Source of the DNA: Dehalococcoidia bacterium
GTDB taxonomy: Bacteria > Chloroflexota > Dehalococcoidia > Bin125
DNA: 64,000 nucleotides
Assembly: GCA_963555985.3 (NCBI GenBank)
Contig: OY820591.1
Coordinates: forward strand, 1,024,001 to 1,088,000
Reading direction: 5' to 3'
Each line of letters opens with the position of its first letter. Positions within the stretch are counted from its first letter, which is position 1. A model generated the notes under the pieces. The model saw nothing but the letters and a program-made list of their open reading frames with translations. It had not been told where the DNA came from and made no database searches. A program made the position numbers and the translations under genes. Positions 1 to 64,000 of the stretch are shown here, piece after piece.

Positions 1-2773
1 GATCGCCCCCCAACGGCCCCAGATCAATGATCCAGTCCGCGTTCTTGATCACGTCGAGGTGATGCTCGATCACCACCACCGTGTTGCCGCCGTCAACCAG
101 GCGCTGCAAGACCCCTAGCAGCGCCTCCACATCATGGAACGACAGCCCCGTCGTAGGTTCATCCAGCAGATACAACGTCCGCCCCGTTGAGCGCTTCGAA
201 AGCTCCGTGCTCAGCTTGACCCGCTGCGCCTCGCCGCCGGAAAGCGTGGTCGCCGGCTGACCCAGCCGGATGTAGCCCAGCCCGACCGCTTGCAGCGTCC
301 GCAGCTTGCGCGAGATCGCTGGATGCGCGTCGAACAGCTCTACGGCCTCGTCCACCGTCAGGTTCAGCACGTCGGCGATCGTGTGATCCTTGTAGCGAAT
401 CTCCAACGCCTCGCGGTTGTAGCGGTCGCCGTGGCAAACCTCGCAGGGCACGGTCACGTCGGGCAGGAACTGCATCTCGATCGTGTTGTACCCGTCACCG
501 CGGCAGGCTTCGCAGCGTCCGCCCTTGACGTTGAACGAGAACCGACCCGGCTTGTAGCCGCGCATTCGCGCTTCGGGCACCGACGCGAACAACTCCCGCA
601 CCGGAGTGAACAAGCCCGTGTATGTGGCCGGATTCGAGCGCGGCGTGCGCCCGATCGGCGACTGGTCGATATCGATCACCTTGTCGATCGCGTCTAGCCC
701 CTCCAACCCTGTCATCGCACCCGGCCGTCTGCGTGCGCCGTGCAACTGCTGGGCCGCGCTCGCATGGAGCAGGTCATTGACGAGCGTGCTCTTCCCCGAG
801 CCTGAAACGCCCGTCACGCAGATCAACGTGCCCAGCGGGAAACCCGCATCGATCCCGCGCAGGTTGTGCTCAGTCGCGCCCCGCACCCAAAGCGTGTCGC
901 CGTTGCCCGGCCGCCGCTCCGGCGGCATCGGTATGCTGCGCCGCCCGCTGAGATATGCGCCCGTCATCGATCCTTCGTGCTCCATGATCAACGACGGCGG
1001 CCCGGCCGCGACAATGTGGCCGCCGGCTTCGCCCGCGCCCGGTCCCATGTCCACGATGTAATCGGCCGCCCGCATCGTCGCTTCGTCGTGCTCCACGATC
1101 AGCACCGTGTTGCCCAGATCGCGCAGCCGCTTGAGCGTGCGGATCAGGCGCTCGTCGTCCAGCGGGTGCAAGCCAATTGAAGGCTCGTCGCAGACATAAA
1201 GCACCCCCATCAACGAAGAGCCGATCTGCGTCGCCAATCGAATCCGCTGCGCTTCCCCGCCCGAAAGCGTGCCCGCCGCCCGATCCAGGGTCAGGTAATC
1301 CAGCCCCACATCAACTAGGAACGTCAACCGCTCGCGGATCTCCTTCAGAATCTGAACCGCGATCGTCTGCTCACGCGGCGAGAGCGGCGAGCTCTCCCCG
1401 TTCAGCCGCTCCGACCAATCTCGCGCCGCCGCGACCGAGAGCCGCGTCACATCCACAATCGAGCGCGCGTCCACCTGTACCGCTCGCGATTCCGGTTTCA
1501 GCCGCGCCCCGCCGCAGGCGCTGCAATCCACAGCGGTCATGTAGCGCTCAATCTCCGCCCGCGACCAGTCCGAGTCCGTCTCTTTATGGCGGCGCGCGAG
1601 ATTGTGGATCACGCCCTCGTACTGAGTCTCATAGCGTCGCTGACGCCCCCGGTGATTGACGAAATCAACCACAATCGGCTCGGGCAGCCCGTAGAGCACT
1701 GCCTCGACCGCCTCCGACGGCAACTCCGCGAACGGTGTATCCGTCTCCCCCCCGAACTGCCCCAACACCGTCTCCATCATCTGCCGATACCAGCCCATGC
1801 TCCCGTTCGAGCGCGACCATGGCGCCACCGCGCCGCCGTCCAACGACTTGTTCATGTCGGGAATCACCAGCGCCGGATCCACCTCCATCGTCTGTCCCAG
1901 ACCGGTGCATTCCGCGCATGCCCCGTGCGGAGAGTTGAAGGAAAAACTGCGCGGCTCGATCTCGCCCAGCGCAAACATGTCGCGCGGACAGGCCAGCTGC
2001 TCGGAAAAAATCCGATCCTCATCCTCATCCAACACTCGCACGCGCACGATCCCGTCGCCCAGACCCAGCGCCTGCTCGATCGAGTCGGAGAGGCGGTTGG
2101 CAAGCGCCTGTCGAGCGTCCCGATCCGGTTCATCCTCTGGCAGTGCGATCCGATCCACGACCACATCAATCGAATGCCGCTTGTTCTTCTCTAGCTCGAT
2201 CTCCTCGTCCAACGAACGCACTTCGCCATCCACCCGCGCCCGCACGAAACCGCGGCTTCGCGCCTCCTCCAACACCTGCTGATGTTCGCCCTTGCGGTCG
2301 CGCACGACTGGTCCCAACACCATCAACCGCCGCCCCGCGCCCAGCGAGAGCACGCTATCCACCATCTGTTGCACCGTCTGCTGCGCAATCGGATCGCCGC
2401 AGATCGGACAGTGCGGCCGCCCCGCCCGCGCGAAGAGCAACCGCAAGTAGTCGTAAATCTCTGTCACCGTGCCCACGGTCGAGCGCGGATTGCGCGAGCC
2501 CGTCTTCTGATCGATCGAGATCGCCGGCGAGAGACCCTCGATGTAGTCCACATCGGGCTTCTCCATCCGCCCCAAAAACTGCCGCGCATACGCCGAAAGC
2601 GACTCGACATAGCGCCGCTGACCTTCCGCATAGATCGTGTCGAACGCCAGCGATGACTTGCCCGACCCCGACAACCCCGTGATCACCACAAGCTGATCAC
2701 GAGGAAGCTCGACATCGATGTCCTTCAGGTTGTGCTCGCGCGCGCCCCGCACAATGATCCGATCAGAAGGCAC
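1..2773 (-). CDS. uvrA: Excinuclease ABC subunit A (3' end lies outside the window)
   Basis: Manual minus-strand translation from GTG 2773 with upstream GAGGAG: [16 protein letters not shown], Walker A motifs GLSGSGKSS and [17 protein letters not shown] signatures, CxxC zinc fingers. Not in the ORF track because it runs off the window. Confidence 0.97.
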
Positions 2774-2813
2774 ACATCACTCCTCTCGACGCCATTGCAA
2801 CAGGCCCCGGCCC

Positions 2814-2887
2814 CGTCATTCCCGCGAAGCGGGGATCTTGCTCCCTATCGGGTGGAAGCCGGATTCCAGCTCAAGCATGGAATGACG
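2814..2887. repeat. REP-like palindrome pair, family 1 (CGTCATTCCCGCG...GGAATGACG)
   Basis: Inverted outer ends with two internal hairpins; related copies at 14189, 35167 and 60025. Confidence 0.8.
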
Positions 2888-3001
2888 AAGTCAGGTTCTG
2901 CAAAGGTCTCCGTTCACCAGCGCTCGTTATCTGGTCAGCGCTTCTGTCCTACGGTATCAGCGACGCCGCCTCCGCGTCCCGCCGCTGCCTATACTCGATT
3001 C

Positions 3002-5785
3002 ATGCCCACCGAAACCGAGACCGCCGCCCTCATCCCGCCGCAACCGCGCATCGTCATCTTCGACGCCTACGCGCTCATCTTCCGCGCCTACTTCGCCATG
3101 CAGCGCGCCAATCTGCGCACCAGCGGCGGCGAGCCCACCGGAGCCGTGCGCGGCTTCACCGCGACTCTGCTCCACATCATCAACACGCTGGAGCCAACCC
3201 ACGCTGCCTACGCCTTCGATGTCAGCGATGAAACCCTCTTCCGCCGCGAGACCTATCCCGAGTACAAGGCGCACCGCGAGCCGATGCCCGAGGACCTCCC
3301 AGTCCAGATCGAGCGCTGCCGCGAGATCGCCGAAGCCTTCTCGATCCCCATCTACGAAGCGCCCACCTTCGAGGCCGACGATGTGCTCGCAACGCTGGCC
3401 GATCAAGCCGTCGCCGCCGGCCTGGACACCTGGATCTGCACGCTCGACAGCGACCTCTTGCAGCTCGTCTCCGACAACGTGTCCGTCTACCTCTATAACC
3501 CCTACCGAAGCGAGTACATCTCCTACGACGGTCCCGCCGCCGTGCGCGAGAAGTACGACGTCGATCCAGTCCAGATCATCGACTACAAGGCCCTAGTCGG
3601 CGACAAGTCCGACAACATCCCCGGTGTCAAGGGGATCGGCAAGGTCGGCGCGGTCAAGCTGCTCAATCAATACGGCACGGTCGAGGGCATCTACGAGCAC
3701 ATCGCCGAAGTCAAGCCCGCCGGGACCAAGAAAAAGCTCGAAGCCGGCCACGCCGATGCCATTCTGAGCAAAGATCTCGCCACTATCCGCCACGATGCGC
3801 CCGTCCAACTTGACCTGGACGCAGCTGACGTCTCGCATTTCGAGCAGGATGCTGTCCTGAGCAAATTCGACGAGCTCGAATTCCGCACTCTCAAAGACCA
3901 GATCCCCGGCTCAGCCGCCGCGCTCTCAGAAGCCCCAATCGACGACTACGACCTCGTGCTCGACGAAGCGGGACTTCAGCGTTGGCTCGACCAAGCTCGC
4001 AACGCAGCTCTACTCGCGGTCGATCTCGAAACCTCATCCACAAACACGATCGACTGCGAAATCGCCGGCTACGCCCTCGCCGATGGCGAAGGTTCAGCCT
4101 GCTACATCCCCGTCGGACACCGCAACGAGGAGCGCCAACTCTCCCCCGAACTGGTCCGCGACGCGCTCCGTCCCATCCTCGAAGACCCCTCAGTACCCAA
4201 AGTCCTGCACAACGCCAAGTTCGACATGAAGGTGCTGCGCCGGCACGGGATCACCTTGCGCGGCCTCACCCACGACACGATGGTCGCTGCCTTTGTCCTC
4301 AGCGAAGAGCGAGTCGGACTCAAAGACTTGGCCCTCTCTCGGCTCGGCGTCTCGATGACGCCGATCGAAGACCTGATCGGCAAGGGCAAGAAACAGATCT
4401 CAATGGTCGACGTGCCGGCTGCCCAGGCAGGCCCGTATGCCGCCGCCGATGCAGACATGACCCTCCGATTGGCCGGACTGCTGCTCGCACAGCTCGTTGA
4501 CGAACCCAGCCTGGAGACGCTCTACCGCGAACTCGAAATACCCCTGATTCCGCTCCTGGTCGAGATGGAACTGGCCGGCGTCACACTGGACGCTTCCACG
4601 CTGGCCGAGCTCGATCTCACACTCGATCGCGACATCGCCACGATGACCCAAACCGTCTACGAGGACGCTGGCCACGAGTTCAACATCGGCTCGCCCAAGC
4701 AGCTCAGTAGCGTCCTCTTCGACGAACTCAAATTGCCCAAAACCCGCAAAACTTCGCAGGGTTTCTCCACTGATGCGCAACAACTCGAGCGCCTGCGCGA
4801 CGCGCATCCGATCATCGATCACGTCCTCCAGTGGCGCGAACTGACCAAACTTCGCTCCACCTACGTCGAATCCCTGCCCGACGAAATCCAGCCCGCGACC
4901 GGACGCATCCATACCGACTACAACCAGACCGTCGCCGCTACCGGACGCCTCTCCTCCGAACACCCCAACCTCCAGAACATCCCCGTTCGCACTCCCCAAG
5001 GCCGCGAAATCAGAGCCGCCTTCGTCCCCCGGGCGTGGGATACCCTCACCGGCGATGTCTGCTTCGTCAGCGCCGACTATTCCCAGATCGAACTTCGCGT
5101 CCTCGCCCATCTGTCCGCCGACGCCGGTTTGATCGACGCCTTCCAACGCGGCGAGGACATCCACGCCGCCACCGCCTCCGGCGCCTACGGCGTCTCCCTG
5201 GATGATGTCCAGCCGGAGATGCGCCGCGTCGCCAAGATGATGAACTTCGGAGTCATCTACGGACTCTCCGCGCACGGACTCTCTCAGCGCTCAGGCATGG
5301 AACGGCGCGACGCCCAGGCATTCATCAACGCCTACTTCGAGCGCTTTGCCCGGGTCCAGGAGTGGATCGAGGAAACCAAAGCCTCAACCAAAGAACGAGG
5401 CTACGCCGAGACCCTGCTGGGCCGCCGCCGCTACCTCCCCGCCGTCAACTCCTCCAACTTCCAGGCTCGCAGCGCGGCTGAGCGAATGGCAGTCAACATG
5501 CCCGTCCAGGGAACAGCCGCCGACGTGATGAAGCGCGCCATGCTCGACATCGACCAAGCGCTTCGAGACCGCGAATTGCGCTCGCGGATGCTGCTACAGG
5601 TACACGATGAGCTGATCTTCGAGACGCCGGCCGCCGAAGTCCACGACCTCAGCGCGCTGCTCTCCGAGCTCATGCCGGTTGCGATCGAGATGGTGGTCCC
5701 ACTTCAGATCGAAGTCAAGCAAGGCCCGAACTGGCGCGATCTGGAACCGCTCGTCCACACAGACAGCGCAGCGGCAGGAGGCTAA
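3002..5785 (+). CDS. polA: DNA polymerase I
   Basis: 5'-3' exonuclease (YKAHR, FEADD, GDKSDNIPGV), 3'-5' exonuclease, polymerase motifs ADYSQIELR, AKMMNFGVIYG, LQVHDEL. Start moved to ATG 3002. Confidence 0.97.
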   Translation: MPTETETAALIPPQPRIVIFDAYALIFRAYFAMQRANLRTSGGEPTGAVRGFTATLLHIINTLEPTHAAYAFDVSDETLFRRETYPEYKAHREPMPEDLPVQIERCREIAEAFSIPIYEAPTFEADDVLATLADQAVAAGLDTWICTLDSDLLQLVSDNVSVYLYNPYRSEYISYDGPAAVREKYDVDPVQIIDYKALVGDKSDNIPGVKGIGKVGAVKLLNQYGTVEGIYEHIAEVKPAGTKKKLEAGHADAILSKDLATIRHDAPVQLDLDAADVSHFEQDAVLSKFDELEFRTLKDQIPGSAAALSEAPIDDYDLVLDEAGLQRWLDQARNAALLAVDLETSSTNTIDCEIAGYALADGEGSACYIPVGHRNEERQLSPELVRDALRPILEDPSVPKVLHNAKFDMKVLRRHGITLRGLTHDTMVAAFVLSEERVGLKDLALSRLGVSMTPIEDLIGKGKKQISMVDVPAAQAGPYAAADADMTLRLAGLLLAQLVDEPSLETLYRELEIPLIPLLVEMELAGVTLDASTLAELDLTLDRDIATMTQTVYEDAGHEFNIGSPKQLSSVLFDELKLPKTRKTSQGFSTDAQQLERLRDAHPIIDHVLQWRELTKLRSTYVESLPDEIQPATGRIHTDYNQTVAATGRLSSEHPNLQNIPVRTPQGREIRAAFVPRAWDTLTGDVCFVSADYSQIELRVLAHLSADAGLIDAFQRGEDIHAATASGAYGVSLDDVQPEMRRVAKMMNFGVIYGLSAHGLSQRSGMERRDAQAFINAYFERFARVQEWIEETKASTKERGYAETLLGRRRYLPAVNSSNFQARSAAERMAVNMPVQGTAADVMKRAMLDIDQALRDRELRSRMLLQVHDELIFETPAAEVHDLSALLSELMPVAIEMVVPLQIEVKQGPNWRDLEPLVHTDSAAAGG

Positions 5786-5789
5786 TCAA

Positions 5790-6653
5790 ATGGGCGGCAT
5801 CTTTGCCACGATCGGCAACACTTGGCGCATCACCAAGATCAGCTGGCGCGTGCTCCAACTCGACCGCGAACTGATCTTCTTCCCAATCATGGGCACGCTC
5901 GGAGCAATCGTCGTCGGCCTGATTGCCGCCGGCGTCTTTGGCGCCGTCGGTACCTTCGACCGCCTCGGCAGCACCGGTGAGGCCGAGTTCAACATCGTTG
6001 ACGTCATCATCACGCTGATCGCCTACTTTGGCGGCCTCTACATCATCATCTTCTGTAATTCTGCCTTGGTCGCCGCAGCGCGTGAGCGGCTCGAAGGCGG
6101 AGATCCCAACGTCATGTCCGGCATTCGCGCCGTCGCCCCCATGTGGCTCGCCATCCTCGGTTGGACTCTGATCACCGGTACCGTCGGCCTGATCCTGCGA
6201 GCGCTCCAGGCCGCCGCCGAAAATCAGGACAGCCCCGTCGCCCGCATCGTCGGTACGATCCTGATCTCGATCATCGGCGCGGTCTGGGCCTACATCACCT
6301 TCTTCGTCATCCCCGTGTTGGTAGTCGAACGAGTCGGCCCGTTCTCCGCGATCCGGCGCTCCGCCGGCATGTTGCGCCGCAGCTGGGGCGAGCAGGTCAC
6401 CGCCCAATTTTCGTTCTTCTTCATGTACCTGCTCGCCATCCTGATCGTGGCAATCCCCGTCGTGATTCTCGCCTTCATCGCGCCGATCGCCGCAATCATC
6501 GCCGCCGTCATCCTCGGCGGACTGGCGCTCGCCTCCGTCGCCGCGATGGAAGGCATCTTCAAAGCCGCGCTCTACGAGTGGGTTTCCGAGGGCAAGGGCA
6601 GCGAGTGGTTCGACCGCGCCCTCCTCAGCAACGCCTACGCGATCAGGCAGTAG
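5790..6653 (+). CDS. Polytopic membrane protein (DUF6159-like)
   Basis: About 6 hydrophobic helices; FFVIPVLVVE..GPFSAIRRS..ML.RSWGE motif; GGAGG upstream of ATG 5790. Confidence 0.7.
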   Translation: MGGIFATIGNTWRITKISWRVLQLDRELIFFPIMGTLGAIVVGLIAAGVFGAVGTFDRLGSTGEAEFNIVDVIITLIAYFGGLYIIIFCNSALVAAARERLEGGDPNVMSGIRAVAPMWLAILGWTLITGTVGLILRALQAAAENQDSPVARIVGTILISIIGAVWAYITFFVIPVLVVERVGPFSAIRRSAGMLRRSWGEQVTAQFSFFFMYLLAILIVAIPVVILAFIAPIAAIIAAVILGGLALASVAAMEGIFKAALYEWVSEGKGSEWFDRALLSNAYAIRQ

Positions 6654-6660
6654 CGCCGGA

Positions 6661-7533
6661 ATGCCTGAACTGCCCGAAGTCGAAACCGTCCGCCGCGAAC
6701 TCGATCCACTCATTCGCGGACGCCGCATTACCGGCTTCGAGCTCGGCGAGGGCGCCGAGCGCCTGCTGCGCGGACGCGCCGCCGCCGAGATTCGCGCCGA
6801 ACTGACCGGCCGCGCCTTCACAGGCGCACGCCGCCGAGGCAAGTACTTAGGGCTCGATCTGGACGACGACCGTTGCTGCGTCGTCCACCTCCGCATGACC
6901 GGCTCGCTCCGCTTCCGAGCGCCCGCTTATCCAACCGAGCGTTTCACCCGCGCCGTCTTCCAACTCGATCATGGCGACCAACTCCGCTTCGTCGACATCC
7001 GCAAATTCGGCACGATCGACGTCGTCGATCAGATGCAGGACGCTCTGCCCGCACTCGGCCCCGAACCGCTCAGTGACGAATTCACCGTCGATGCGCTCTG
7101 GGATTCCTTGCGCGGACGCCACGCGCCCATCAAGGCCGCCCTCCTCGACCAACGCAACATCGCCGGCATCGGCAACATCTACGCCGACGAAGCGCTCTTC
7201 CTCGCCCGCCTCCATCCCGAAGCCCCCGCCGGCTCGCTCCGCCCACCCGAACGCCGCAACCTCCAAGCCGCCATCAGAGAAGTCCTGGAAGAGGGCGTCC
7301 AACACGGCGGCGCATCCTTCCGCGACTACACCAACGTCGAAGGCGAAGAAGGCCAACAGCAGTACTACGTCCGAGTCTTCCGCCGCACCGACCAACCCTG
7401 CGACATCTGCGCAACCACCATCCGCCGAACCATCGTCGCCGGCCGAGCCACCCACTGGTGCCCCAGGTGCCAATCCCCGCGTCAGGCATCCCGCCAGGTC
7501 AAGTCCACCCGGCCCCGGCGTCCGTCACGGTGA
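6661..7533 (+). CDS. mutM: Formamidopyrimidine-DNA glycosylase
   Basis: N-terminal MPELPEVE, RRGKYL, HLRMTG, GIGNIYADE, C-terminal CxxC...CPRCQ zinc finger. Confidence 0.97.
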   Translation: MPELPEVETVRRELDPLIRGRRITGFELGEGAERLLRGRAAAEIRAELTGRAFTGARRRGKYLGLDLDDDRCCVVHLRMTGSLRFRAPAYPTERFTRAVFQLDHGDQLRFVDIRKFGTIDVVDQMQDALPALGPEPLSDEFTVDALWDSLRGRHAPIKAALLDQRNIAGIGNIYADEALFLARLHPEAPAGSLRPPERRNLQAAIREVLEEGVQHGGASFRDYTNVEGEEGQQQYYVRVFRRTDQPCDICATTIRRTIVAGRATHWCPRCQSPRQASRQVKSTRPRRPSR

Positions 7534-7558
7534 TAGCCTCCCTCCAACGGAGGCCACC

Positions 7559-8461
7559 GTGACCGCCCAGCGACCCCAGAGCTACCCGCGCCAGCCCTAC
7601 CGGCAGACCGCCGACGATCGCAACCGTGATCTCGCCATTGCCAACTGCGAAGACTGCGGTGACGAATTCGACCTCACCGTCGCCGACCCGCGTGCCCGCG
7701 TCTGCGCTCCCTGCTTCGACCGCTCCCTCCACGCCCTCGAAGTCGCCTTCCTCGACAACTACGCCAAGTTCGGAGCCAAAGCCCACCGCACCGTCGCCGA
7801 AGCCCTCTTCCGCTCACAAGCCCTCGCCGATCCCGACGACCGCAAGGTGATCGGAATGCGCATCGTCGAGGAATACCTCAATGCCGCCCAGGAATTGATG
7901 GCGCTCTACGTTGCCCTCCGCCGCCGCCACGAACAGCCGCTGCTCAAGACCTTCATGAACTTCGAGCTCTCCGCCCCCTCGGTCAGCGCCTTCCGCATCC
8001 TCACCGCTGGGCGAAATTCCGAAGAGCTCTTGCGCGACCTGCAACTCCCCACGCTCGCCGACGTTGACGCCGCCCGCGGCGAAATCCCGCGCAAGGACTG
8101 GCGTCAATTCGCCGCCGCTGTGCTCGCCGTCGGCAACGGCATCGAGCGTGTCCAGAAGGTCGATCAGGGCGTTCTGCTCGAACTTGCCGACGGACTGCGC
8201 CAATCCACCGCTCTCACTCACAAGCTCGATTGGCTCCCCGAACGCCGCATGAACCCTGATCAAGTCGCCCTGATTGTGCTCAATCAGCGCCGCCGCGTCG
8301 TGCTCACCCACGCCCTCGCCATCCACGAGCCGCAGCTCGAAGTCTTCATCGACGCCATCGACAAGATCACCGCCGCCGCCCGCGACCTGATCTGGCTCTA
8401 TCTCCATATGCGCGACACCATGTCGCTCGAAGACAACATGAGCGAAAGAGGATCCGCATGA
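7559..8461 (+). CDS. Hypothetical protein with N-terminal CxxC-x16-CxxC zinc finger
   Basis: GTG 7559 after GGAGG; CEDC...CAPC followed by a helical body; stop overlaps next start (ATGA); host-like codon usage. Confidence 0.75.
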   Translation: MTAQRPQSYPRQPYRQTADDRNRDLAIANCEDCGDEFDLTVADPRARVCAPCFDRSLHALEVAFLDNYAKFGAKAHRTVAEALFRSQALADPDDRKVIGMRIVEEYLNAAQELMALYVALRRRHEQPLLKTFMNFELSAPSVSAFRILTAGRNSEELLRDLQLPTLADVDAARGEIPRKDWRQFAAAVLAVGNGIERVQKVDQGVLLELADGLRQSTALTHKLDWLPERRMNPDQVALIVLNQRRRVVLTHALAIHEPQLEVFIDAIDKITAAARDLIWLYLHMRDTMSLEDNMSERGSA

Positions 8462-9252
8462 GCGCTTCCCCGTTCTCGCTGGACGGACAGACGATCCTGA
8501 TCTCGGGCGCTGGTCGCGGCATTGGTCGCGCTGCGGCCGAACTCATCGCCCAGATGGGAGCGCGCGTGGCCCTCACCGCGCGCACAGCGCTCCAGGTCGA
8601 GCAGGTTGCCGAAGGCATCCGTGACAACGGCGGCGAAGCCTGGGCCTTCCGCGCCGATGTCGCCGTAATCGAAGACCACCAGTCCCTGCTCGAAGACGTG
8701 GAAGAGACCTGCGGCCCGCTCACCGGCCTGGTCAACGTCGCCGGCATCTCCCCAATCCTCCAGCGTGGCGAGCGCATCACCGCCGAACAGTACGACCAGA
8801 TCCAGAACATCAATCAGCGCGGAACTTTCTTTCTCACCCGCAACTTCGCCGCCCGCCTCATCGAAGCCGGGCGCGGCGGCTCGGTCGTCACCATCTCCTC
8901 CGTCGGTGCCGAATACGGCCTCCCCCGCCAAACCGCCTACGCCATGACCCGCGCCGCCGTCGAAGCCATGACCAAGACTCTCGCCGCCGAATGGGCCCAC
9001 GCTCTCGCCAACCCCATTCGCGTCAACTGCGTCGCCCCCGCCTTCATCGACACTCCCCTCACCGAGCCAATGCCCGGCTGGTACCGCAACCGGGTCGAGC
9101 AGCACACCGCCATGCGACGGCTCGGAGCCGACGACGAAGTTGCCGGAGCCGTCGCCTTCCTCCTCTCTGACGCCGCCAGCTACATCACCGGCACCGTAGT
9201 CCCCGTCACCGGCGGCTACGGTCTCTGGTCCCTGGACGCCCCGCCGACATAA
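8458..9252 (+). CDS. SDR family oxidoreductase
   Basis: SGAGRGIG, NVAG, YAMTR in place of YxxxK, RVNCVAP. Confidence 0.9.
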   Translation: MSASPFSLDGQTILISGAGRGIGRAAAELIAQMGARVALTARTALQVEQVAEGIRDNGGEAWAFRADVAVIEDHQSLLEDVEETCGPLTGLVNVAGISPILQRGERITAEQYDQIQNINQRGTFFLTRNFAARLIEAGRGGSVVTISSVGAEYGLPRQTAYAMTRAAVEAMTKTLAAEWAHALANPIRVNCVAPAFIDTPLTEPMPGWYRNRVEQHTAMRRLGADDEVAGAVAFLLSDAASYITGTVVPVTGGYGLWSLDAPPT

Positions 9253-9271
9253 CCCCGTTATCCCGGTTTCT

Positions 9272-9326
9272 CCTCTCCTCCCGCATTGCGGGAGGAGATG
9301 TCACGGAGTGACAGAGGGGGGGTCCG
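9272..9326. repeat. REP-like palindrome, family 2 (CTCTCC...GGAGATGTC...GACAGAGGGGG)
   Basis: Nested hairpins; closely related copies at 17784-17840 and inside ftsK at 19863-19940. Confidence 0.8.
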
Positions 9327-9430
9327 ACCACACGTAAGGGCGTCCTCAATCCAACCGCGCAAGGTCCCTCCACATGCGCAACAATGACGAAAACAGTCCC
9401 CCACCAATCGCTGACGAGAAAGCCCCGAAG

Positions 9431-10360
9431 ATGGCCGAAACCTACATCGCCGCCGCGATCCAACACGCCCCCGGCCTCAACCGCGAGGACGGTGTCGCCC
9501 GAGCAGTAGCCGCAATCGAAGCAGCCGCCCGCGAGGGCGCAACACTGATCGTCTTCCCCGAAACCTGGATCCCCTCCTATCCCTACTACCACTCCCGCGC
9601 CGCCGACCGCGCCGCCTTCAGCGCCCTCTACCAAAACACCTTCGAGAACGCCGTCGCCATCCCGGGACCCGACTTCAACCGCATCGCCGACGCCGCAGCC
9701 GTAGCGGGAGCGCACGTGGTGATCGGACTCAACGAGCGAGAACCCCACGCAGGCACGATCTACAACACGCTCGCCTACATCGGCCCCGACGGCTCCCTGC
9801 TCGGAAAACACCGCAAACTGGTCCCCACCCTCTCCGAGCGCCTCATCTGGGGTTACGGCGACGGCTCCGATCTCGATGTCTACGACACCGCCGTCGGACG
9901 TTTGGGCGGCCTAATCTGCTACGAACACCAGATGGCTCCTGCCCGCTACGCCCTCTCCACGCTCGGCATTCAGATACACGCATCCGTTTGGCCCGGCTGG
10001 GACATGCTCCACCCGATTGTTGACGCGGCAACCCGTCATCTCGCCTACGAAAACGCCTGCTACGTCGTGGTCGCACGCGAATTCATGTCGCCGGATCGCC
10101 TCCCCGCCGGAACGCCGCTGGCTGAAGAACCGTTCTGGGACGCAGGCGGCGGCAGCGCCATCATCGCCCCCGGCGGCAAGTACCTGGTCGAGCCCACGAT
10201 CGGCGAAGAGACCATCCTCTACGCCGAGATCGCTCTCTCCGCCACAATCGAGTCCAAGCGCTGGGTCGACAGCGCCGGTCACTACAGCCGCCCCGACGTC
10301 TTCCAACTCCACTGGGATCGTCGCCCCAAGACGCCGCTGGTCATCTATGACGACGAGTAA
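9431..10360 (+). CDS. Nitrilase (carbon-nitrogen hydrolase family)
   Basis: E-K-C triad in VFPE, HRKLVPT, LICYEH; C-terminal GHYSRPDVF. Confidence 0.92.
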   Translation: MAETYIAAAIQHAPGLNREDGVARAVAAIEAAAREGATLIVFPETWIPSYPYYHSRAADRAAFSALYQNTFENAVAIPGPDFNRIADAAAVAGAHVVIGLNEREPHAGTIYNTLAYIGPDGSLLGKHRKLVPTLSERLIWGYGDGSDLDVYDTAVGRLGGLICYEHQMAPARYALSTLGIQIHASVWPGWDMLHPIVDAATRHLAYENACYVVVAREFMSPDRLPAGTPLAEEPFWDAGGGSAIIAPGGKYLVEPTIGEETILYAEIALSATIESKRWVDSAGHYSRPDVFQLHWDRRPKTPLVIYDDE

Positions 10361-11411
10361 CTCCGATCTCCACGACGCCATCACCGACGTACCCGGCATC
10401 AAAGTCGGCCACTGGAGCGACCGCCAGGCCGCCACCGGCTGTACGGTCATCCTCTGCGAAGCGGGAGCAACGCCGGGCTTTTTCAACCCAGGCGGAGCAC
10501 CGGGCACCCTCGATACCGATATCACGCTCGCCGAAAACTCGATTCAAGAAGTGCACGCAGTCCTGCTCACGGGCGGCAGCACGATCGGCCTTGAAGCCGC
10601 AACCGGCGTCCGCCGTTACCTGCGCGAGCAAGGCGTCGGCCTGACTTTGGTTCCCAAACAGCCAACCATTCCGCTCGTGTTGGGAGCAGTCGTATTCGAT
10701 CTGAACATCGGCCGCCCCTCCAACCCAACCCCGGCCAACGGACGCACCGCCGCCCGTCGCGCCCGTAGCGGCCCAATCCGTCAAGGCACGGTCGGCGTCG
10801 GCACCGGCTGCACTGTGGCCAAGACCGGACGCGGAGACTCCGCAATCAAAGGCGGCGTCGGAACTGCCTCAATCACGCACGAATCCGGTCTCATCGTCGG
10901 CGCAATCGTCGCCACAAACTCGATCGGCGACATCATCGATCCCGACACCGGTGCACTGATCGCCGGAGCCCGAGGCAAAACCCGCGGCGAAATGCGACGC
11001 GCATCAACCGACCTCCTCAACCGCACCATCGCCGACTACGAAGCCGCGCTCAAAGAACGTCAGGGCATCCCGCCTGAACAACCCGGTGCAAACACGACTC
11101 TCTGTGCGATCGCCACCAACGCCAAACTCCACAAAGGCACGGCCAAGCGTGTCGCGATCATGGGTTCCGCCGGACTCGCCCGAACCATCAACCCCGTCTT
11201 CACACCCGGCGACGGCGACAGCGTCTTCACCCTCGCCACCGGCGAAATCGACGTCACCACCCTCCCCCAACTCCTCACCCTTACCGGCACAATGGCCGCC
11301 GAAGCCGTCGCCCGAGCGATCGTGCGCAGTGTCCAGGCCGCCGAGTCGCTGGCCGGCGTCCCCTCCGTCTCCGAGTGGACCAACCAAGCAGAACCCACGG
11401 AGCTTCAATGA
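10347..11411 (+). CDS. P1/S58 (DmpA-like) peptidase
   Basis: ITDVPGIKVGH, GGAPGT, LTGGS, GTVGVGTG, KGGVGTAS, NTT autoprocessing site, DGDSVF. Confidence 0.88.
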   Translation: MTTSNSDLHDAITDVPGIKVGHWSDRQAATGCTVILCEAGATPGFFNPGGAPGTLDTDITLAENSIQEVHAVLLTGGSTIGLEAATGVRRYLREQGVGLTLVPKQPTIPLVLGAVVFDLNIGRPSNPTPANGRTAARRARSGPIRQGTVGVGTGCTVAKTGRGDSAIKGGVGTASITHESGLIVGAIVATNSIGDIIDPDTGALIAGARGKTRGEMRRASTDLLNRTIADYEAALKERQGIPPEQPGANTTLCAIATNAKLHKGTAKRVAIMGSAGLARTINPVFTPGDGDSVFTLATGEIDVTTLPQLLTLTGTMAAEAVARAIVRSVQAAESLAGVPSVSEWTNQAEPTELQ

Positions 11412-12196
11412 CCGACCGCCCACTCATCCTCGTCACCAACGACGACGGCATCCACGCCGACGGACTCTGGCATCTCGCCGAAGCCCTCCAGGAACACGGC
11501 GACGTCATGATCGTCGCACCGGCCTTCAACCAGTCCGGCATGAGCGCCGCCTTCACCCTGCACCGCGATCTCGAAGCCGAACCCGCCCACTCGCGCATCC
11601 CCGGCATCCCCGCCTGGCAAGTCAGCGGCACCCCCACCGACGCCGTCGTTCACGGACTCCGCAACTTCGCCCCGAGACGAGTCGGCATGATCGTCTCCGG
11701 CGTCAACCCGGGCCCCAACGTGGGCCGCGAGCTCCTCCACTCCGGTACCGTCATGTCCGCCATGCAGGGTTATCTCCGCAGCCTCCCCTCCGTCGCAGTC
11801 TCACTCGCCAGCTTCGAGGAACAGCACCTCCGCGACGCCGCAACGATCGGTGCCAGAATCGCCGGACAACTGCTCCGCTCCGGACAACTCCGCTTCCTCA
11901 ACGTCAATTGCCCCGACCTGCCCCTCAACGACATCGCCGGCATTCGCGTCGCTGCTATGGCTGATCTCGCTGTCTCCCGCGTGCTCGACATCACCGACGC
12001 CCACGGCGCCGTCCGCCGCAAGCTCGAATGGCGGCTCGACGCCGACATCCCCGCCGGCTCCGACGTAGCCGCCATCATTGACGGCGCAGTCGCCGTCACT
12101 CCGCTCGATAACGACCTCACCAACCACGCTGCGATCGCAGCGACCAGCGACCTAATCGACGGAATCTCCACGCTCTCCGAAGCGCCGAAGTGTTAA
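11408..12196 (+). CDS. surE: 5'/3'-nucleotidase SurE
   Basis: ILVTNDDGI, NQSG, GTPTD, VSGVNPGPNVG, SGTV. Confidence 0.95.
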   Translation: MTDRPLILVTNDDGIHADGLWHLAEALQEHGDVMIVAPAFNQSGMSAAFTLHRDLEAEPAHSRIPGIPAWQVSGTPTDAVVHGLRNFAPRRVGMIVSGVNPGPNVGRELLHSGTVMSAMQGYLRSLPSVAVSLASFEEQHLRDAATIGARIAGQLLRSGQLRFLNVNCPDLPLNDIAGIRVAAMADLAVSRVLDITDAHGAVRRKLEWRLDADIPAGSDVAAIIDGAVAVTPLDNDLTNHAAIAATSDLIDGISTLSEAPKC

Positions 12197-12242
12197 GATC
12201 GATCCCGCCGTCCAGCTGCATCAGCCGTACGGGAGTTCGCGC

Positions 12243-12989
12243 ATGGCCGGTCATTCCAAATGGGCTCAGATCAAGCGCAAGAAAGGCGTCACCGACGCCA
12301 AGCGCGGACAACTCTTCACCAAACTCGGACGCGAAATCTCCGTCGCCGCCCGCCAGGGCGGTCCCAAGCTCGAAGAGAACTCCGCTCTGCGCCTAGCCGT
12401 TGAGCGCGCCAAGCAGTCCAACATGCCCAACGCCAACATCCAGCGCGCCATCGAGCGCGCCACCGGCGGCGGCGACAGCGCCCAACTCGAAGAAATCCGC
12501 TACGAGGCCTACGCCCCCGGCGGCGCTGCCCTCCTGATCGACTCCCTCACCGACAACCGCAACCGCACTGTCTCCGAAGTCCGCGCCGCACTCACCCGCG
12601 CCGGCGCGAGCATGGCCGAATCCGGTGCCGTCGCCTGGCAGTTCGAGCAAAAAGGCGTGATCGCCGTCGACATCGACCCAACTACCGACCCCGACGACAT
12701 CGCTCTCGCCGCCATTGACGGCGGCGCTGAAGATGTCGATGTCGATGAAAGTCTGGTGGAAGTCATCACCGCCCCAGCCGACCTCGAGTCCGCCCGCAAA
12801 TCTGTTGAAGAATTCGGCGTCCCCGTCGCCTCCGCCGAAGTCGTCATGCGCGCCACCAACACCGTCCCAATCGACGACTCCCAGGCCGGCAAACTCCTCC
12901 GCCTGATCGATTCCCTCGAAGACCTTGACGACGTCCAGCGCGTCTTCACCAACGCCGACTTCCCCGATACCGCGCTAGCCGGAGCCTGA
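12243..12989 (+). CDS. yebC: YebC/PmpR family protein
   Basis: MAGHSKWAQIKRKK, TDNRNRT, LEDLDDVQ. Confidence 0.96.
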   Translation: MAGHSKWAQIKRKKGVTDAKRGQLFTKLGREISVAARQGGPKLEENSALRLAVERAKQSNMPNANIQRAIERATGGGDSAQLEEIRYEAYAPGGAALLIDSLTDNRNRTVSEVRAALTRAGASMAESGAVAWQFEQKGVIAVDIDPTTDPDDIALAAIDGGAEDVDVDESLVEVITAPADLESARKSVEEFGVPVASAEVVMRATNTVPIDDSQAGKLLRLIDSLEDLDDVQRVFTNADFPDTALAGA

Positions 12990-12992
12990 GCG

Positions 12993-13496
12993 ATGACAGG
13001 GCCGATCCTCGGCGTCGACCCGGGACTCTCAGCCACCGGCTGGGGCCTGCTCGAGCCCAAGCCCGACGGAACCGCACAACTCCGCTGGAACGTGATCCGC
13101 CCGCCCAAACCCAACGACGCCGATCTTGCCACCCGTCTCTGCTACATCCACGATCAGCTGGCCGAGGTGATCGCCCGCTACCGCCCCGTTGCGCTCGCCA
13201 TTGAGCGTCCCTTCCTCAACCGCAACGTCCGCTCCGCCGTCGCCCTCGGACAGGCCCAGGCCGCCGCGATGATGGCCGCCGCTCAAGTGGGCATCCCCAT
13301 CGCCGAATACCCGCCCCGCGAGGTCAAACAGACCGTCGCCGGCGACGGCGCCGCCGACAAGCAAGTCGTCGCCCAGGCGCTGATGACGCGCCTCGGACTC
13401 GCCGAACTCAATGCCCCCAGCGACGCCGCCGACGCCCTCGCCGTCGCCTACTGCCACTATCTCTCCGTCCCCCAACTCGAACTCACAGCCTCGTGA
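12993..13496 (+). CDS. ruvC: Holliday junction resolvase RuvC
   Basis: ILGVDPG, AIE, VKQTVAGDGAADKQ, DAADALAVA. Confidence 0.96.
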   Translation: MTGPILGVDPGLSATGWGLLEPKPDGTAQLRWNVIRPPKPNDADLATRLCYIHDQLAEVIARYRPVALAIERPFLNRNVRSAVALGQAQAAAMMAAAQVGIPIAEYPPREVKQTVAGDGAADKQVVAQALMTRLGLAELNAPSDAADALAVAYCHYLSVPQLELTAS

Positions 13497-14134
13497 TCTC
13501 GCGCGTCAAAGGCAAAGCCGTCGCTTGGGACGACGACGCCCAAAGCGTCGAGCTCGACATCAACGGCATCGTCTACGAAGTCCGCCTGCCCACCGCCTGC
13601 TGGCTCGCCCTCGAAGACGAGCGCCCTGACGAACTCTCTCTCTACACCCACTACCACGTCCCTGAACGCCCGCCCGTTCCCGTCCTGATCGGCTTCCTCA
13701 GACCAGTCGAACGCGACTTCTTCCGCAAGCTCATCAGCGTCCGCGACATGGGCGTCGCCAAAGCCCAGCGCGCCCTTGCCGCCTCCGTCTCCACCATCGC
13801 CCAATGGATCGAAGCCGAAGACCGCCGCGCCCTCACCTCCCTCCCGGGCATCGGCCCACGCCAGGCCGACAAAATCATCGCCGAACTCCGAGGCAAAGTC
13901 GTCGAAGAAGCCCACCTCATTGACGAAGGCTTCGACGCCAACGCCCAACGCCGCCCAAGACCCGCAGCCGACATCGCCGACGATGCCATCGAAGCCCTCA
14001 CCGGCCTCGGCTACACCCGCCGAGACGCCGAAGCCTGGGTCACAGCCGCCCTGGTCGCACCGGATCTCGAAGAACCCCTCACCACCGAATCCATCCTCCG
14101 ATCCGTCCTCGAAAACCTCGGCTCAAACACATAA
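13493..14134 (+). CDS. ruvA: Holliday junction branch migration protein RuvA
   Basis: MISRVKG, NGIVYEV, HhH LPGIGPRQA.KIIAEL, C-terminal ALTGLGY domain; follows ruvC. Confidence 0.9.
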   Translation: MISRVKGKAVAWDDDAQSVELDINGIVYEVRLPTACWLALEDERPDELSLYTHYHVPERPPVPVLIGFLRPVERDFFRKLISVRDMGVAKAQRALAASVSTIAQWIEAEDRRALTSLPGIGPRQADKIIAELRGKVVEEAHLIDEGFDANAQRRPRPAADIADDAIEALTGLGYTRRDAEAWVTAALVAPDLEEPLTTESILRSVLENLGSNT

Positions 14135-14188
14135 CGCTCGCCCCCTTCCTCGCTCTTCCCTCCGGAGACCTGTGCGTAAATCGAAGAT

Positions 14189-14219
14189 CGTCATACCCGC
14201 GCTTGCCGCGGGTATCTCG
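14189..14219. repeat. REP-like palindrome, family 1 (single arm)
   Basis: CGTCATACCCGCGCTTGCCGCGGGTATCTCG, a near-exact reverse complement of 60090-60120. Confidence 0.85.
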
Positions 14220-14319
14220 CCGTGCTCTGCACCGTCGTCGCTAATGCAGCGGCAAGTGCTGAAGGCAGAGAGAGTCGGTCCGCCCGAACCCCAAATCTGC
14301 CAACCACACAACACTCACC

Positions 14320-14545
14320 CCATACATCAGAACATCCATCTGTATATGATGACCGACCCATCGAACCCGAAAGGACAAACCCAACGTGACCGTCGCCCTC
14401 ACCACTGAACACCACCGAACAAAACCGAACGCTGCTGAACGTCCAAAATCTCACAAAACCCTGCAAAACACGGCAAATCCTGATTCCTCTCCCACTTCGA
14501 TCGCCGAAAAAAAAATTTATCCCTGAACACCTCAACATCTCCACA
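14320..14545 (+). repeat. Dispersed intergenic element, copy A (GAAC phased at 10 bp, A-tract)
   Basis: AGAAC-N9-TATATGAT; GAAC at 14407, 14417, 14427, 14437; GCCGAAAAAAAAATTTATCCCTGAACA shared with ~40550 and partly with ~55680 (minus). Confidence 0.65.
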
Positions 14546-14616
14546 TCGGCGACCACGCCCCCGTCCCTCTAATCTGGAAGACCAACCACCTGCCCCAACC
14601 GACGCGAGCAGCCTCC

Positions 14617-16746
14617 ATGCAGAAGCAGTTCGATCTCACCGCCGACTACCAACCCACCGGCGATCAACCCCGCGCCATCGAGAGCCTCATCCACGGCCTC
14701 CAAGAGGGCCATCGCGCCCAGACCCTGCTCGGCGTCACCGGCTCCGGCAAAACCTTCACGATGGCCAACGTCATCGCCCAACTCAATCGCCCCACCCTCG
14801 TGCTCGCCCACAACAAAACCCTTGCCGCACAACTCTGCACCGAATTCCGCGACTTCTTCCCCAGCAACTCCGTCGAGTACTTCGTCTCCTACTACGACTA
14901 CTACCAGCCCGAGGCCTACATCCCCCGCTCCGACACCTACATCGCCAAAGAATCCGACATCAACGATGAGATCGACAAGCTCCGCCACGCCGCCACCCGC
15001 GCCCTCTTCGAGCGCCGTGATGTCGTCATCGTCGCTTCCGTCTCCTGCATCTACGGCCTTGGCGAGCCGGAGGACTACCAGGGCATGGTCCTCACCCTCG
15101 AAAAGGGCAAGCCTTACTCTCGCAACCTGATCCTACGCCGCCTCGTCGATCAGCAGTACGAGCGCGACGAACTCACCCTCCAGCGTGGACGCTTCCGCAT
15201 TCGCGGCGACACCCTCACCATCCAGCCCTCTTACGAAGACCTCGCCGTCCGCGTCGAATTCTGGGACGACGAGGTTGAGCGCATCGTCGAACTCGATCCT
15301 CTCACCGGTGAAATCCTCGCCGACCGCGACCGTGTCGACATCTACCCTGCCAAGCACTTCGTCACCACCGACGAACGCATGGCCGCCGCCGTCGCAGACA
15401 TCGAGTCCGAACTCGAACAGCGCCTCACCGAACTGCGCCAGCAAGACCTGATCCTCGAAGCCGCCCGCCTCGAAGAACGCACCCGCTACGACCTCGAAAC
15501 TCTGCGCGAGACCGGCTACTGCGCCGGCATCGAAAACTACTCCCGCCACCTCGCCCGCCGCGCCGCCGGCAGCACCCCTTGGACCCTGCTCGACTACTTC
15601 CCCGAAGACTGGCTCCTCTTCATTGACGAGTCCCACATGACCCTGCCCCAAGTCCGCGGCATGTACGGCGGCGACACCTCTCGCAAACAGACCCTTGTTG
15701 ATTACGGCTTCCGCCTCCCCTCTGCCATCGACAACCGCCCCCTCAACATCGACGAGTTCGAGCGCCACATCAATCAAGTCGTCTTCGTCTCCGCCACCCC
15801 CGCCGACTACGAGCGCAACCACTCACAGCAGATCGTCGAGCAACTCATCCGTCCCACCGGCCTGCTCGACCCCGAGGTTGAGGTCCGGGGCACCGACGGA
15901 CAGATCGACGATCTCGTCAGCGAAATCCGCGCCCGCGCCGAACGCGGCGAGCGCACCCTCGTCACCACCCTCACCAAGAAAATGGCCGAAGACCTTGCCG
16001 ACTATCTGCGCGAGGTCGGCATCCGCACCTACTACCTCCACTCCGAACAAGACGCCTTCCAGCGCGTCGAAGTCCTCCGCGACCTCCGTCTCGGCGTCTT
16101 CGACTGTGTGGTCGGCATCAATCTCCTGCGTGAGGGCCTCGACCTGCCCGAAGTCAGCCTCGTCGCCGTCCTCGACGCTGACAAGGAAGGCTTCCTCCGC
16201 AACGAAGGCTCAATGGTCCAGACCATCGGCCGCGCCGCCCGCCACGTCAACGCTCACGCCATCCTCTACGCCGATCGCATCACCGATTCCATGCGTCGCG
16301 CGATGGACGAAACTCACCGCCGCCGCACCGCTCAGCACGAGTACAACCTCAAGCACAGAATCACGCCCGTCGGCATCCAGAAAGAAATCCGTGACATCAC
16401 CGACGACATCGCTCAGGATGCGGAAGAGCGAGAGTTGGCCGTCGCCGAACAAGCCCCTCGCTACGGCGAGGAGGCGGATCAGTTGGGCGCAACCATCCCC
16501 GCCGACGCAACCCCCGACCAAATCGCCCGCATCATCGCCGAACTGGAGTCGCGCATGAAAACCGCCTCGCGCGACCTCGAATTCGAAAAAGCCGCCGCCT
16601 ATCGTGATCAGATCATCGAACTGCGCCGCGATCTTGCCGGCGATGGTGAAGAACTCCAACCCTGGGTCGACCAGGCTTACGGCCGCCGCCGCCGACCGCT
16701 CCGCTCCAACCGGCGCAGAGAGCCGGTTGCGTCACGCCAGCGTTAA
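14617..16746 (+). CDS. uvrB: Excinuclease ABC subunit B
   Basis: [51 protein letters not shown]-terminal UVR motif. Confidence 0.98.
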
Positions 16747-16831
16747 CTGCCGTCCGAACTCGCGCTTCGCTTCGCCGGATTTACGCAGACTTGTTACCTT
16801 CAACTTGTCCGGGTGAGCGTCGCTCGCGCCC

Positions 16832-17725
16832 GTGCAGGTTGAGTCCAGCGGGCGTACGCTCGTGTTTGGCGCGAGCCGTCGCTGCGCTGCTTGCGAACGG
16901 ATCGTGAACGCCACCTTCGCCGCAGAGGCCGACGGAGACATTTCGGTGGCTGACGAAATCGAACCGATCCCCCAACCACCGCCGCCCTGGCAAAGCGACG
17001 GCGACGCGCCCCCGTCATGGCTGGGCGTGCCCTCCGGCGAGACCGAGCCTCGCGCCTGCGCCTTCTGCGGCGAAGTCCCCCCTCCCCGCTCCTCCTTCTG
17101 TCCCCGCTGCGGACGCGCACTCACTGCCGCTCTCCTCCCCAGCCAAGGCGACGCCCTCAGCATCGTCTTCACCGACATCGAAGACTCCACTTTCCTCACC
17201 GACCGCATGGGCGACGCCACCTGGGAAGCAATCATCGACGAGCACAACGACATCATCCGCGAGGAAATCCACATCCACGCCGGCTTTGAAGTCAAACTCA
17301 CCGGCGATGGTTTCCTGATCGCGTTCGCCGACGCTGTCCAGGCGCTCCACTGCGCCGTCCAGATCCAGCATCGCGTCACCGCCCGCGCCGACGAGCGCGG
17401 CGCGTCCTGGCCCGTCCACGTGCGCGTCGGCATCCACCGCGGTGATGTCATCCTCCGCCCGGGCGGAGACATCCTCGGCCGCGCCGTCAACATGGCCAGC
17501 CGCATCATGGACAAGGGTCGCGGCGGCGACATCGTTGCCTCAGCCGCCTTCGTCGATGCGGTCGAACCAAAAATCACGCGCAAATTCTGGACCGATTTCG
17601 GAGACCGCCGCCTGCGAGGCCTCAGCGAGCGCGTCCGCGTCTACCGCTTCGAATGGCCCGCCTACATCCACATCAACCAAGACCCCGACGAAACCACCCC
17701 CGAACTCACCCCCGCCGTCCACTAA
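16832..17725 (+). CDS. Class III adenylate cyclase with zinc-ribbon N-terminus
   Basis: CAAC, CAFC...CPRC; FTDIEDST, EVKLTGDGF, RVGIH, DILGRAVNMASRI. Start uncertain. Confidence 0.88.
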   Translation: MQVESSGRTLVFGASRRCAACERIVNATFAAEADGDISVADEIEPIPQPPPPWQSDGDAPPSWLGVPSGETEPRACAFCGEVPPPRSSFCPRCGRALTAALLPSQGDALSIVFTDIEDSTFLTDRMGDATWEAIIDEHNDIIREEIHIHAGFEVKLTGDGFLIAFADAVQALHCAVQIQHRVTARADERGASWPVHVRVGIHRGDVILRPGGDILGRAVNMASRIMDKGRGGDIVASAAFVDAVEPKITRKFWTDFGDRRLRGLSERVRVYRFEWPAYIHINQDPDETTPELTPAVH

Positions 17726-17745
17726 AGCTCCCAAAACCCCCAATT

Positions 17746-17840
17746 GCCTCTCCCCCACACTGAGGGGAGAGGCCACAAGTATTCCCCCTCTCCCCCGCAC
17801 TGCGGGGGAGATGTCCCGTAGGGACAGAGGGGGGGTCCGC
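17746..17840. repeat. Two REP-like palindromes, family 2
   Basis: GCCTCTCCCC...GGGGAGAGGC, then CCCTCTCCCCCGCACTGCGGGGGAGATGTCCCGTAGGGACAGAGGGGG. Confidence 0.8.
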
Positions 17841-17897
17841 CCAACCAGCACCGAGAGTCCCACTGTCACCCCCGCAACACCCCCTCCACTCCCGGAT

Positions 17898-18155
17898 CTG
17901 ACAAAGAACACCAGTCCATATATGATCCACCGCATCCAATCGCTCACCCAGCAACAGCCGAGCCCGCCATGACCCTCGCAACCCATCTGGACAAAACAAG
18001 ACAAACCCGGATGCGCACGCCCAATTTCGAGCCAAACACCCCCGCAATCCAGCCGAATCTGGCCAAATCTGGACTAATTCGGACTACCTGTCGCCCAATC
18101 CTCCACCCCCAGCGGCAAATTCGCACCGCCCGCCAAGAAATTCCCGCTCCCCGCC
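17898..18155 (+). repeat. Dispersed intergenic element, copy B, with promoter and LexA-like box
   Basis: CTGACA-N17-TATGAT (17898-17926) with GAAC-ACCA-GTCC in the spacer; 10-bp phased units AGCCGAATCT/GGCCAAATCT/GGACTAATTC/GGACTACCTG at 18051-18090; GCAAATTC...CGCCAAGAAATTC. Confidence 0.55.
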
Positions 18156-18164
18156 AAACCGACC

Positions 18165-21100
18165 TTAACTACGCCCCGCCAACACACGCCGCGACTGCCC
18201 CCCGTCCGATTCCGCCACCACCCCCATCCGCTCCAACTCCTCGATCAATCGCTCCGCCCGCGGACGACCGATCCGCATCCGCCGCTGCAACAGCGTCGCC
18301 GACACCCGCTCATACTCCCGCGCCAGCTGAACCGCTTCGGCCAGACGAGTATCCGCAGGCGCCGTCTCATCACTCTCCGCTTCTATCCCCAGCACGATGT
18401 CGGGTTCCTCCTCCTCTTCGTCCGCTCCGTCCTCATCCTCTGGGAGCGCCGACTCCAATGTCTGCTGCAAAGCATCAAGGTCCGTCTGCGCATTGCGTTG
18501 TGCGATCGTTGTCGCTGCTTCCGGCGTCGATGCGTTCAGCCCCTCCAGCATCTCGTCCAACGACTGCCGCTCTGCCTCGGCCTGCGCCGGCGACGCCCAC
18601 CACCCGATCAGCCGCTCGATCTCCTCGTCCGACACGTACGAGCCCTGTACCCGCCGAGGCTTGATCGTGTCCGAGCTCATGTACAGCATGTCCCCCCGCC
18701 CCATCAGCTTCTCCGCCCCGCCCCGATCCATGATCACCCGCGCGTCCGTCTGCGATGTGGTCGCAAACGCGATCCGCGTCGGGAAATTCGCCTTGATCAA
18801 CCCCGTCACCACGTCAACCGACGGTCGTTGCGTAGCGACAACGAGATGAATCCCGACCGCCCGAGCCAGCTGCGCCAGCCGAACCAGCTGACGCTCCACA
18901 TCAACCGGAGCCGCCATCATCATGTCCGCCAACTCGTCAAGCACGACCACCCAGTAAGGCATCTGTCGCTGGGTGCCGGACAGCTTGTTGTAAGCGCCGA
19001 TATTGCGCGCTCCGCATCGTTCCAGCGTGCGGTAGCGCCGATCCATCTCCGCTACGACCACGCCCAACACACTTACCACCTCGTCCGATTCCGTCACTAC
19101 GTGCGAAAACGCCAGATGCGGAACCGAACCGTATCCGGTCAACTCAACCCGCTTCGGATCCACCAGAATCAACCGCACCTCCTCAGGCGACTTATTCATC
19201 AACAACGAGGAAATGATTGTGTTGATGCACACGCTCTTACCCGATCCCGTCGCGCCCGCGATCAGCACATGCGGCATCTTCGTCAAGTCGGCGATTACCG
19301 GCCCGCCTGTCACGTCCCGCCCCAATGCAATCGGCAGGCCCCCGCGATCAACCGTCGCAGCGAACTCGGGCGACTCAACCAACCCGCGCAGCGCGACGAT
19401 CCGCGTATCCGCGTTTGGCACCTCAACCCCGACAATCGGCTGCCCCGGTACCGGAGCCTCGATCCGGATCGAGGGAGCGGCCAGCGCCAAGGCCAGATCG
19501 TCGGCAAGCCGCGTGATCCGGTTGACCCGCACCCGCGTACGCGAGACTTCCTCTTCGCGCACGAGCGCCTGCCCATCTTCGCCCCGCACCGCCCGACCCT
19601 CGCGATCCTTCACCGCCACCTGACGAGTCTTGATCTCCCAACCCGGTTCCACCCCGAACTGCGTAATCGTCGGCCCTTCGTTGATCTGCGTCACGCTCGC
19701 GTCAACTCCAAACGACGCCAGCGTCTCCACGATGATCCGCGCCTGCTCCGTCGCGCCGCTGCGCAGCATCGCTGCCGGATCCGGATCCAACAGATCAATT
19801 GGAGGCAGACGCCAACCGTCGCCAGCCGTCCGCTTTGGAGCGTCCTGGTCAAGTGCTCTCCGCTCCCCCTCCACACTGCGGGGGGAGATGTCCCGAAGGA
19901 GCCCGCCCCCGACTTGATCGGGGGACAGAGGGGAGTCCGCGCCGTCCGACCACAGCCCTGCCTGCTGCTCCGCAGCTTCTCCCTCCGCATCGAGGGAGAC
20001 AGCACCGTCGCCGTTCACAGATTCCCTGCGTTCATCCCGCCTTGAATCAGGTTCCGGGCTCACTTCGATTGGCAAGGAGGCCGATGGCTTGCTCACAGGT
20101 ACCGTCGGATACGACTCGGCGCGCTCTTCAGCAGGAGGCGCAACCGCCCGGGCAGACGAAGCGCTCGCGTGCGCCAAGACCGAGTCCGGAGCCAGCCCCT
20201 GCGCGGGACGAACGCTCTGCGGAGCAGTAGCGACCCATGGTCTCACTCCCCGCGCTGGAGCAGGACTCGGCTGAGCTTGCCCGCGAACAGCGTTGCCGCC
20301 GAAACCGGCGCGAAGCTCTGATTGCAGCGGCGCGGGCTGCGCAAGCGCCGTGGAGCGGCTGAATCGCTCCTCGCCACCGCCCAACGGTTCCACGCTCGCC
20401 GAATGTCCGACCGTAGCGGCGTGAGTGACTCTTGCGCCGCCGATCGTGCGCGGACCCGCCGCCAGCGGACCGCCGGCTCCGTTCACATTCATCTCGCCGC
20501 CCCAGCGCCCGACCGTCAGTCGCCCAACTGTCTGGCTCAGACCCTGAGCGCCCCGCGACGTGCTGCTCTCCAACAACCCCGCGACTACAGAGACCCCGTG
20601 CCAGGTCGCTCGTCCCGACGCCGCTACCGCGCCGGGCCCTTGCGATCGCAGATCGCCGCCCGCAATGCGCCCGGCCTCACGAAGCTCGTACCACCCGTCG
20701 CGGAGCAGTCCCGGTGCCAGCAGCGAAATTGCCCCGAACATGCCTGCACAGATCAACACCCAACCGAAAGTGCTGTCCAACATTGCCCCGATCTGACCGC
20801 CGGCCCCGTACGAACTCAGACGCACGCCGCCCACTGTCACCACCGGCTCGATCGCGCCGACGATGCCCCAGACCCCAACTCCGATCAATGCCACCCCACC
20901 AACGAGGCGAAGCTCCGTAGGCCCGCCCCACGACCAGCCGACCCCGCTGCGCATCAACAGCGTCCCCACCCAGATCACAAGAACCGCAAGTAGATAGACA
21001 CCCCAACCGAACACGCCCAATATCGTCCCACGCGCATCCGCCAGCGGCATCGATCCCGACGATGTCCAGAAAGCAAGGCCAAGACCAACGCTGGCGAGCA

Positions 21101-21251
21101 GTGAACCCGCAATCAGAACGCCGTGATCCAACAGCCAGCCCGAAACGCGCTCACGGGTCGCCGGCGCGGCTTGCGCTTGACGACGAGCAGTTGCCGCCCG
21201 CGTCGCGCCCGCCTGCGTACGCGCAGAAGACCGTGTGCTGCGTTTGGCCAT
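18165..21251 (-). CDS. ftsK: DNA translocase FtsK
   Basis: N-terminal TM helices, long linker, MPHVLIAGATGSGKS, VDPKRVEL, DELAD, ATQRPSVDVVTG, gamma domain LLQRRMRIG.PRA. Confidence 0.96.
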   Translation of the reverse strand: MAKRSTRSSARTQAGATRAATARRQAQAAPATRERVSGWLLDHGVLIAGSLLASVGLGLAFWTSSGSMPLADARGTILGVFGWGVYLLAVLVIWVGTLLMRSGVGWSWGGPTELRLVGGVALIGVGVWGIVGAIEPVVTVGGVRLSSYGAGGQIGAMLDSTFGWVLICAGMFGAISLLAPGLLRDGWYELREAGRIAGGDLRSQGPGAVAASGRATWHGVSVVAGLLESSTSRGAQGLSQTVGRLTVGRWGGEMNVNGAGGPLAAGPRTIGGARVTHAATVGHSASVEPLGGGEERFSRSTALAQPAPLQSELRAGFGGNAVRGQAQPSPAPARGVRPWVATAPQSVRPAQGLAPDSVLAHASASSARAVAPPAEERAESYPTVPVSKPSASLPIEVSPEPDSRRDERRESVNGDGAVSLDAEGEAAEQQAGLWSDGADSPLSPDQVGGGLLRDISPRSVEGERRALDQDAPKRTAGDGWRLPPIDLLDPDPAAMLRSGATEQARIIVETLASFGVDASVTQINEGPTITQFGVEPGWEIKTRQVAVKDREGRAVRGEDGQALVREEEVSRTRVRVNRITRLADDLALALAAPSIRIEAPVPGQPIVGVEVPNADTRIVALRGLVESPEFAATVDRGGLPIALGRDVTGGPVIADLTKMPHVLIAGATGSGKSVCINTIISSLLMNKSPEEVRLILVDPKRVELTGYGSVPHLAFSHVVTESDEVVSVLGVVVAEMDRRYRTLERCGARNIGAYNKLSGTQRQMPYWVVVLDELADMMMAAPVDVERQLVRLAQLARAVGIHLVVATQRPSVDVVTGLIKANFPTRIAFATTSQTDARVIMDRGGAEKLMGRGDMLYMSSDTIKPRRVQGSYVSDEEIERLIGWWASPAQAEAERQSLDEMLEGLNASTPEAATTIAQRNAQTDLDALQQTLESALPEDEDGADEEEEEPDIVLGIEAESDETAPADTRLAEAVQLAREYERVSATLLQRRMRIGRPRAERLIEELERMGVVAESDGGQSRRVLAGRS

Positions 21252-21328
21252 GCCCGCTCCCGGACCTCACGGTCCGAAGAGCCGCCCCGCTAGGCCCAAT
21301 CTCGCCGTCGCTGCCCGACGGCGGATGC

Positions 21329-22996
21329 TCAGACCTGTACCGCCACTGGTACCACCATAGGGCGCTGGCGAGTCTGTCGGTACAGATATGAGGAAACTTG
21401 TCGCCGCACCTGCTGTTCCAACTGCGTCCACTGCACCGGATGCGCTTCCCGCGATAGCGCTTCTCGCACGGTCTGCGCCGCTCCGTCGCGCAATTCCGGC
21501 GAAGCGTCAAGCTCAGCGAAGCCGCGCCCCACGACTTCGATCTCCCCCGCCAATGTCCCTCGCTGATGATCGATCGGCACCGCAACCAGCACGATCCCGT
21601 CCCCCGCCAGACGTTGGCGATCACGGATGATCGTCTGATCCACCCCGCCCACGTTGAGGCCGTCGACATACACATAATCCGCCGACACTTGGTCGACGAT
21701 CATCGATTGCTTCGACGTCACTTCGAGTACGTCGCCGTCAAGCAGCACGTGACAGGATTCTTCGGGCACGCCCATCGCCATCGCCAACTGCGCGTGACTC
21801 GCTAAGTGTCGGTACTCGCCGTGGATCGGTACAAACGCCCGCGGACTCGTCAGCCCGATCACGGTCTTCAGTTCCTCCTGCGCGGCGTGCCCTCGAACAT
21901 GCACGTATTCGTGACCGCTCCCCACGGACATCACATCCACCCCGCAACGGAAGAGATTGTTGATCGTCTCGTTCACCGCCGCTTCGTTGCCGGGGATCGG
22001 ACTCGACGACAGGATCACCGTGTCGCCCGGCCGCAGCGTCACCTCACGGTGATCGCCTGTCGCCATCCGCGAGAGCGCCGACATCGGCTCGCCCTGGGCG
22101 CCCGTGCAGATGATCACCGTGTTCTCATCCCTCGCCGACCCCAAGTCGCTGATCGGACGTACGCGGCGTTCGTCCGCCCTGACGTATCCCAACCGCCGCG
22201 CCATCTCTAGGTTCTTTTCCATCGATCGGCCGGTCGGAAACACCACCCGATCCGCCTCTTCCGCCCCACTGATGATCTGCTGCACACGCGCGATCTGCGA
22301 TGCGAAAGTTGCAATGATCACTCGCCCCGGCGCAGTCAACAAAATCTGCTCCAGCGCGTCCCCTACCAATGTCTCCGAGTACGTGTGGCCGGGTTTGTCT
22401 GCGTAAGTAGAATCGCTCAACAGCAGCCGCACCCCCTCCTCGCCGTACCCTGCCAACGCTCTGAGATCGGTCGGTGCGCTCATCACCGGCGTGTGATCGA
22501 TCTTAAAATCGCCCGTATGCACCACCAGCCCGGCCGGTGTCCGCAACGCGATCCCGAATGCATCGGGAATCGAATGCGCAACCGGAAAAAACTCCGCGCT
22601 CAGGCTGCCGAACTCGAACTGCGAACCGGCCCCTGCCTGCACCGTCTGCACATCAAGCACGCCCGCCTCTTCCAGCCGCACGCCAATCAGCCCCAGCGCG
22701 AGTGGCGCGGCGTAAATCGGAGCAGGCAGGCGCGGCAGCAGGAATCGCAGCGCCCCAATGTGATCCTCATGCCCATGCGTGATCAGGTACCCACGCAGCT
22801 TCTCCCGCCGCTCCTCCACATAACGCGCGTCCGGGATGATGTAGTCCACCCCGTGCATCTCTTCGGAAGGAAACAATAGGCCCGCATCGACGATCACGAG
22901 ATCGTCGGCTGTCTCGAAGACCATCATGTTGCGACCGATGTTCCCCAACCCGCCCAAAGGGACGACGCGCAGCGCGCCGTGTGGAACCTCAGTCAC
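21329..22996 (-). CDS. rnj: Ribonuclease J
   Basis: PLGGLGNIGRNM, THGHEDHIG, HSIPD, HTGDFK, GAQGEP, PIHGEYRH. Confidence 0.96.
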   Translation of the reverse strand: MTEVPHGALRVVPLGGLGNIGRNMMVFETADDLVIVDAGLLFPSEEMHGVDYIIPDARYVEERREKLRGYLITHGHEDHIGALRFLLPRLPAPIYAAPLALGLIGVRLEEAGVLDVQTVQAGAGSQFEFGSLSAEFFPVAHSIPDAFGIALRTPAGLVVHTGDFKIDHTPVMSAPTDLRALAGYGEEGVRLLLSDSTYADKPGHTYSETLVGDALEQILLTAPGRVIIATFASQIARVQQIISGAEEADRVVFPTGRSMEKNLEMARRLGYVRADERRVRPISDLGSARDENTVIICTGAQGEPMSALSRMATGDHREVTLRPGDTVILSSSPIPGNEAAVNETINNLFRCGVDVMSVGSGHEYVHVRGHAAQEELKTVIGLTSPRAFVPIHGEYRHLASHAQLAMAMGVPEESCHVLLDGDVLEVTSKQSMIVDQVSADYVYVDGLNVGGVDQTIIRDRQRLAGDGIVLVAVPIDHQRGTLAGEIEVVGRGFAELDASPELRDGAAQTVREALSREAHPVQWTQLEQQVRRQVSSYLYRQTRQRPMVVPVAVQV

Positions 22997-23047
22997 AAGT
23001 CGCTCCTTCGTCGATCTGCGCGGACGCGCCAGATGATATGTCCACAG

Positions 23048-23713
23048 TCACAACAGCGAGAGCTGCGTGCCCTGTTCGTCATCGTCGCCGTCCTCAGCCC
23101 TGCCCTCTCCTCTGAACAGCGTGTGCTGGTGCGGGTGCGACGGCCCCGCGGGCGGACGCTCCGCCGCCGCGAGCAAGCCCGGGATCTGTGCGAAGTCTGC
23201 CCGTATCGTGTCCAACAGCGAGCGCTGGCGAAGCGCAGCCGCAGGGTGATAGACCGGGAAAATCAGCTGCTGTCCCGCCCACACCGCCTGCCCCCGTGAA
23301 CGCCCCATCGTTGCGCCGGGAAGAAAATACTGAGTTGCAAACCGACCCAACGGCACGATCAGCTTCGGCCGAATCCCCTCGATCTGTTCCCGCAGATAGA
23401 CCTCGCACGACGCGATCTCGTCGACCATCGGGTCGCGGTTATTCGGCGGTCGGCACTTGACTACGTTGGCCACGAACACCTCAGGCCGCGATAGCCCGAT
23501 CCCCGCCAACAGCTCGTCAAGCAGCTTCCCCGCCGGACCGACGAATGGACGCCCCTGGCGGTCCTCGTGAAACCCGGGACCTTCCCCGATGAACATCAGC
23601 TCCGCGTTCGGATCGCCATCGCCCGGCACCGTCTGCGTTCGACCCTGGGCTAGGCGGCAGGCCGTACAGCCTGCGATCCGCGCGTTCAGCAGTTCCAGTA
23701 CTTCGAAGTCCAT
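23048..23713 (-). CDS. Family 4 uracil-DNA glycosylase
   Basis: CTAC, GEGPG..ED..GRPFVG, NVVKCRPPNNR, YHPAA. Confidence 0.95.
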   Translation of the reverse strand: MDFEVLELLNARIAGCTACRLAQGRTQTVPGDGDPNAELMFIGEGPGFHEDRQGRPFVGPAGKLLDELLAGIGLSRPEVFVANVVKCRPPNNRDPMVDEIASCEVYLREQIEGIRPKLIVPLGRFATQYFLPGATMGRSRGQAVWAGQQLIFPVYHPAAALRQRSLLDTIRADFAQIPGLLAAAERPPAGPSHPHQHTLFRGEGRAEDGDDDEQGTQLSLL

Positions 23714-23734
23714 GAGCCAGCTTCCGCTCTCACT

Positions 23735-24613
23735 CTACGACGCGCCGCTCGACGCTCGGGAAGCGTCTGCTTCCTCGTCCTCATCATCATCGAGATCGCT
23801 CTCGATCACTGGGATCAACGTCCGTTTCTCCACCAGCCGCACCAGAATGATCCCAAGCGCGTAGAGACCCAGCGTCGGAACCGCCACAAACGTCTGCGTC
23901 ACCGGGTCGATCGACGGAGTGATCAATGCCGCCAGCAGGAACGATCCAATGATCGCCCAACGCCAGAACCCCATCAGGCGCCGCGAATTCACCAGCCCGA
24001 GCGCCCCGAGACCCATCAGGAACAGCGGCAACTCGAAGACAATCCCCGTCCAGAACACGAATCGAGTCAGCATGTCGATATAGTTGTTGATCCGCACCTG
24101 TGGCTCCGCAAGCTCCTGACCGAAGTTGAGCAGAAAGCCGAGCGCAGGCGGCCAACCGATGAAAAACGCGAACGCCCCGCCGCAAGCGAACGCGACCGTC
24201 GCCAGTGCCACGACCGGCAGAATCCACTTTTGCTCTTCGCGCGTGAGCCCAGGGTGGATAAATGCGTAAATCTGATAGACGATCACCGGCATCGCCCCGG
24301 CCACGCCGAGCATCAACGAGATCTTGATGTACGCCCCTACGAACCCAAGCAGCTCGGTGTAGATCGGGCGAAACTCAGGGAACGCCTCCCGCCCCGGCTC
24401 GAGCAGGTAGTCCAGGATCGTCGAAGCGAAGACCAACGTCACCACAGTCGTCAGCACGACCGTCAGCACGCTGATCGTCAGTCGCTGACGAATCTCGTTG
24501 AGGTGTTCGCCGAGCGTCAGTTCCGCGCCCTCGGGACCTGTCGGCGGTTCCTCCTCCAGCGCTGGAGGCAGTGGCGGCTCGTCCGGCGGTTGTGCAATCG
24601 GTTGGCTGACCAT
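23735..24613 (-). CDS. tatC: Twin-arginine translocase TatC
   Basis: HLNEIRQRL, FIHPGL..EE, FELP, ITPS.DP; 6 TM segments. Confidence 0.95.
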   Translation of the reverse strand: MVSQPIAQPPDEPPLPPALEEEPPTGPEGAELTLGEHLNEIRQRLTISVLTVVLTTVVTLVFASTILDYLLEPGREAFPEFRPIYTELLGFVGAYIKISLMLGVAGAMPVIVYQIYAFIHPGLTREEQKWILPVVALATVAFACGGAFAFFIGWPPALGFLLNFGQELAEPQVRINNYIDMLTRFVFWTGIVFELPLFLMGLGALGLVNSRRLMGFWRWAIIGSFLLAALITPSIDPVTQTFVAVPTLGLYALGIILVRLVEKRTLIPVIESDLDDDEDEEADASRASSGAS

Positions 24614-24631
24614 CGCCTGCGATCCGCCCGC

Positions 24632-25219
24632 TTACTCGGCCCGTCGGCGTCGGTTCAGCGAAATCACATTAGACGGTCGTGCAGGCGCCGCTTCCACGTC
24701 CGTCTCTCGCTCCTCCCGCGCCGTTCCCGCCGCCGCCCGTCGCGGCCTCACCACCGGCCGCCGTCGCGTTCGCCGAACTCGGCGAGTCTCACTACCTTCG
24801 GCCGCCGCCATTCTCGCCTCCCCGCTGCCGCTCGCACTCTGTCCCGCGCCGTTCGCGCTGACCGATGCCTCGGCCGTCTGACGAGGCGGCAGTTCATCCT
24901 TGGCCGCCTCAATTGCCTCTTCCGTCATTGTCTCGGCATCCCGCACCGCCGACCGCACATCCGCCTCAGCCGCCGCCAGGTCGGCGCGAATATCCGCGTC
25001 GATCTGCTCCAACTCGAAGCGCTGCTCGATGAACTCCTCGCGCACTTCCTCGAAATCGGTCAGGTACTCGTCGCGAAAATCACGCGCATACTCGCGCAAT
25101 TCGCGGATCGCGCGCCCGAACTGGCCCGCAATCTCGGGCAGCTTGCCCGGCCCGAAGATCACGGCTGCCAGAAGCAACACCACCAGAATTTCCGGGATGC
25201 CGACGCCGAAGATGTTCAT
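24632..25219 (-). CDS. tatB: Twin-arginine translocase TatA/TatB subunit (TatB-like)
   Basis: FGVGIPEILVVLLLAAVIFGPGKLPE followed by an amphipathic helix and long tail; directly upstream of tatC. Confidence 0.8.
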   Translation of the reverse strand: MNIFGVGIPEILVVLLLAAVIFGPGKLPEIAGQFGRAIRELREYARDFRDEYLTDFEEVREEFIEQRFELEQIDADIRADLAAAEADVRSAVRDAETMTEEAIEAAKDELPPRQTAEASVSANGAGQSASGSGEARMAAAEGSETRRVRRTRRRPVVRPRRAAAGTAREERETDVEAAPARPSNVISLNRRRRAE

Positions 25220-25262
25220 CCGCGCCAGCGTACCCGATCAGCCGCCCAATGCGACTCGACCG

Positions 25263-25520
25263 TTATCCCTCGCCCACGCCTTTGCTCTTGAGGAAATCGA
25301 TCGCATCCTGCACCGTCGCAATTCCCTCAGCGTCCTCGTCCGAGATCTCCAAATCCGGCACTTCGTCGCGGAATTCGTCTTCGAACGACATAATCAGCTC
25401 GACCAGATCCAGCGAGTCGGCGCCGAGATCGTCGACAAACGACGCCTCGGGGATCACGTCATCGGGTTCGGCCGACAACTGATCGACGATGATCTCTTTG
25501 ATGCGGTCAAACAGTGCCAC
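25263..25520 (-). CDS. acpP: Acyl carrier protein
   Basis: [14 protein letters not shown] phosphopantetheine motif. Confidence 0.97.
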
Positions 25521-25570
25521 GCAAATCGCCTCCGCTGTTGGTTGTCGTCCTGGGTTGTGTTTGAATCGCT

Positions 25571-26104
25571 TCAGCCAAGCTGGTCGTCGCGACTCGTCTC
25601 TCCCTCGCTCGCGGCTGGCGCGTCCGCCGTAGGCTGAGATGCCGACGGCGCATCGGCCACGAGACGCGTGCGGCTGATCGTGCCCAGCACGCCGCTCACC
25701 AAACGGCGGCTGCCGTCGCCCCCGAAGCGTTTCGCCAATTCCACCGCCTGCCGCACGGCGGTGTTCGGGCGCACACGGCCATTATTGAAGAGCATCTCCC
25801 ACAGCGCAATCCGCAGCACCGTCAAATCGACCAGCGCCATCTGATCCAGCGGACGCCGAGCCGCAGTCGCGCGGATCAGTCCGTCCAGTTCCGCCCGGCG
25901 CGATTCGACTCCGGCGACCAGCTCACGCGCCCGCGCTCCCGCCTCATCCGCAAGCGGCGTGACCGCTTCAGACCGTTGAAGCGCGGCCTCCGCTTCGCAA
26001 TATCCAAACTCTGCCTCAAACAGCGCACAGAACGCCCGCACTCGTGGATCGTGCGTAGCGTCGGGCCGGATCGCCGCTCTGCGCTTCGTGCCGTTACCCG
26101 CCAA
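25571..26104 (-). CDS. nusB: Transcription antitermination factor NusB
   Basis: [29 protein letters not shown]. Start uncertain. Confidence 0.88.
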
Positions 26105-27017
26105 GACTCTGCAAATCGTTGATGTTGACCAGCGTGGGCCGCTCGCGCCGTAACGTCGTCCGCGTCAGACCGGTCAGCACCGTGCCGGGCCCCATCTCCA
26201 CCCATGTATCCACACCCAGTTCATGCATCCGCAGCACCGTATCCCGCCAGCGCACCGGCCGCCGAATCTGCGCAGTCAAATCCGCCCGTACTTCCTCCGC
26301 CGTGCTCAGCGCCGTCGCTTCGACATTGCCGATCACCGTGACCTGCGGATCGGCGATCTCTGCTTCAGCCAGCACTGGAGCCATCGCTTCCGCAGCCGGT
26401 GTCATCAAAGACGTATGAAACGCCCCGCCGACGCGCAACCGCACCACTCGCCGCGCGCCCCGCTCCTCCGCCAGCGTCGCCGCGCGTTCCACCGCATCCG
26501 GATTGCCGCCGATCACGATCTGGCCCGTCGCATTGAGATTGCAGACCTCAGCGCCCGCTTCCGTACATACCGCTTCAACCTCGTCCTCTTCCATCCCCAG
26601 CACCGCCGCGAGCGTGCCCGGATTCTGCTCCCCGGCCGCCTGCATCAGTTCGCCCCGGCGTGCGACCAGCCGCACCGCCTCAGAGACTGTCAGCGAGCCC
26701 GCCGCAACCAGCGCCGTGTACTCGCCCATGCTGTGCCCGGCCGTAGCCAGTGGCGGCGCTGTCACCGCCTCATGTCCGCTCGCCTGCGCCGCCCGCCACG
26801 CCGCAAGACTCGCAACCAGAATGCCCGGCTGCGTGTTCACCGTCTGGCGCAGCTCCTCCTCGGGGCCCTCAAACACGATCCGCGACAAGGAGCGCCCCAG
26901 CGCCGCGTCGGCTTCATCGAACACGGCCGCCGCTTCGGGGAAAGCGTCGTACAAGTCGCGCGCCATCCCCACCTGCTGTGCGCCCTGACCGGGAAACAAC
27001 CAGGCGATGCCGGCCAT
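26094..27017 (-). CDS. fabD: Malonyl-CoA:ACP transacylase
   Basis: LFPGQGAQ, TQP, GHSMGEY, GAFHT, PVRW. Confidence 0.96.
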   Translation of the reverse strand: MAGIAWLFPGQGAQQVGMARDLYDAFPEAAAVFDEADAALGRSLSRIVFEGPEEELRQTVNTQPGILVASLAAWRAAQASGHEAVTAPPLATAGHSMGEYTALVAAGSLTVSEAVRLVARRGELMQAAGEQNPGTLAAVLGMEEDEVEAVCTEAGAEVCNLNATGQIVIGGNPDAVERAATLAEERGARRVVRLRVGGAFHTSLMTPAAEAMAPVLAEAEIADPQVTVIGNVEATALSTAEEVRADLTAQIRRPVRWRDTVLRMHELGVDTWVEMGPGTVLTGLTRTTLRRERPTLVNINDLQSLGG

Positions 27018-27020
27018 CGG

Positions 27021-27203
27021 CTACTCCTCAACCTCGACCACAGTCCGGCCGCGGTACGTGCCGCAAGACCAGCAGATGTGATGCGCCTGATGGGTCTCGT
27101 TGCATTCCGGACAGGTCACCAACTTGGGTCGGCGCACCCGGTGATGCTGCCGGCGCAGACGTTGGCGTGTCTTCGCATACTTGCGCTTCGGAAGCGGGGG
27201 CAT
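27021..27203 (-). CDS. rpmF: 50S ribosomal protein L32
   Basis: PLPKRK..KTR..LRR, CPEC...HHICWSCGTYRGR. Confidence 0.96.
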   Translation of the reverse strand: MPPLPKRKYAKTRQRLRRQHHRVRRPKLVTCPECNETHQAHHICWSCGTYRGRTVVEVEE

Positions 27204-27302
27204 CGTTCTACCTCTCTCCCGCGCCGCGCCGCCGGTGCAACGGCGCTGCGCTCCGTCTGTTCAGTGTCGTCGGGAACTCTCGCCCACGGTACTCGTTCGA
27301 CG

Positions 27303-27851
27303 CTATTCGCCCAGTTCCCTACGCAACGCCGCCAGCGCCGCCCAGCGCGCGTCGGGCAGGGGATCGCTGGCCGATTCGTCCGCGCCCATGCCGGGACAGG
27401 TCGGGCCGCAACGCGGACTCATGGGACGCGCCATCTCAACATATTGTCGCACAGCCTCTGTCAAGTCGATCTGGCCGTCGGCGACGGCAAACCCTTCCCG
27501 CTCCGGCGGCGGCTCCAGTCTCATTCCGCTTACCGGATCGGACGGCGGCCAAAACTCTTCGTCGAACGCGATCCGCAACGCCGCTGGCGTCTCTTCGAGG
27601 CAACCCCCGCAAATTTCCGGCACGATCGTCGAAATCCGCGCCGTAGCCAAGATCGAGTGATCGGTGCGCAACAGGCGCAGGTCGCCGTTCAGCGGCGAAT
27701 CCGCTCCCAGCGGTGCGCAAGTCGCATCGTCCAGTGCGTAGTGGCGCACCGAACCAATCGACTCTTGCAGAAGCGTCGACACGTTGATCAACAAGGAATT
27801 CGTGCGTCGCGCCGCCTGCGATCGGGCAGAACTCACACTGTCCTTCATCAC
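27303..27851 (-). CDS. DUF177/YceD family protein
   Basis: CGGCL, IDLTEAVRQ, PM.P.C...C.G, DARWAAL; canonical position before rpmF. Confidence 0.88.
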   Translation of the reverse strand: MMKDSVSSARSQAARRTNSLLINVSTLLQESIGSVRHYALDDATCAPLGADSPLNGDLRLLRTDHSILATARISTIVPEICGGCLEETPAALRIAFDEEFWPPSDPVSGMRLEPPPEREGFAVADGQIDLTEAVRQYVEMARPMSPRCGPTCPGMGADESASDPLPDARWAALAALRRELGE

Positions 27852-28007
27852 CTCAGCCTATCAGCGCAGCGCTATGTGCAGCGCCGCTTCCGGCTCGCAA
27901 AGGCCGCCCCGGATCGTCAAACTGAACTTGGGTCCGTTGGCGCTCACGGAACGCAGACATACACTCAGAACAGCACCGCCACCCGCCCAACGAAATCGAG
28001 CGTCGAT

Positions 28008-28703
28008 ATGGATCTTGAGGGGATGCAGCAGCTTCAGGAAATCGACATCCGCCGCGACGAGGCGCTCCGTGAGCATCGCTCGATCGATGACCAGATCATG
28101 CCGGCCCCCTTCATCGAGACGCTGGAAACAGAGCTCGGGGAACAGGAAGCGCTCCACGCTCGCGCGAGCGACGCCTTGCGCGAAGCTCGAGCTCACAGTC
28201 AAACCGCCCAGCGCCGGATCGAAGCGACCGACCAACGCATCTACAGCGGCTCCGTCACCGACCACCGCACCCTCTCCCAACTCCAGGCCGATCTCTACGC
28301 CCAGCGCCAGCAGTTGCCAACTCTTGAAGATGCAGCGCTCAATGCAGAGATCACCGTCCAGGACAACGCCGAAGCCATCGTCTGGCTGCGCCAGTTGCGT
28401 CAACGCGCTCTCGATCACTGGGAAGAGCGCCAGCGCGAGCTGCGCTCCCAACGCGGCGAAATCCAGGACCGCCTGGACGAGCTCCAGGCCGAGGTCGACC
28501 AGCATCGCGCCCGCCTCAGCGCTGGTGACCTCCAGACCTACGATCTCTACCGTCGCCGCCGGCCGCGCGTCGTCGCCTCCGTTATCGGCGGCGTCTGCTC
28601 AGAGTGTCGCCTCTCGCTGCCGACCATGGTGATCACCCGCGCTCGGCGCGGCAACCGGCCAATCGAATGTCCCGCCTGCCACTGTTTAGTGCGGGTCGCC
28701 TGA
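28008..28703 (+). CDS. Coiled-coil protein with C4-type zinc ribbon (DUF164-like)
   Basis: LQEID start, long coiled coil, CSEC...CPAC; only the 3' part of ORF 26223..28703 is credible. Confidence 0.85.
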   Translation: MDLEGMQQLQEIDIRRDEALREHRSIDDQIMPAPFIETLETELGEQEALHARASDALREARAHSQTAQRRIEATDQRIYSGSVTDHRTLSQLQADLYAQRQQLPTLEDAALNAEITVQDNAEAIVWLRQLRQRALDHWEERQRELRSQRGEIQDRLDELQAEVDQHRARLSAGDLQTYDLYRRRRPRVVASVIGGVCSECRLSLPTMVITRARRGNRPIECPACHCLVRVA

Positions 28704-28716
28704 CGCGGAGGCAAGC

Positions 28717-30204
28717 ATGCGGGCGATCGGCTATCTCAGCCAACTCGCTGGACCCGATCACCCGCACAGCCCCAATCTCGCTGAACAGAACGCTCGATTC
28801 CTCGATTTCTGTACCCAACGGGGATACCAGCCCACTGCCACTTTCCTCGATACTCGCGCCGAATCCACTCAGCAGAATCAGGGCGCTGGCGGAGACACGC
28901 CCTGCAACGGCCTCGAGCAGTTGCTCCGTCATCTCAGCGAACTCGATCCGGGCTTCACCATCGTCGTCGTGCAGAGCTTCGCCCATCTCGCGCCCGACGC
29001 GACCCAGGCCGTCCGCGCCGTCCTCCAACTCCGCGCTCGTGGCGCTCAAGTCATCTCGCTGGACGACGGCGCGCTCGATGAAACCGAACTCCCGCAACTC
29101 TGGCGCAACGCGCTCAGCAGCGGTCCCCAGAGTCAACGCGGACAGGAGCGCCGACAGCGAATGCGCGACCGCGCCGAACGCGGAGAAGCGGTCGGACGCA
29201 CCCCCTACGGCTACGAGGTCGGACCCGATGGCCGCTACCGAATCAACGACCACGAGGCTGATGTGGTCCGCCTGATCTTCCGCCTCTACCTCCAGGACGA
29301 TCTCGGAATCCGGCGTATTGCCCAACGCCTCAATCGCGCCGGCTACCAGACCCGGCGCGGGCGCCACTGGAGCATGATCAGCATCCGCGATCTACTGCTC
29401 AACCCCGTCTACATCGGTCAATACGAGAAGCTCGGCTTCAGCGTCGCCGATAATCATCCCGCAATCATCACCCGCAAGGATTTCGGCGCGGTTGCCCAAC
29501 GCATGGAGCAGCGCCGCACCGCGCCGGGCGAGGGTCAGCGCGGACAGTTCCTGCTTGCCGGTCTGGTCTGGTGCGGCGAGAGCGGCGCGCGCATGATCGG
29601 CGTCACCCGCAGACAACGCTGGCGCAAGGCGGACGGAGAGACAGCCGCAGCCGTCTACCGCTACTACCAGAGCGAAGATCGCACCAATCGCTCCGTCGGT
29701 GAGTATCACACTCGACGCGCGGACGAACTCGAAGCCGAAGTCCTGGAGCATCTCCGCAGCGGCGTCAACGGCAGCGCCCCTGCCCCCGCGATCCTCTCGC
29801 TCAACGCCGATCCCGCCGCGGCGGACACGCTCGCCGCCGAAACAGCGGCGGCAGTGACCCGCGCCGAGTCCCGCCGCCGCAGTCTCGACCGCCGGCTCGC
29901 CCAACTCCTGGAGTCCGCCTCTGCTGAGCCGGAGCAACAAGACCACGCCCAGCTGCTCCGAGACGATGCCGCCGCAATCGTCCGCGAGTGGGAAGCCGCC
30001 CACGAAGACCTCACTCGCCTCCGTCGCCGCGTCGCCGCGCAGCAGCTCGAAGCCGAACGCCAACGCCAGCACCAACGCCGCCTGCAACGCCTGCGCGAGC
30101 AGTGGGACGAACTCGACTTCGACCAGCAGCGCGACCTACTCGGCCAACTCGTAGACCAGATCATCGTCTTCGACCACCGCATCCAAACCGTCCTCCGCGC
30201 CTGA
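28717..30204 (+). CDS. Large serine recombinase family protein with degenerate catalytic domain
   Basis: Recombinase domain (PYGY, EA.VVR.IF.LY, IA..LN, W....I..LL.NPVYIG, HPAII), LLAGLVWC ribbon remnant, coiled coil; YxRxS and DRxxR are absent. Confidence 0.85.
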   Translation: MRAIGYLSQLAGPDHPHSPNLAEQNARFLDFCTQRGYQPTATFLDTRAESTQQNQGAGGDTPCNGLEQLLRHLSELDPGFTIVVVQSFAHLAPDATQAVRAVLQLRARGAQVISLDDGALDETELPQLWRNALSSGPQSQRGQERRQRMRDRAERGEAVGRTPYGYEVGPDGRYRINDHEADVVRLIFRLYLQDDLGIRRIAQRLNRAGYQTRRGRHWSMISIRDLLLNPVYIGQYEKLGFSVADNHPAIITRKDFGAVAQRMEQRRTAPGEGQRGQFLLAGLVWCGESGARMIGVTRRQRWRKADGETAAAVYRYYQSEDRTNRSVGEYHTRRADELEAEVLEHLRSGVNGSAPAPAILSLNADPAAADTLAAETAAAVTRAESRRRSLDRRLAQLLESASAEPEQQDHAQLLRDDAAAIVREWEAAHEDLTRLRRRVAAQQLEAERQRQHQRRLQRLREQWDELDFDQQRDLLGQLVDQIIVFDHRIQTVLRA

Positions 30205-30240
30205 GCCAACGCATCGCACACCGCCGACTACCCTGCCCCT

Positions 30241-30639
30241 ATGCGACTCATCGCCTACGCCGACGGCGCCTCACGAGGCAATCCCGGTCCCGCTGCCTAC
30301 GGCGCCGTCCTGTGCGACCAGAACGAGCGCGAACTGGACGCCTGGGGCAACGCGATCGGACAGGCCACCAACAACATCGCCGAATACCACGGCGCGCTGG
30401 CCGCCGTCGAAGCCGCCCTCGAACGCGGCGCGACCGAACTGGAGCTCCGCCTCGACTCCGAACTGATCGTCCGCCAGCTCGAGGGCCGCTACCGCGTCCG
30501 CAACCAAGCTCTCAAGCCGCTCTATGAACAGCTCTCCAATCTGATCGAGCAACTGGAGACCTTCCGCCCCGTCCACGTCCGCCGCGAGTTCAACCGCCGC
30601 GCCGACGCCCTCGCCAATGAAGCCCTCGATCGATCCTGA
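30241..30639 (+). CDS. rnhA: Ribonuclease HI
   Basis: YADGASRGNPG, TNNIAEY, DSELIVRQ, HVRREFN.RADALAN. Confidence 0.95.
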   Translation: MRLIAYADGASRGNPGPAAYGAVLCDQNERELDAWGNAIGQATNNIAEYHGALAAVEAALERGATELELRLDSELIVRQLEGRYRVRNQALKPLYEQLSNLIEQLETFRPVHVRREFNRRADALANEALDRS

Positions 30640-30656
30640 GCCTGCCCCGTTACAGT

Positions 30657-31056
30657 GAATTGCGCCAGGCCGCCGGGCGGTCGCGGTCTTCGACTTGATC
30701 GGGGATCGAGGAAAGTCCGGGCTCCACGGGACAGGGCGCTGGGTAACTCCCAGGCAGCGCGAGCTGACGGAAAGCGCACAGAAACACACCGCCTACCCGT
30801 TCGACCACGCGCTTCCCTTGTGGCGGACGGCGGTAAGGGTGAGATGGTGCGGTAAGAGCGCACCAGCGGTCGGGCGACCGGCCGGCTGAGCAAGCCCCGC
30901 CCGGAGCAAGACCAAATAGAGAGGCCACGGCGTGTCCCGCGCCGCCTCCGGGTAGGTCGCAAGAGGCGGCGGGCAACCGCCGCCCCAGATGGATGATCGC
31001 CGCCCGATGCACAACCATCGGGAACAGAACCCGGCTTACAGGCGGCCTGGCAATTC
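30657..31056 (+). ncRNA. rnpB: RNase P RNA (type A)
   Basis: GAGGAAAGTCCGGGCTCC, GGTGCGGTAAGAGCGCACC, GAGCAAGACCAAATAG, ACAGAACCCGGCTTA; P1 pairing of GCCAGGCCGCC with GGCGGCCTGGC. Confidence 0.97.
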
Positions 31057-31078
31057 CGACTCCTAAGGACGGGCGGCG

Positions 31079-33139
31079 TTAGCCGCCTACCTCGATCGCA
31101 GAGCTTTGCAACCAACCGGTTGCACCGCTGCGCGCCGAGATATAGCGCGAGGTTGGCAGAATCCGTTCGCCGTCTGTTGGCCTGAAGGCAAACTCCGTTC
31201 TGCCGTCGGGCAGCAGACGCGCCTCGATCCGGCCGATTTCGACTCCCTCGACAACTATGGCGCTGGAAGCGAACCAGAACTGCCTTGACGGAGTGGCGGG
31301 GACGTACCGAACGCGAGGCATGATCCGCTCTCCGCCATTGATCTGAACGGCGAATTCGGTGCGACCGTCTCTCAGCCGACGCGCCACAATCCGCAAACTG
31401 ACCGCGTCGGCTTCCATCGCAGTGATGGTTTGCACAGTGATGGTTTGAGCCAGGCGCAGCCCCGCTGGTGGTTGCGTGGCGTCAGGACCGTTGTATCCCC
31501 AACATTCGACCGTACCAGCGATCGTCACACCGCAGCTATGGGAGTCGCCTGCGCTGACCTGAACGAAGACGCCGCTAGGCGGTGAGGCTTCTCCGTACTG
31601 GTTATCTCCCCAGCACACAATCTGGCCGTTGGTTTTCACGCCACAGTTGTGAGAGACGCCTGCACTGACTTGGACGAAGTCTCCGCTCGGCGGGCTCGCC
31701 CGACCGTAGGAATCTACCCCCCAACACTCGACCTCACCGTTGCTTGTCACACCGCAACCGTGTGTGCCGTCGATAAGCAAAGGACTCCCCGCGGCCCGCT
31801 GAGACCCACCCGCGCTTACTTGAAGGAAGTGCTCTGCCCGACCGGTTGGGAGGCCGTTAAGCAGGCCCCAACAGTGAGCAACGCCTGACCTCGTCACGCC
31901 GCAGCTATGGGCGGGGCCTGCACTAACCTGTGCAAAGCGTTCTGCTGGTGGATTGCTCCAAGACACTCCCCAGCACTGAACTTCGTCTGTGCTCGTAAGC
32001 CCGCAGCTATGGTGCTCGCCTGCACTGACTTGGATGAAGCTTCCACCTGGTGGACTCGCTTGTCCGAACTCGTCCAACCCCCAGCATTCGATTGTGCCTA
32101 CGTCTGTTACGCCACAGGTGTGGTCGCTGCCTGCGCTGACTTGTATGAAACTTCCATTCGGCGGGGTCGCTTGCCCAGAATCGCCGTACCCCCAACAGAG
32201 GACCGCCTCCGCGTCCGTCACTCCGCAACTATGATCCCTGCCTGCGCTGACCTGAGTGAAACGCGCATCTGGAGGACTCGTCCGACCTATTCCGTAATAC
32301 CCCCAGCATTCTACTGCTCCTTGGTTCGTGACGCCGCAACTGTGGCCGGTGCCCGCTGCGATCTGAGTAAAGCGTCCGCGTGGTGCGCTCGTTTGACCGT
32401 ATCGATCCCACCCCCAGCAGACGATCGTGTCGTCGGTCGTGACGCCGCAATTGTGGTAATCGCCCGCGCTGAGTCGGGAGAAGCGCCCTGCTGGCGGAGT
32501 AGCTTGGCCAACTTGATCGCCACCCCAACAGACGGCTGTCCTGTCGGCTGTGAGGCCGCAACTGTGGAGGCCACCTGCGCTGAGCTGAGTGAAGCGTTCT
32601 ACTGGTGGAGTCGCTTGGCCAAACCGATCGTTACCCCAACAGACAGCGGTGCCGTCGGCTTTGAGGCCACATGTGTGGTAACCGCCCGTGCTGACTTGGA
32701 TGAAGCGTTCTGCTGGTGGAGTCGCTTGGCCAAAGTAATCGTCACCCCAACAGACAACGGTGCCGTCTGCTTTGAGGCCGCATGTGTGATAACCGCCCGT
32801 GCTGACTTGGGTGAAGAGTCCTGTTGGCGGAGTCGCTCGGCCATATTGATATTGATCATTGCCCCAACAGGCCACCGCACCGTCGGTCGTGACGCCGCAA
32901 CTGCGATAACGTCCTGCGCTAACTTGGATGAAGATACGGCTCGGCGGACTCGCTTGGCCATACTCGTCATTGCCCCAACAGACGACAGCGTTGTCTTCGC
33001 TAACCGCGCAAGTGTGGTTGTATCCTGTGCTCAGCGTCTGACCGGCGAAGTCGGCGCGGGCGCTGTCGCTAGTCATCGTGAGCGCGAAGACGGTTGCGAT
33101 TGCGGCGAACGCTGCCGCGGCGAGCAAGCGAAGAGACAT
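31079..33139 (-). CDS. Secreted RCC1-like repeat protein (14 repeats) with two C-terminal DGRxEF modules
   Basis: Signal peptide; 14 ~37-aa QVSAG..HSCG...CWG repeats; C-terminal tandem module. Confidence 0.88.
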   Translation of the reverse strand: MSLRLLAAAAFAAIATVFALTMTSDSARADFAGQTLSTGYNHTCAVSEDNAVVCWGNDEYGQASPPSRIFIQVSAGRYRSCGVTTDGAVACWGNDQYQYGRATPPTGLFTQVSTGGYHTCGLKADGTVVCWGDDYFGQATPPAERFIQVSTGGYHTCGLKADGTAVCWGNDRFGQATPPVERFTQLSAGGLHSCGLTADRTAVCWGGDQVGQATPPAGRFSRLSAGDYHNCGVTTDDTIVCWGWDRYGQTSAPRGRFTQIAAGTGHSCGVTNQGAVECWGYYGIGRTSPPDARFTQVSAGRDHSCGVTDAEAVLCWGYGDSGQATPPNGSFIQVSAGSDHTCGVTDVGTIECWGLDEFGQASPPGGSFIQVSAGEHHSCGLTSTDEVQCWGVSWSNPPAERFAQVSAGPAHSCGVTRSGVAHCWGLLNGLPTGRAEHFLQVSAGGSQRAAGSPLLIDGTHGCGVTSNGEVECWGVDSYGRASPPSGDFVQVSAGVSHNCGVKTNGQIVCWGDNQYGEASPPSGVFVQVSAGDSHSCGVTIAGTVECWGYNGPDATQPPAGLRLAQTITVQTITAMEADAVSLRIVARRLRDGRTEFAVQINGGERIMPRVRYVPATPSRQFWFASSAIVVEGVEIGRIEARLLPDGRTEFAFRPTDGERILPTSRYISARSGATGWLQSSAIEVGG

Positions 33140-33188
33140 CGGTTACCTCGTTCCGGTGGTTGGAAAAGGAAATGCCGAGGTACCCGGC

Positions 33189-34240
33189 TCAGTTGCCGAT
33201 CCAGTTGTCATAGAGGTAGTTGACTGGATCGACGGCGTAGGAGTCGGACGCGCCATCGAGGATGTCGCAGGCGGGCGTCCCTGGTCGGGACACCTCAACG
33301 TGGACATGCAACCGGAACGTCACTGCGCCGCCCGCGCCCAGGCCGTCAGTGGTGCCGATTCTCTGGTACTGCTCCACGGAGTCCCCGACGCTGAGATGGC
33401 TGGACCTGACCCCGTGCAGGTAGCGTGTGATGTAGCCGTCGGAGTCCTTGATCGCGATCTGGCCGTAGCTGTCGCGGAGGCAGACGATCGTGCCCTCTGT
33501 CAGCGAATGGAAGCCGTGTTTCCTGGTGCCTTGGCTGTAGCGGTAGGAGTCCCAACCCGAATGCCCGCCTTGGTATCCGGCACGTGCATCGCTCGACTCA
33601 GTGCAGTTCCAACCGTCTGGGCAGTTCCCGTAGTCGTTGTAGGCGTATCGCAACTCTTCGCCGAACTGGTGCAGGGCGACTGCGAGGTCCCAGAGCTTGG
33701 TCGACCTAGCGACTTGGCTGGCGGCGGGGCGGGCGATCTCGATCCACGAACTGACCAGCCACTGGTTGACCGTCGCCCGGCGTGGGAAGTACCTCGCCGG
33801 CGGCAGGATGTCCTGATATCCCTCGACACGGAAGCCGAACTCCACGCGACCGTCGGGTGCACGGCGAGCGATGATTCTGCCCGCGTAGCCGTCGCCGAAG
33901 TCGATTTCAGTGCTCTGTAGCCAGTTGTTGTGATCCGGTCCGACGGCGGGGAAGTACCGCGCAGGCGGTAGGTACTGACGCCCGGCAGCGTCCCGCATCC
34001 CGAATTCGGTTCGCCCGTCGGAATTCCGCCGCGCGATGATGCGGACGGAGATCGTGTCTCCCGACGAGGCCTGCGCCTCCACCCTCGGCGTCAGCGGGCT
34101 GCGGACGCCTTCCGACCCACTCCCAAGCACACTCCATGCGATCGCACCCACCAGGACCATGGCGGAGAGCGCAATCCCTAGAACAAGGAGGCTACCCCCC
34201 CCCCCCCCCCCCCCCCCCCACGAATCTTTGTACTAAACAT
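33189..34240 (-). CDS. Secreted M23 family peptidase with two DGRxEF modules; leader frameshifted at a G25 tract
   Basis: HSGWD, YLH and HVH zinc motifs; annotated ORF is 33189..34160; hydrophobic leader continues in frame up to the poly-G; ATG 34240 would be in frame at G23 or G26. Confidence 0.75.
34195..34219. repeat. Homopolymer C25 (G25 on the coding strand)
   Basis: Direct count. Confidence 0.9.
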
Positions 34241-34426
34241 GTTCGGCTCCTCGTTCATGCCTGCCGCGCGCGGCCTATCCATGCGCGGATCGATCTTCAC
34301 ACGGAGCCCGAAGCCTACGCTATCCGTCAACATAAAGTCCACTGTTTCACTCGCACAGCAAAGCAGCGGGGCGCCCGAGTCCCCCGCGCTACAGTCGCAT
34401 TCACACGCGCGACCATCGAACGCACT

Positions 34427-35983
34427 ATGCCCCCCCAATCTCTCGCCGCCATCCTGACCGGTATCCCTGACGCCGCTGTCGACGGTGATCCGGAGACGCT
34501 TGTCAATGGTGTCGGCCAAGACTCGCGGCGGATTCGGCGCGGCGATCTGTTCGTTGCGGTGCCTGGCTTCTCGGTCGACGGTCACCAGTTCCTCAAAGCG
34601 GCGATCGCCAATGGCGCGAGCGCCCTTGTCGTCCAGGCCAACCGGCGGGAAATCTGGCAGCCGATTGCCGACGCCAATCCCGCGATCGCCGTCGTGAGCG
34701 TCGAAGACACCCGCGCCGCTCTTCCCAAAATCGCCGCCGCCTTCCACGACTACCCCGCCCGCAAGCTCACCGTCATCGGCGTCACTGGCACCGACGGAAA
34801 ATCCACCACCAGCTACCTCACCCACGCCATGCTCAGCGCAGCCGGACACCCCACCGGACTGATCAGCGGCGTCGAATTCCACGTCGGCGGACGCTGGATC
34901 CAAAACGAAACCGGCGAAACCTCACCCGAAGCCGACATCATCCAGTCCCTACTCGCGCAGATGCTCGCCGCAGGCGACACCCACGTGGTGATTGAAGCAA
35001 CCTCCCACGCTCTCGCCCTCCACCGCGTCGACCAATGCAACTTCCACACCGCCGTCTTCACCGGCCTCAGCAGCGACCACCTCGACTTCCACCAAACCCA
35101 AGACGCTTATCTGGACGCGAAGCTCAACCTCTTTCGCTCCCTCGATCAATACCCCCAAAACGATTCCGTCATTCCCGCGAAGGCGGGAATCTCGCCCCCA
35201 CCCACCGCCATCATCCGCGCCGAAGACCCCCACCGCGAAGCCGTCGCCGCCGCCCACAACCAACGCACCATCCTCACAACCGCCGCCAATCAACCCGCCG
35301 ACCTCAGCGTCCAAGCCTTGGCCCAAGACGCCACCGGCGCCGACATCCGCATTGCCACCCCCAGCGGCGCGCTCGCCGCCCGGCTCCCACTCCCGGGCGA
35401 CTTCAACCTCGCCAACGCCGCCCTCGCCGCCGCCGCCGCCTGGACTCATGGCGCACGCCCCGCCGCCCTCCAACACGCCCTCAACACCCTCCGCCCCGTC
35501 CCCGGACGCATGGAACCGATCAACGCCGGACAACCTTTCAGCGTGATCGTCGACGCCGCCGCGACCGGACCCGCCCTCGAACTCGCCCTCAGCGTCATCA
35601 AACCCCACGTCGCCGGCAACCTGATCCTCGTCTTCGGAGTCGCCGGCGAACGCGACCCCGCCCGCCGCACCGGCATGGGACGTGCAGCCGCTATCCACGC
35701 CGACTTCTCCATCATCACCAGCGAAAACCCTCGTTCCGAAGACCCGGCCGCCATCGTCCGAGACATCGCCGACGCCATGCGCGAGCACGGGGCAGTCGAC
35801 CGTCTCCTTGAAGAACCCGATCGTCGCCGCGCCATCCAAATCGCCTTCGAGCGCGCCCGCCCCGGCGATCTCGTGCTGCTCGCCGGCAAGGGAGCCGAAC
35901 CCACCCTCATCTACGCCGACCGCACCGAACCCTGGGACGATCGCCAAGTCGCCCGCGACCTGCTCGCCCACCACTCGCGCTAA
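34427..35983 (+). CDS. murE: UDP-MurNAc-dipeptide:diamino acid ligase
   Basis: DSRRI..GDLFVAV.G...DGH, GVTGTDGKSTT, EATSHAL, DHLDFH, VPGRME, TSENPRSED, AGKG.E. Confidence 0.88.
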   Translation: MPPQSLAAILTGIPDAAVDGDPETLVNGVGQDSRRIRRGDLFVAVPGFSVDGHQFLKAAIANGASALVVQANRREIWQPIADANPAIAVVSVEDTRAALPKIAAAFHDYPARKLTVIGVTGTDGKSTTSYLTHAMLSAAGHPTGLISGVEFHVGGRWIQNETGETSPEADIIQSLLAQMLAAGDTHVVIEATSHALALHRVDQCNFHTAVFTGLSSDHLDFHQTQDAYLDAKLNLFRSLDQYPQNDSVIPAKAGISPPPTAIIRAEDPHREAVAAAHNQRTILTTAANQPADLSVQALAQDATGADIRIATPSGALAARLPLPGDFNLANAALAAAAAWTHGARPAALQHALNTLRPVPGRMEPINAGQPFSVIVDAAATGPALELALSVIKPHVAGNLILVFGVAGERDPARRTGMGRAAAIHADFSIITSENPRSEDPAAIVRDIADAMREHGAVDRLLEEPDRRRAIQIAFERARPGDLVLLAGKGAEPTLIYADRTEPWDDRQVARDLLAHHSR

Positions 35984-36053
35984 CCGCCCGCTATCGCCAC
36001 AGTGGGACAAGCCATACCCTGACCCAACAGCCCCGCCATCACCGGAGACCCCC

Positions 36054-37397
36054 ATGGACGACGCCCAGTACCGAGCACTCGTCGAAGACGACCTCAACCA
36101 TTGGGTCCACCCTCTCTTCCATCCCGACTTCCACCAGGAACCCGTCCTCTTCGAGCGCGGCGAAGGCGTCTACATCTACGGCGCCGACGGCAAGCGCTAC
36201 ATCGACGGCCTCGCCGCGCTCTGGAACGTCGCCGTCGGACACGGACGCGCCGAACTCGGCGAAGCCGCCAAAGCGCAGATGTCCAAGCTCGGCTTCTCCA
36301 ACTCCTACGAGGGCTACACCAACGAACCCGCCATCCGCCTCGCCAAAAAGGTGATCGAACTCGCCTACGACAATATGCAGGCGGTCTACTTCACCAACTC
36401 CGGCTCCGAGTCCAACGAGACCAACGTCAAAGCCGCCCGCTTCTACTGGATTCAGAAGGGCCGCCCCGAAAAGCAGAAGATCATCACCCGCGTCGAGGCC
36501 TACCACGGCAACACCGTCGCCATGACCGCCGCCACCGGCATGCAAATCTTCAAGCCCCAGTTCGGCCGCCCCGTCCCCGACATCATCAACGCCACTACGC
36601 CCGACGCCACGCCCACCGGCGGCGGGCGGATCGACCGCGGCAACCTCATGATCGACAACATCGTCGCCACGATCGAGAAAGAAGGCCCCGACACCGTCGC
36701 CGCCGTGATCGCCGAACCCGTCCAGGGCGCCGGCGGCGTCTACCCGCCGCCCGACGACTACTTCCCCCGCCTCCGCGAAGTCTGCGACCGCTATGAGGTC
36801 CTGCTCGTCGTAGACGAAGTGATCACCGGTTTCGGCCGCACCGGCAAGTGGTTCGCGCTCGAACACTTCGATGTCCAACCCGACATGATGAGCATCGCCA
36901 AAGCCATCACCAGCGGCTACGTCCCCATGGGCGCCGCCGTCTGGTCCAAAGAAGTCCACGAGACCATCACCCACGGCCCCGGCAAGTTCATGCACGCCTA
37001 CACCAACGCCGGCCACCCAACCGCCGCCGCCGTCGGTCTGCGAAACCTCCAAATCTTCGAGGACGAAGACCTCGTAGCAAACGCCGCCGCCAGAGGCGAC
37101 CAACTCCTCAGCGGCCTCCAACGCCTCACCGAACACCCCCACATCGGCAACGTCAGAGGCCTCGGCTTCATGTGCGGCTTCGACATCCTGGAAGATCCGG
37201 AAACGGACACCGCGTTCCCCGCCGATATGGCAATGGGAGCAAAGCTGCTGAAGGCGTGTCAGCGCCGAGGCCTCATCAGTCGAGTCCGCAACGACGGCTA
37301 TCTCCTAGCCCCACCCCTCGTCGCCACAGCGTCCGAGGTAGACGAAATCCTGGAAATCGTGGAGGACGCGGTCCGCGAGGTCACGGCCGGAGTGTAG
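36054..37397 (+). CDS. Class III PLP aminotransferase (omega-transaminase/BioA-like)
   Basis: GLAALWNV.VGHG, SGSE, AYHG, AEPVQGAGG, DEVITGFGRTG, AKAITSGY.P. Confidence 0.93.
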   Translation: MDDAQYRALVEDDLNHWVHPLFHPDFHQEPVLFERGEGVYIYGADGKRYIDGLAALWNVAVGHGRAELGEAAKAQMSKLGFSNSYEGYTNEPAIRLAKKVIELAYDNMQAVYFTNSGSESNETNVKAARFYWIQKGRPEKQKIITRVEAYHGNTVAMTAATGMQIFKPQFGRPVPDIINATTPDATPTGGGRIDRGNLMIDNIVATIEKEGPDTVAAVIAEPVQGAGGVYPPPDDYFPRLREVCDRYEVLLVVDEVITGFGRTGKWFALEHFDVQPDMMSIAKAITSGYVPMGAAVWSKEVHETITHGPGKFMHAYTNAGHPTAAAVGLRNLQIFEDEDLVANAAARGDQLLSGLQRLTEHPHIGNVRGLGFMCGFDILEDPETDTAFPADMAMGAKLLKACQRRGLISRVRNDGYLLAPPLVATASEVDEILEIVEDAVREVTAGV

Positions 37398-37428
37398 GAT
37401 CGGCGCGACTGGACAGGAGCGCCGCACC

Positions 37429-37665
37429 ATGACCACGCAACCCACCGACGACGAACGCAAGTCGAGGTTGCAAGAGCTGTTGCGCAGCGGCGAAACCGAC
37501 CTTGATCTCTACGAAGGTCTGCTGCCGGACAACGCGTTCGGGGACATACTCCGCATCACCCTGACGCATCGACGGGAGGACGACGAACGGCGCGACTACA
37601 TCCTCTCGGTTCTGGAAGAGCACGGGATCCGCCCCGACGAAGTACTTCGCCTGTGCCGGCCCTGA
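37429..37665 (+). CDS. Small hypothetical protein
   Basis: AGGAG upstream; 78 aa charged, helical-looking ORF. Confidence 0.55.
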   Translation: MTTQPTDDERKSRLQELLRSGETDLDLYEGLLPDNAFGDILRITLTHRREDDERRDYILSVLEEHGIRPDEVLRLCRP

Positions 37666-37893
37666 TCCACGCGGACTTCCTGAGCGCCAACGCCGGGTTC
37701 CAGCGCCACGGCCTGCGACCGCTCATGGCCTGATCGGAGATGGCGACGACGGCTAGCTGCCGGCACCGTCGTTGGTGGCGTTGGAGTCCGGGGGTGTGAG
37801 GGTGGAGGCAGAGCGCGCCCTTTGCCCAATCGGATACTCGTGTTAGGCTCCTGTGCGGCCCTTGTTTCGGTTGGAATACGGAGGAGGTTCTCG

Positions 37894-40194
37894 ATGTCGA
37901 AGGTGTGGGCAGGACAGCATCTGGCGGTTGTTGCCCTCGTCGCTTTGGCGTCCATTGTCACCTGGATAGTTTCGGGCGGGAGTGTTTGGGCTGGCGAAGC
38001 ATCGTCCGTTCTCACGCAAGAGAATGTGGCAACCCGCCCTTCGTCAAGTGAAATCTGTCAAACGTTCGACATCGACCTAAACCGCAGCATGACAGGGCGG
38101 TTGCCTCGAGAAAATTGCGAACACCACTACTATCTGACCCTCACGTCGCGGACCGCTGTCACGATTGACCTGGAATCCGACGACTTCAATGCGTTCCTGC
38201 GCTTGGATGACAATTGGGGGAACCCGATCACATACGACGACGACAGCGGGTCTGGTTCGAATGCGCGACTCGAATTGACCTTGGAACCTGCGACATATGA
38301 GGTCATTGTGCTCAGCGTCGCAGACAGTGGTTCCTACGAGCTCACCGTTGTAGGCCAAGCTGACGCTTCACCTCCATCCCCACCTCCGGCCCCGACTCCT
38401 GCTCCGTCTCCCACGACTTGGAGTTTGGTTGCTACGGGTAGTCCGTCTGGCGGTGGTCGCGTCGAGCATGCGTGCAACTTGGCCCATTGCAATGACAGGA
38501 TCTTTGGAACGAGCGACTATTTCGATGGCGGGACGGCAACCTTGACCGCCCAGCCCAATTCCGGATACCTATTCTCCCATTGGACTGGGGCCGCGACCGG
38601 GAGTAAGAATCCGACCACAGTCCATATGGACAGCGACAAATCTGTGACTGCAGTGTTCGTGCGCGACCGGGCTACGAGATACACGCTGACCGCGACCGCT
38701 GATCCGGCAGACGGTGCCGGTGGATATGTCGATATCGTGGGTGGGACAAAGGTGCGTGACGGCGTCAAAAGTTTCGCCGCAGGTGAAACCGCCTCAATCG
38801 TTGCCCGTGCAAATGCCGGTTGGCGTTTCGTACGCTGGTCGGGCGACACGACCGGAACTAGCGAGTCATTGAGCGTTGCGATGGACAGAAACAAAAACGT
38901 GAAGGCGATCTTTGAAGTCAACCCTTCGACTCGCAGCACATGCTACTTGTTTGGAGTAACACTACCTCACCAAATCAGCGGAGTGCTTGAGGCTAGTGAT
39001 TGTCAGGATACGCTCAGGAGAAACGGCTACTATGCTGACATATATTTCTTTACCTTGAACAAAAAGACTGAAGTTGTAATTAATCTTACCTCTAGTGTCT
39101 TCGACACCTTTCTCCAATTGCGACGGGCTGATGGTGACCGCGGTCGAGTCGCATACAATGATGACATCGAACGTGGGAACTTGAACTCGCGGATTGGTAC
39201 TGAGCTGGAGCCAGGGCAGTACCAAATTATTGCAAGTAGCTATAAGTCCGGAGCTTCGGGCAGATACCAATTGCAGATGGACTTCGTAGCAACCGCCTCG
39301 TTGGACGATCCAGCGGTTCGCCGAGTAATCGCCGAGAAATATCGACCGATCTTGTGGTTTCACGAAGATGAGAAATATTTCCCGGTTGCAGTTGAGGCAA
39401 TGACCCACTACTCAGTCCTCCATTGCGAGAGTGATTTTGTAACCGGCCCACCGGTTGATCCTGACTTGCTCGGCAAATTGGCAACTCGAGGTCTCTGCAA
39501 CTCTGAGAATGATTACTTAGACATGGGTGAATGGCAGAGGATTGTTATGAGAAACAATTGGTGGTTTGTGTTGGAATCCGATAATCCTGGCATCGGCGAT
39601 CCGGTTGTTTACTATCGCGTTGCAGAGATCGATGGCTGGGTTACAGTTCAATATTGGTTGTTTTATGTGTATAACGATGCCCCTTTCAGTAATCTAGTGT
39701 ATGATGGCGATCACGAAGGTGATTGGGAAGGCATACAACTTTGGTTTGCGCCATATGTTGACATAAGTGATATTGCTCTAGGGACTGTGGAACCCAGCGA
39801 AGTTGGTTTTGCGGCGCACGAGAGGGGGACCTACCCGAGTTGGCTTGTCAGCTACGTGGACGGTTACCGTCCTGAGGTGTATGTTGCCGAGGGTACTCAT
39901 GCGTCATATCACGCGCCAGGGGAATGGGCGATAAGAGCGAAGAAGGAGGTGTTGGGTAAAGATCTGGACTTAGGCGACGTGTGTACGGTAGACGATGAGG
40001 CGCGCCGAGGAGTAAAGCTTGAACAGTATAGGCTTGAATCGGTCGCGAATGCTTCGTGGCTGAGCTGGGACGGTCGCTGGGGGGCCGACGGTGGCCCGCA
40101 AGGCCCAGCCTCCGAGCCTAAGCCGCATTGGGAGAAACGTCCAACCCAGATTGAAGATTGGGTTCCGTTGATCCGTTCGTGCAGGCCGGACTAG
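37894..40194 (+). CDS. Secreted modular protein: PPC-like, Pro linker, 2 InlB-B-type repeats, PPC-like, Vps62/NPP1-like C-terminus
   Basis: GGAGGAGG before ATG 37894; signal peptide; DDDSG.GSNARL and NDD...LNSRI domains; A.PNSGY.FSHWTG...MDSDKSVTAVF repeats; QYWLFY.YND, HEGDWE, W.GRWG, GP.GP. Confidence 0.8.
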   Translation: MSKVWAGQHLAVVALVALASIVTWIVSGGSVWAGEASSVLTQENVATRPSSSEICQTFDIDLNRSMTGRLPRENCEHHYYLTLTSRTAVTIDLESDDFNAFLRLDDNWGNPITYDDDSGSGSNARLELTLEPATYEVIVLSVADSGSYELTVVGQADASPPSPPPAPTPAPSPTTWSLVATGSPSGGGRVEHACNLAHCNDRIFGTSDYFDGGTATLTAQPNSGYLFSHWTGAATGSKNPTTVHMDSDKSVTAVFVRDRATRYTLTATADPADGAGGYVDIVGGTKVRDGVKSFAAGETASIVARANAGWRFVRWSGDTTGTSESLSVAMDRNKNVKAIFEVNPSTRSTCYLFGVTLPHQISGVLEASDCQDTLRRNGYYADIYFFTLNKKTEVVINLTSSVFDTFLQLRRADGDRGRVAYNDDIERGNLNSRIGTELEPGQYQIIASSYKSGASGRYQLQMDFVATASLDDPAVRRVIAEKYRPILWFHEDEKYFPVAVEAMTHYSVLHCESDFVTGPPVDPDLLGKLATRGLCNSENDYLDMGEWQRIVMRNNWWFVLESDNPGIGDPVVYYRVAEIDGWVTVQYWLFYVYNDAPFSNLVYDGDHEGDWEGIQLWFAPYVDISDIALGTVEPSEVGFAAHERGTYPSWLVSYVDGYRPEVYVAEGTHASYHAPGEWAIRAKKEVLGKDLDLGDVCTVDDEARRGVKLEQYRLESVANASWLSWDGRWGADGGPQGPASEPKPHWEKRPTQIEDWVPLIRSCRPD

Positions 40195-40250
40195 CGGTTC
40201 TTGGAAAGGGCATTTCGGTGGCCCGGTTAGCCGGGCAAGGAACATGGTCC

Positions 40251-40301
40251 TTGACACCTATTGGCTTTGGGCGTTAGACTGGAGGGCAGGAAAGGAGGTG
40301 A
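40251..40301 (+). promoter_or_regulatory. Sigma70-type promoter plus strong RBS
   Basis: TTGACA(40251)-N18-TAGACT(40275), then AAGGAGGTGA (40292-40301). Confidence 0.55.
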
Positions 40302-40307
40302 TGCAAC

Positions 40308-40373
40308 TTGGGACATAGCCAACTCTCGCCCAGGTATCGACGACGCAGCGCAGTGGAGGTGGGCGCCTCCTAA
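40308..40373 (+). CDS. Candidate 21-aa small peptide MGHSQLSPRYRRRSAVEVGAS
   Basis: TTG 6 nt after AAGGAGGTGA; flanked by a promoter and a 12-bp hairpin. Confidence 0.4.
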   Translation: MGHSQLSPRYRRRSAVEVGAS

Positions 40374-40414
40374 CGCGCTCCAACAACCGTCGCCCGATCC
40401 CTGGGCGAACAACG

Positions 40415-40444
40415 ACGACCCCGAGCCGCCCAGCTCGGGGTCGT
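40415..40444. terminator. Perfect 12-bp hairpin, possible terminator
   Basis: ACGACCCCGAGC-cgccca-GCTCGGGGTCGT; no strong U tract. Confidence 0.45.
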
Positions 40445-40459
40445 GCCGCTTAACCCGCC

Positions 40460-40598
40460 CAGCCCAACCGAACCTGAGCAGCCTGAACAAACCTGATCGC
40501 CTGAACGCCGTTTTTCCCAGCCGGCACAGGAGATCCGCAAATTCAGCCCGCCGAAAAAAATTCTCCCTGAACAACCTGAACAACCTGAACACCCCTAC
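40460..40598 (+). repeat. Dispersed intergenic element, copy C
   Basis: CCTGA at 8-10 bp spacing (40473-40505); GCAAATTC...CGCCGAAAAAAATTCTCCCTGAACAACCTGAACAACCTGAACACC. Confidence 0.65.
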
Positions 40599-40607
40599 TC
40601 TGCCCGC

Positions 40608-41420
40608 ATGACCGACCACGACGACCCGCTCCCGCCCGCCCAACGCCTCAACGCCGACGCCGTCCGCTCCCGCCTTACCACTGCCCAGATCGGGCGCCAA
40701 CTCCACTACCTCCGCGTCACCAACTCCACCATGGACGACGCCCGCCGCCTCGCCGAAAGCGGCTGCCCCCACGGAACCACCGTCGTCGCCGACGAGCAGA
40801 CCGCCGGCCGCGGCACCAAAGGCCGCATCTGGGTCTCGCCTCCCGGCCAGAGCATCCACGCCACCCTCGTCGTCCGTCCCTCCGCCGACCAGCTGAAACG
40901 CCTCAGCATCATCACCCCCGTCGCCGCCTGCGAAGCCGTCGCCCGAACTAGCCCGCTCCAACCCACGATCAAGTGGCCCAACGACATCCAAATCGAACAC
41001 CGCAAACTCGGCGGCATCCTGATCGAAGCCGAGTGGGGCCGCAACCAACCCGACTACGCTCTGATCGGCATCGGCCTCAACGTCAACTTCGATCCCGCGC
41101 CCTGGGCAACCCAAATCGACCGCCCCGCTACCAGCCTCATGATCGAACTCGAAGCCCGCCAACAGCGCGAACCCGTCCTCGCCGAACTCCTCAACGCCTT
41201 CGAGACCGCCTACGAAGCCTGGGACAGCGAAGAACTTCACCAAGCCTGGAAATCCCGCCTCAGCACCCTCGGCCGCGACGTCCGCATCATCGGCCCCACC
41301 GGCGACGAGTTCGAAGGCCAAGCCGAAGACGTCAACCGCGACGGCGCCCTCCTCATCCGCAAGCCGGACGGAAATCTAGTCCCAGTCATCGCCGGCGAAG
41401 TCACCCTCCGCGATGCCTAA
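40608..41420 (+). CDS. birA: Biotin--[acetyl-CoA carboxylase] ligase (no HTH domain)
   Basis: STMD, QTAGRG..GR.W.SP, IKWPND, KLGGILIE, GIGLNVN. Confidence 0.95.
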   Translation: MTDHDDPLPPAQRLNADAVRSRLTTAQIGRQLHYLRVTNSTMDDARRLAESGCPHGTTVVADEQTAGRGTKGRIWVSPPGQSIHATLVVRPSADQLKRLSIITPVAACEAVARTSPLQPTIKWPNDIQIEHRKLGGILIEAEWGRNQPDYALIGIGLNVNFDPAPWATQIDRPATSLMIELEARQQREPVLAELLNAFETAYEAWDSEELHQAWKSRLSTLGRDVRIIGPTGDEFEGQAEDVNRDGALLIRKPDGNLVPVIAGEVTLRDA

Positions 41421-44400
41421 TCGAACCCCACAGGCGCAGGCAGCTGCACCGCCGCATCCTCCGCCTCTGGTGGGCGAACAACCCAGAGCACCTGCCCCGC
41501 CTCCAAGACGAGCGGCGGCCCTGGCAGGGCGTAGTAAGACCACGCGCCGTCGCCCCCAATCCACGCCCCTTGCACCGATCCGTCAAGCAACGTGGCCAAC
41601 TCCGACAAGAGCGTGCCCTCCGCGCCCGCAAAGGAAAGCTCGCTCAGGCCAGGACCAAGAACCATCTCAACAGGTTCAATCGCCGCAATCACGAGCAACG
41701 ACGGTCCGCGCAGCCGCACCTGGAGCCCCGTGCCAACCAAGGCAAGCGGGGCTTCGCTCCACTCCTGCGCAAGCAGATCGAAGGCAAAGGCTCGATAAGG
41801 CCCGCTAGCCTCGGGTACCGGAATCCGCACAGTCAACTCGACCGCATGGTCAATCGGCGTGCCGCGGCGATCTGAGACATCGATCCGCCACGCATCGACA
41901 AATCGGTTGCGGCCCTCGCCCGCCCATGCAGTACTCCACGCGCGAGGGAAGAACTCCTCCAGCCGAGCAAACCGCTCAACTCGTTCGACCTGCAGCCGCC
42001 ACATCTCCAGCTTCGATTCCGCCGCCAGATTCGCGTTCAGCCGAACACTCGCGGCGACACCGCCCTGCGCGATCCGCGTTAGTTCTGGTTCATGCTCGAG
42101 TTCCTCATCCGGCCAAGCGATCGCCGCGCTCAGTCCGTCGCCGGACAACTCGCGCAAGAGCTCCCGGCGCAACGCTGCATCGTCGCCCTCCGCCCGCAGC
42201 CGCGCCGCCTCAATCCGCTCTGACCACCCGTCTGCCCGCTCGGTCAGATTCACAACCTCAATTGCCGCCGACTCCATAAGCTTGTCGTCTAAATCTCTGA
42301 CGCCGCTGCCGTCCTCGGGCGCGAGATAGCGCAGCTCAACAGCGTCGAGCGCTGTGATCCGCTCAGCAAGCGTGAGCAGCAAGGCAGACGACCGCCACTC
42401 CAGCGACGACACCTCGAGCCGTCGCCGGCCCGCAATCACTAAGAACTGCTCTGCATCCGTCAGTCCCGGTTCGATTCGCTGATCGAATTCGACCTCAATG
42501 GCGGCGGCATCCGCACTGGCGGACACCATTGAAGGCGGCGTCTGCGTCACGTTGAGCGGCACGATCACGGAGCTTGCCACCCGATGTCCCGCCAAACCTG
42601 CCAAGCCGCCTCTCTCGCGGGCCAGATAGATCAGCGCCGGCTGGTCTTCGTCGCGGAGCGGCTGCGCAAGCTCAAGAAGCACCGTGCTGCCGCCGACAAT
42701 CACTTCGGCGATATCCAACTCCCGATCGTCCCCGAGCGACACAACCCACTGGCTGCGCGTGGAGCCAAGATCGAGCAGCGGCTGATCGAACAGGATCAGC
42801 ACCATCTCACGGCTGCCGTAGGCCGCGGTCATTCGCGGGGCTTGGCCCAACTCGTTGACTGCGACTCGAAATGGGGCGACCGCACCTTCGCTCCCACGCA
42901 GAGCCTCGCCGTCATAATGCAGAACAAGATCGTCGCGCGGCCCTGCCCCGGGAGCAGCCAATCTGAGCGACAAACGCGCACCGCTGATGTTCGTCACCGC
43001 AGTGACGTCCGGTGCGTGGGTCAGCTCGAATGCGCTCGCTTCGGGCAATGGAACAGCGGAGAGCGCCTGATCGAAGACGATGGCCAACTCGCGCAGATTC
43101 ACTGTCGCCGACAGCGGACAAGGAGCGGCTCGGTCGATGAGCCGGTTGAGCGAGAACGCTGCCAAGCCGCCTCCGCCTGTATAAGTGACCGCCACGGCAT
43201 CACCCAAACAGACGACGCGATCGAGGGTCAGCGCGACTCGCCCTTCGTCGATCGAGACGCTCGCAACCGTACCCTCCTCCCCGCCAACAGCGGCATTCCA
43301 GTTCTTCTTCGTCACGCTCGCAGGAGGCGTTTCAAAGTCGAGAAGCAGCTTCTTGCCTTCCGCTCGCAGACAGCTCAATCCCGCCGCCGCTGCAATCAGA
43401 TTGCTGACTCTGATCTCAAACGAGACGACCGCATATCCCTTGCCGTCCAACCATGGCTGCGTTTGAGCACTGCGGTAGACCAAGCGCACTCCAACGCATT
43501 CCGGTATCGGACGATCCAGAAGGAGCGTGAGCGACGAATCATCGACAGCCGCGCTCTGTAGCGCCAGCTCGACCTCACCTGCGTAGACGACGAATGCGCC
43601 CAGCGAGGGCGCACTGCCGCTCGCCAGAGCAGCGTCGAATGTCATGTTGATTTGCCGTCGATTGGATGTATCCACCGCCGCCGATACGGGAGCTGCCGCG
43701 ATCCGGTTGGCGACCGAAAACGCTTCGAATTGCTTTACCCGATTGTGTGATTCCGAAGTGTCGCGCAATTCCCATTCGGGACGCTCTGGCACGTGGGGGC
43801 GAGTGTACGAAGTCGTGATGACCTCGGTGCTGGACGCCTGTCCGGCTAGTGTCAATATGACGGCGCCGCTCTCGATCTCGACCTGCGTCAGCGCAATCCC
43901 CGCTTCTCCTGCGAAGACCTCGAACCATACCGCCGGCTCAGCGATGCCGTCCGGCGCGCAGATCGCGTCATACAGCTCAGCCGGCTCGTTCTCTTTCACC
44001 CACTCACAACTGGGGGGCGGCACGGCCTGTTCATCAAGCGCCTGATCGAACTGAATCGTCAACGTTTGCGCCTGAATCCACGCATGCTCCGCGATCGGTG
44101 CGACGTCAGTCCGATTCTCTACAGCAATCGTGAAGCTCGCGACCAGATTTGGAAGATCGTCGTCCTGGAGACTGTCTGTTTTGGGCGGGTTGTACGCTAG
44201 TGTCACTGCTTCGCCTTCGCGCAAGGGCCGGTCGTTGGTCAGCGTCAGAGTCAAGACGCTGCCGACGATCTCCTGATTGTCGACAACCGCGCCGCCACTG
44301 AGCTCGAATCTGTCGTTCGGCGGCTTCTTGCCCGGATTGAGATCCTGATCGAACACGACCGTGATCTCCGTACCCGTCTCGTTGGAGGCGGCGGCCACCG

Positions 44401-47400
44401 GAAACGGCGCATAGTCGGTCTCATTTTCGATCGAGGCGCTGAAGCCGGCGACGAGATTGCCGGATCCATCCCGAAGGCCATTCGTGTCGGGAACCGTATA
44501 CGTCAGGCTCAGATTGGCGTCTTCCACGACGCTCTGTTCCAGGGAAAGCGTTGCCGCAGCGCCTGCAATCGTCACGCTGTCTACCGCAGGGGCGCCGCTA
44601 CCCAAGTCGAACGCTGCCGTCTCAGGAGTGTGCGCTGTGGACAGCGGCTGGTCGAACGTGACCGTGACCGCCTCTCCATCGGCAACGGCGCCGACGAATA
44701 CGGGTGCGGTGTCGGTCAGATTGCTCAGTTGGTACTGGTCGATCTGGGCGCGATTTTGTCCTGGATCGTCGTCCCGGATCAAAGCAGAACCGTACGAAGG
44801 ATCGTAATCCAGCGAGACGGTATCCAGCTCATGGACAGCTGTGTCCAACGTGATCTGCAACCTGCCTGCGCCGCCCGAAGCGTCGTTCGAAAGCGCAATC
44901 GCGTCCACCGATACGGCTGCGCGGATGCCGCTGATCGTGAAGTGATCCGTTGGAATCGCTCTGGTCTCCAGGTACAGCGACTGGTCGAAGTCGAGTTTGA
45001 TCGCCGTGCCATTCACCGTCCCCGACAGCGGCACTGGCGCGGTGTCGGTGTGATTCTCGAGCTCGATCGCGCTGATGCTGACCGAATTGCCTTCAGGGTC
45101 CGCCATCCGCGTGGATGCTGTGGTTGGTGCGTACGTCAGGGAAAGCTCCTCGTCTTCGGCCAGCGCCGGACTGACTGTCAGCTTGACCACGCCCTGACCA
45201 TTGATGTTTTCGAGGCTCGCGGCGGTGACCTGATGCGCTGACGAACTTGTGCTGAATTCGGATGTGGATGGCTGACGCGCCAGCTCAAGCGTCTGATCGA
45301 AGACCAACCGGACACTCGTCAGCGCAGCCAATGCCTCAATCAGCACTGGAGGCGTGTCCGTCTGATTCGCCACGCTCAGACGGTGTCGCGCATCATCGGA
45401 GTCGAAACCAAGCACGTGGAGCGAATTGGCTCCGCGCAGCCGCGTGTTGCCGTCATCCGCCGGCCGATGCCGAATGCGCACATCAGCGTCTTCGATGAGA
45501 GCGCTATCCAGGGTCAAGGAGACGAGCTGCGACGAGAGCGCCACCGTCAGCGGTGGGGTCGCGTCATCAATCACGAACGAGCTTGTCAGCGGAATAGCCT
45601 CCTGATCGAGCGCGCTGTCGAAGGCGATCGCCAGTTCGCGTCCGTTCGCAGTCGCCGATATTGGCAGAGGAGGACCGGCGTGTTCGGCCTCGAAGGCGGA
45701 GAAACTCGCCGTGAGATTCTCGCTCAGGTCGCGCAAGCCGTAATCGGAGTCTTGCGTATACGTCGCGGTGACGACCTCCCCCCTCCGCGCGACACTCGAC
45801 AACCGCAGCACCACCTGAACTCCACTGACTTTGACTGCGGTCACATCTCGCTCGACGTCGGCGACCGTGACGCTGAAGGCGCTGATCCCGGGATAAACGC
45901 CTTCATTGAGCGTCTGGTCAAAGAAAATCGTGATACCAGCGCCGGAAACTGTAGCCCGCTGAGGCGCCGGAGCCGTATCGGTCTCATTCGTGATCGCCAG
46001 CGTGAATGCCGGGACAGCCGTACCGGTCTGGTCAATCAGATTTCCGGTTCGCGCCGGAGCGTACGCCACAGTAGCCAACTCGGATTCCCGAAAATCAGGT
46101 GATACCTGCACCGAGACGGTTGATCCGCTCACCTCAAGTGATGTCGGGATGGCCGTCGTTCCGCTGAGCGTGAACTGGGCGATGTCCACATCAGCGGTTT
46201 CGTCCAGGGGCTGATCAAATGTCAGCGTCAGCGTCGAGCCATTCGCGGTGGCGCTGGTCGCATTGGTGGGTGTTTCGGTTTCGTTCGTCAGGGAGAGCTT
46301 CGCAATCGTTGCTGCATTCCCTTCCGGATCGACAATCCCCGAATCCCCGGACGGAGTGAAGGTGAGCGTGACCGAAACGCCTTCGCGCACGCTTGCAGAG
46401 AGCCTGAGCACCAACACCCCCCGCGTCGTCTCGCTGTCGTTGGCAAGCGAGACCGATGAAACGCTGCGGCTCGGAACGAGACTGAAACCGGAGGCGTCCG
46501 GCTGTGTATCAAGATCAAGGTCCTGGTCGAAGCGAAGTTCGACTCGGTCTCCGTTGATCTGCGCGGACAGCACTCGCGGCGACGTATCGACCTGATTGTC
46601 AATCGCGCGCTCTGTCCACGCCTCCACCTGAAGCTTGCCCTGATCTAGATCCCTCAGGCGCGCCGCCGTTGGGTCTTTCGGAGGCGTATAGGAGAGCTTG
46701 CCCGCATCTGTTTCGTGCAACGTCGGAGAGAGCGTGAGCGTAACTGCGGAGCCGCTGACCGAGACCTCCGTGGCCGCGGCCTTGGTCCCTGTCAGCGTGA
46801 AGCTCGAAGCCGACGGTGTGCCGGCCGTGTCTTCGCGCAGCGTCTCGGAGAACCGCAGGCTCAGCGAGCCTCCGTCTCCCTCGGCGATCACACTTGTGAG
46901 TCGAGGAGCGTCGTCGGTTTCATTCGTGACGGCGAGCGAAAATGCCGCTAGCGCAGTGCCGGTCGTATCGACCAGTGCGTCAACATTGGGCGGGCTGTAA
47001 CTCACCGTCAGGGCGTCTCCATCAGTAAGCGCTGGTGAGATCGTCAATGTCACTACGGCGCCTTTGATCGCGACAGTTTGGACGGTCGCGGCGGGAACGG
47101 AGACGGTGAACGACGAGGCAGCCGGAACGACTTCTTCGTTGAGGGACTGATCGAACGTGATTCGTATGGCGCCCCCGTTTCCGATAGCGCGAGTAGCGGT
47201 TGTCGGCGTGTCCGTCCGATTCGTGAGCGCGAGGTCTTGGATGCTTGCCGCATTGCCTTCGGGATCGACGATCTGGGAGTCGCCATCTGGGCTGAAGTTC
47301 AGCGTCACTGTGTCGCCCTCTCGGACAGCCTTCGCCAACGTGAGTTCAAGCAGGCCCCGGCTACTCGATCCGCTGTTCGTCAGCGACACGGAGGACATCG

Positions 47401-50179
47401 ATCTGGACGGCGACAAGCTGAACCCTGAGGTTGCCGGCTGCTTCGTGAGGTCCAGATCTTGGTCGAACTCGATCCGTACCGCTGTCCCGTTCACCTCGCC
47501 TGATACGACGCGCGGCGCCGTATCGACCTGATTGTCGATCGTTTCGCCAGTCCAATCTGCAACTGCCAGCGTTCCCTGATCGGCGTCCCGCAGCCGCGGC
47601 GATCCCTGATCGGTCGGCTGTGCATAGCCGATGGACGCGGAGTCCGTCTCGTGCAGCGCCGGGGAGACGGCGAGCACGACTTCCCGACCACTCATCGACA
47701 CACCGCTCACCTGCGCCGCGGTTCCGCTGAGCGTGAAGGTCGTCCCTGCTGGTGTCGACGAGGCGGCCGCGCTCAGTGGTTCGGAGAATCGGAGCGTGAT
47801 CTGCGACCCACTACCCGTCGCGCTCGCGCTGACCAGGCTCGGCGCGTCGTCGGTCTGATTGACGACCGCGACATCGCTGAACGCCGCTACTGCGAGGCCG
47901 TTTTGCCCATTGAGCGGGGCGTCGGACGACGGCGCGAACGTCAAGCTCATGCTGGCCCCGTCGGACACGGCTGCGGCCAACTTGAGTGTGACAGTGCGCG
48001 TCGCAATCGTGAGCTCGGAGACGGACGAATCTGAGCCGTCCACCTTGGCGCTGAACGCGCTCGTTGAGACGGACGAGTTCGAGTCGAGATCAGCATCGAA
48101 GAGGATGCTGAGGGTGTCGCCGTTGACCGTCAGACTGGTGGGAGCCGGGGCGCTGACGGTCAGGTTCGTAACCGCAAAAGCGCTGATGTCCGCCACCTCT
48201 TGTGCGCCGCCGGCGCGTCGCAGCGGCTTGGAGTCGGGCGCGGTGTAGCTCAGAGCAATTGTCTCTCCTTCGACCACGCTGCTTGAGAGAGTCAGCGCCG
48301 CCGTGCGATCGCTGATCGTCAACGAAACGACCGTCGCCTCCGTCCCGGTCAGCGCGAACGCTGTGCTCGCCGGTATCTCCGTGGACTCAAGCGGGCGATC
48401 GAACACCAGGAGCAGGATGTCGCTTGCTACGTTGGCGCTGCTGAGGCGAGGCACGCCGTCGGCGCTATTGGCGACCGCGTAGTCACTCCAGGCCGCCACC
48501 GGATACTGGCCGTCGGCGCTTGAGAGGCGGGCGGCGTTGGCTCCGGTTGCAGGCGTATAGCCAAGCGTGATCACTTCGCCCGTATCGGCCAAGGGGCTGA
48601 GTGTGAGGCTGACTTCGGAACCGGAGACGCTAACACTCGTGATCGTCGCGCTCGTCCCGGTCAGAGTGAATGTGCTTGCCGCCGGCGTGCCGGCGCTGGT
48701 ATCTAGGAGCGAGTCGGAGAAACCCAGTGTGAGCGTGGTCCCCGCCGCGTTGATGCCGGCAGTGCTCAAGGTCGGGGCCGGGTCGGAGGTGTTGTTGACC
48801 ACCGCCTGATTCGAGAACGTCTCCACATCCCTGCTGTTGCGCCCGACCAGTTTGTGCGGGCTCGCTGATGGTTCCGTGTAAGACAGCGTGATCACATCAG
48901 TGTGAGACACCGCTGCGGAGAGCGTCAGCGTGACCACTGCTGCGGTAAACGCTGTTGCGCTCACGCTCAGTCCGCTGACGCCGCTGACCGCGAAGGCGCT
49001 CGCTTCCGCAACCGACCGCAGCGGCAGATCGAACGTTAAGGTCAGGGTGGAGCCGTCCACCGCCGCCGCCGACACTACGGGCGCTGTTTTCGGCGTTTCA
49101 TGGACTACTTCAAGACTGCTGAAGCGGTCCACGCTGTGCGTCTTCTCGCGATCCCGCAGGGACGGCGAATCTCCCGTCGCCTCGAAGTAGAAGAAGAATG
49201 TGTCCACACTGATCGGGACGATTCCGGACAGGCTCAACGTCACCGTTGAACCCTCAATCGACACTCCGGTGACGCTTGGTGGGAAGGTCACCTGATTGCC
49301 GAAACGCCAGGAATCGGTTGTCGGCACACTTGCCGGATCGAGCGCTTGATCGAAAGTGACCGTGATCTGTTCGTAGAGGGCGGTCCCGGCAGTCGCGACA
49401 GGGGCGGTGTCGGTGTGATTCGTGACAGAAAGCTCCGTCCAGCTTGGGACAAGCTGCCTCCCTTGATCGGCATCGCGCAGTTCTTTGTCATAATCCGCAG
49501 AAGAGCGATCGTAGGACAGCAACACCTGCTCTCCTTGCGTCAGTCCCCGTCTCGATTGCAACAGGATCGTGACCGTATCTGAACCGAATCGAACATCGTT
49601 GATGACCGGGTTGCTCTTTGCAGCCTCGATCTCGAACGCATCCACCGAAGACCACCAACTAATCGCTCCCAAGTCCTCGCAGAACGTGATGATGATCCTG
49701 TCACCGGCGGTGTTCGTGACGATGCTCTCAACCGCAGGCGGCAAATCCGTCTGATTCGTAACCGCTTGATCTGAGAATGCAGCCACCGATTCACCGTTTG
49801 CTCCGAGCAGCGGCCGCTGCGCCGGAACCTCGTAACTCACTACCACCGCCGACCGATCGCAATCCGGGTCGGGCGCGCTCTCACTGAGCGTCAGCGTGAC
49901 AGCTGTCCCTGCAACAGCGACGCTGGAGACCGATCTAGCCTCTGTGCCCGCCGCGACGCTGAATGCGCTCGCCGCTGGGATCGAAGAGGTATCCAGCGAG
50001 GCGTCGAAGCTCAGCGTCAGCGATGTTCCTGTAACCGAAGCCGAGGTTACCGACGGTATCGTTGCTGCCTCCGCTTGCTCAACTGTGAGCGAGCACATCG
50101 CGCGTGCCCAGACAAGAACAAGACTGAGGCAGAACAGCCAGGTGAGCGCAGAGGCATTGACCTGGCGAAAGGCAGCCAA
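41417..50179 (-). CDS. Giant (~2920 aa) surface protein with SwmB-type repeats
   Basis: Roughly 25 ~100-aa repeats (AP...A.VNG..LTLTFDQ.LD...P..S.F...VTLTL...Y......L.D..G..V..F...N.TD). Start placed at TTG 50179 before a signal-like segment, because the ORF-track start 50323 overlaps the upstream gene. Confidence 0.82.
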   Translation of the reverse strand: MAAFRQVNASALTWLFCLSLVLVWARAMCSLTVEQAEAATIPSVTSASVTGTSLTLSFDASLDTSSIPAASAFSVAAGTEARSVSSVAVAGTAVTLTLSESAPDPDCDRSAVVVSYEVPAQRPLLGANGESVAAFSDQAVTNQTDLPPAVESIVTNTAGDRIIITFCEDLGAISWWSSVDAFEIEAAKSNPVINDVRFGSDTVTILLQSRRGLTQGEQVLLSYDRSSADYDKELRDADQGRQLVPSWTELSVTNHTDTAPVATAGTALYEQITVTFDQALDPASVPTTDSWRFGNQVTFPPSVTGVSIEGSTVTLSLSGIVPISVDTFFFYFEATGDSPSLRDREKTHSVDRFSSLEVVHETPKTAPVVSAAAVDGSTLTLTFDLPLRSVAEASAFAVSGVSGLSVSATAFTAAVVTLTLSAAVSHTDVITLSYTEPSASPHKLVGRNSRDVETFSNQAVVNNTSDPAPTLSTAGINAAGTTLTLGFSDSLLDTSAGTPAASTFTLTGTSATITSVSVSGSEVSLTLSPLADTGEVITLGYTPATGANAARLSSADGQYPVAAWSDYAVANSADGVPRLSSANVASDILLLVFDRPLESTEIPASTAFALTGTEATVVSLTISDRTAALTLSSSVVEGETIALSYTAPDSKPLRRAGGAQEVADISAFAVTNLTVSAPAPTSLTVNGDTLSILFDADLDSNSSVSTSAFSAKVDGSDSSVSELTIATRTVTLKLAAAVSDGASMSLTFAPSSDAPLNGQNGLAVAAFSDVAVVNQTDDAPSLVSASATGSGSQITLRFSEPLSAAASSTPAGTTFTLSGTAAQVSGVSMSGREVVLAVSPALHETDSASIGYAQPTDQGSPRLRDADQGTLAVADWTGETIDNQVDTAPRVVSGEVNGTAVRIEFDQDLDLTKQPATSGFSLSPSRSMSSVSLTNSGSSSRGLLELTLAKAVREGDTVTLNFSPDGDSQIVDPEGNAASIQDLALTNRTDTPTTATRAIGNGGAIRITFDQSLNEEVVPAASSFTVSVPAATVQTVAIKGAVVTLTISPALTDGDALTVSYSPPNVDALVDTTGTALAAFSLAVTNETDDAPRLTSVIAEGDGGSLSLRFSETLREDTAGTPSASSFTLTGTKAAATEVSVSGSAVTLTLSPTLHETDAGKLSYTPPKDPTAARLRDLDQGKLQVEAWTERAIDNQVDTSPRVLSAQINGDRVELRFDQDLDLDTQPDASGFSLVPSRSVSSVSLANDSETTRGVLVLRLSASVREGVSVTLTFTPSGDSGIVDPEGNAATIAKLSLTNETETPTNATSATANGSTLTLTFDQPLDETADVDIAQFTLSGTTAIPTSLEVSGSTVSVQVSPDFRESELATVAYAPARTGNLIDQTGTAVPAFTLAITNETDTAPAPQRATVSGAGITIFFDQTLNEGVYPGISAFSVTVADVERDVTAVKVSGVQVVLRLSSVARRGEVVTATYTQDSDYGLRDLSENLTASFSAFEAEHAGPPLPISATANGRELAIAFDSALDQEAIPLTSSFVIDDATPPLTVALSSQLVSLTLDSALIEDADVRIRHRPADDGNTRLRGANSLHVLGFDSDDARHRLSVANQTDTPPVLIEALAALTSVRLVFDQTLELARQPSTSEFSTSSSAHQVTAASLENINGQGVVKLTVSPALAEDEELSLTYAPTTASTRMADPEGNSVSISAIELENHTDTAPVPLSGTVNGTAIKLDFDQSLYLETRAIPTDHFTISGIRAAVSVDAIALSNDASGGAGRLQITLDTAVHELDTVSLDYDPSYGSALIRDDDPGQNRAQIDQYQLSNLTDTAPVFVGAVADGEAVTVTFDQPLSTAHTPETAAFDLGSGAPAVDSVTIAGAAATLSLEQSVVEDANLSLTYTVPDTNGLRDGSGNLVAGFSASIENETDYAPFPVAAASNETGTEITVVFDQDLNPGKKPPNDRFELSGGAVVDNQEIVGSVLTLTLTNDRPLREGEAVTLAYNPPKTDSLQDDDLPNLVASFTIAVENRTDVAPIAEHAWIQAQTLTIQFDQALDEQAVPPPSCEWVKENEPAELYDAICAPDGIAEPAVWFEVFAGEAGIALTQVEIESGAVILTLAGQASSTEVITTSYTRPHVPERPEWELRDTSESHNRVKQFEAFSVANRIAAAPVSAAVDTSNRRQINMTFDAALASGSAPSLGAFVVYAGEVELALQSAAVDDSSLTLLLDRPIPECVGVRLVYRSAQTQPWLDGKGYAVVSFEIRVSNLIAAAAGLSCLRAEGKKLLLDFETPPASVTKKNWNAAVGGEEGTVASVSIDEGRVALTLDRVVCLGDAVAVTYTGGGGLAAFSLNRLIDRAAPCPLSATVNLRELAIVFDQALSAVPLPEASAFELTHAPDVTAVTNISGARLSLRLAAPGAGPRDDLVLHYDGEALRGSEGAVAPFRVAVNELGQAPRMTAAYGSREMVLILFDQPLLDLGSTRSQWVVSLGDDRELDIAEVIVGGSTVLLELAQPLRDEDQPALIYLARERGGLAGLAGHRVASSVIVPLNVTQTPPSMVSASADAAAIEVEFDQRIEPGLTDAEQFLVIAGRRRLEVSSLEWRSSALLLTLAERITALDAVELRYLAPEDGSGVRDLDDKLMESAAIEVVNLTERADGWSERIEAARLRAEGDDAALRRELLRELSGDGLSAAIAWPDEELEHEPELTRIAQGGVAASVRLNANLAAESKLEMWRLQVERVERFARLEEFFPRAWSTAWAGEGRNRFVDAWRIDVSDRRGTPIDHAVELTVRIPVPEASGPYRAFAFDLLAQEWSEAPLALVGTGLQVRLRGPSLLVIAAIEPVEMVLGPGLSELSFAGAEGTLLSELATLLDGSVQGAWIGGDGAWSYYALPGPPLVLEAGQVLWVVRPPEAEDAAVQLPAPVGFD

Positions 50180-50187
50180 TCGCGCCG

Positions 50188-50964
50188 CTAGCGCCCCGAC
50201 CAGTTCGGGGCGCGCTTCTCCACGAACGCGAGCGGCCCTTCTTTGGCGTCCTCGGAGTTGAGCACGACGCGGCTGACCCACTGTCCGGTGCGGTAGGACT
50301 CGTCGATCATCAGTTGCCGCCACTGATGGGCCATGAACTTGGTGCCCTCAACCGCCAGGGGCGCGTTTTCGGCGATCATTTCGGCGATCGCGATCGCTCG
50401 CGGCAGCAGCTGATCGGGTTCGAGGATTTCGCGGATCAGGCCCATGCGCAGGGCTTCTGCGGGCGAAATGCGGTCGGCGGTGAGCATGATGTAGAGCGCG
50501 TCGCCGATCGGCAGCATCCGCGCGAGGTGGTGAATGGCGTAGCCGGGCATGATCCCGCGCTTGACCTCGAACAGTCCGAAGTAGGCTTCCGTCGAAGCGA
50601 TCCGAATGTCGCAATCGAGGGCGCGTTCGAGGCCGCCGGCCAGACAGAGGCCGTTGATGGCGGCGATGAACGGCTTGCGGCAGCGCGCGAAGGGCATCGA
50701 ATCATTCAGATCGAAGCCCATCGTGTCGCGCAGACCATCGCGCGACTGATTCTGCTCGTTCATCTCTTTGAGGTCGGTGCCGGCTGAGAAGGCGCGCCCG
50801 GTACCGGTCAGGATCGCGGCGCGGATCTCCGGGTCGTTCTCCAGATCCTCGACCGCCTCGATCGTCAAGCGGCGCAGATCGCGGCCGAGCGCGTTCAGGC
50901 GGTGGGGACGGTTCATCGTCAGCACGGCGTAGTGGCCGAACTTTTCGTAGATCAGGTCAGGCAT
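50188..50964 (-). CDS. Enoyl-CoA hydratase/isomerase
   Basis: NRP.RLNAL, FSAGTDL, AAING.CLAGGLE.AL.CD, FEVKRG, EGP.AF.EKR.P.W. Confidence 0.93.
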   Translation of the reverse strand: MPDLIYEKFGHYAVLTMNRPHRLNALGRDLRRLTIEAVEDLENDPEIRAAILTGTGRAFSAGTDLKEMNEQNQSRDGLRDTMGFDLNDSMPFARCRKPFIAAINGLCLAGGLERALDCDIRIASTEAYFGLFEVKRGIMPGYAIHHLARMLPIGDALYIMLTADRISPAEALRMGLIREILEPDQLLPRAIAIAEMIAENAPLAVEGTKFMAHQWRQLMIDESYRTGQWVSRVVLNSEDAKEGPLAFVEKRAPNWSGR

Positions 50965-51011
50965 CGCTCTCGCCTCTCAGGCGCTGCTCGATCGGGCGGC
51001 GGGCCGGCTGC

Positions 51012-51797
51012 CTACAAATCGGCGAGTTCGTCGCGCAGGTCGCGGTCGTCGACGATGTGTCCGGTGAAGCTGGGCGGTTGGCTGGCGATCCAGACGCAGG
51101 CGCGCGCCATCCAGTCCGCCGACTCGAACTCGGTCTGGGGATTATCGGGCGTCGTCAGCGCGTACCAGTGGCCGGGCGTCTTGATTAAGTAGCGCAGAGT
51201 CAACACGTTGCAGGCGATCTGGTCGGCTTGCAGTTCCATCGCCCAACCCTGGGTGATGCGTTCGAGACCGGCCTTGACCATCCCGTAGAACTGTCCGCCC
51301 TCGCGCGGATCGTCATAGGGGCCGGGGCCGGGCATGTCGGCAGCGCCGGAGGAGATGTTGATGATGTCGCCGCCGGACTCTTTCATGTAGGGCAAGGCGG
51401 CCTTGGCCAAGAGCACCGGACCGCGCAGATCGAGCCGCCAGATCAGGTCGATGTGGCGGTCGCGCACCGACTCGAGCGTGCCGGGAACGAGCACAGCGGC
51501 GTTGTTGACGAGGATGTCGAGGCCGCCCAGTTCTGCCGCGGTTCGTTCGACCGCGCGCGAAATCGACTCCGGATCGGATACGTCGAGCGCGACGGGAACG
51601 GCGTGTCCGCCGGACTGCCGAATTTCTTCGGCGACGGTTCGGATCGTGCCGGGCAAGCGAGGGTCGGGCGACGCTTCATCCGATCGCGCCGCTACCGCCA
51701 CCGCTGCGCCATGCGCGGCCAGTCCGCGCGCAATATCGGCCCCGATGCCGCGGCTCGAACCCGTGACCAACGCCTTGCGTCCGTCCAGCAACCCCAT
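51012..51797 (-). CDS. SDR family oxidoreductase
   Basis: VTGSSRGIG, DILVNNA, YGMVK; start moved to ATG 51797. Confidence 0.9.
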   Translation of the reverse strand: MGLLDGRKALVTGSSRGIGADIARGLAAHGAAVAVAARSDEASPDPRLPGTIRTVAEEIRQSGGHAVPVALDVSDPESISRAVERTAAELGGLDILVNNAAVLVPGTLESVRDRHIDLIWRLDLRGPVLLAKAALPYMKESGGDIINISSGAADMPGPGPYDDPREGGQFYGMVKAGLERITQGWAMELQADQIACNVLTLRYLIKTPGHWYALTTPDNPQTEFESADWMARACVWIASQPPSFTGHIVDDRDLRDELADL

Positions 51798-51902
51798 TGG
51801 TGTCCTCGCTTCTGTTGCGCCCCCAATAGCGGGAGCGGGAACGCAGTTTAGCAGTACCCCGGCAGTGGTTTGGTACGGCTGGCGCACGCACGTAGGTCGA
51901 GA

Positions 51903-51965
51903 TTCTCCCGCCTGCGCGGGGACAGGCTCTCAAAGGGGGAGAGGGGAGGTCCGGGAAGGAGTGTT
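51903..51965. repeat. Degenerate family-2 REP-like element
   Basis: TTCTCCCGCCTGCGCGGGGAC...GGGGGAGAGGGGAGG. Confidence 0.4.
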
Positions 51966-51994
51966 GGGTGCAGAGCCGTCGCTAGACTGCCTGC

Positions 51995-52720
51995 ATGACC
52001 CGCGCGATCAGGGCCGCGAGTGAGACCAACAGGGGCGTTGGCGAACTGATCGAACTTCCCGGCGGCGCGTTCACGATGGGCGCCGACCACCAGCGCCGCG
52101 ACGAACGTCCCGCCCACCTCGTCACGCTCTCTCCGTTCCGCGCCGCCTTTCGACCCGTCAGCAACGAACAGTACGCCGAGTTCGCCGAACAGACCGGCGC
52201 TTCTCCGCCGCCTTTCTGGGCACAGGCGAATTTCCGCCTCCCCGCCGCCCCGGTAGTCGGAATCTCCTGGCATGACGCGGTTGACTATTGCGAATGGCTA
52301 TCGACCCAGACCGGTACGCGCTACCGCCTGCCCAGCGAAGCCGAGCGCGAGTACGCCGCCCGAGGCGGTCTCGCCGACGCCGACTGGCCAAAGTCGGACG
52401 AACTCTGGCCGGACGCACCCGAACGCGCCCAAATCGCCGCGCTCGAACATCCGCACATCCCAATCGAGGCCTGCCGCAACGCCTTCGGCCTCTACTGCAT
52501 GGCCGACAACGTGCACGAGTGGTGCTCCGACTGGTACGACCGCAACTTCTACGAGCTCTCGCCGAGCGACGCGCCGAGCGGCCCACTCAGCGGTACGCGC
52601 CGCGCCAGCCGCGGCGGCTCATGGCGGCACCGGATCAAGTTCACGCGGGTCAGCGCTCGCTCCAGTCTCTCGCCCAACTACCGCTATAACGACTACGGTT
52701 TCCGCGTCTACGCGGACTGA
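51995..52720 (+). CDS. FGE-sulfatase (SUMF1/EgtB/PvdO) domain protein
   Basis: FTMG, ERPAH, PVVGISW.DA..YC.W, RLPSEAE.EYAARGG, NAFGLY.M..NV.EW..DWY, RGGSW, GFRV. Confidence 0.9.
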   Translation: MTRAIRAASETNRGVGELIELPGGAFTMGADHQRRDERPAHLVTLSPFRAAFRPVSNEQYAEFAEQTGASPPPFWAQANFRLPAAPVVGISWHDAVDYCEWLSTQTGTRYRLPSEAEREYAARGGLADADWPKSDELWPDAPERAQIAALEHPHIPIEACRNAFGLYCMADNVHEWCSDWYDRNFYELSPSDAPSGPLSGTRRASRGGSWRHRIKFTRVSARSSLSPNYRYNDYGFRVYAD

Positions 52721-52738
52721 ATCGAAAGAGCCGTTGCC

Positions 52739-53737
52739 ATGCCTGTTCGCACCACCGTCGTCGGTTCGTGGCCGATTCCGTTCGGTCAACGGCTCAAGCT
52801 CAAGCGCTACTACGCGGGCGAGTTCTCCGACGAGCAAGCCAACGGCGTCTTGCAGACGGCCGCGCGGATCGCCATGGACGAACAGATCGCGTGCGGGCTC
52901 GATCAGATCATGGGCGGCGAGGTCTTCGCGCCCGATTTCCTGCATCACATCCCGCCGCGTCTTGAGGGTCTGGAGACGCTTGCTCCGCGCGTCACCTCAA
53001 AGGGGCAGCAGGGCATCGGACGCTACCGGGTGATTGGCAAGGTGACCGCGCCTCGCGGCACCGGGCACGCGAAGGCGTGGCGGCGCGAGCGGGAGATTGA
53101 GCCTCGGCTGGACAAGGCGTCGGTACCCTCGCCGCTGACGATCGGCGGCGGCTTCCAGGCCGGCGACGATTCGGCGCACATGAACGACCTGATCCGCGTC
53201 GTCCAGGACGAGATCGCCGACATGGTTGAGCAGGGGCTAAGCGAAATCCAACTCGACGCCCCAGGCGAAGCGATCGGTCTGGTCTCCGAGCGGCAGACGG
53301 TGGACGAATTGCTGCCGCTCGTGCGCGCTCCGCTGGAAGCGGCGGCGGGCATTCGTCGCACGATCCACTTTTGTCTGGGAGACATCGCCCGCAAGCCGTC
53401 GATCGAAGTGCAGAATCTTCACGCCCTACTGCCGCTGATTCAACGGCTCGAAGGCCAAGTTGAGCGCGTGCATGTCGAGTGTTCTTACTCCGGGCAGTGG
53501 GAAGAGCACGGGCTGCTGGCAGAGGTACCGGAGTCGATGGAAGTGATCGCCGGCATCGCCGACGTGAAGTCGAAGCCCGCTCCGGTGACGGAGCTTCGAC
53601 AGAAGATCGAGCAGTTGGTTGAGGTGATCTCGCCGGAGCGCCTGCTGGTCTCGACAAGCTGCGGGGTCGGTCGAGTACCGCACGACGAGGCGATCCGCCT
53701 GATGCGGAATTTGGTCAAGGCAGCGCAGGCGGTCTGA
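52739..53737 (+). CDS. Cobalamin-independent methionine synthase II family (single-barrel MetE-like)
   Basis: TTVVGSWP, IQLDAP, zinc ligands HFC, HVEC, STSCG. Confidence 0.85.
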   Translation: MPVRTTVVGSWPIPFGQRLKLKRYYAGEFSDEQANGVLQTAARIAMDEQIACGLDQIMGGEVFAPDFLHHIPPRLEGLETLAPRVTSKGQQGIGRYRVIGKVTAPRGTGHAKAWRREREIEPRLDKASVPSPLTIGGGFQAGDDSAHMNDLIRVVQDEIADMVEQGLSEIQLDAPGEAIGLVSERQTVDELLPLVRAPLEAAAGIRRTIHFCLGDIARKPSIEVQNLHALLPLIQRLEGQVERVHVECSYSGQWEEHGLLAEVPESMEVIAGIADVKSKPAPVTELRQKIEQLVEVISPERLLVSTSCGVGRVPHDEAIRLMRNLVKAAQAV

Positions 53738-53749
53738 CAGACGAGCGAC

Positions 53750-54046
53750 GTGAGAATCATCTACCGAACGCGCCAGTTGGAACGCGCTTACAAACGGCAG
53801 CAGGTGGCAGTACGGCGCTGGGGACCGGAGGTCGGCAACCGCTATCGCGAGCGGATCGACCGCATCAGAACCATCTCCACCTGGCCGAATCTGTTCGAGT
53901 ATCGTTCACTCGGGCTGCACCCGCTGCGCGGCCCGCGACAAGGCCAATACGCGATACGGTTGACCGGAAGATGGCGATTGATCGTCCGACAAGGCAGTGA
54001 TCCGGACGAGATCGAAATCGTGGATGTCGAGGACTACCATGACTGA
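53750..54046 (+). CDS. higB: HigB/RelE-family toxin
   Basis: LHPLRGPRQGQYAIRLTGRWRLI...IVDVEDYH. Confidence 0.9.
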   Translation: MRIIYRTRQLERAYKRQQVAVRRWGPEVGNRYRERIDRIRTISTWPNLFEYRSLGLHPLRGPRQGQYAIRLTGRWRLIVRQGSDPDEIEIVDVEDYHD

Positions 54047-54335
54047 TTTCAGCTTGGACTCGCTGGCCGATGTTCCGACGCATCCCGGCTTGTTCTTGGC
54101 CGAGGAGATCGAAGCTCGGGAGATCAGCGTCAACGAACTTGCCGAGCTAGCCGATCTGCCGCTCAATACCCTGATTGAGATTGTCGAGCAACGCCGAGTC
54201 ATCGAGCCGCCCGTTGCGCACGCCCTGGAAGCCGCGCTCGATCTTCCGGCGCAAGAATGGTTGAACGCAACCAAGCTCTACAAACTCACAGTCGAGCAAA
54301 TCGAACGCGACACTGCGCTATCAAGAGCAGACTGA
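54039..54335 (+). CDS. higA: HigA-family antitoxin (HTH)
   Basis: PTHPG.FL.EE, LA, I..I....R.I....A..L, WLN; overlaps the higB stop. Confidence 0.88.
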   Translation: MTDFSLDSLADVPTHPGLFLAEEIEAREISVNELAELADLPLNTLIEIVEQRRVIEPPVAHALEAALDLPAQEWLNATKLYKLTVEQIERDTALSRAD

Positions 54336-54349
54336 GCCTTTGCTAAGAC

Positions 54350-55555
54350 CTACGGCGTGAACTCGATCTCGCTGCTGCGCAGCCAGTGCCCGACCGTTGC
54401 GTTCGTGGGGAAGAATCGCGCTTGAGGCAGGATTCGCTCGCCGGAGGCGACGAAGCCGAACTCGATCCGGCCTCCAGCGGTCAGTCTCGCGGCGATCCGG
54501 CCCCAGTCTTCCACGTCACTGCTGAGCAGCCAGACGCCCACGCGCGCGGTTGTGGGGAAGTATCGGCGCGTCGGGAGGATCAGCTCGCCGTCGCTCGTGC
54601 GGAATCCGAACTCCACTCGTCCGTCCGCGCCCAATCGCGCCACGATTCTGCCGACGACCGCCGGGTTTTCGAACGCGACCGCGTCGTCGGGCGAACCCGT
54701 GGGCGGCGGATCGTCCGCCGGCTCTGTGCCTCCCCAGCAGATCGCACCACCCGCGGCAACGACGCCGCAGGACCAGTCGCGGCCGGCGCTGATCTGGGTG
54801 AAGCGCGTCTGCGGCGGCTCGTGCTCGCCCGCGCCCCAACAGGACGCCGTACCGTTCGCGGCCAATGCGCAGGTATGGGACTCGCCCGCGCTGACCGACT
54901 CGAAGCGACCACTCGGCGGCGAGGCTTGGCCGAATGCATTGTCGCCCCAACAGGCGATCCGTCCATTCGTGCGCACGGCGCAGGCGTGCGATGTCGCCGC
55001 GCTGACCGAGGTGAATGTTCCACTTGGGGTTTGCAGCTCGCCGACGCGATCCCAACCCCAGCAGAAGAGCGCGCCGGCCGTGGTCACGCCGCAGCTGTAG
55101 AGGTGTCCCGCGTCGATGCTGCGGTACGTCTCTGCCGGCACCTCGAGGAAGCCCCAGTCGATCCCGCTGCCCCAACAGACGCCCGCGCCGGACTCGCGAA
55201 TGGCGCAGCTATGCGACGCGCCCGCGCCAATCTGGGTGAATCGTCCCGGCGGCGCGTCTATCTGCCGCGATTCGTTCCGCCCCCAGCATCGAATCTCGCT
55301 GTCGTCGGTCAGGGCGCAGGTGAAGTCGTCGCCGACCGCGACCGCGCTGTAGCTGCCGGACGGCACGTTGAGCTGCCCGTATTCGTTGCCGCCCTCGCAC
55401 TCGAGCGAGCCGTCGTCGTAGAGGTAACAGACGTGGCTGTCGCCGGCGCTAACGGCGACGATCGTTCCGTCTGCGTGGGCCGATGATCCCAGCGTCCAGA
55501 TCGCCGACAGCACAACCACTAACACCAACGCCGCGCCAGGAACCCGATGTCGCAT
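54350..55555 (-). CDS. Secreted RCC1-like repeat protein (7 repeats) with two C-terminal DGRxEF modules
   Basis: Signal peptide (AHA-DG); 7 VSAG..H.C...CWG repeats; Pro linker; tandem module. Confidence 0.88.
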   Translation of the reverse strand: MRHRVPGAALVLVVVLSAIWTLGSSAHADGTIVAVSAGDSHVCYLYDDGSLECEGGNEYGQLNVPSGSYSAVAVGDDFTCALTDDSEIRCWGRNESRQIDAPPGRFTQIGAGASHSCAIRESGAGVCWGSGIDWGFLEVPAETYRSIDAGHLYSCGVTTAGALFCWGWDRVGELQTPSGTFTSVSAATSHACAVRTNGRIACWGDNAFGQASPPSGRFESVSAGESHTCALAANGTASCWGAGEHEPPQTRFTQISAGRDWSCGVVAAGGAICWGGTEPADDPPPTGSPDDAVAFENPAVVGRIVARLGADGRVEFGFRTSDGELILPTRRYFPTTARVGVWLLSSDVEDWGRIAARLTAGGRIEFGFVASGERILPQARFFPTNATVGHWLRSSEIEFTP

Positions 55556-55664
55556 GTGCGCCCCCTCCGATCCGCCCGTGTCGGCTCACGGTAGCAGCGT
55601 GAGGCGAGGATGGGGGATCGTGGCGGCGGCTGCTGTTCGGGGCGGGCGAGAAAAACGAGCACGG

Positions 55665-55939
55665 CGGATTTTCAGGTTTCGGAGAATTTTTTTCCTGAGG
55701 TCGTTGAGGCATGATCTCCAGCTATACGCTGGAGATCGTGATTCAGGTCGTTCAGCTTTTTTCAGGTTTTTTCGGTTCGGAGCGTTCGATTCTGTTCGAT
55801 TCCGTTCGACACGGAGCGGTAGCGAGCGAACAGTTTGGCGCGGCGACGGGGAGGTCCGGCCCCGGATTGATGGGCGTCTCGGTCATCGTGTGCTTTTCGC
55901 TTGCTTCGCTTATATAGATCTTATGTTTTATAATGTCAC
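55665..55939 (-). repeat. Dispersed intergenic element, copy D (inverted)
   Basis: Minus strand: GTGACA-N17-TATATA, ATGACC, GAAC at 10-bp spacing (plus-strand GTTC 55784, 55794, 55804), GGAAAAAAATTCTCC; perfect 10-bp inverted repeat at 55713-55737. Confidence 0.6.
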
Positions 55940-55971
55940 GTTCCAGGCCGAGGAGGATGACGGGTTGAGAT

Positions 55972-56005
55972 TCAGTAGTGGATGGCGCGCCCGCCGCCGG
56001 CGGCG
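55972..56005 (-). pseudogene. Remnant of the 3' end of the downstream SDR gene
   Basis: Minus strand reads AAGGGRAIHY*, compared with AAGGGVGRAIHY* ending the gene at 57313. Confidence 0.7.
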
Positions 56006-56276
56006 TTCATGTGGAGTGCTCGTGCTCGGGCAGTGGGAGGAACACGGACTGCCGGCTGAACTGCCGGACAGCACGCAGATCATCGCCGGCATCACCGACG
56101 TAACGTCAACACCGGCGTCGGTCACCGAACTACGTGATAGGGTCAAGCGGCTCGTGGAGGTCATTCCACCCGAGCGGCTGCTCGTCTCCAGCAGTTGCGG
56201 CGCCGGCCGCGCGCGCCGCGATGAAGCGATCCGCTTGATGCGCAACCTGTTCAAGGCGGCGGCCCTGGTCGGCTAA
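56005..56276 (+). pseudogene. Diverged duplicate of the metE-like 3' end
   Basis: VHVECS, 1-nt deletion, then GQWEEHGL...IAGI.DV...V.ELR...LVEVI.PERLLVS.SCG.GR...DEAIRLMRNL.KAA, matching 53468-53737. Confidence 0.88.
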
Positions 56277-56289
56277 CGGCAAGGAGCGA

Positions 56290-57297
56290 ATGATGGAACT
56301 CAGACCACTCGGACGGACCGGCGTGCAGGTATCGAGCCTCTGCCTCGGCTGTATGATGTTCGGCCGGCGCACCGAACCGGAGGAGTCTTACGCGATCATC
56401 GACCGCGCGCTTGACGCCGGCGTCAACTTCCTTGACACGGCCAACGTCTACGCTTTGGGCCGCAGCGAGGAGATCACGGGCGAGGCGCTGAAGCGCAACG
56501 GACGGCGACAGCACGTCGTCCTTGCGACCAAGGTCCACGGACAAATGGACTCCGAGGACCCCAATGCGCGCGGCAACAGCCGGCGTCACATCGTCGAGCA
56601 GTGCGAGGCCAGCCTGCGCCGTCTGCAGACCGATTACATCGACCTCTATCAGCTCCACCGGCCGCAGCCCGACATCCCAATTGATGAGACCCTGCGCGCG
56701 CTCGACGATCTGATCCGCGACGGCAAGGTGCGCTACATCGGCACCAGCAACTTCGCGGGCTGGGAGTTGGTCGAATCGCTCTGGGTGGCGAAGGAACTGG
56801 GACTCAACCGAGTCGTCTGCGAGCAGCCCGCCTACAACCTGCTCGACCGACGGGTCGAGAGCGAACTGCTGCCCGCCGCCCGCACCTTCGGGATCGCCGT
56901 CATCCCCTGGGGACCGCTCGGCGGCGGCTTGCTGAGCGGTCGGTATCAGCGAGGCGAGCCATTGCCCGCCGATGGCCGCTATGCGTTGACTCCACAGTCG
57001 CAGAATCGGCTCACCGACGGCGTCTTCGACGTGATCGAAGCGCTCTCGCCGATCGCCCAGGAGAAGGGCTGCAGCCTCTCGCAGCTTGCCCTCGCCTGGT
57101 GCGAGCAGCAGCCCGGCGTCACCAGCCCGATCATCGGCCCGAGAACGATGGAGCAGCTCGAGGACAATCTCGGCTCAGCCGACGTCGTCATCACCGACGA
57201 AGACCGCGAGCGCATCGACGCCGTCAACCCACCAGGCTGGACCGTGACGCCCTACTATGAACTCTTCCGCCGCCCACACCAGTATCGGATCCTGTAG
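56290..57297 (+). CDS. Aldo/keto reductase
   Basis: LGRTG..VS.LCLG, DTANVY..G.SEE, ATK, SLRRLQTDYIDLYQLH, GKVRYIG.SN. Confidence 0.95.
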   Translation: MMELRPLGRTGVQVSSLCLGCMMFGRRTEPEESYAIIDRALDAGVNFLDTANVYALGRSEEITGEALKRNGRRQHVVLATKVHGQMDSEDPNARGNSRRHIVEQCEASLRRLQTDYIDLYQLHRPQPDIPIDETLRALDDLIRDGKVRYIGTSNFAGWELVESLWVAKELGLNRVVCEQPAYNLLDRRVESELLPAARTFGIAVIPWGPLGGGLLSGRYQRGEPLPADGRYALTPQSQNRLTDGVFDVIEALSPIAQEKGCSLSQLALAWCEQQPGVTSPIIGPRTMEQLEDNLGSADVVITDEDRERIDAVNPPGWTVTPYYELFRRPHQYRIL

Positions 57298-57312
57298 TCG
57301 CGGCTCTAGCAA

Positions 57313-58098
57313 TTAGTAGTGGATGGCGCGGCCGACGCCGCCGCCGGCGGCGATGGTGTCGCCCGTGATCGCGATTGACTTGGGCGAGGCGAGGAAGGCG
57401 ACGATGTTGGCTATGTCGTCGGAGTCGATGATCGTGCGGACGGAGTTGCCGGACGCCATCCGCGCTTCGGCTTCTTCGAGCGAGATGTCGTTCGACTCGG
57501 CGATCTGGGCGATGCGATCCGGCGTCGCTTCGGTGCGGGTCAGACCGGGATGGACGACGGTGACGTTGATCCCGTCGGGGCCGAGCTCGTCGGCGAGGTT
57601 CTTGGTCATGGCGGCGACGGAGACATTGCGGATCGAGCCGACCGTGTTGCCGCTGCCTCGGGCGGCGAGGCCGGAGACGTTGATGATCCGTCCCCAGCCG
57701 TTCTGCTGCATGTAGGGCGCGGCGGCGCGGGAGCAGCGCAGGTAGCCGAGCACCTTGACCTGGAGGTCGGCGAGGGCGTGGTCGGCGGTGAGGTCGGCGA
57801 GCTTCATCGGACCGTGCACGCTGCCCGGCGAGGCGGCGTTGTTGACCAGGATGTCGAGTCCGCCGAGCGCGTCGGCTGCGCCGCTGACCATCGCTTCGAC
57901 CGACTGATCGTCCGCGGCGTCGTAGGCGAACCAGGCGGTGGCGCCGAGTTCGTCGGCTGCGGCGGCCAATCGTTCGGGGTCGCGTGCCGAGATCGCAACA
58001 TCGCAGCCCTCTTCGATCAGCACGCGGGCGATTGCTTTGCCGATCCCCCGGCTGCCGCCGGTAACTAACGCTCTCTTGCCCTGGAGTTGCAAGTCCAT
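57313..58098 (-). CDS. SDR family oxidoreductase
   Basis: VTGGSRGIG, DILVNNA, WGRIINV; lacks the canonical YxxxK. Confidence 0.9.
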   Translation of the reverse strand: MDLQLQGKRALVTGGSRGIGKAIARVLIEEGCDVAISARDPERLAAAADELGATAWFAYDAADDQSVEAMVSGAADALGGLDILVNNAASPGSVHGPMKLADLTADHALADLQVKVLGYLRCSRAAAPYMQQNGWGRIINVSGLAARGSGNTVGSIRNVSVAAMTKNLADELGPDGINVTVVHPGLTRTEATPDRIAQIAESNDISLEEAEARMASGNSVRTIIDSDDIANIVAFLASPKSIAITGDTIAAGGGVGRAIHY

Positions 58099-58099
58099 C

Positions 58100-58753
58100 T
58101 CAGGCTCCGTTCGGGACGACGCGCTCGTGCGGCGCTTTGAGGAATTCCGCCGGTTCGATGGGGTGGTTGTCGAGCGATGCTGCGACGACCTTGCCGTGTT
58201 CGATGACGACGTGCTGCGGCCGGGTCGGATTGCGATGACCCTCGCTCGGTCCCAGCGCGATGATCTCCGCCTCCAGCCGATGTGGTGTGATCGTCAGGAA
58301 GCCCATCCCCCCGAGTCTGGTCGAGAGGTGGTGCGGCAGCGACGGGCTTCCCGGATTGATCAACAACACGTCGTCCCGATATTCGAGCCGCTCGACATGC
58401 GTGTCGCCGCCGATCAGGACATCTACCCGTTCGTTGCTCAGCGACGCCGCCAGAATCTCCGCGATCGGTCTGGATTCGGGCCGCAGCTCGTGCGCGATGC
58501 CGACGCGGAAGCCTTCGACATCAAGGAAATGAAGCTCTTTCAGGCGGGGATCGTCGAAGATGTCGTTGTTGCCCCGCACCGCCAGCACGGGCGCGAACTG
58601 CTCGCACCAATCGAGCACGGCGGGAACCGTGATGTCGCCGCCGTGCAGGATCAGATCGACGCCTGTCAGCGCTGCTCCCGTTTCGGGGCCGAGGTCGTCC
58701 ATCGAGCGCAGCAGTTGGGGCAGATGGGTGTCGGAAATCAGGCCGATGCGCAT
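58100..58753 (-). CDS. YfcE-like metallophosphoesterase
   Basis: ISDTH, HGGD, RGNND, GDTH, NPGS. Confidence 0.9.
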   Translation of the reverse strand: MRIGLISDTHLPQLLRSMDDLGPETGAALTGVDLILHGGDITVPAVLDWCEQFAPVLAVRGNNDIFDDPRLKELHFLDVEGFRVGIAHELRPESRPIAEILAASLSNERVDVLIGGDTHVERLEYRDDVLLINPGSPSLPHHLSTRLGGMGFLTITPHRLEAEIIALGPSEGHRNPTRPQHVVIEHGKVVAASLDNHPIEPAEFLKAPHERVVPNGA

Positions 58754-58831
58754 GAGCGCAGGCTACGCCTGAGGCGGGATCGGCGCTAGCCTGTGCCCGT
58801 TCGCGTCTGAACGACGAGGAAAGGTTGTGAG

Positions 58832-60016
58832 ATGGCACAGGAACGATTGGCGGCGATCGCCGGCATCCACGAATATCCGCTGCGGGTCGCGCCGGGCGTC
58901 TCGTCGATGCAGATCAAGGCGGAGTCGATGAAGCGCGCGCTGGAGGACGCCGGCCTCGACTGGGGCGATGTGGACGGACTCTACGACGCGCTCGACGGCG
59001 AAGGCGGCGGCGGACTCGGCTTGGCCGCGTATCTGGGAATCAAGCCCCGGCTGCTCGACACCACCCAGGTCGGCGGCTCGTCCTATGAATTCCACGCTTC
59101 GCACGCTCTCCGCGACATTGCGGCTGGTCGCTGCAATGTTGCCGTGACCACCTACGGATCGACCGCGGCCTCAATGCGCGTGCCGATCGGCACCGGCGGC
59201 ATGGGTCGCGGCGGCGCTTCCTGGCAGCAGAACATGGAAGCCCCCTACGGTTCCACATTGATCGCCAACTACGCCATGGTCGCCCACCGGCACATGCACG
59301 AGTACGGCACGACGACGGAGCAACTGGCGCAGATCTCGGTGGCGACGCGCAAGCACGCGATGCGCAACCCCGAGGCGGTCAAGGCGATGACCGATCTCCA
59401 ATTCGTCAAGGTGGATGAGATCACGGTCGAGGATGTGCTCGAGTCGCGGGTGATCGCCGACCCGCTGCACCTGCTCGAGTGCTGCATGATCTCCGACGGC
59501 GGCGGCGCGGCGGTGTTTGTCTCGCCTGAGATCGCGCGTGACATCAAGAAGAAGCCGGTCTGGATCATCGGCGCAGGCGAAGCGACCAAGTACCGCGAGA
59601 ATGGCGGCGACATCACGACGTCAGCCGGTGCGCAGAGCGCTCCCGCCGCCTACGGACAGGCTGGCGTGACACCGGACGAGATCGACATCGCGATGATCTA
59701 CGACTCGTTCTCGATCACGGTCGCCGTGATGCTGGAAGACCTCGGATTCTGCGGGAAGGGCGAGGTCGGGCAGTTCATCGAGGACGGTCACCTGGCCTTC
59801 GATCAGCCGGGACTGACGCTCAACACCGACGGCGGCGGGCTGTCGTCCAACCATCCGGGGATGCGCGGACTGTTCCTGCTGCTCGAATCGGTGCGCCAGC
59901 TGCGGGGCGAGTCGACCTCGCAGGTCGATGGAGCGAAGCTCGCTGTCGCGCACGGCAACGGCGGATTGCTCGGCGGCACCCACACCGGCGGCACTGTGAT
60001 TCTCGCGGCGGACTAA
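58832..60016 (+). CDS. Thiolase-like protein (SCP2/Ltp2 type)
   Basis: A.RHMHEYGTT.EQLA, NPEA, PL..L.CC.ISDGG, IYDSF, NTDGGGLS..HPG, VRQLRG. Confidence 0.9.
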   Translation: MAQERLAAIAGIHEYPLRVAPGVSSMQIKAESMKRALEDAGLDWGDVDGLYDALDGEGGGGLGLAAYLGIKPRLLDTTQVGGSSYEFHASHALRDIAAGRCNVAVTTYGSTAASMRVPIGTGGMGRGGASWQQNMEAPYGSTLIANYAMVAHRHMHEYGTTTEQLAQISVATRKHAMRNPEAVKAMTDLQFVKVDEITVEDVLESRVIADPLHLLECCMISDGGGAAVFVSPEIARDIKKKPVWIIGAGEATKYRENGGDITTSAGAQSAPAAYGQAGVTPDEIDIAMIYDSFSITVAVMLEDLGFCGKGEVGQFIEDGHLAFDQPGLTLNTDGGGLSSNHPGMRGLFLLLESVRQLRGESTSQVDGAKLAVAHGNGGLLGGTHTGGTVILAAD

Positions 60017-60024
60017 CCAGATGC

Positions 60025-60120
60025 CGTCATTGCCGAGCTTGGCTCGGCAATCTCGCTGCGTAGGGCAGCAACGTCTGTGCTCGACTCAGCGAGATACCCG
60101 CGACAAGCGCGGGTATGACG
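60025..60120. repeat. REP-like palindrome pair, family 1
   Basis: CGTCATTGCCGAGCTTGGCTCGGCAATCTCG ... CGAGATACCCGCGACAAGCGCGGGTATGACG. Confidence 0.85.
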
Positions 60121-60145
60121 AAGAGAGTTGAGAAAGGTTCACAAC

Positions 60146-60559
60146 ATGGCAAACCGACCACAACCGAGCTTCCCCGAGCCGGACACGCAGCATTTCTGGG
60201 ACGGCTGCAAGGCGGGCGAGCTGCGCTACCAGACCGACTCCGACGGCAATGTCGTCTTCTACCCGCGCGGACACTCGACCGTGACCGGCGACCGCGACTT
60301 GACCTGGAACGTCTCGTCGGGCCTGGGTACCGTCTACACCTACTCCGTCGTTCGCCAGAATCGGATGCCCGGCTTCCAGGAGCTGGGCGCGTACGCCGTG
60401 GCCTACATCGATCTTGACGAGGGTTTCCGCATGATGAGCACGGTCGTCGGCGTTGACGATCCGACCACGGATATCCACATCGGCCAGCGCGTCCAGGTCG
60501 AGTTCGAGGAGCAAGCGGGCGACGACGCCTACCCGATTCCGGTCTTCCGTCCGCTCTAG
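60146..60559 (+). CDS. DUF35/ChsH2-like OB-fold protein
   Basis: FWDG.K.GEL.YQ, SG.GTVYTYSVV, Y.VA.IDLDEG.RM, IGQRV.V.F, P.FRP; follows the thiolase-like gene. Confidence 0.88.
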   Translation: MANRPQPSFPEPDTQHFWDGCKAGELRYQTDSDGNVVFYPRGHSTVTGDRDLTWNVSSGLGTVYTYSVVRQNRMPGFQELGAYAVAYIDLDEGFRMMSTVVGVDDPTTDIHIGQRVQVEFEEQAGDDAYPIPVFRPL

Positions 60560-60643
60560 CGGCGGCTGTCCCCAACGAGGTTCTGTTATCTCGGACACAA
60601 GTTCGCGGGCGCGCTTATCGATTGACTCGATAAGATTGCTGAC

Positions 60644-61723
60644 ATGTCCATCCGCAACGAGTCCTCAAACAGCGTTGCGCAGTCGCTGATCGCTTGGCCG
60701 CTCGCGCGTCCGGCGGCGCAGCACCGCTCGGCTGCGCCTCTGGTGATCGAGGCGCACGGCCTGGTCAAGCACTTCGGCGAGATCAAGGCGGTGAACGGGA
60801 TTGACCTGCGCGTACGTCCGGGGCAGGTGTTTGGCTTTCTCGGACAGAACGGCAGCGGCAAGACCACGACTGTGCGCATGTTGACCACGCTGCTGCGTCC
60901 GACCGAGGGCTCGGCGCGAGTCGCGGGCTTTGACATCTACACGCAAGCCCAGCAGATTCGCCGCGTGATCGGCGTGGCGTTGCAGGAAGCGGGCCTCGAC
61001 ATCCTCCAGACCGGCCGCGAGCTGCTGCGACTGCAATCGCGCTTGTACAACGTGCCTCGCGGCCAGATCGAAGATCGAGTCGCCCATCTGCTTGATGTAG
61101 TCGACTTGAGTGAAGATGCCGACCGGCGGATCGGCGGCTACTCCGGGGGGATGCAGCGCCGGCTCGACTTGGCCTCTGCCCTGGTGCATTCACCCTCGAT
61201 CATCTTCCTCGACGAACCGACGACCGGACTCGATCCCGTCTCCCGCCAAAGCTTGTGGGAGTACATCCAGCGGCTGAATCGTGAGGACGGCGTGACTTTT
61301 TTCCTCACCACTCAGTATCTGGAGGAAGCGGATCAGCTCTGCGATGAGATCGCCATCCTCGACGCGGGAGAAGTGGTCCAGCAGGGGACTCCCGACCAGC
61401 TCAAGGCCACGGTCTCGGCAGATGTGATCTACGTGCAGGTGGAGGGAGACGAGCTCCAGCAACAGCGGGCGGTCGGCGCCCTGATTTCGTTGCCGAATGT
61501 CGAGGACGCGCGCTGGGACTTTGACGAGGGCGTCGCGATCTACACCAAGAGCGGACACGACACGCTGCCGCTGGTCGTGCGCACGCTTGACGATCAGGCA
61601 TTGCCGTTCAGCAACCTCCGACTCGCCCGCGCGACGCTCGATGACGTGTTCTTCAAGGCGACGGGGCACAGGATCGATCCGGGGGAGCCGGGCGCACAGA
61701 CCGCGCAAGGGGGTGGGTTGTGA
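60644..61723 (+). CDS. ABC exporter ATP-binding subunit (DrrA-like)
   Basis: [34 protein letters not shown]. Confidence 0.93.
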   Translation: MSIRNESSNSVAQSLIAWPLARPAAQHRSAAPLVIEAHGLVKHFGEIKAVNGIDLRVRPGQVFGFLGQNGSGKTTTVRMLTTLLRPTEGSARVAGFDIYTQAQQIRRVIGVALQEAGLDILQTGRELLRLQSRLYNVPRGQIEDRVAHLLDVVDLSEDADRRIGGYSGGMQRRLDLASALVHSPSIIFLDEPTTGLDPVSRQSLWEYIQRLNREDGVTFFLTTQYLEEADQLCDEIAILDAGEVVQQGTPDQLKATVSADVIYVQVEGDELQQQRAVGALISLPNVEDARWDFDEGVAIYTKSGHDTLPLVVRTLDDQALPFSNLRLARATLDDVFFKATGHRIDPGEPGAQTAQGGGL

Positions 61724-62610
61724 GTTCGGTCCAGGCCTCCGAGCCTCGAGCGCTATCGGCAGCGCAGGAGCCGGGCCCGCTTGGGGTGCTGCTGCACGCG
61801 CGCTATCTCGCCGGACGCGCCATTCGCGAGTCGCTGCGGCAGCCCGGGGTCGAGATCACCAACGTCTTTATCCCGTTGTTTTTCCTCGCCGTGTCAACAG
61901 GGGCGATCGCTGGTTTCTCCGAGCGCGGCTTCGGGGTGCAAAACTACCTCGCCTTCCAGTTGCCTGTGGCGGTCTTACAGGCCGTCGCGGGATCATCTTC
62001 CGCCTCCGGGATCGCGATCGTGCTCGACATGGAGCGCGGCTACTTCGACAAGCTGCTGCTCACGCCGGCCTCGCGTTGGTCGCTGATCATCGGCCGTGTC
62101 TGGGCCGACGCAGTGCGGGCGATCTTCTTCGCCTCGATCATGCTGATCGCCGCCCTGATCGCCGGTTCCGGTATGGCCTCCGGCGTGGTCGGGGTCGTTG
62201 TGATTCTGGTGATCGCGGGCTTGTTCGGCGGCGCCTACAGCGGGATCGGCATCTTCATTGCCATGCGCACCGGCAATGCCCAGGCGGCGCAGGCTGGTTT
62301 CCTCTTGTTCTTCCCTCTGCTCTTTATGGCGCCGGCCTTCGCGCCGCTGGCCGTCTTCGACGATTGGCTGCGCTGGATCGCGACCGTCAATCCTGTGACC
62401 TACATCATGGAGGGTATGCGCGGGTTGGTGATGGAAGGCTATGGCTGGCCGGTGACTGAAGGCGGTCAGATGGTGATCGGTCCCGATGGCAGACCGCTGA
62501 CCGAGGATCCGCCGGGGCTGCATTGGGCCTTCGTCTCGCTGGCCGGCTTCAGCGTTTTCACCCTGACCATCGCCTCGCTCGCCCTCCGCGCCCGCACCCG
62601 CGCCGACTGA
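61720..62610 (+). CDS. ABC-2 type permease
   Basis: 6 TM segments; D.ERGYFDKLLLTP, NPVTY..E.MR. Confidence 0.92.
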   Translation: MSSVQASEPRALSAAQEPGPLGVLLHARYLAGRAIRESLRQPGVEITNVFIPLFFLAVSTGAIAGFSERGFGVQNYLAFQLPVAVLQAVAGSSSASGIAIVLDMERGYFDKLLLTPASRWSLIIGRVWADAVRAIFFASIMLIAALIAGSGMASGVVGVVVILVIAGLFGGAYSGIGIFIAMRTGNAQAAQAGFLLFFPLLFMAPAFAPLAVFDDWLRWIATVNPVTYIMEGMRGLVMEGYGWPVTEGGQMVIGPDGRPLTEDPPGLHWAFVSLAGFSVFTLTIASLALRARTRAD

Positions 62611-62673
62611 GCGCTGCGTTGATACCATGACGCGCACGAGCGTTGGTATCGAGCAGACGGAGGGCGAGTCACG

Positions 62674-63396
62674 ATGTCGCAACGAGCCAAACTGTTGGGT
62701 GTCGCCGCAATCGGCGTCATTATCGGAGCGGCGGCGCTGGCCGTCGTCGCCGCGATGGGGCATGGATCCGAGGTTGAGATCCAGGCGCGGCGGCACGCCG
62801 ACGGGCGGGTCGAGGTGGCGCTCAAGGACAGCGACGGACAGCGTCATCTGCCGGAACAGCGATTCCTCGCGCCCGACGCGACCGAGGGAGTCTGGCACTC
62901 CAGCACGCCGCTAGAGATCGCCGACTCCGAGGCTGTAGATCCGGCCGCCGTGGGCGCCACCGCGACCGCGCGGATGCACGGCCCCGACGGGACCGAGATG
63001 GGCCAGGTCACGCTGATCCAGGGACCGCGCGGCGTCCTCATCCAGGCGCGGCTGAGCGGCGTGCCGGAGGGTTGGCATGGATTCCACATCCACGAAACGG
63101 GATCCTGCGAGCCGGACTTCTCGGCCGCCGGCGGCCATTACAACCCGATGGGCATCGGCCACGGCGTCCTGCATGAGGACGGGCATCACCCGGGCGACAC
63201 GGTCAACGTCTACGCCCACGCCGACGGCACGGCCAACGCCGACCAGTACACGGTCGATGCGACGCTGGGTTCGGGCGCGACCACACTGTTCGACGCCGAC
63301 GGCTCGGCGATCATCGTCCACGAGGGCCCGGACAGCTACGGCGCAGACCCCGGCGCGGGCGCGCGGATCGCCTGCGGCGTGATCACGCTGAACTGA
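62674..63396 (+). CDS. sodC: Secreted Cu/Zn superoxide dismutase with one N-terminal DGRxE module
   Basis: Signal/TM segment; HGFHIHE.G.C, GGHYNP, HG...H.GD, IIVH, RIACGVI. Confidence 0.92.
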   Translation: MSQRAKLLGVAAIGVIIGAAALAVVAAMGHGSEVEIQARRHADGRVEVALKDSDGQRHLPEQRFLAPDATEGVWHSSTPLEIADSEAVDPAAVGATATARMHGPDGTEMGQVTLIQGPRGVLIQARLSGVPEGWHGFHIHETGSCEPDFSAAGGHYNPMGIGHGVLHEDGHHPGDTVNVYAHADGTANADQYTVDATLGSGATTLFDADGSAIIVHEGPDSYGADPGAGARIACGVITLN

Positions 63397-63460
63397 ACCT
63401 CGGCTAAGATTGATCCGGCAACCATTGCGGCCTTCGCGCCGCGTCCATAAGGAGCATTCG

Positions 63461-63859
63461 ATGACCCTGACCGTCTCCGCCCACTGCGACCTGCCCTGCG
63501 GCGTCTACGACCCCGCTCAGGCCAAAATCGAGGCCATGTCCGTCCTCAAGTCGATGGAGAAGTACAACGACTCCGACGACCACGACTTCAAGGCCCGCTG
63601 CACGATCGTCAAGGAGCAGCGCGCCGAGGAGGTCAAGCACCACCTCTGGGTGCTGTGGACCGACTTCTTCAAGCCGCACCACCTGGAGGCCGACGCCTCG
63701 ATCCACGAGCTGATGTGGAACGCGACCAAGGTCGCGGGCGAGGCCAAGAAGACCAACGACGTGGCCAAGGGCCAGGAGCTGATCGACCTGATCGACCAGA
63801 TCAGCGAAAAGTTCTGGGCCACCGCCGAGGGTCCTGGGGCTGGCGTCTACGCACAGTAG
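63461..63859 (+). CDS. sodN: Nickel superoxide dismutase precursor
   Basis: AAGGAG upstream; 7-aa leader, then Ni-hook HCDLPCGVYDP; LWTDFFKP. Confidence 0.95.
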   Translation: MTLTVSAHCDLPCGVYDPAQAKIEAMSVLKSMEKYNDSDDHDFKARCTIVKEQRAEEVKHHLWVLWTDFFKPHHLEADASIHELMWNATKVAGEAKKTNDVAKGQELIDLIDQISEKFWATAEGPGAGVYAQ

Positions 63860-63880
63860 TTCCCTCGACAAGGGAGTCTG

Positions 63881-63905
63881 AGCGGCCCGTCAATGGCGGG
63901 TCGCT
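63881..63905 (+). terminator. GC-rich hairpin after sodN
   Basis: AGCGGCCCGTC-aat-GGCGGGTCGCT; weak U tail. Confidence 0.4.
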
Positions 63906-63949
63906 TGGCGTGTGCTGTGGCAAATCAGGGCGGGTGACGAGCTGGCCAC

Positions 63950-63977
63950 TTGACACGGACCGAGAGTCTGTTACTCT
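63950..63977 (+). promoter_or_regulatory. Sigma70-type promoter for a gene beyond the window
   Basis: TTGACA-N16-TACTCT. Confidence 0.5.
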
Positions 63978-64000
63978 TACACCGCGCCCGGGGCGAGACG

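What the first reader, a model, noticed from the sequence alone, without database searches (positions are those of the whole stretch)
28008..31056. Apparently catalytically dead, domesticated large serine recombinase in the zinc ribbon-rnhA-rnpB unit
Seen: the N-terminus MRAIGYLSQL aligns without gaps to the resolvase MRLFGYARVS, so Arg8 becomes Ser and the Ser10 nucleophile becomes Leu. RPGL becomes CNGL, DRLxR becomes AHLAP, and only one zinc-ribbon Cys remains (CGES...YYQS). The DNA-binding recombinase domain and coiled coil look intact and the 495-codon ORF is unbroken. It has its own GGAGG and the local C-rich codon usage, and lies 13 nt after the zinc-ribbon gene and 36 nt before rnhA, which is 17 nt from rnpB. 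No phage or ICE cargo is adjacent. Established: these residues are required for serine recombinase strand exchange. Inference: the protein has been repurposed as a non-catalytic DNA-binding, bridging or anti-integrase factor co-expressed with RNA/R-loop processing genes.
Basis: partly seen in the sequence, partly recalled or inferred. Interest (0 to 1): 0.78.

Follow-up and report, generated by a model that had tools for sequence, protein, structure and literature searches.

The report
Domesticated dead serine recombinase gene
A gene descended from a phage-type DNA-integrating enzyme has lost the residues that cut DNA, yet one class of bacteria has kept it intact at the same chromosomal spot, so it has very probably taken on a different job that is still unknown.

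Summary
ORF 28717-30204 (495 aa) has the full large-serine-recombinase (LSR) architecture: catalytic-domain fold, recombinase domain, zinc-ribbon domain and coiled coil. It lacks the Ser nucleophile (Leu10), Arg8 (Ser) and the DRLxR arginines (AHLAP), and keeps 1 of 4 zinc cysteines.

It is not a decaying relic. It is the only resolvase-domain gene in its genome. Single-copy orthologues occur in 167 of 301 sampled genomes of the same class, distributed clade by clade. With a family profile, no sampled genome of another class scored in the family's range.

In 80 of 80 further species genomes the gene directly follows a DUF164-type zinc-ribbon gene, and 73 of 80 show the full order ZnR-LSR-rnhA-rnpB. 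Two relatives without it have ZnR-rnhA-rnpB directly adjacent.

The 40 sampled members form one clade (support 100) next to canonical RVS-bearing LSRs. dN/dS is about 0.12, with the zinc-ribbon domain at 0.05. None of 117 members has Arg8 and Ser10 together.

The domestication reading is strongly supported. The function is not shown. The best guess is a non-catalytic, sequence-specific DNA-binding or bridging protein tied to the RNA-polymerase-associated ZnR / RNase P RNA module. An anti-integrase role is disfavoured. I found no description of such a family in the literature searched.

The parts
27937..27965 (+). Putative sigma-70-like promoter of the operon (TTGGCG, 17-nt spacer, TACACT), about 43 nt upstream of the ZnR start codon
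   Evidence: Read from the sequence. It scores 8 of 12 and so falls below the scan tool's threshold; one search lists no promoter. The CATACACTC -10-like word recurs upstream of the ZnR gene in 6 of 24 non-redundant orthologous loci, and other clades carry TCTATAATCC at the same place. This part is inferred, not shown.
28008..28703 (+). ZnR gene: a DUF164-type protein with a coiled coil and a C4 zinc ribbon (231 aa)
   Evidence: Pfam Zn_ribbon_9 scores 21.2 bits, below the 29.1 cut-off. A profile of 21 orthologues matches the PDB chains CT398 (1.3e-12), MSMEG_4306 (4.1e-12) and HP0958 (3.6e-7) over their full length. Four Cys are invariant.
28707..28711 (+). GGAGG ribosome-binding site of the LSR-derived gene, 5 nt before its ATG
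   Evidence: Read from the sequence.
28717..30204 (+). LSR-derived gene (495 aa plus stop codon), predicted catalytically inactive
28717..29181 (+). Residues 1-155: degenerate resolvase-fold N-terminal domain plus helix E. Ser10 is Leu, Arg8 is Ser, DRLxR is AHLAP. Cys32 is invariant.
   Evidence: Alignment with canonical LSRs. Family counts. Model secondary structure. Foldseek matches to catalytic-domain-only structures: 3bvp_B (TMt 0.68) and 2gm5_C (TMt 0.64). dN/dS 0.138.
29182..29526 (+). Residues 156-270: recombinase domain (helix-turn-helix type DNA-binding module of LSRs), basic and highly conserved
   Evidence: Pfam PF07508, 5.3e-19. Aligns to the A118 integrase C-terminal domain. Residues 171-270 carry net charge +7 (family median +8). 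dN/dS 0.096 for residues 156-270.
29527..29766 (+). Residues 271-350: zinc-ribbon domain, with the fold kept but 3 of 4 Cys ligands lost in this lineage
   Evidence: Pfam PF13408, 9.4e-8. The four Cys are kept in 27 of 117 members. This domain has the lowest dN/dS, 0.051.
29767..30201 (+). Residues 351-495: long antiparallel coiled coil (model helices 366-403 and 408-465) and a closing beta-hairpin
   Evidence: AF2 model. The model aligns along the full length with SPbeta, PhiC31 and Bxb1 integrases. dN/dS 0.140.
30241..30639 (+). rnhA, RNase HI (132 aa)
   Evidence: Pfam RVT_3 9.4e-22 and RNase_H 8e-10. NCBIfam RNase H models.
30665..31054 (+). rnpB, RNase P RNA of bacterial class A
   Evidence: Rfam RF00010, 279.2 bits, model positions 1-367 of 367.

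Best explanation
The gene descends from a large serine recombinase (a phage or ICE integrase type). It entered the junction between the DUF164 zinc-ribbon gene and rnhA/rnpB once, in an ancestor of a large part of the class that public record titles call Dehalococcoidia (phylum Chloroflexota). It lost the catalytic Ser and Arg residues and has been inherited vertically as a single-copy host gene ever since. These points are supported by sequence, synteny and tree results (single origin is the simplest reading of the tree).

The rest is inferred. The protein no longer cuts or rejoins DNA. It still uses the LSR recombinase and zinc-ribbon domains to bind a specific nucleic-acid site, most probably double-stranded DNA as a dimer. 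Its coiled coil and degenerate N-terminal domain probably still serve protein-protein contacts such as dimerisation, bridging of two sites, or a partner. Its invariant position directly after an RNA-polymerase-associated DUF164 protein, and usually just before the RNase P RNA gene, suggests an architectural or regulatory role linked to that transcription/RNA-processing module. The target site and the output are unknown.
For: Architecture. All LSR domains are present by Pfam. The AF2 model (pLDDT 83) matches SPbeta, PhiC31, Bxb1 and A118 integrases along its full length (Foldseek E 3.6e-20 and weaker).

Loss of catalytic residues. Alignment with 4 canonical LSRs from related genomes shows the losses. 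Among 117 full-length members: Ser at position 10 in 5, Arg8 in 27, both together in 0; Arg at the R68-equivalent in 20, and at the R71-equivalent in 1.

Single copy. The gene is the only PF00239 match in its 3.33-Mb genome.

Distribution.
- 24 of 24 genomes of the same family have it.
- 167 of 301 genomes of the class have a match at E<=1e-30, one match each among the genomes listed, with whole families either having it or not: f1 20/20, f16 20/20, f31 12/12, against f14 0/9, f21 0/11, f23 0/9. One of the 167, G235, is flagged unpublished; without it the count is 166 of 300.
- With a family profile on a phylum sample, 14 of 401 genomes score E<=1e-94, and all 14 are in the same class. The next-best score is 1.3e-65, from a genome with two matches.

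Synteny.
- 26 of 29 loci show ZnR, LSR and rnhA.
- In 80 species genomes, ZnR and LSR are adjacent in 80 of 80, and ZnR-LSR-rnhA-rnpB is collinear in 73 of 80.
- In 12 divergent lineages, ZnR and LSR are adjacent in 11 of 12 and rnpB follows in 8 of 12.
- The two class members without the gene that were examined (G038, G069) have ZnR-rnhA-rnpB directly adjacent.

Trees. The 40 family rows form one clade (SH-aLRT 100, stem length 0.66) beside canonical RVS-bearing LSRs. The gene tree follows genus labels: all 6 genera with more than one row are monophyletic, and the 10 label changes are the minimum possible.

Selection. Median dN/dS over 220 pairs is 0.117 (NTD 0.138, RD 0.096, ZD 0.051, CC 0.140). 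The neighbours give ZnR 0.114 and rnhA 0.074.

Nucleic-acid-binding core. Helix E plus linker, RD and ZD are the most conserved parts and are basic (family median net charge +6, +8, +6). The NTD is acidic (-6.5).

The ZnR partner. DUF164 homologues are linked to RNA polymerase and DNA. MSMEG_4306 was recovered with RNAP beta and cross-linked to DNA (PMC7092591, passages read). Its M. leprae homologue ML1638 is predicted to bind beta' (bioRxiv 10.64898/2026.07.15.738315, passage read). DUF164 linkage to rnhA and to the RNase P RNA gene is noted in other phyla (PMC3372290, passages and figure legend read).
Against: No experiment or computation here shows DNA binding, a target site, oligomerisation or a partner.

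No conserved non-coding motif was found beyond promoter-like words.

The window's own lineage has lost 3 of 4 zinc ligands. That could weaken the zinc-ribbon domain, although this domain has the lowest dN/dS.

One family representative (P0140) keeps Arg8 and Ser10, and 5 of 117 members have Ser at position 10, so the loss is not perfectly uniform.

dS between the pairs used is high (about 0.6-1.4), and the pairs are not independent. The dN/dS values are therefore approximate.

One orthologue (G001) carries an in-frame TAG.

Inactivity is inferred from residues. It was not assayed.
Confidence: 0.6

Rival explanations
1. It binds RNA or RNA:DNA hybrids rather than duplex DNA. It would act on RNase P RNA (assembly, stability, processing of the co-transcribed rnpB) or on R-loops together with RNase HI.
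For: rnpB follows the gene in 73 of 80 loci. In at least four divergent lineages rnpB lies only 77-100 nt after it, with no rnhA in between (L120, L126, L127, L129). The conserved core is basic. From memory, not checked here: the DUF164 relative HP0958 has been reported to bind mRNA.
Against: The recombinase and zinc-ribbon domains of LSRs are known only as duplex-DNA binders; the structures matched are all DNA complexes. A normal rnpA is present elsewhere in the genome. rnpB is missing from the locus, or inverted, in several genomes.
Confidence: 0.15
2. It is mainly a protein scaffold. The coiled coil and degenerate N-terminal domain would bind the neighbouring ZnR protein and/or RNA polymerase, and nucleic-acid binding would be secondary or lost.
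For: The two genes are adjacent in 80 of 80 loci, and the gap is -1 to 4 nt in 33 of 80, which fits translational coupling. Both proteins carry long coiled coils. DUF164 proteins are associated with RNA polymerase (PMC7092591; bioRxiv 10.64898/2026.07.15.738315).
Against: The coiled coil is the least conserved part (mean major-residue frequency 0.28). RD and ZD are the most conserved (0.61 and 0.59) and are basic. ZnR exists and keeps its rnhA/rnpB context without the LSR-derived gene in G038 and G069.
Confidence: 0.1
3. It is an anti-integrase or defence decoy. It would occupy att sites or poison incoming LSRs by forming mixed oligomers.
For: It keeps the DNA-binding and oligomerisation parts of an integrase without catalysis, which is the anatomy of a dominant negative.
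Against: Purifying selection is strong and uniform (dN/dS 0.05-0.14), with no sign of an arms race. It has been fixed in a housekeeping operon across a whole class for a long time. PADLOC gives no match. This genome has no other serine recombinase.
Confidence: 0.05
4. It is still an active recombinase that uses a displaced nucleophile (Ser8, Thr, Tyr6 or Cys32).
For: The catalytic-domain fold is kept and is under selection. Cys32 is invariant (117 of 117, and all 34 rows of A2). Tyr6 is nearly invariant.
Against: Ser8 is Arg, Thr, Gly or Ala in 38 of 117 members. Tyr6 is Phe in several divergent members (P0216, P0217, P0244). Cys32 is also present in the nearest canonical LSRs that have a normal Ser. 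The transition-state arginines are missing (R71-equivalent in 1 of 117). The single-copy, fixed position shows no inversion or excision substrate and no flanking repeats.
Confidence: 0.04
5. It is a neutrally decaying remnant of an integrated element.
For: The catalytic residues and three zinc ligands are lost. One orthologue has an in-frame TAG.
Against: The reading frame is intact, without internal stops, in 32 of the 33 genomes with a match, and full-length matches without stops are listed. dN/dS is about 0.12 in all domains. The family spans identities down to about 25% while keeping full length.
Confidence: 0.01

Closest known systems
Large serine recombinases / serine integrases (SPbeta integrase YokA/SprA, PhiC31, Bxb1, A118/LI integrases)
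   Same: The four-part architecture is the same: resolvase-fold N-terminal domain with helix E, recombinase domain, zinc-ribbon domain and embedded coiled coil. This is supported by Pfam, sequence matches to PDB chains 4kis/6dnw/9dxh and full-length Foldseek matches (E 3.6e-20 to 1e-14).
   Different: The nucleophilic Ser and the active-site Arg residues are missing. In the window's lineage 3 of 4 zinc ligands are missing. The gene is a single-copy, vertically inherited chromosomal gene in a housekeeping operon, with no cargo and no att-like repeats.
The nearest canonical, RVS-bearing LSR group found here (representatives P0249, P0251, P0252, P0253, P0266)
   Same: These are the nearest branches to the family in the tree. 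They share the F..C motif (Cys32), the Trp at the position of W129, and a short region before helix E.
   Different: They keep Y-x-R-V-S-T and D-R-F-G-R. I did not examine their genomic context.
The DUF164 (HP0958/FlgZ, CT398/CdsZ, MSMEG_4306) - rnhA - RNase P RNA gene neighbourhood
   Same: The host operon is this known neighbourhood. The ZnR profile matches CT398, MSMEG_4306 and HP0958. Linkage of DUF164 genes to rnhA and to the RNase P RNA gene in other phyla is described in PMC3372290 (passages and figure 3 legend read). Class members without the LSR-derived gene have ZnR-rnhA-rnpB directly adjacent.
   Different: None of the passages I read describes a recombinase-derived gene as part of this neighbourhood. 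Here it sits between ZnR and rnhA/rnpB in every locus of the clade examined, except 1 of 12 divergent loci where ZnR was not detected.
Domesticated or catalytically dead recombinases and transposases in general (from memory: domesticated PiggyBac and hAT transposases of eukaryotes, non-catalytic transposase-derived regulators)
   Same: The evolutionary logic is the same: a mobile-element enzyme is fixed as a host gene, and its DNA-recognition parts are retained.
   Different: Those cases belong to other enzyme superfamilies, and most are eukaryotic or still catalytic (titles seen in the listing). My searches found no bacterial LSR example.

Membership tests
Large serine recombinase (functional enzyme) | N-terminal resolvase-fold catalytic domain | tested here: met
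   PF00239 scores 25.8 bits against a cut-off of 23.3, over residues 21-155. Foldseek matches catalytic-domain structures 3bvp_B (TMt 0.68), 2gm5_C (0.64) and 3guv (0.63).
Large serine recombinase (functional enzyme) | Nucleophilic Ser in the N-terminal Y-x-R-x-S motif | tested here: not met
   Leu10 stands at the Ser position, in a gap-free alignment with four canonical LSRs. Ser occurs there in 5 of 117 family members, and never together with Arg8.
Large serine recombinase (functional enzyme) | Active-site arginines (Arg8, Arg68, Arg71; the gamma-delta resolvase numbering is from memory) | tested here: not met
   The window has Ser8 and AHLAP in place of DRLxR. Across the family, Arg occurs at these positions in 27, 20 and 1 of 117 members.
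Large serine recombinase (functional enzyme) | Recombinase domain (PF07508) | tested here: met
   68.8 bits, profile positions 2-102 of 102. Aligns to the A118 integrase C-terminal domain.
Large serine recombinase (functional enzyme) | Zinc-ribbon domain with four Cys ligands | tested here: inconclusive
   The domain is recognised (PF13408, 32.8 bits) and modelled as beta strands. Only Cys286 of the four ligands remains in the window. All four are kept in 27 of 117 members and in most divergent members.
Large serine recombinase (functional enzyme) | Coiled-coil motif embedded in the zinc-ribbon domain | tested here: met
   Model helices 366-403 and 408-465 are followed by closing strands 479-493. 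The model aligns along the full length with SPbeta, PhiC31 and Bxb1 integrases.
Large serine recombinase (functional enzyme) | Mobile-element context: att sites, cargo genes, patchy or multi-copy distribution | tested here: not met
   No flanking repeats. The neighbours are housekeeping genes. The gene is single-copy and distributed clade by clade. Its position is fixed in 80 of 80 loci.
Large serine recombinase (functional enzyme) | DNA cleavage and strand-exchange activity | not testable with these tools
   This needs biochemical assays.
DUF164 / COG1579 zinc-ribbon proteins (the upstream gene) | N-terminal coiled-coil hairpin plus a C-terminal C4 zinc ribbon | tested here: met
   PF02591 scores only 21.2 bits, below its 29.1 cut-off. 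A profile of 21 orthologues matches CT398, MSMEG_4306 and HP0958 over their full length (1.3e-12 to 3.6e-7). Four Cys are invariant.
Bacterial RNase P RNA class A (the downstream gene) | Match to the RF00010 covariance model above its gathering score | tested here: met
   279.2 bits against a gathering score of 100, over the full model.

The most novel reading that the evidence does not exclude
A whole bacterial class has turned an integrase into a non-cutting 'synaptic' DNA-binding protein. It would still recognise an att-like site, possibly at or near the rnpB locus or at conserved sites genome-wide, and still use its coiled coil to pair sites or recruit partners. It would work together with the RNA-polymerase-bound DUF164 protein and RNase HI as a transcription / R-loop / RNase P RNA control module. 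That would be the first host-domesticated large serine recombinase, and a first functional handle on the enigmatic, widespread DUF164-rnhA-rnpB unit.
Probability: 0.2. Interest if true: 0.8.

Novelty: new variant of a known kind. Interest (0 to 1): 0.62.

Why it matters
Large serine recombinases are studied almost only as mobile-element enzymes and as genome-engineering tools. A deep, vertically inherited clade has kept the site-recognition and coiled-coil machinery and discarded the chemistry. At least 383 of the loci scanned in a collection holding one genome per species encode a relative.

Such a clade is a natural experiment on what that machinery can do without strand exchange.

It also ties a sequence-specific DNA-binding module to the DUF164-rnhA-rnpB neighbourhood, whose function is unknown although it is conserved across phyla. 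The bound sites of this protein could therefore point to what that module does.

On the practical side, automatic annotation calls these genes 'recombinase family protein' or 'DNA invertase'. That is misleading when mobile elements are counted in Dehalococcoidia genomes assembled from metagenomes.

Tried and rejected
1. Complex prediction of the LSR-derived protein with the ZnR protein, both given as alignments. The result was 'no answer', score 0.00, and the controls were not run. This is no evidence either way.

2. Sequencing runs. No RNA holder was listed; three DNA holders came from one study. I did not use read laying, so co-transcription stays untested.

3. Search for a binding site.
- The repeat finder on 27600-31300 gave only short, imperfect repeats, typical of GC-rich coding DNA, and no att-like flanks.
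- k-mer enrichment in the 250 nt upstream of the ZnR gene, in 24 non-redundant loci, gave only -10-like promoter words (CTATAATCC, CATACACTC) and a word (GAGACGTTGA) that turned out to be the reverse complement of the conserved 5' coding end of the divergent yceD gene.

4. The promoter/terminator scan found no promoter above its threshold and one terminator-like site inside rnhA on the minus strand, within chance expectation.

5. PADLOC defence models gave no match for any of the three proteins.

6. Earlier findings of this scan: nothing by place or by sequence.

7. Literature. Searches for inactive, domesticated or pseudo serine recombinases, and for Dehalococcoidia plus serine recombinase, found no description of such a family. 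This covers only the held open-access library. Supplements were not consulted.

8. The search for related loci with the diverse alignment A2 failed because it had no stretch conserved enough. I repeated it with A1.

9. The idea that the protein replaces RNase P protein was rejected, because rnpA is present elsewhere in the genome.


Full report
**What is in the window**

The finding covers four co-oriented features on the + strand.
- A 231-aa gene for a coiled-coil plus zinc-ribbon protein (28008-28703), called ZnR here.
- A 495-aa ORF (28717-30204).
- rnhA (30241-30639).
- rnpB (30665-31054; Rfam RF00010, 279 bits).

The one exception is the rnhA-rnpB gap, which is 25 nt by the Rfam match and not 17.

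Upstream, on the other strand, lie yceD, rpmF, fabD and nusB. Downstream lie an RCC1-repeat protein and an M23 peptidase. No phage or ICE genes and no att-like flanking repeats are present.

**The protein is a complete large serine recombinase (LSR) in architecture**

Pfam finds the Resolvase, Recombinase and Zn_ribbon_recom domains. NCBIfam finds weak, sub-threshold likeness to CcrB, XisF, CcrC and CcrA. phmmer finds the A118 and SPbeta integrases in the PDB.

An AlphaFold2 model built on a 27-sequence alignment (mean pLDDT 83) has these parts:
- a beta/alpha N-terminal domain;
- a helical recombinase domain;
- a beta-rich zinc-ribbon domain;
- a long helical hairpin (residues 366-465);
- a closing beta-hairpin.

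Foldseek matches the whole model to the SPbeta, PhiC31, Bxb1 and A118 integrases (E from 3.6e-20). It matches the N-terminal part to catalytic-domain-only structures such as TP901-1 integrase and gamma-delta resolvase.

**The catalytic residues are gone**

I took four bona fide LSRs from related genomes (L032-L035) and aligned them with family members. The N-terminus aligns without gaps.
- Canonical Y-V-R-V-S corresponds to Y6-L7-S8-Q9-L10.
- RPGL corresponds to CNGL.
- DRLSR corresponds to AHLAP.

Of the four zinc ligands only Cys286 remains.

**This is a family property, not a private defect**

A word-based search found 219 relatives, of which the best 120 were listed, at 38-86% identity. 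Among the 117 full-length ones:
- position 10 is Ser in 5, and otherwise Arg, Pro, Thr, Cys, Tyr and others;
- position 8 is Arg in 27, Ser in 77 and Thr in 9;
- none has Arg8 and Ser10 together;
- the R68-equivalent is Arg in 20, and the R71-equivalent is Arg in 1;
- all four zinc Cys are kept in 27, so the loss of zinc ligands is a later event in the window's sub-clade;
- Cys32 is invariant.

An exhaustive profile search of 1.84 billion representatives gave 1,160 proteins at E<=1e-30. I printed the N-termini of 149 of the best 150. Nearly all that begin at the N-terminus read M-R-A-[IV]-G-Y and then lack the R-V-S motif. Canonical RVST-bearing proteins appear only from about E 5e-56 downwards. 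One family representative, P0140, keeps Arg8 and Ser10 but lacks both DRxxR arginines.

**Distribution and inheritance**

The gene is single-copy and is the only resolvase-domain match in its own 3.33-Mb, 96%-complete genome.
- All 24 sampled genomes of the same family carry one strong orthologue.
- In a sample of the class, 167 of 301 genomes have a match at E<=1e-30, one match each among the genomes listed. Whole families are either positive or negative: f1 20/20, f6 19/20, f16 20/20, f31 12/12, f33 15/17, against f14 0/9, f21 0/11, f23 0/9. One of the 167, G235, is flagged unpublished; without it the count is 166 of 300.
- In a sample of the phylum, a family profile gives 14 of 401 genomes at E<=1e-94, all in the same class. 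There is then a gap to 1.3e-65, where weaker matches begin, often several per genome, in other classes as well (the single-protein query agrees).

Record titles of 80 further loci, and names of cluster members, read Dehalococcoidia, Chloroflexota or Tepidiformales. All are metagenome-assembled genomes.

A tree of 25 orthologues plus the window follows the genus labels exactly: all six genera with more than one row are monophyletic, and the 10 label changes are the minimum possible. One row, L020, was left out because an in-frame TAG cut its ORF.

A tree of 40 family members of my choosing and 11 canonical LSRs puts the family in one clade with SH-aLRT 100, on a stem of 0.66. The nearest branches are canonical LSRs that share the F..C and Trp motifs. 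The simplest reading is one capture and one inactivation.

**Synteny**
- In 29 loci from relatives, ZnR and the LSR-derived gene are both found in 27, rnhA is found in 26, and rnpB is found within the short flank in 22.
- In 80 species genomes with 3-kb flanks, ZnR directly precedes the gene in 80 of 80, and the order ZnR-LSR-rnhA-rnpB holds in 73 of 80.
- In 12 of the most divergent lineages, ZnR precedes it in 11 and rnpB follows in 8. rnhA is detected in only 2, and in four of these loci rnpB starts 77-100 nt after the gene.

The constant partners are therefore ZnR and, less strictly, rnpB.

The two class members without the gene that I examined (G038, G069) have ZnR, rnhA and rnpB directly adjacent. 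The gene thus sits exactly at the ZnR|rnhA junction of an older unit. That unit is known from other phyla (PMC3372290, passages and figure 3 legend read).

**Selection**

I applied Nei-Gojobori dN/dS to 220 of the 226 pairs at 80-97% amino-acid identity. Six pairs were dropped because dS fell outside 0.05-1.5 or could not be computed. The pairs are not independent. The medians are:

| Region or gene | Median dN/dS |
|---|---|
| Whole gene | 0.117 |
| N-terminal domain | 0.138 |
| Recombinase domain | 0.096 |
| Zinc-ribbon domain | 0.051 |
| Coiled coil and tail | 0.140 |
| ZnR (same pairs) | 0.114 |
| rnhA (same pairs) | 0.074 |

dS is high, so the values are rough, but they lie far from neutrality. 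Even the dead catalytic domain is constrained.

**What it most likely does**

Three things rest on sequence, synteny and tree results: the gene is LSR-derived, it lacks the catalytic residues family-wide, and it is inherited vertically at a fixed place under purifying selection. The rest is inference.

The most conserved and most basic parts are helix E plus linker, the recombinase domain and the zinc-ribbon domain. Their family median net charges are +6, +8 and +6, and their mean major-residue frequencies are 0.56-0.61. The N-terminal domain is acidic and the coiled coil is variable. In LSRs these conserved parts recognise the att half-site. The best guess is therefore a sequence-specific DNA-binding protein that no longer cuts. 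Its N-terminal domain and coiled coil would be kept for dimerisation, site pairing or a partner.

The upstream ZnR protein is a homologue of CT398, MSMEG_4306 and HP0958.
- MSMEG_4306 co-purified with RNA polymerase and cross-linked to DNA (PMC7092591, passages read).
- Its M. leprae homologue ML1638 is predicted to bind beta' (bioRxiv 10.64898/2026.07.15.738315, passage read).

That makes a role linked to transcription or RNA processing plausible, but nothing here shows it.

Three attempts to get further gave no answer.
- Complex prediction with ZnR gave no answer.
- No RNA run was listed.
- Motif searches gave only promoter-like words and yceD coding sequence.

**Rivals**
- RNA or R-loop binding remains open at about 0.15, given the tight link to rnpB. 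It is not favoured, because the matched structures are all duplex-DNA complexes and because rnpA is present elsewhere.
- A pure scaffold role is less likely, because the coiled coil is the least conserved part.
- An anti-integrase decoy is disfavoured by uniform purifying selection, the housekeeping context, the lack of any PADLOC match and the absence of any other serine recombinase in this genome.
- A displaced nucleophile is unlikely. Ser8 and Tyr6 vary, Cys32 is shared with active relatives, and the arginines are missing.
- Neutral decay is excluded.

**Novelty**

Four full-text searches found no description of a catalytically dead, host-fixed LSR family, nor of a recombinase gene inside the DUF164-rnhA-rnpB unit. 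The held library is open-access only, and supplements were not seen.

I file this as a new variant of a known kind. By descent and fold it belongs to the LSR superfamily. It fails the defining catalytic and mobile-context features of a functional LSR.

Noticed in passing
L120, L126, L127, L129 (also L119, L122); L013 and L074: In several divergent lineages, and in G005, rnhA is not detected between the LSR-derived gene and rnpB. rnpB then starts 77-100 nt after the gene. The LSR-rnpB link therefore survives loss or relocation of rnhA.
   Followed up: partly
L038, L047, L052, L069 (about 780 nt) and L056 (about 1750 nt), between the LSR-derived gene and rnhA: Extra DNA is inserted at the LSR|rnhA junction. 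In L038 it holds two small overlapping ORFs (97 and 129 aa) that look like a toxin-antitoxin-type pair. In L056 it holds a 457-aa gene on the minus strand. This junction tolerates insertions.
   Followed up: partly
L028, L102 (rnpB on the opposite strand); L090 (rnpB upstream of ZnR, inverted); L003, L007, L008, L021 (no rnpB within about 1 kb): Local rearrangements have moved or inverted rnpB relative to the operon in a minority of genomes.
   Followed up: no
P0140 (representative): This family member, nested deep in the clade, reads Y-F-R-V-S at the N-terminus (Arg8 and Ser10 present) but has DHLGD instead of DRxxR. This is either retention or chance reversion.
   Followed up: partly
window 28717-30204, residue Cys32, and the nearest canonical LSRs: Cys32 (motif F..[FY]C in the first helix) is invariant in 117 of 117 members and in all 34 divergent members. 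It is shared with the nearest active LSRs. Its role is unknown.
   Followed up: partly
window 31079-33139 (-) and 33189-34160 (-): A 686-aa protein with 13 RCC1_2 repeats and the neighbouring M23-peptidase-like protein both carry repeated stretches of the form [IV]ARR..DGR.EF. This is a shared short module I did not identify.
   Followed up: no
window 26223-28703 (+): An 826-aa open frame runs into the ZnR gene in the same frame. It is a product of high G+C and overlaps fabD, rpmF and yceD on the other strand. The conserved ZnR start is the ATG at 28008 (MDLEG...), as in 40 or more orthologues.
   Followed up: yes
G001 (L020): The orthologue in this 130-contig genome has one in-frame TAG. It is either a sequencing or assembly error or a recent pseudogene.
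   Followed up: no
upstream of the ZnR gene in many loci: The divergently transcribed yceD gene is the conserved upstream neighbour in 28 of 81 loci, judged by its 5' coding word. This extends the conserved host context beyond the four-gene unit.
   Followed up: partly

Follow-up and report, generated by a model that had tools for sequence, protein, structure and literature searches.

A short module on exported proteins of Dehalococcoidia and Acidimicrobiales, and a candidate non-covalent surface anchor

The closest described systems are the non-covalent wall-binding domains. SLH and CWB2 domains are mainly helical, and the SLH ligand is a polymer pyruvylated by CsaB; LysM, SH3b, PG_binding and CWB1 domains play a wall-binding role on M23 peptidases, amidases and carboxypeptidases. 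As outlined in PMC5817068, SLH (PF00395) and CWB2 are short repeats placed at either end of varied secreted proteins, where they assemble from several repeats, function as trimers and bind the wall non-covalently; SLH carries an ITRAE-type motif, and the choline-binding CWB1 is a repeat of about 20 amino acids required in three or more copies. Here we describe a module on exported proteins, seen in a 64-kb window (the whole stretch of DNA analyzed) of genome G000, which its named relatives place in Dehalococcoidia.

The initial annotation reported seven occurrences of a motif in four proteins, and a six-frame regular-expression scan of the window recovered exactly seven full copies, each at the place given for it (Table 1). 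Aligned together, the copies are 34–51% identical to the first and share 10 invariant columns. All four proteins had been assigned export signals, which holds for the leaders of the two RCC1-repeat proteins and of SodC, the last with no lipobox, but the M23-type peptidase as assembled begins with only a partial signal peptide, because a 25-G tract interrupts the leader and leaves the upstream ATG out of frame. The tract is a candidate phase-variation switch. One short-read contig, which may derive from the source sample, spans it without a gap. The peptidase match falls marginally below the family cut-off (Peptidase_M23 E 3.8e-6, 27.4 bits; cut-off 28.7 bits), and the translated catalytic domain displays the HxxxD and HxH zinc motifs.

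Table 1. Carrier genes and module copies in the window.
Feature	Position	Strand	Basis and remarks
Secreted RCC1-repeat protein 1, 686 aa	31079..33139	-	RCC1_2 E 6e-107, 14 stretches; signal peptide end A-R-A; C-terminal module pair
Module copy, RCC1 protein 1 pair, first (aa 582-629)	31253..31396	-	Regex and HMM
Module copy, RCC1 protein 1 pair, second (aa 636-683)	31091..31234	-	Regex and HMM
M23-type peptidase, in-frame ORF from internal ATG	33189..34160	-	Module pair, then catalytic domain
Module copy, M23 pair, first (aa 39-87)	33900..34046	-	HMM; pair structure predicted
Module copy, M23 pair, second (aa 94-141)	33738..33881	-	HMM; pair structure predicted
Upstream ATG (34240) and 25-G tract (34195-34219) inside M23 leader	34195..34240	-	Out of frame as assembled
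Secreted RCC1-repeat protein 2, 401 aa	54350..55555	-	RCC1_2 E 2e-42; signal peptide end A-H-A; C-terminal module pair
Module copy, RCC1 protein 2 pair, first (aa 302-349)	54509..54652	-	HMM
Module copy, RCC1 protein 2 pair, second (aa 352-398)	54362..54502	-	HMM
Cu/Zn superoxide dismutase SodC, 240 aa	62674..63396	+	Sod_Cu E 2e-33; hydrophobic leader, single module, Sod_Cu domain
Single module copy of SodC (aa 34-81)	62773..62916	+	HMM; predicted intertwined homodimer

In G000, an HMM built from only the seven window copies picked up 42 domains (34 ORFs) at first and 44 (35 ORFs) at convergence, the iE values leaving a gap between 1.8e-10 and 1.2e-3; given this genome-wide yield and the clear gap, the window copies are not a product of chance. 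The main contig of G000 holds 33 carriers, 18 of which are substrate-binding proteins. An N-terminal hydrophobic segment was called in 31/33 module genes vs 374/2967 other genes of the genome (Fisher p 1.6e-25; crude gene caller), and the two module genes missed by the automatic count have one on inspection. The search thus returned many matches, nearly all in exported proteins, and the earlier observation that the module is absent from cytoplasmic proteins extends to the genome, where carriers are confined to exported proteins. By a crude count, 27 exported non-lipoproteins of G000 have the module and 115 do not. Carriers contain one to five copies; among the best 150, a set that favors multi-copy proteins, 129 have two copies, 16 have four, four have three and one has five. 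Pairs are present in 15/18 module ORFs of a second genome, G409 (1.6 of 3.5 Mb covered), and predominate outside an expansion of single-copy carriers in G000. Single-copy carriers found in one cell include orphan sugar-type binding proteins, SodC, a Cache protein and a protease. As first noted in the window, the module is portable, occurring at either protein end and joined to different folds. Its exported cargo is diverse, and RCC1, LRR, ankyrin, cadherin and fn3 domains are frequent in it. It is also found on M23, Amidase_3 and VanY proteins and around a LysM, and so occupies the slot of wall-binding domains. The minimal carriers, 112-aa proteins in L044 and G409, consist of little beyond a signal peptide and the module.

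The module matches 1,716 protein clusters and, as had been suspected, no catalogued family. The 42 copies gave no Pfam match over threshold (best E 0.045, at most one member per family), three tandem pairs gave none, and NCBIfam likewise yielded nothing over threshold (best E 0.046); seven PHROGs queries had no match at E 0.1, the ESM Atlas offered no usable match, and the PDB no clear one. Among the papers listed by full-text literature searches, none describes the module in its title or in the opening of its abstract. A bulk catalogue such as PMC13617357 may contain the family as an unnamed cluster.

An anchoring role, proposed from the window, is suggested by the exchange of lipobox and module in orthologous sequences. 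Among 29 orthologs of an iron-binding protein, 26 have a lipobox without the module (25 by regex, one by eye) and three have a module pair and a cleavable-looking signal without a lipobox; none has both or neither, and the two states occur inside one genus. The module-bearing gene of G000 adjoins genes for an ATPase and a 12-helix permease, so its product must stay near the membrane. Moreover, P0212 (SBP_bac_5) is 73% identical to a Tat-lipoprotein of G000 and shares its twin-arginine leader, lacks the lipobox cysteine and ends in a C-terminal module pair, and P0221 (Peripla_BP_6) has a module pair and no lipobox. Thirty SodC loci comprise 11 with this module, one with a second module (type B, below), six with a lipobox and 12 with none, and module and lipobox never occur together; three Acidimicrobiales SodC have neither anchor. 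Binding proteins of G000 have a lipobox in 36/38 cases without the module vs at most one (ambiguous) of 18 with it, a count dominated by a single paralog expansion among single-copy carriers, and database carriers with a hydrophobic N-terminus include one ambiguous lipobox in 127. The swaps amount to few independent events, in about three binding-protein families and SodC, and related sequences cannot be counted as independent. The module does not replace a lost lipoprotein pathway, a candidate explanation ruled out by lgt in 31/31 and lspA in 29/31 genomes; with the pathway retained, the module is an alternative to the lipid anchor, not a rescue. In some transport proteins the module takes the position of the customary lipid anchor, so that it is probably a new means of keeping proteins on the cell surface.

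The model of the M23 pair (pLDDT 92.8, pTM 0.85) is all-beta with no helix, and its two repeats form one domain. Two chains of the SodC copy were predicted to form an intertwined homodimer, with a score of 0.89 in three runs (best of three controls, 0.02), at least 98% of contacts shared and a pLDDT of 94; the benchmark mark for this score was reached by 20/30 solved homodimers and 1/23 solved monomers. The predicted unit is a pair of modules, with lone copies dimerizing, a point that the initial annotation missed. The conserved residues R14, E16 and F33, in the numbering of the dimer model, are not listed in its interface. In comparisons with PDB and viral folds, Foldseek, queried with the pair model, found nothing at E 0.001, and a structural search of the pair against 48,161 chains reached a best VIA Z of 5.8; no propeller, SH3b or LysM stood among the top matches. 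The whole pair aligns with single beta domains of Tsp1 (7cwj; Z 5.8, rmsd 3.8, 96 aligned) and Sulfolobus SlaA (7zcx; Z 5.7, rmsd 3.5, 94 aligned) at 6–12% identity, and as a Z below 8 may mean a common arrangement only, we draw no functional inference from them. The lack of a clear structural match does not prove a new fold. The type B module shows the same behavior in a partly shared set of genomes, with a similar strand pattern and weak structural neighbors in common; homology was not demonstrated by profile–profile comparison (hhalign probability 29% over 11 columns for singles, 0.2% for pairs).

The explanation we favor, and hold to be reasonably probable, is that each module supplies half of a small, two-fold symmetric beta domain, which acts as a non-covalent surface anchor in single-membrane bacteria. 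To judge from their sequences, carriers have an export signal, which in pair-bearing proteins is mostly a cleavable Sec signal, and a lipobox is very rare among them. In the prediction, two copies form a joint fold in which the W-x-x-S strand of one copy pairs with the first strand of its partner; a tandem pair would supply the whole domain from a single chain, and a lone copy would need to dimerize. The lipobox swap suggests that the completed domain binds something close to the membrane's outer surface, replacing the lipid anchor; single-copy carriers may additionally retain their hydrophobic leader as a membrane anchor. The putative ligand would most likely be an envelope glycopolymer or a wall or S-layer component common to these bacteria, and peptidoglycan may be one ligand but not every cell's own. 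Weighing against this explanation are the exported non-lipoproteins of G000 without the module, which are the majority, the few carriers that also have SLH, the minimal carriers, the SodC with neither anchor and the pairs kept in genomes without detected murA or murG (below). A bolder proposal, which strikes us as doubtful, is a split anchor, whose binding unit would form only once two copies have intertwined. One cell has more than 20 single-copy carriers, and under this proposal these could combine into mixed dimers at the surface; the ligand would be a polymer that sponge symbionts of both phyla possess, and the second module, unrelated in sequence, would provide a parallel address built on the same fold.

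The module had been thought lineage-specific, a view that its distribution contradicts. It is expanded in several Dehalococcoidia families (Chloroflexota) and in one Acidimicrobiales family (Actinomycetota; 21/21 genomes), and in other families it is carried on one shared gene; its hosts are uncultured bacteria of the two phyla, probably sponge dwellers. In every sampled genome of the expanded lineages murA scores above the cut-off, which it does not reach in 11 sampled genomes of four low-copy families. Five genomes without detected murA or murG retain a module pair on a shared protein of about 850 aa, in which the pair (dN/dS 0.44, 0.19 and 0.14; remaining gene 0.27, 0.26 and 0.30) is under purifying selection. 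The producer's own peptidoglycan therefore cannot be the ligand everywhere, and its candidacy as an obligatory ligand is weakened. An SLH-type pyruvylated ligand was rejected, as PF04230, the family of the pyruvyl transferase CsaB, was detected in 0/37 genomes (control detected in 9/14); a profile search found no SLH in G000.

A spread across phyla that follows apparent habitat and not descent, with three label changes needed on the tree and two of these imposed by branches of strong support, and retention of the module where murA and murG were not found, would also suit a pair that binds a host or community ligand, such as a sponge matrix glycan or the walls of neighboring bacteria, and so places secreted effectors in host tissue. 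The repeat-rich cargo is in keeping with this, as is GPP34, which turned up in both G000 and G409 but in none of three module-less relatives. We nevertheless regard it as unlikely: a binding protein encoded beside its permease and ATPase would gain little from sticking to host matrix, yet it has swapped its lipobox for a pair. A DGRxEVF-type hairpin that resembles a blade of the PLL lectin (PDB 5c9l; E 0.003) would also fit a host ligand, but the likeness is weak and confined to profile positions 7–29, less than half the module. PLL is a beta-propeller, and the module model is a two-repeat domain with no propeller as a clear structural match.

Single copies differ from pairs in ways that bear on a further alternative, in which the module is a dimerization, spacer or folding unit only, singles dimerizing membrane-tethered sensors or enzymes and pairs forming stable, ligand-free stalks. 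Single copies lie nearer the hydrophobic stretch than the modules of pair-bearing proteins and are net negative (mean -1.0; pairs, +1.6 and +2.0 per repeat), which also makes the initial annotation's case for an anionic ligand, drawn from conserved Arg and aromatic residues, a weak one for singles. A strict cleavage motif is present in the leaders of 7/67 single-copy carriers vs 113/204 pair-bearing proteins, and in the former an uncleaved helix, rather than the module, may be the anchor. Some invariant residues are probably structural, and many could be, which would fit this alternative along with the strong homodimer prediction. A self-completed pair, however, cannot dimerize its carrier, yet pairs predominate outside the G000 expansion and are what takes the place of the lipobox, and C-terminal pairs are not spacers; we consider a ligand-free role quite improbable. 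A sorting tag read by dedicated machinery for transporting cargo across the wall or S-layer or attaching it, comparable to the C-terminal domain of type IX secretion, is very improbable, for although a small beta domain on varied exported cargo and the like behavior of type B would suit it, the module sits at either end in one to five copies, persists on one gene in many lineages, and has no partner or ligand-making gene among the conserved neighbors of its best-conserved carrier (which look metabolic, plus a transporter) or among the 81 G000 genes at least 50% identical to G409 (1.6 of 3.5 Mb covered).

To our knowledge, hardly any study deals with the surface retention of proteins in Chloroflexota, and the means by which sponge symbionts display eukaryote-like repeat proteins is an open question. 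The module pair is a 105-residue domain, easy to express, borne on RCC1, LRR, ankyrin, cadherin and protease cargo in two phyla, and its ligand, once found, would reveal an envelope or host molecule common to this community. If the module is an anchor, it would constitute a new family of non-covalent surface anchors whose two-fold fold is intertwined and lacks a clear structural relative, and an example, rare in nature, of ABC binding proteins that exchange a lipid anchor for a binding domain. If the split anchor is also correct, a shared polymer would let the genes of anchored effectors work after transfer between phyla.

Compared with known anchors, the module resembles SLH and CWB2 as a short repeat at either end of varied exported proteins; unlike them it is predicted to be all-beta and two-fold, from two repeats, and it has no SLH profile match or ITRAE-type motif. 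It takes the same slot as LysM, SH3b, PG_binding and CWB1 on M23 peptidases, amidases and carboxypeptidases, but differs from these domains in the absence of a Pfam match for any of 42 copies, in its persistence in genomes negative for murA and murG and, for CWB1, in repeat length and copy number. With the lipoprotein anchor (Lgt/LspA) of monoderm binding proteins it apparently shares a job, the two being mutually exclusive in orthologs, although the module is protein-borne and, as proposed, non-covalent. In its exported-only carriers, its portability, its use of either terminus and its exclusion of the lipobox in orthologs (SLH co-occurs in 4/92 carriers), the module matches the class of non-covalent wall-binding domains.

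A scan of the window confirmed all seven copies of the ~50-residue module (type A) where the initial annotation had placed them, and Pfam confirmed the identities of the proteins that carry them. A hidden Markov model built on these copies and run against all six-frame ORFs of the source genome (G000) settled at 44 domains spread over 35 ORFs, with accepted domains at independent E-values at or below 1.8e-10 and the next match at 1.2e-3; 33 of the ORFs lie on the main contig, and the other two are near-duplicates on small contigs. In a wider profile search, 1,716 of 1.84 billion cluster representatives matched the module at E 0.001 (1,363 at 1e-10). Over 515 distinct copies, conservation is highest at E (99%), R (97%), P (96%), W (95%), S (94%), A (93%) and G (92%). 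The proposed absence from known families is upheld: 42 copies had no match in Pfam (best E 0.045) or NCBIfam (best E 0.046), three tandem pairs had none in Pfam, PHROGs and the ESM Atlas returned nothing, and the only lead by sequence in the PDB is a PLL lectin hairpin, which the module resembles in part (E 0.003). The M23 pair is modeled as all beta (pLDDT 92.8, pTM 0.85); Foldseek found nothing for it at E 0.001 in the PDB and viral models, and the best of 48,161 full structural alignments (Z 5.8, rmsd 3.8, 96 aligned) takes in the entire pair as a single domain. Two copies of the SodC module gave a dimer score of 0.89 in three runs (best control 0.02), a mark attained by 20 of 30 solved homodimers and one of 23 solved monomers, counts that apply only approximately to the alignment made here. 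The model (pLDDT 94; 111-116 contacts, at least 98% between-run agreement) packs residues 3-8 of one chain against 43-49 of the other around I5, A7, V15, V17 and L19, so that a homodimer of the lone SodC module is supported by prediction, not proven. In full-text literature searches no listed title or opening of an abstract describes the module. Among the 120 matches listed of 155, the names given at source are only hypothetical protein, S1C protease, iron transport binding protein and one label of the chloride-channel family. The module is a real, large, uncatalogued family.

Coordinates of module carriers and associated features (C1, contig label in G000 and in the Acidimicrobiales genome G409; L, further loci)
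Feature	Location	Strand	Description
RCC1 protein 1	window 31079-33139	-	two copies at C-terminus
M23 peptidase	window 33189-34160	-	two copies behind leader
RCC1 protein 2	window 54350-55555	-	two copies at C-terminus
SodC	window 62674-63396	+	one copy behind leader
SWM_repeat/Big_5 protein	window 41417-50323	-	giant, 23 repeats
PPC/InlB-B/Vps62-like protein	window 37822-40194	+	
G/C run sites	window 34195-34219; G000 C1:2017496, 3097255, 526586, 529600, 2103836, 1287458		
Module fragment	G000 C1:1744928-1745071	-	directly behind RCC1-like gene
Frameshifted carrier	G000 C1:2348652-2349293	+	module broken by frameshift
Minimal carriers	L044:936-1271; G409 C1:1265642-1265977	-; +	little beyond signal peptide and one module
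Adjacent paralogs (two)	L001:2748-4388, L024-L041	- (L001)	~100-aa N-terminal domain without known identity, C-terminal pair
Presumed sortase-like gene	G000 C1:2232549-2233622	-	
~850-aa protein	L166-L186		C-terminal pair; genomes G038, G105, G128, G270, G228, G079, G004, G157, G177, G595
Type B module	L112:1255-1419, L135-L164	+ (L112)	~56 aa, consensus starts VEVRVWQ
Other terminal motifs	G000 C1:787138-788880, 801417-805277, 843962-846244, 1866900-1868612; C1:705503-708367, 719949-722327, 726887-728635		

Carriers are exported, as initially claimed: among genes passing a crude gene caller, an N-terminal hydrophobic segment precedes 31 of 33 module genes vs 374 of 2967 others (p 1.6e-25), and closer inspection shows a leader in the remaining two as well, in one of them separated by a frameshift within the module. 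One correction concerns the M23 peptidase: the pair does lie behind the leader, and the leader contains a 25-G tract that throws the upstream ATG out of the reading frame. Seven of the nine G/C runs of at least 10 in G000 fall near the 5' ends of exported-protein genes, three of them module carriers, and likely reflect phase variation of surface proteins. The module fragment and the frameshifted carrier are products of decay or assembly error. Two other window proteins (SWM_repeat/Big_5 and PPC/InlB-B/Vps62-like) look exported and lack the module.

Binding proteins make up much of the main-contig cargo (16 Peripla_BP_4, one iron-type, one Peripla_BP_6), the remainder having trypsin, Cache, AhpC or propeller domains or no known domain. 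Among the best 150 of the 1,716 database matches, 121 have the module at the N-terminus, 16 at the C-terminus, 11 near both ends or over the full length of the protein, and two at an internal position; a simple rule detects a hydrophobic N-terminus in 117. A Pfam scan of 92 of these 150 showed cargo that includes RCC1, LRR, ankyrin, trypsin, cadherin, fn3, CAP, M10 and Amidase_3, and SLH co-occurs in four of the 92. The minimal carriers are possible partner subunits or blockers. A relative of the adjacent paralogs is kept, along with its gene neighborhood, in 18 loci. G000 also has a presumed sortase-like gene, assigned by motif, and no clear sortase-type tail was seen among 150 database carriers.

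In single-membrane cells, binding proteins require an anchor, usually lipid. The carrier cells are single-membrane, on the basis of PMC10284905, which describes a Tepidiforma envelope of membrane, peptidoglycan and S-layer and shows that other Dehalococcoidia orders have lost genes for peptidoglycan. The lipoprotein pathway genes lgt and lspA are present, and in G000 a lipobox occurs in 36 of 38 module-less binding proteins (three families) vs at most one of 18 module-bearing ones, excluding one further regex match located behind the module. Because this count is mostly one expansion, we tested orthologs. The iron-binding protein, detected in 29 of 31 genomes, has a lipobox and no module in 26, and a module pair, a cleavable-looking signal and no lipobox in three; both states occur inside one genus. 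The module-bearing gene of G000 adjoins its permease and ATPase genes; no sugar-type permease lies directly beside Peripla_BP_4 carriers in the regions viewed. An independent swap is seen in the protein P0212, 73% identical to a G000 Tat-lipoprotein of family 5, with the same leader, no cysteine and a C-terminal pair. Of 30 SodC loci, 11 have the module, one a second module and six a lipobox; the other 12 have none of the three, and module and lipobox never occur together. On M23, amidase and VanY enzymes the module sits in the slot of a wall-binding domain, and it also lies on either side of a LysM. The lipobox exchanges and the wall-binding slot favor the anchoring part of the initial proposal, and we consider it fairly probable that the module is a non-covalent surface anchor. 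A strict cleavage motif is found in the leaders of 7 of 67 single-copy carriers vs 113 of 204 pair-bearing ones, and many single-copy leaders still have a plausible cleavage site by eye; single-copy carriers may be held in the membrane by an uncleaved leader helix, which counts against the module as their anchor.

As to the ligand, every genome sampled from the expanded lineages has murA, which was not found in 11 genomes of four low-copy families, a pattern that fits a wall ligand. In five of these 11 murG was also not found, and these five keep the pair on a common ~850-aa protein; since it is retained there under purifying selection (dN/dS 0.14-0.44, three genome pairs), peptidoglycan made by the same cell is not needed. 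This uncharacterised protein is common to Dehalococcoidia families and one genome of G409's class, and its dS between two families, only 0.3-0.44, suggests that the gene may have been transferred recently. Net charge per repeat is +1.6 and +2.0 in pairs and -1.0 in singles. CsaB family members were found in 0 of 37 genomes, and no partner gene emerged among conserved neighbors or genes common to G000 and the partly examined G409.

A host or community molecule as ligand is unlikely in our estimate. Dimerisation alone is slightly less likely again. The sorting part of the initial proposal survives only as a very improbable rival.

The description of the module as lineage-specific is wrong, because it is also expanded in G409's family and the pair tree changes phylum label. 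The named relatives comprise Dehalococcoidia or Chloroflexota MAGs, a single Acidimicrobiales MAG and two bins without classification. With matches per genome counted up to 16, 63 of 401 genomes in the class sample match; within the window's family 24 of 25 do so, and elsewhere matching is patchy; in an earlier sample of that family 12 of 18 match, with 2 to 64 matches each. The phylum sample gave 9 of 401. G409 has 45 matches spread along one chromosome; its class matches in 2 of 301 genomes and its family, to which both unclassified bins belong, in 21 of 21 (from 8 to 63 per genome). The tree, built from 67 pairs over 107 columns only, needs three phylum-label changes, two forced by strongly supported branches. 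The carriers probably live in sponges: PMC11706023 links bins with the name prefixes APA and SB0661 to sponges and gives GPP34 as a marker of sponge symbionts, and GPP34 matches four times in G000 and four times in G409 but in none of three relatives without the module.

In one SodC ortholog the module slot is filled by a different 56-residue insert, type B, which occurs singly or paired in proteins with RCC1, LRR, ankyrin and Ig domains, with placement and pairing like type A. It is present in 24 of 401 class genomes, some also with type A, was not found in G000 and has no Pfam match. Its pair model (pLDDT 91.9) resembles type A in strand pattern and shares some weak structural neighbors, and profile comparison of the two does not support homology. 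Other exported G000 proteins without the module bear repeated terminal motifs, N-terminal L-x-x-G-x-N-x-x-x-W and C-terminal P-G-x-x-D-F, which are possibly further anchoring modules. The type A module itself behaves like SLH and LysM, yet is a member of neither family.
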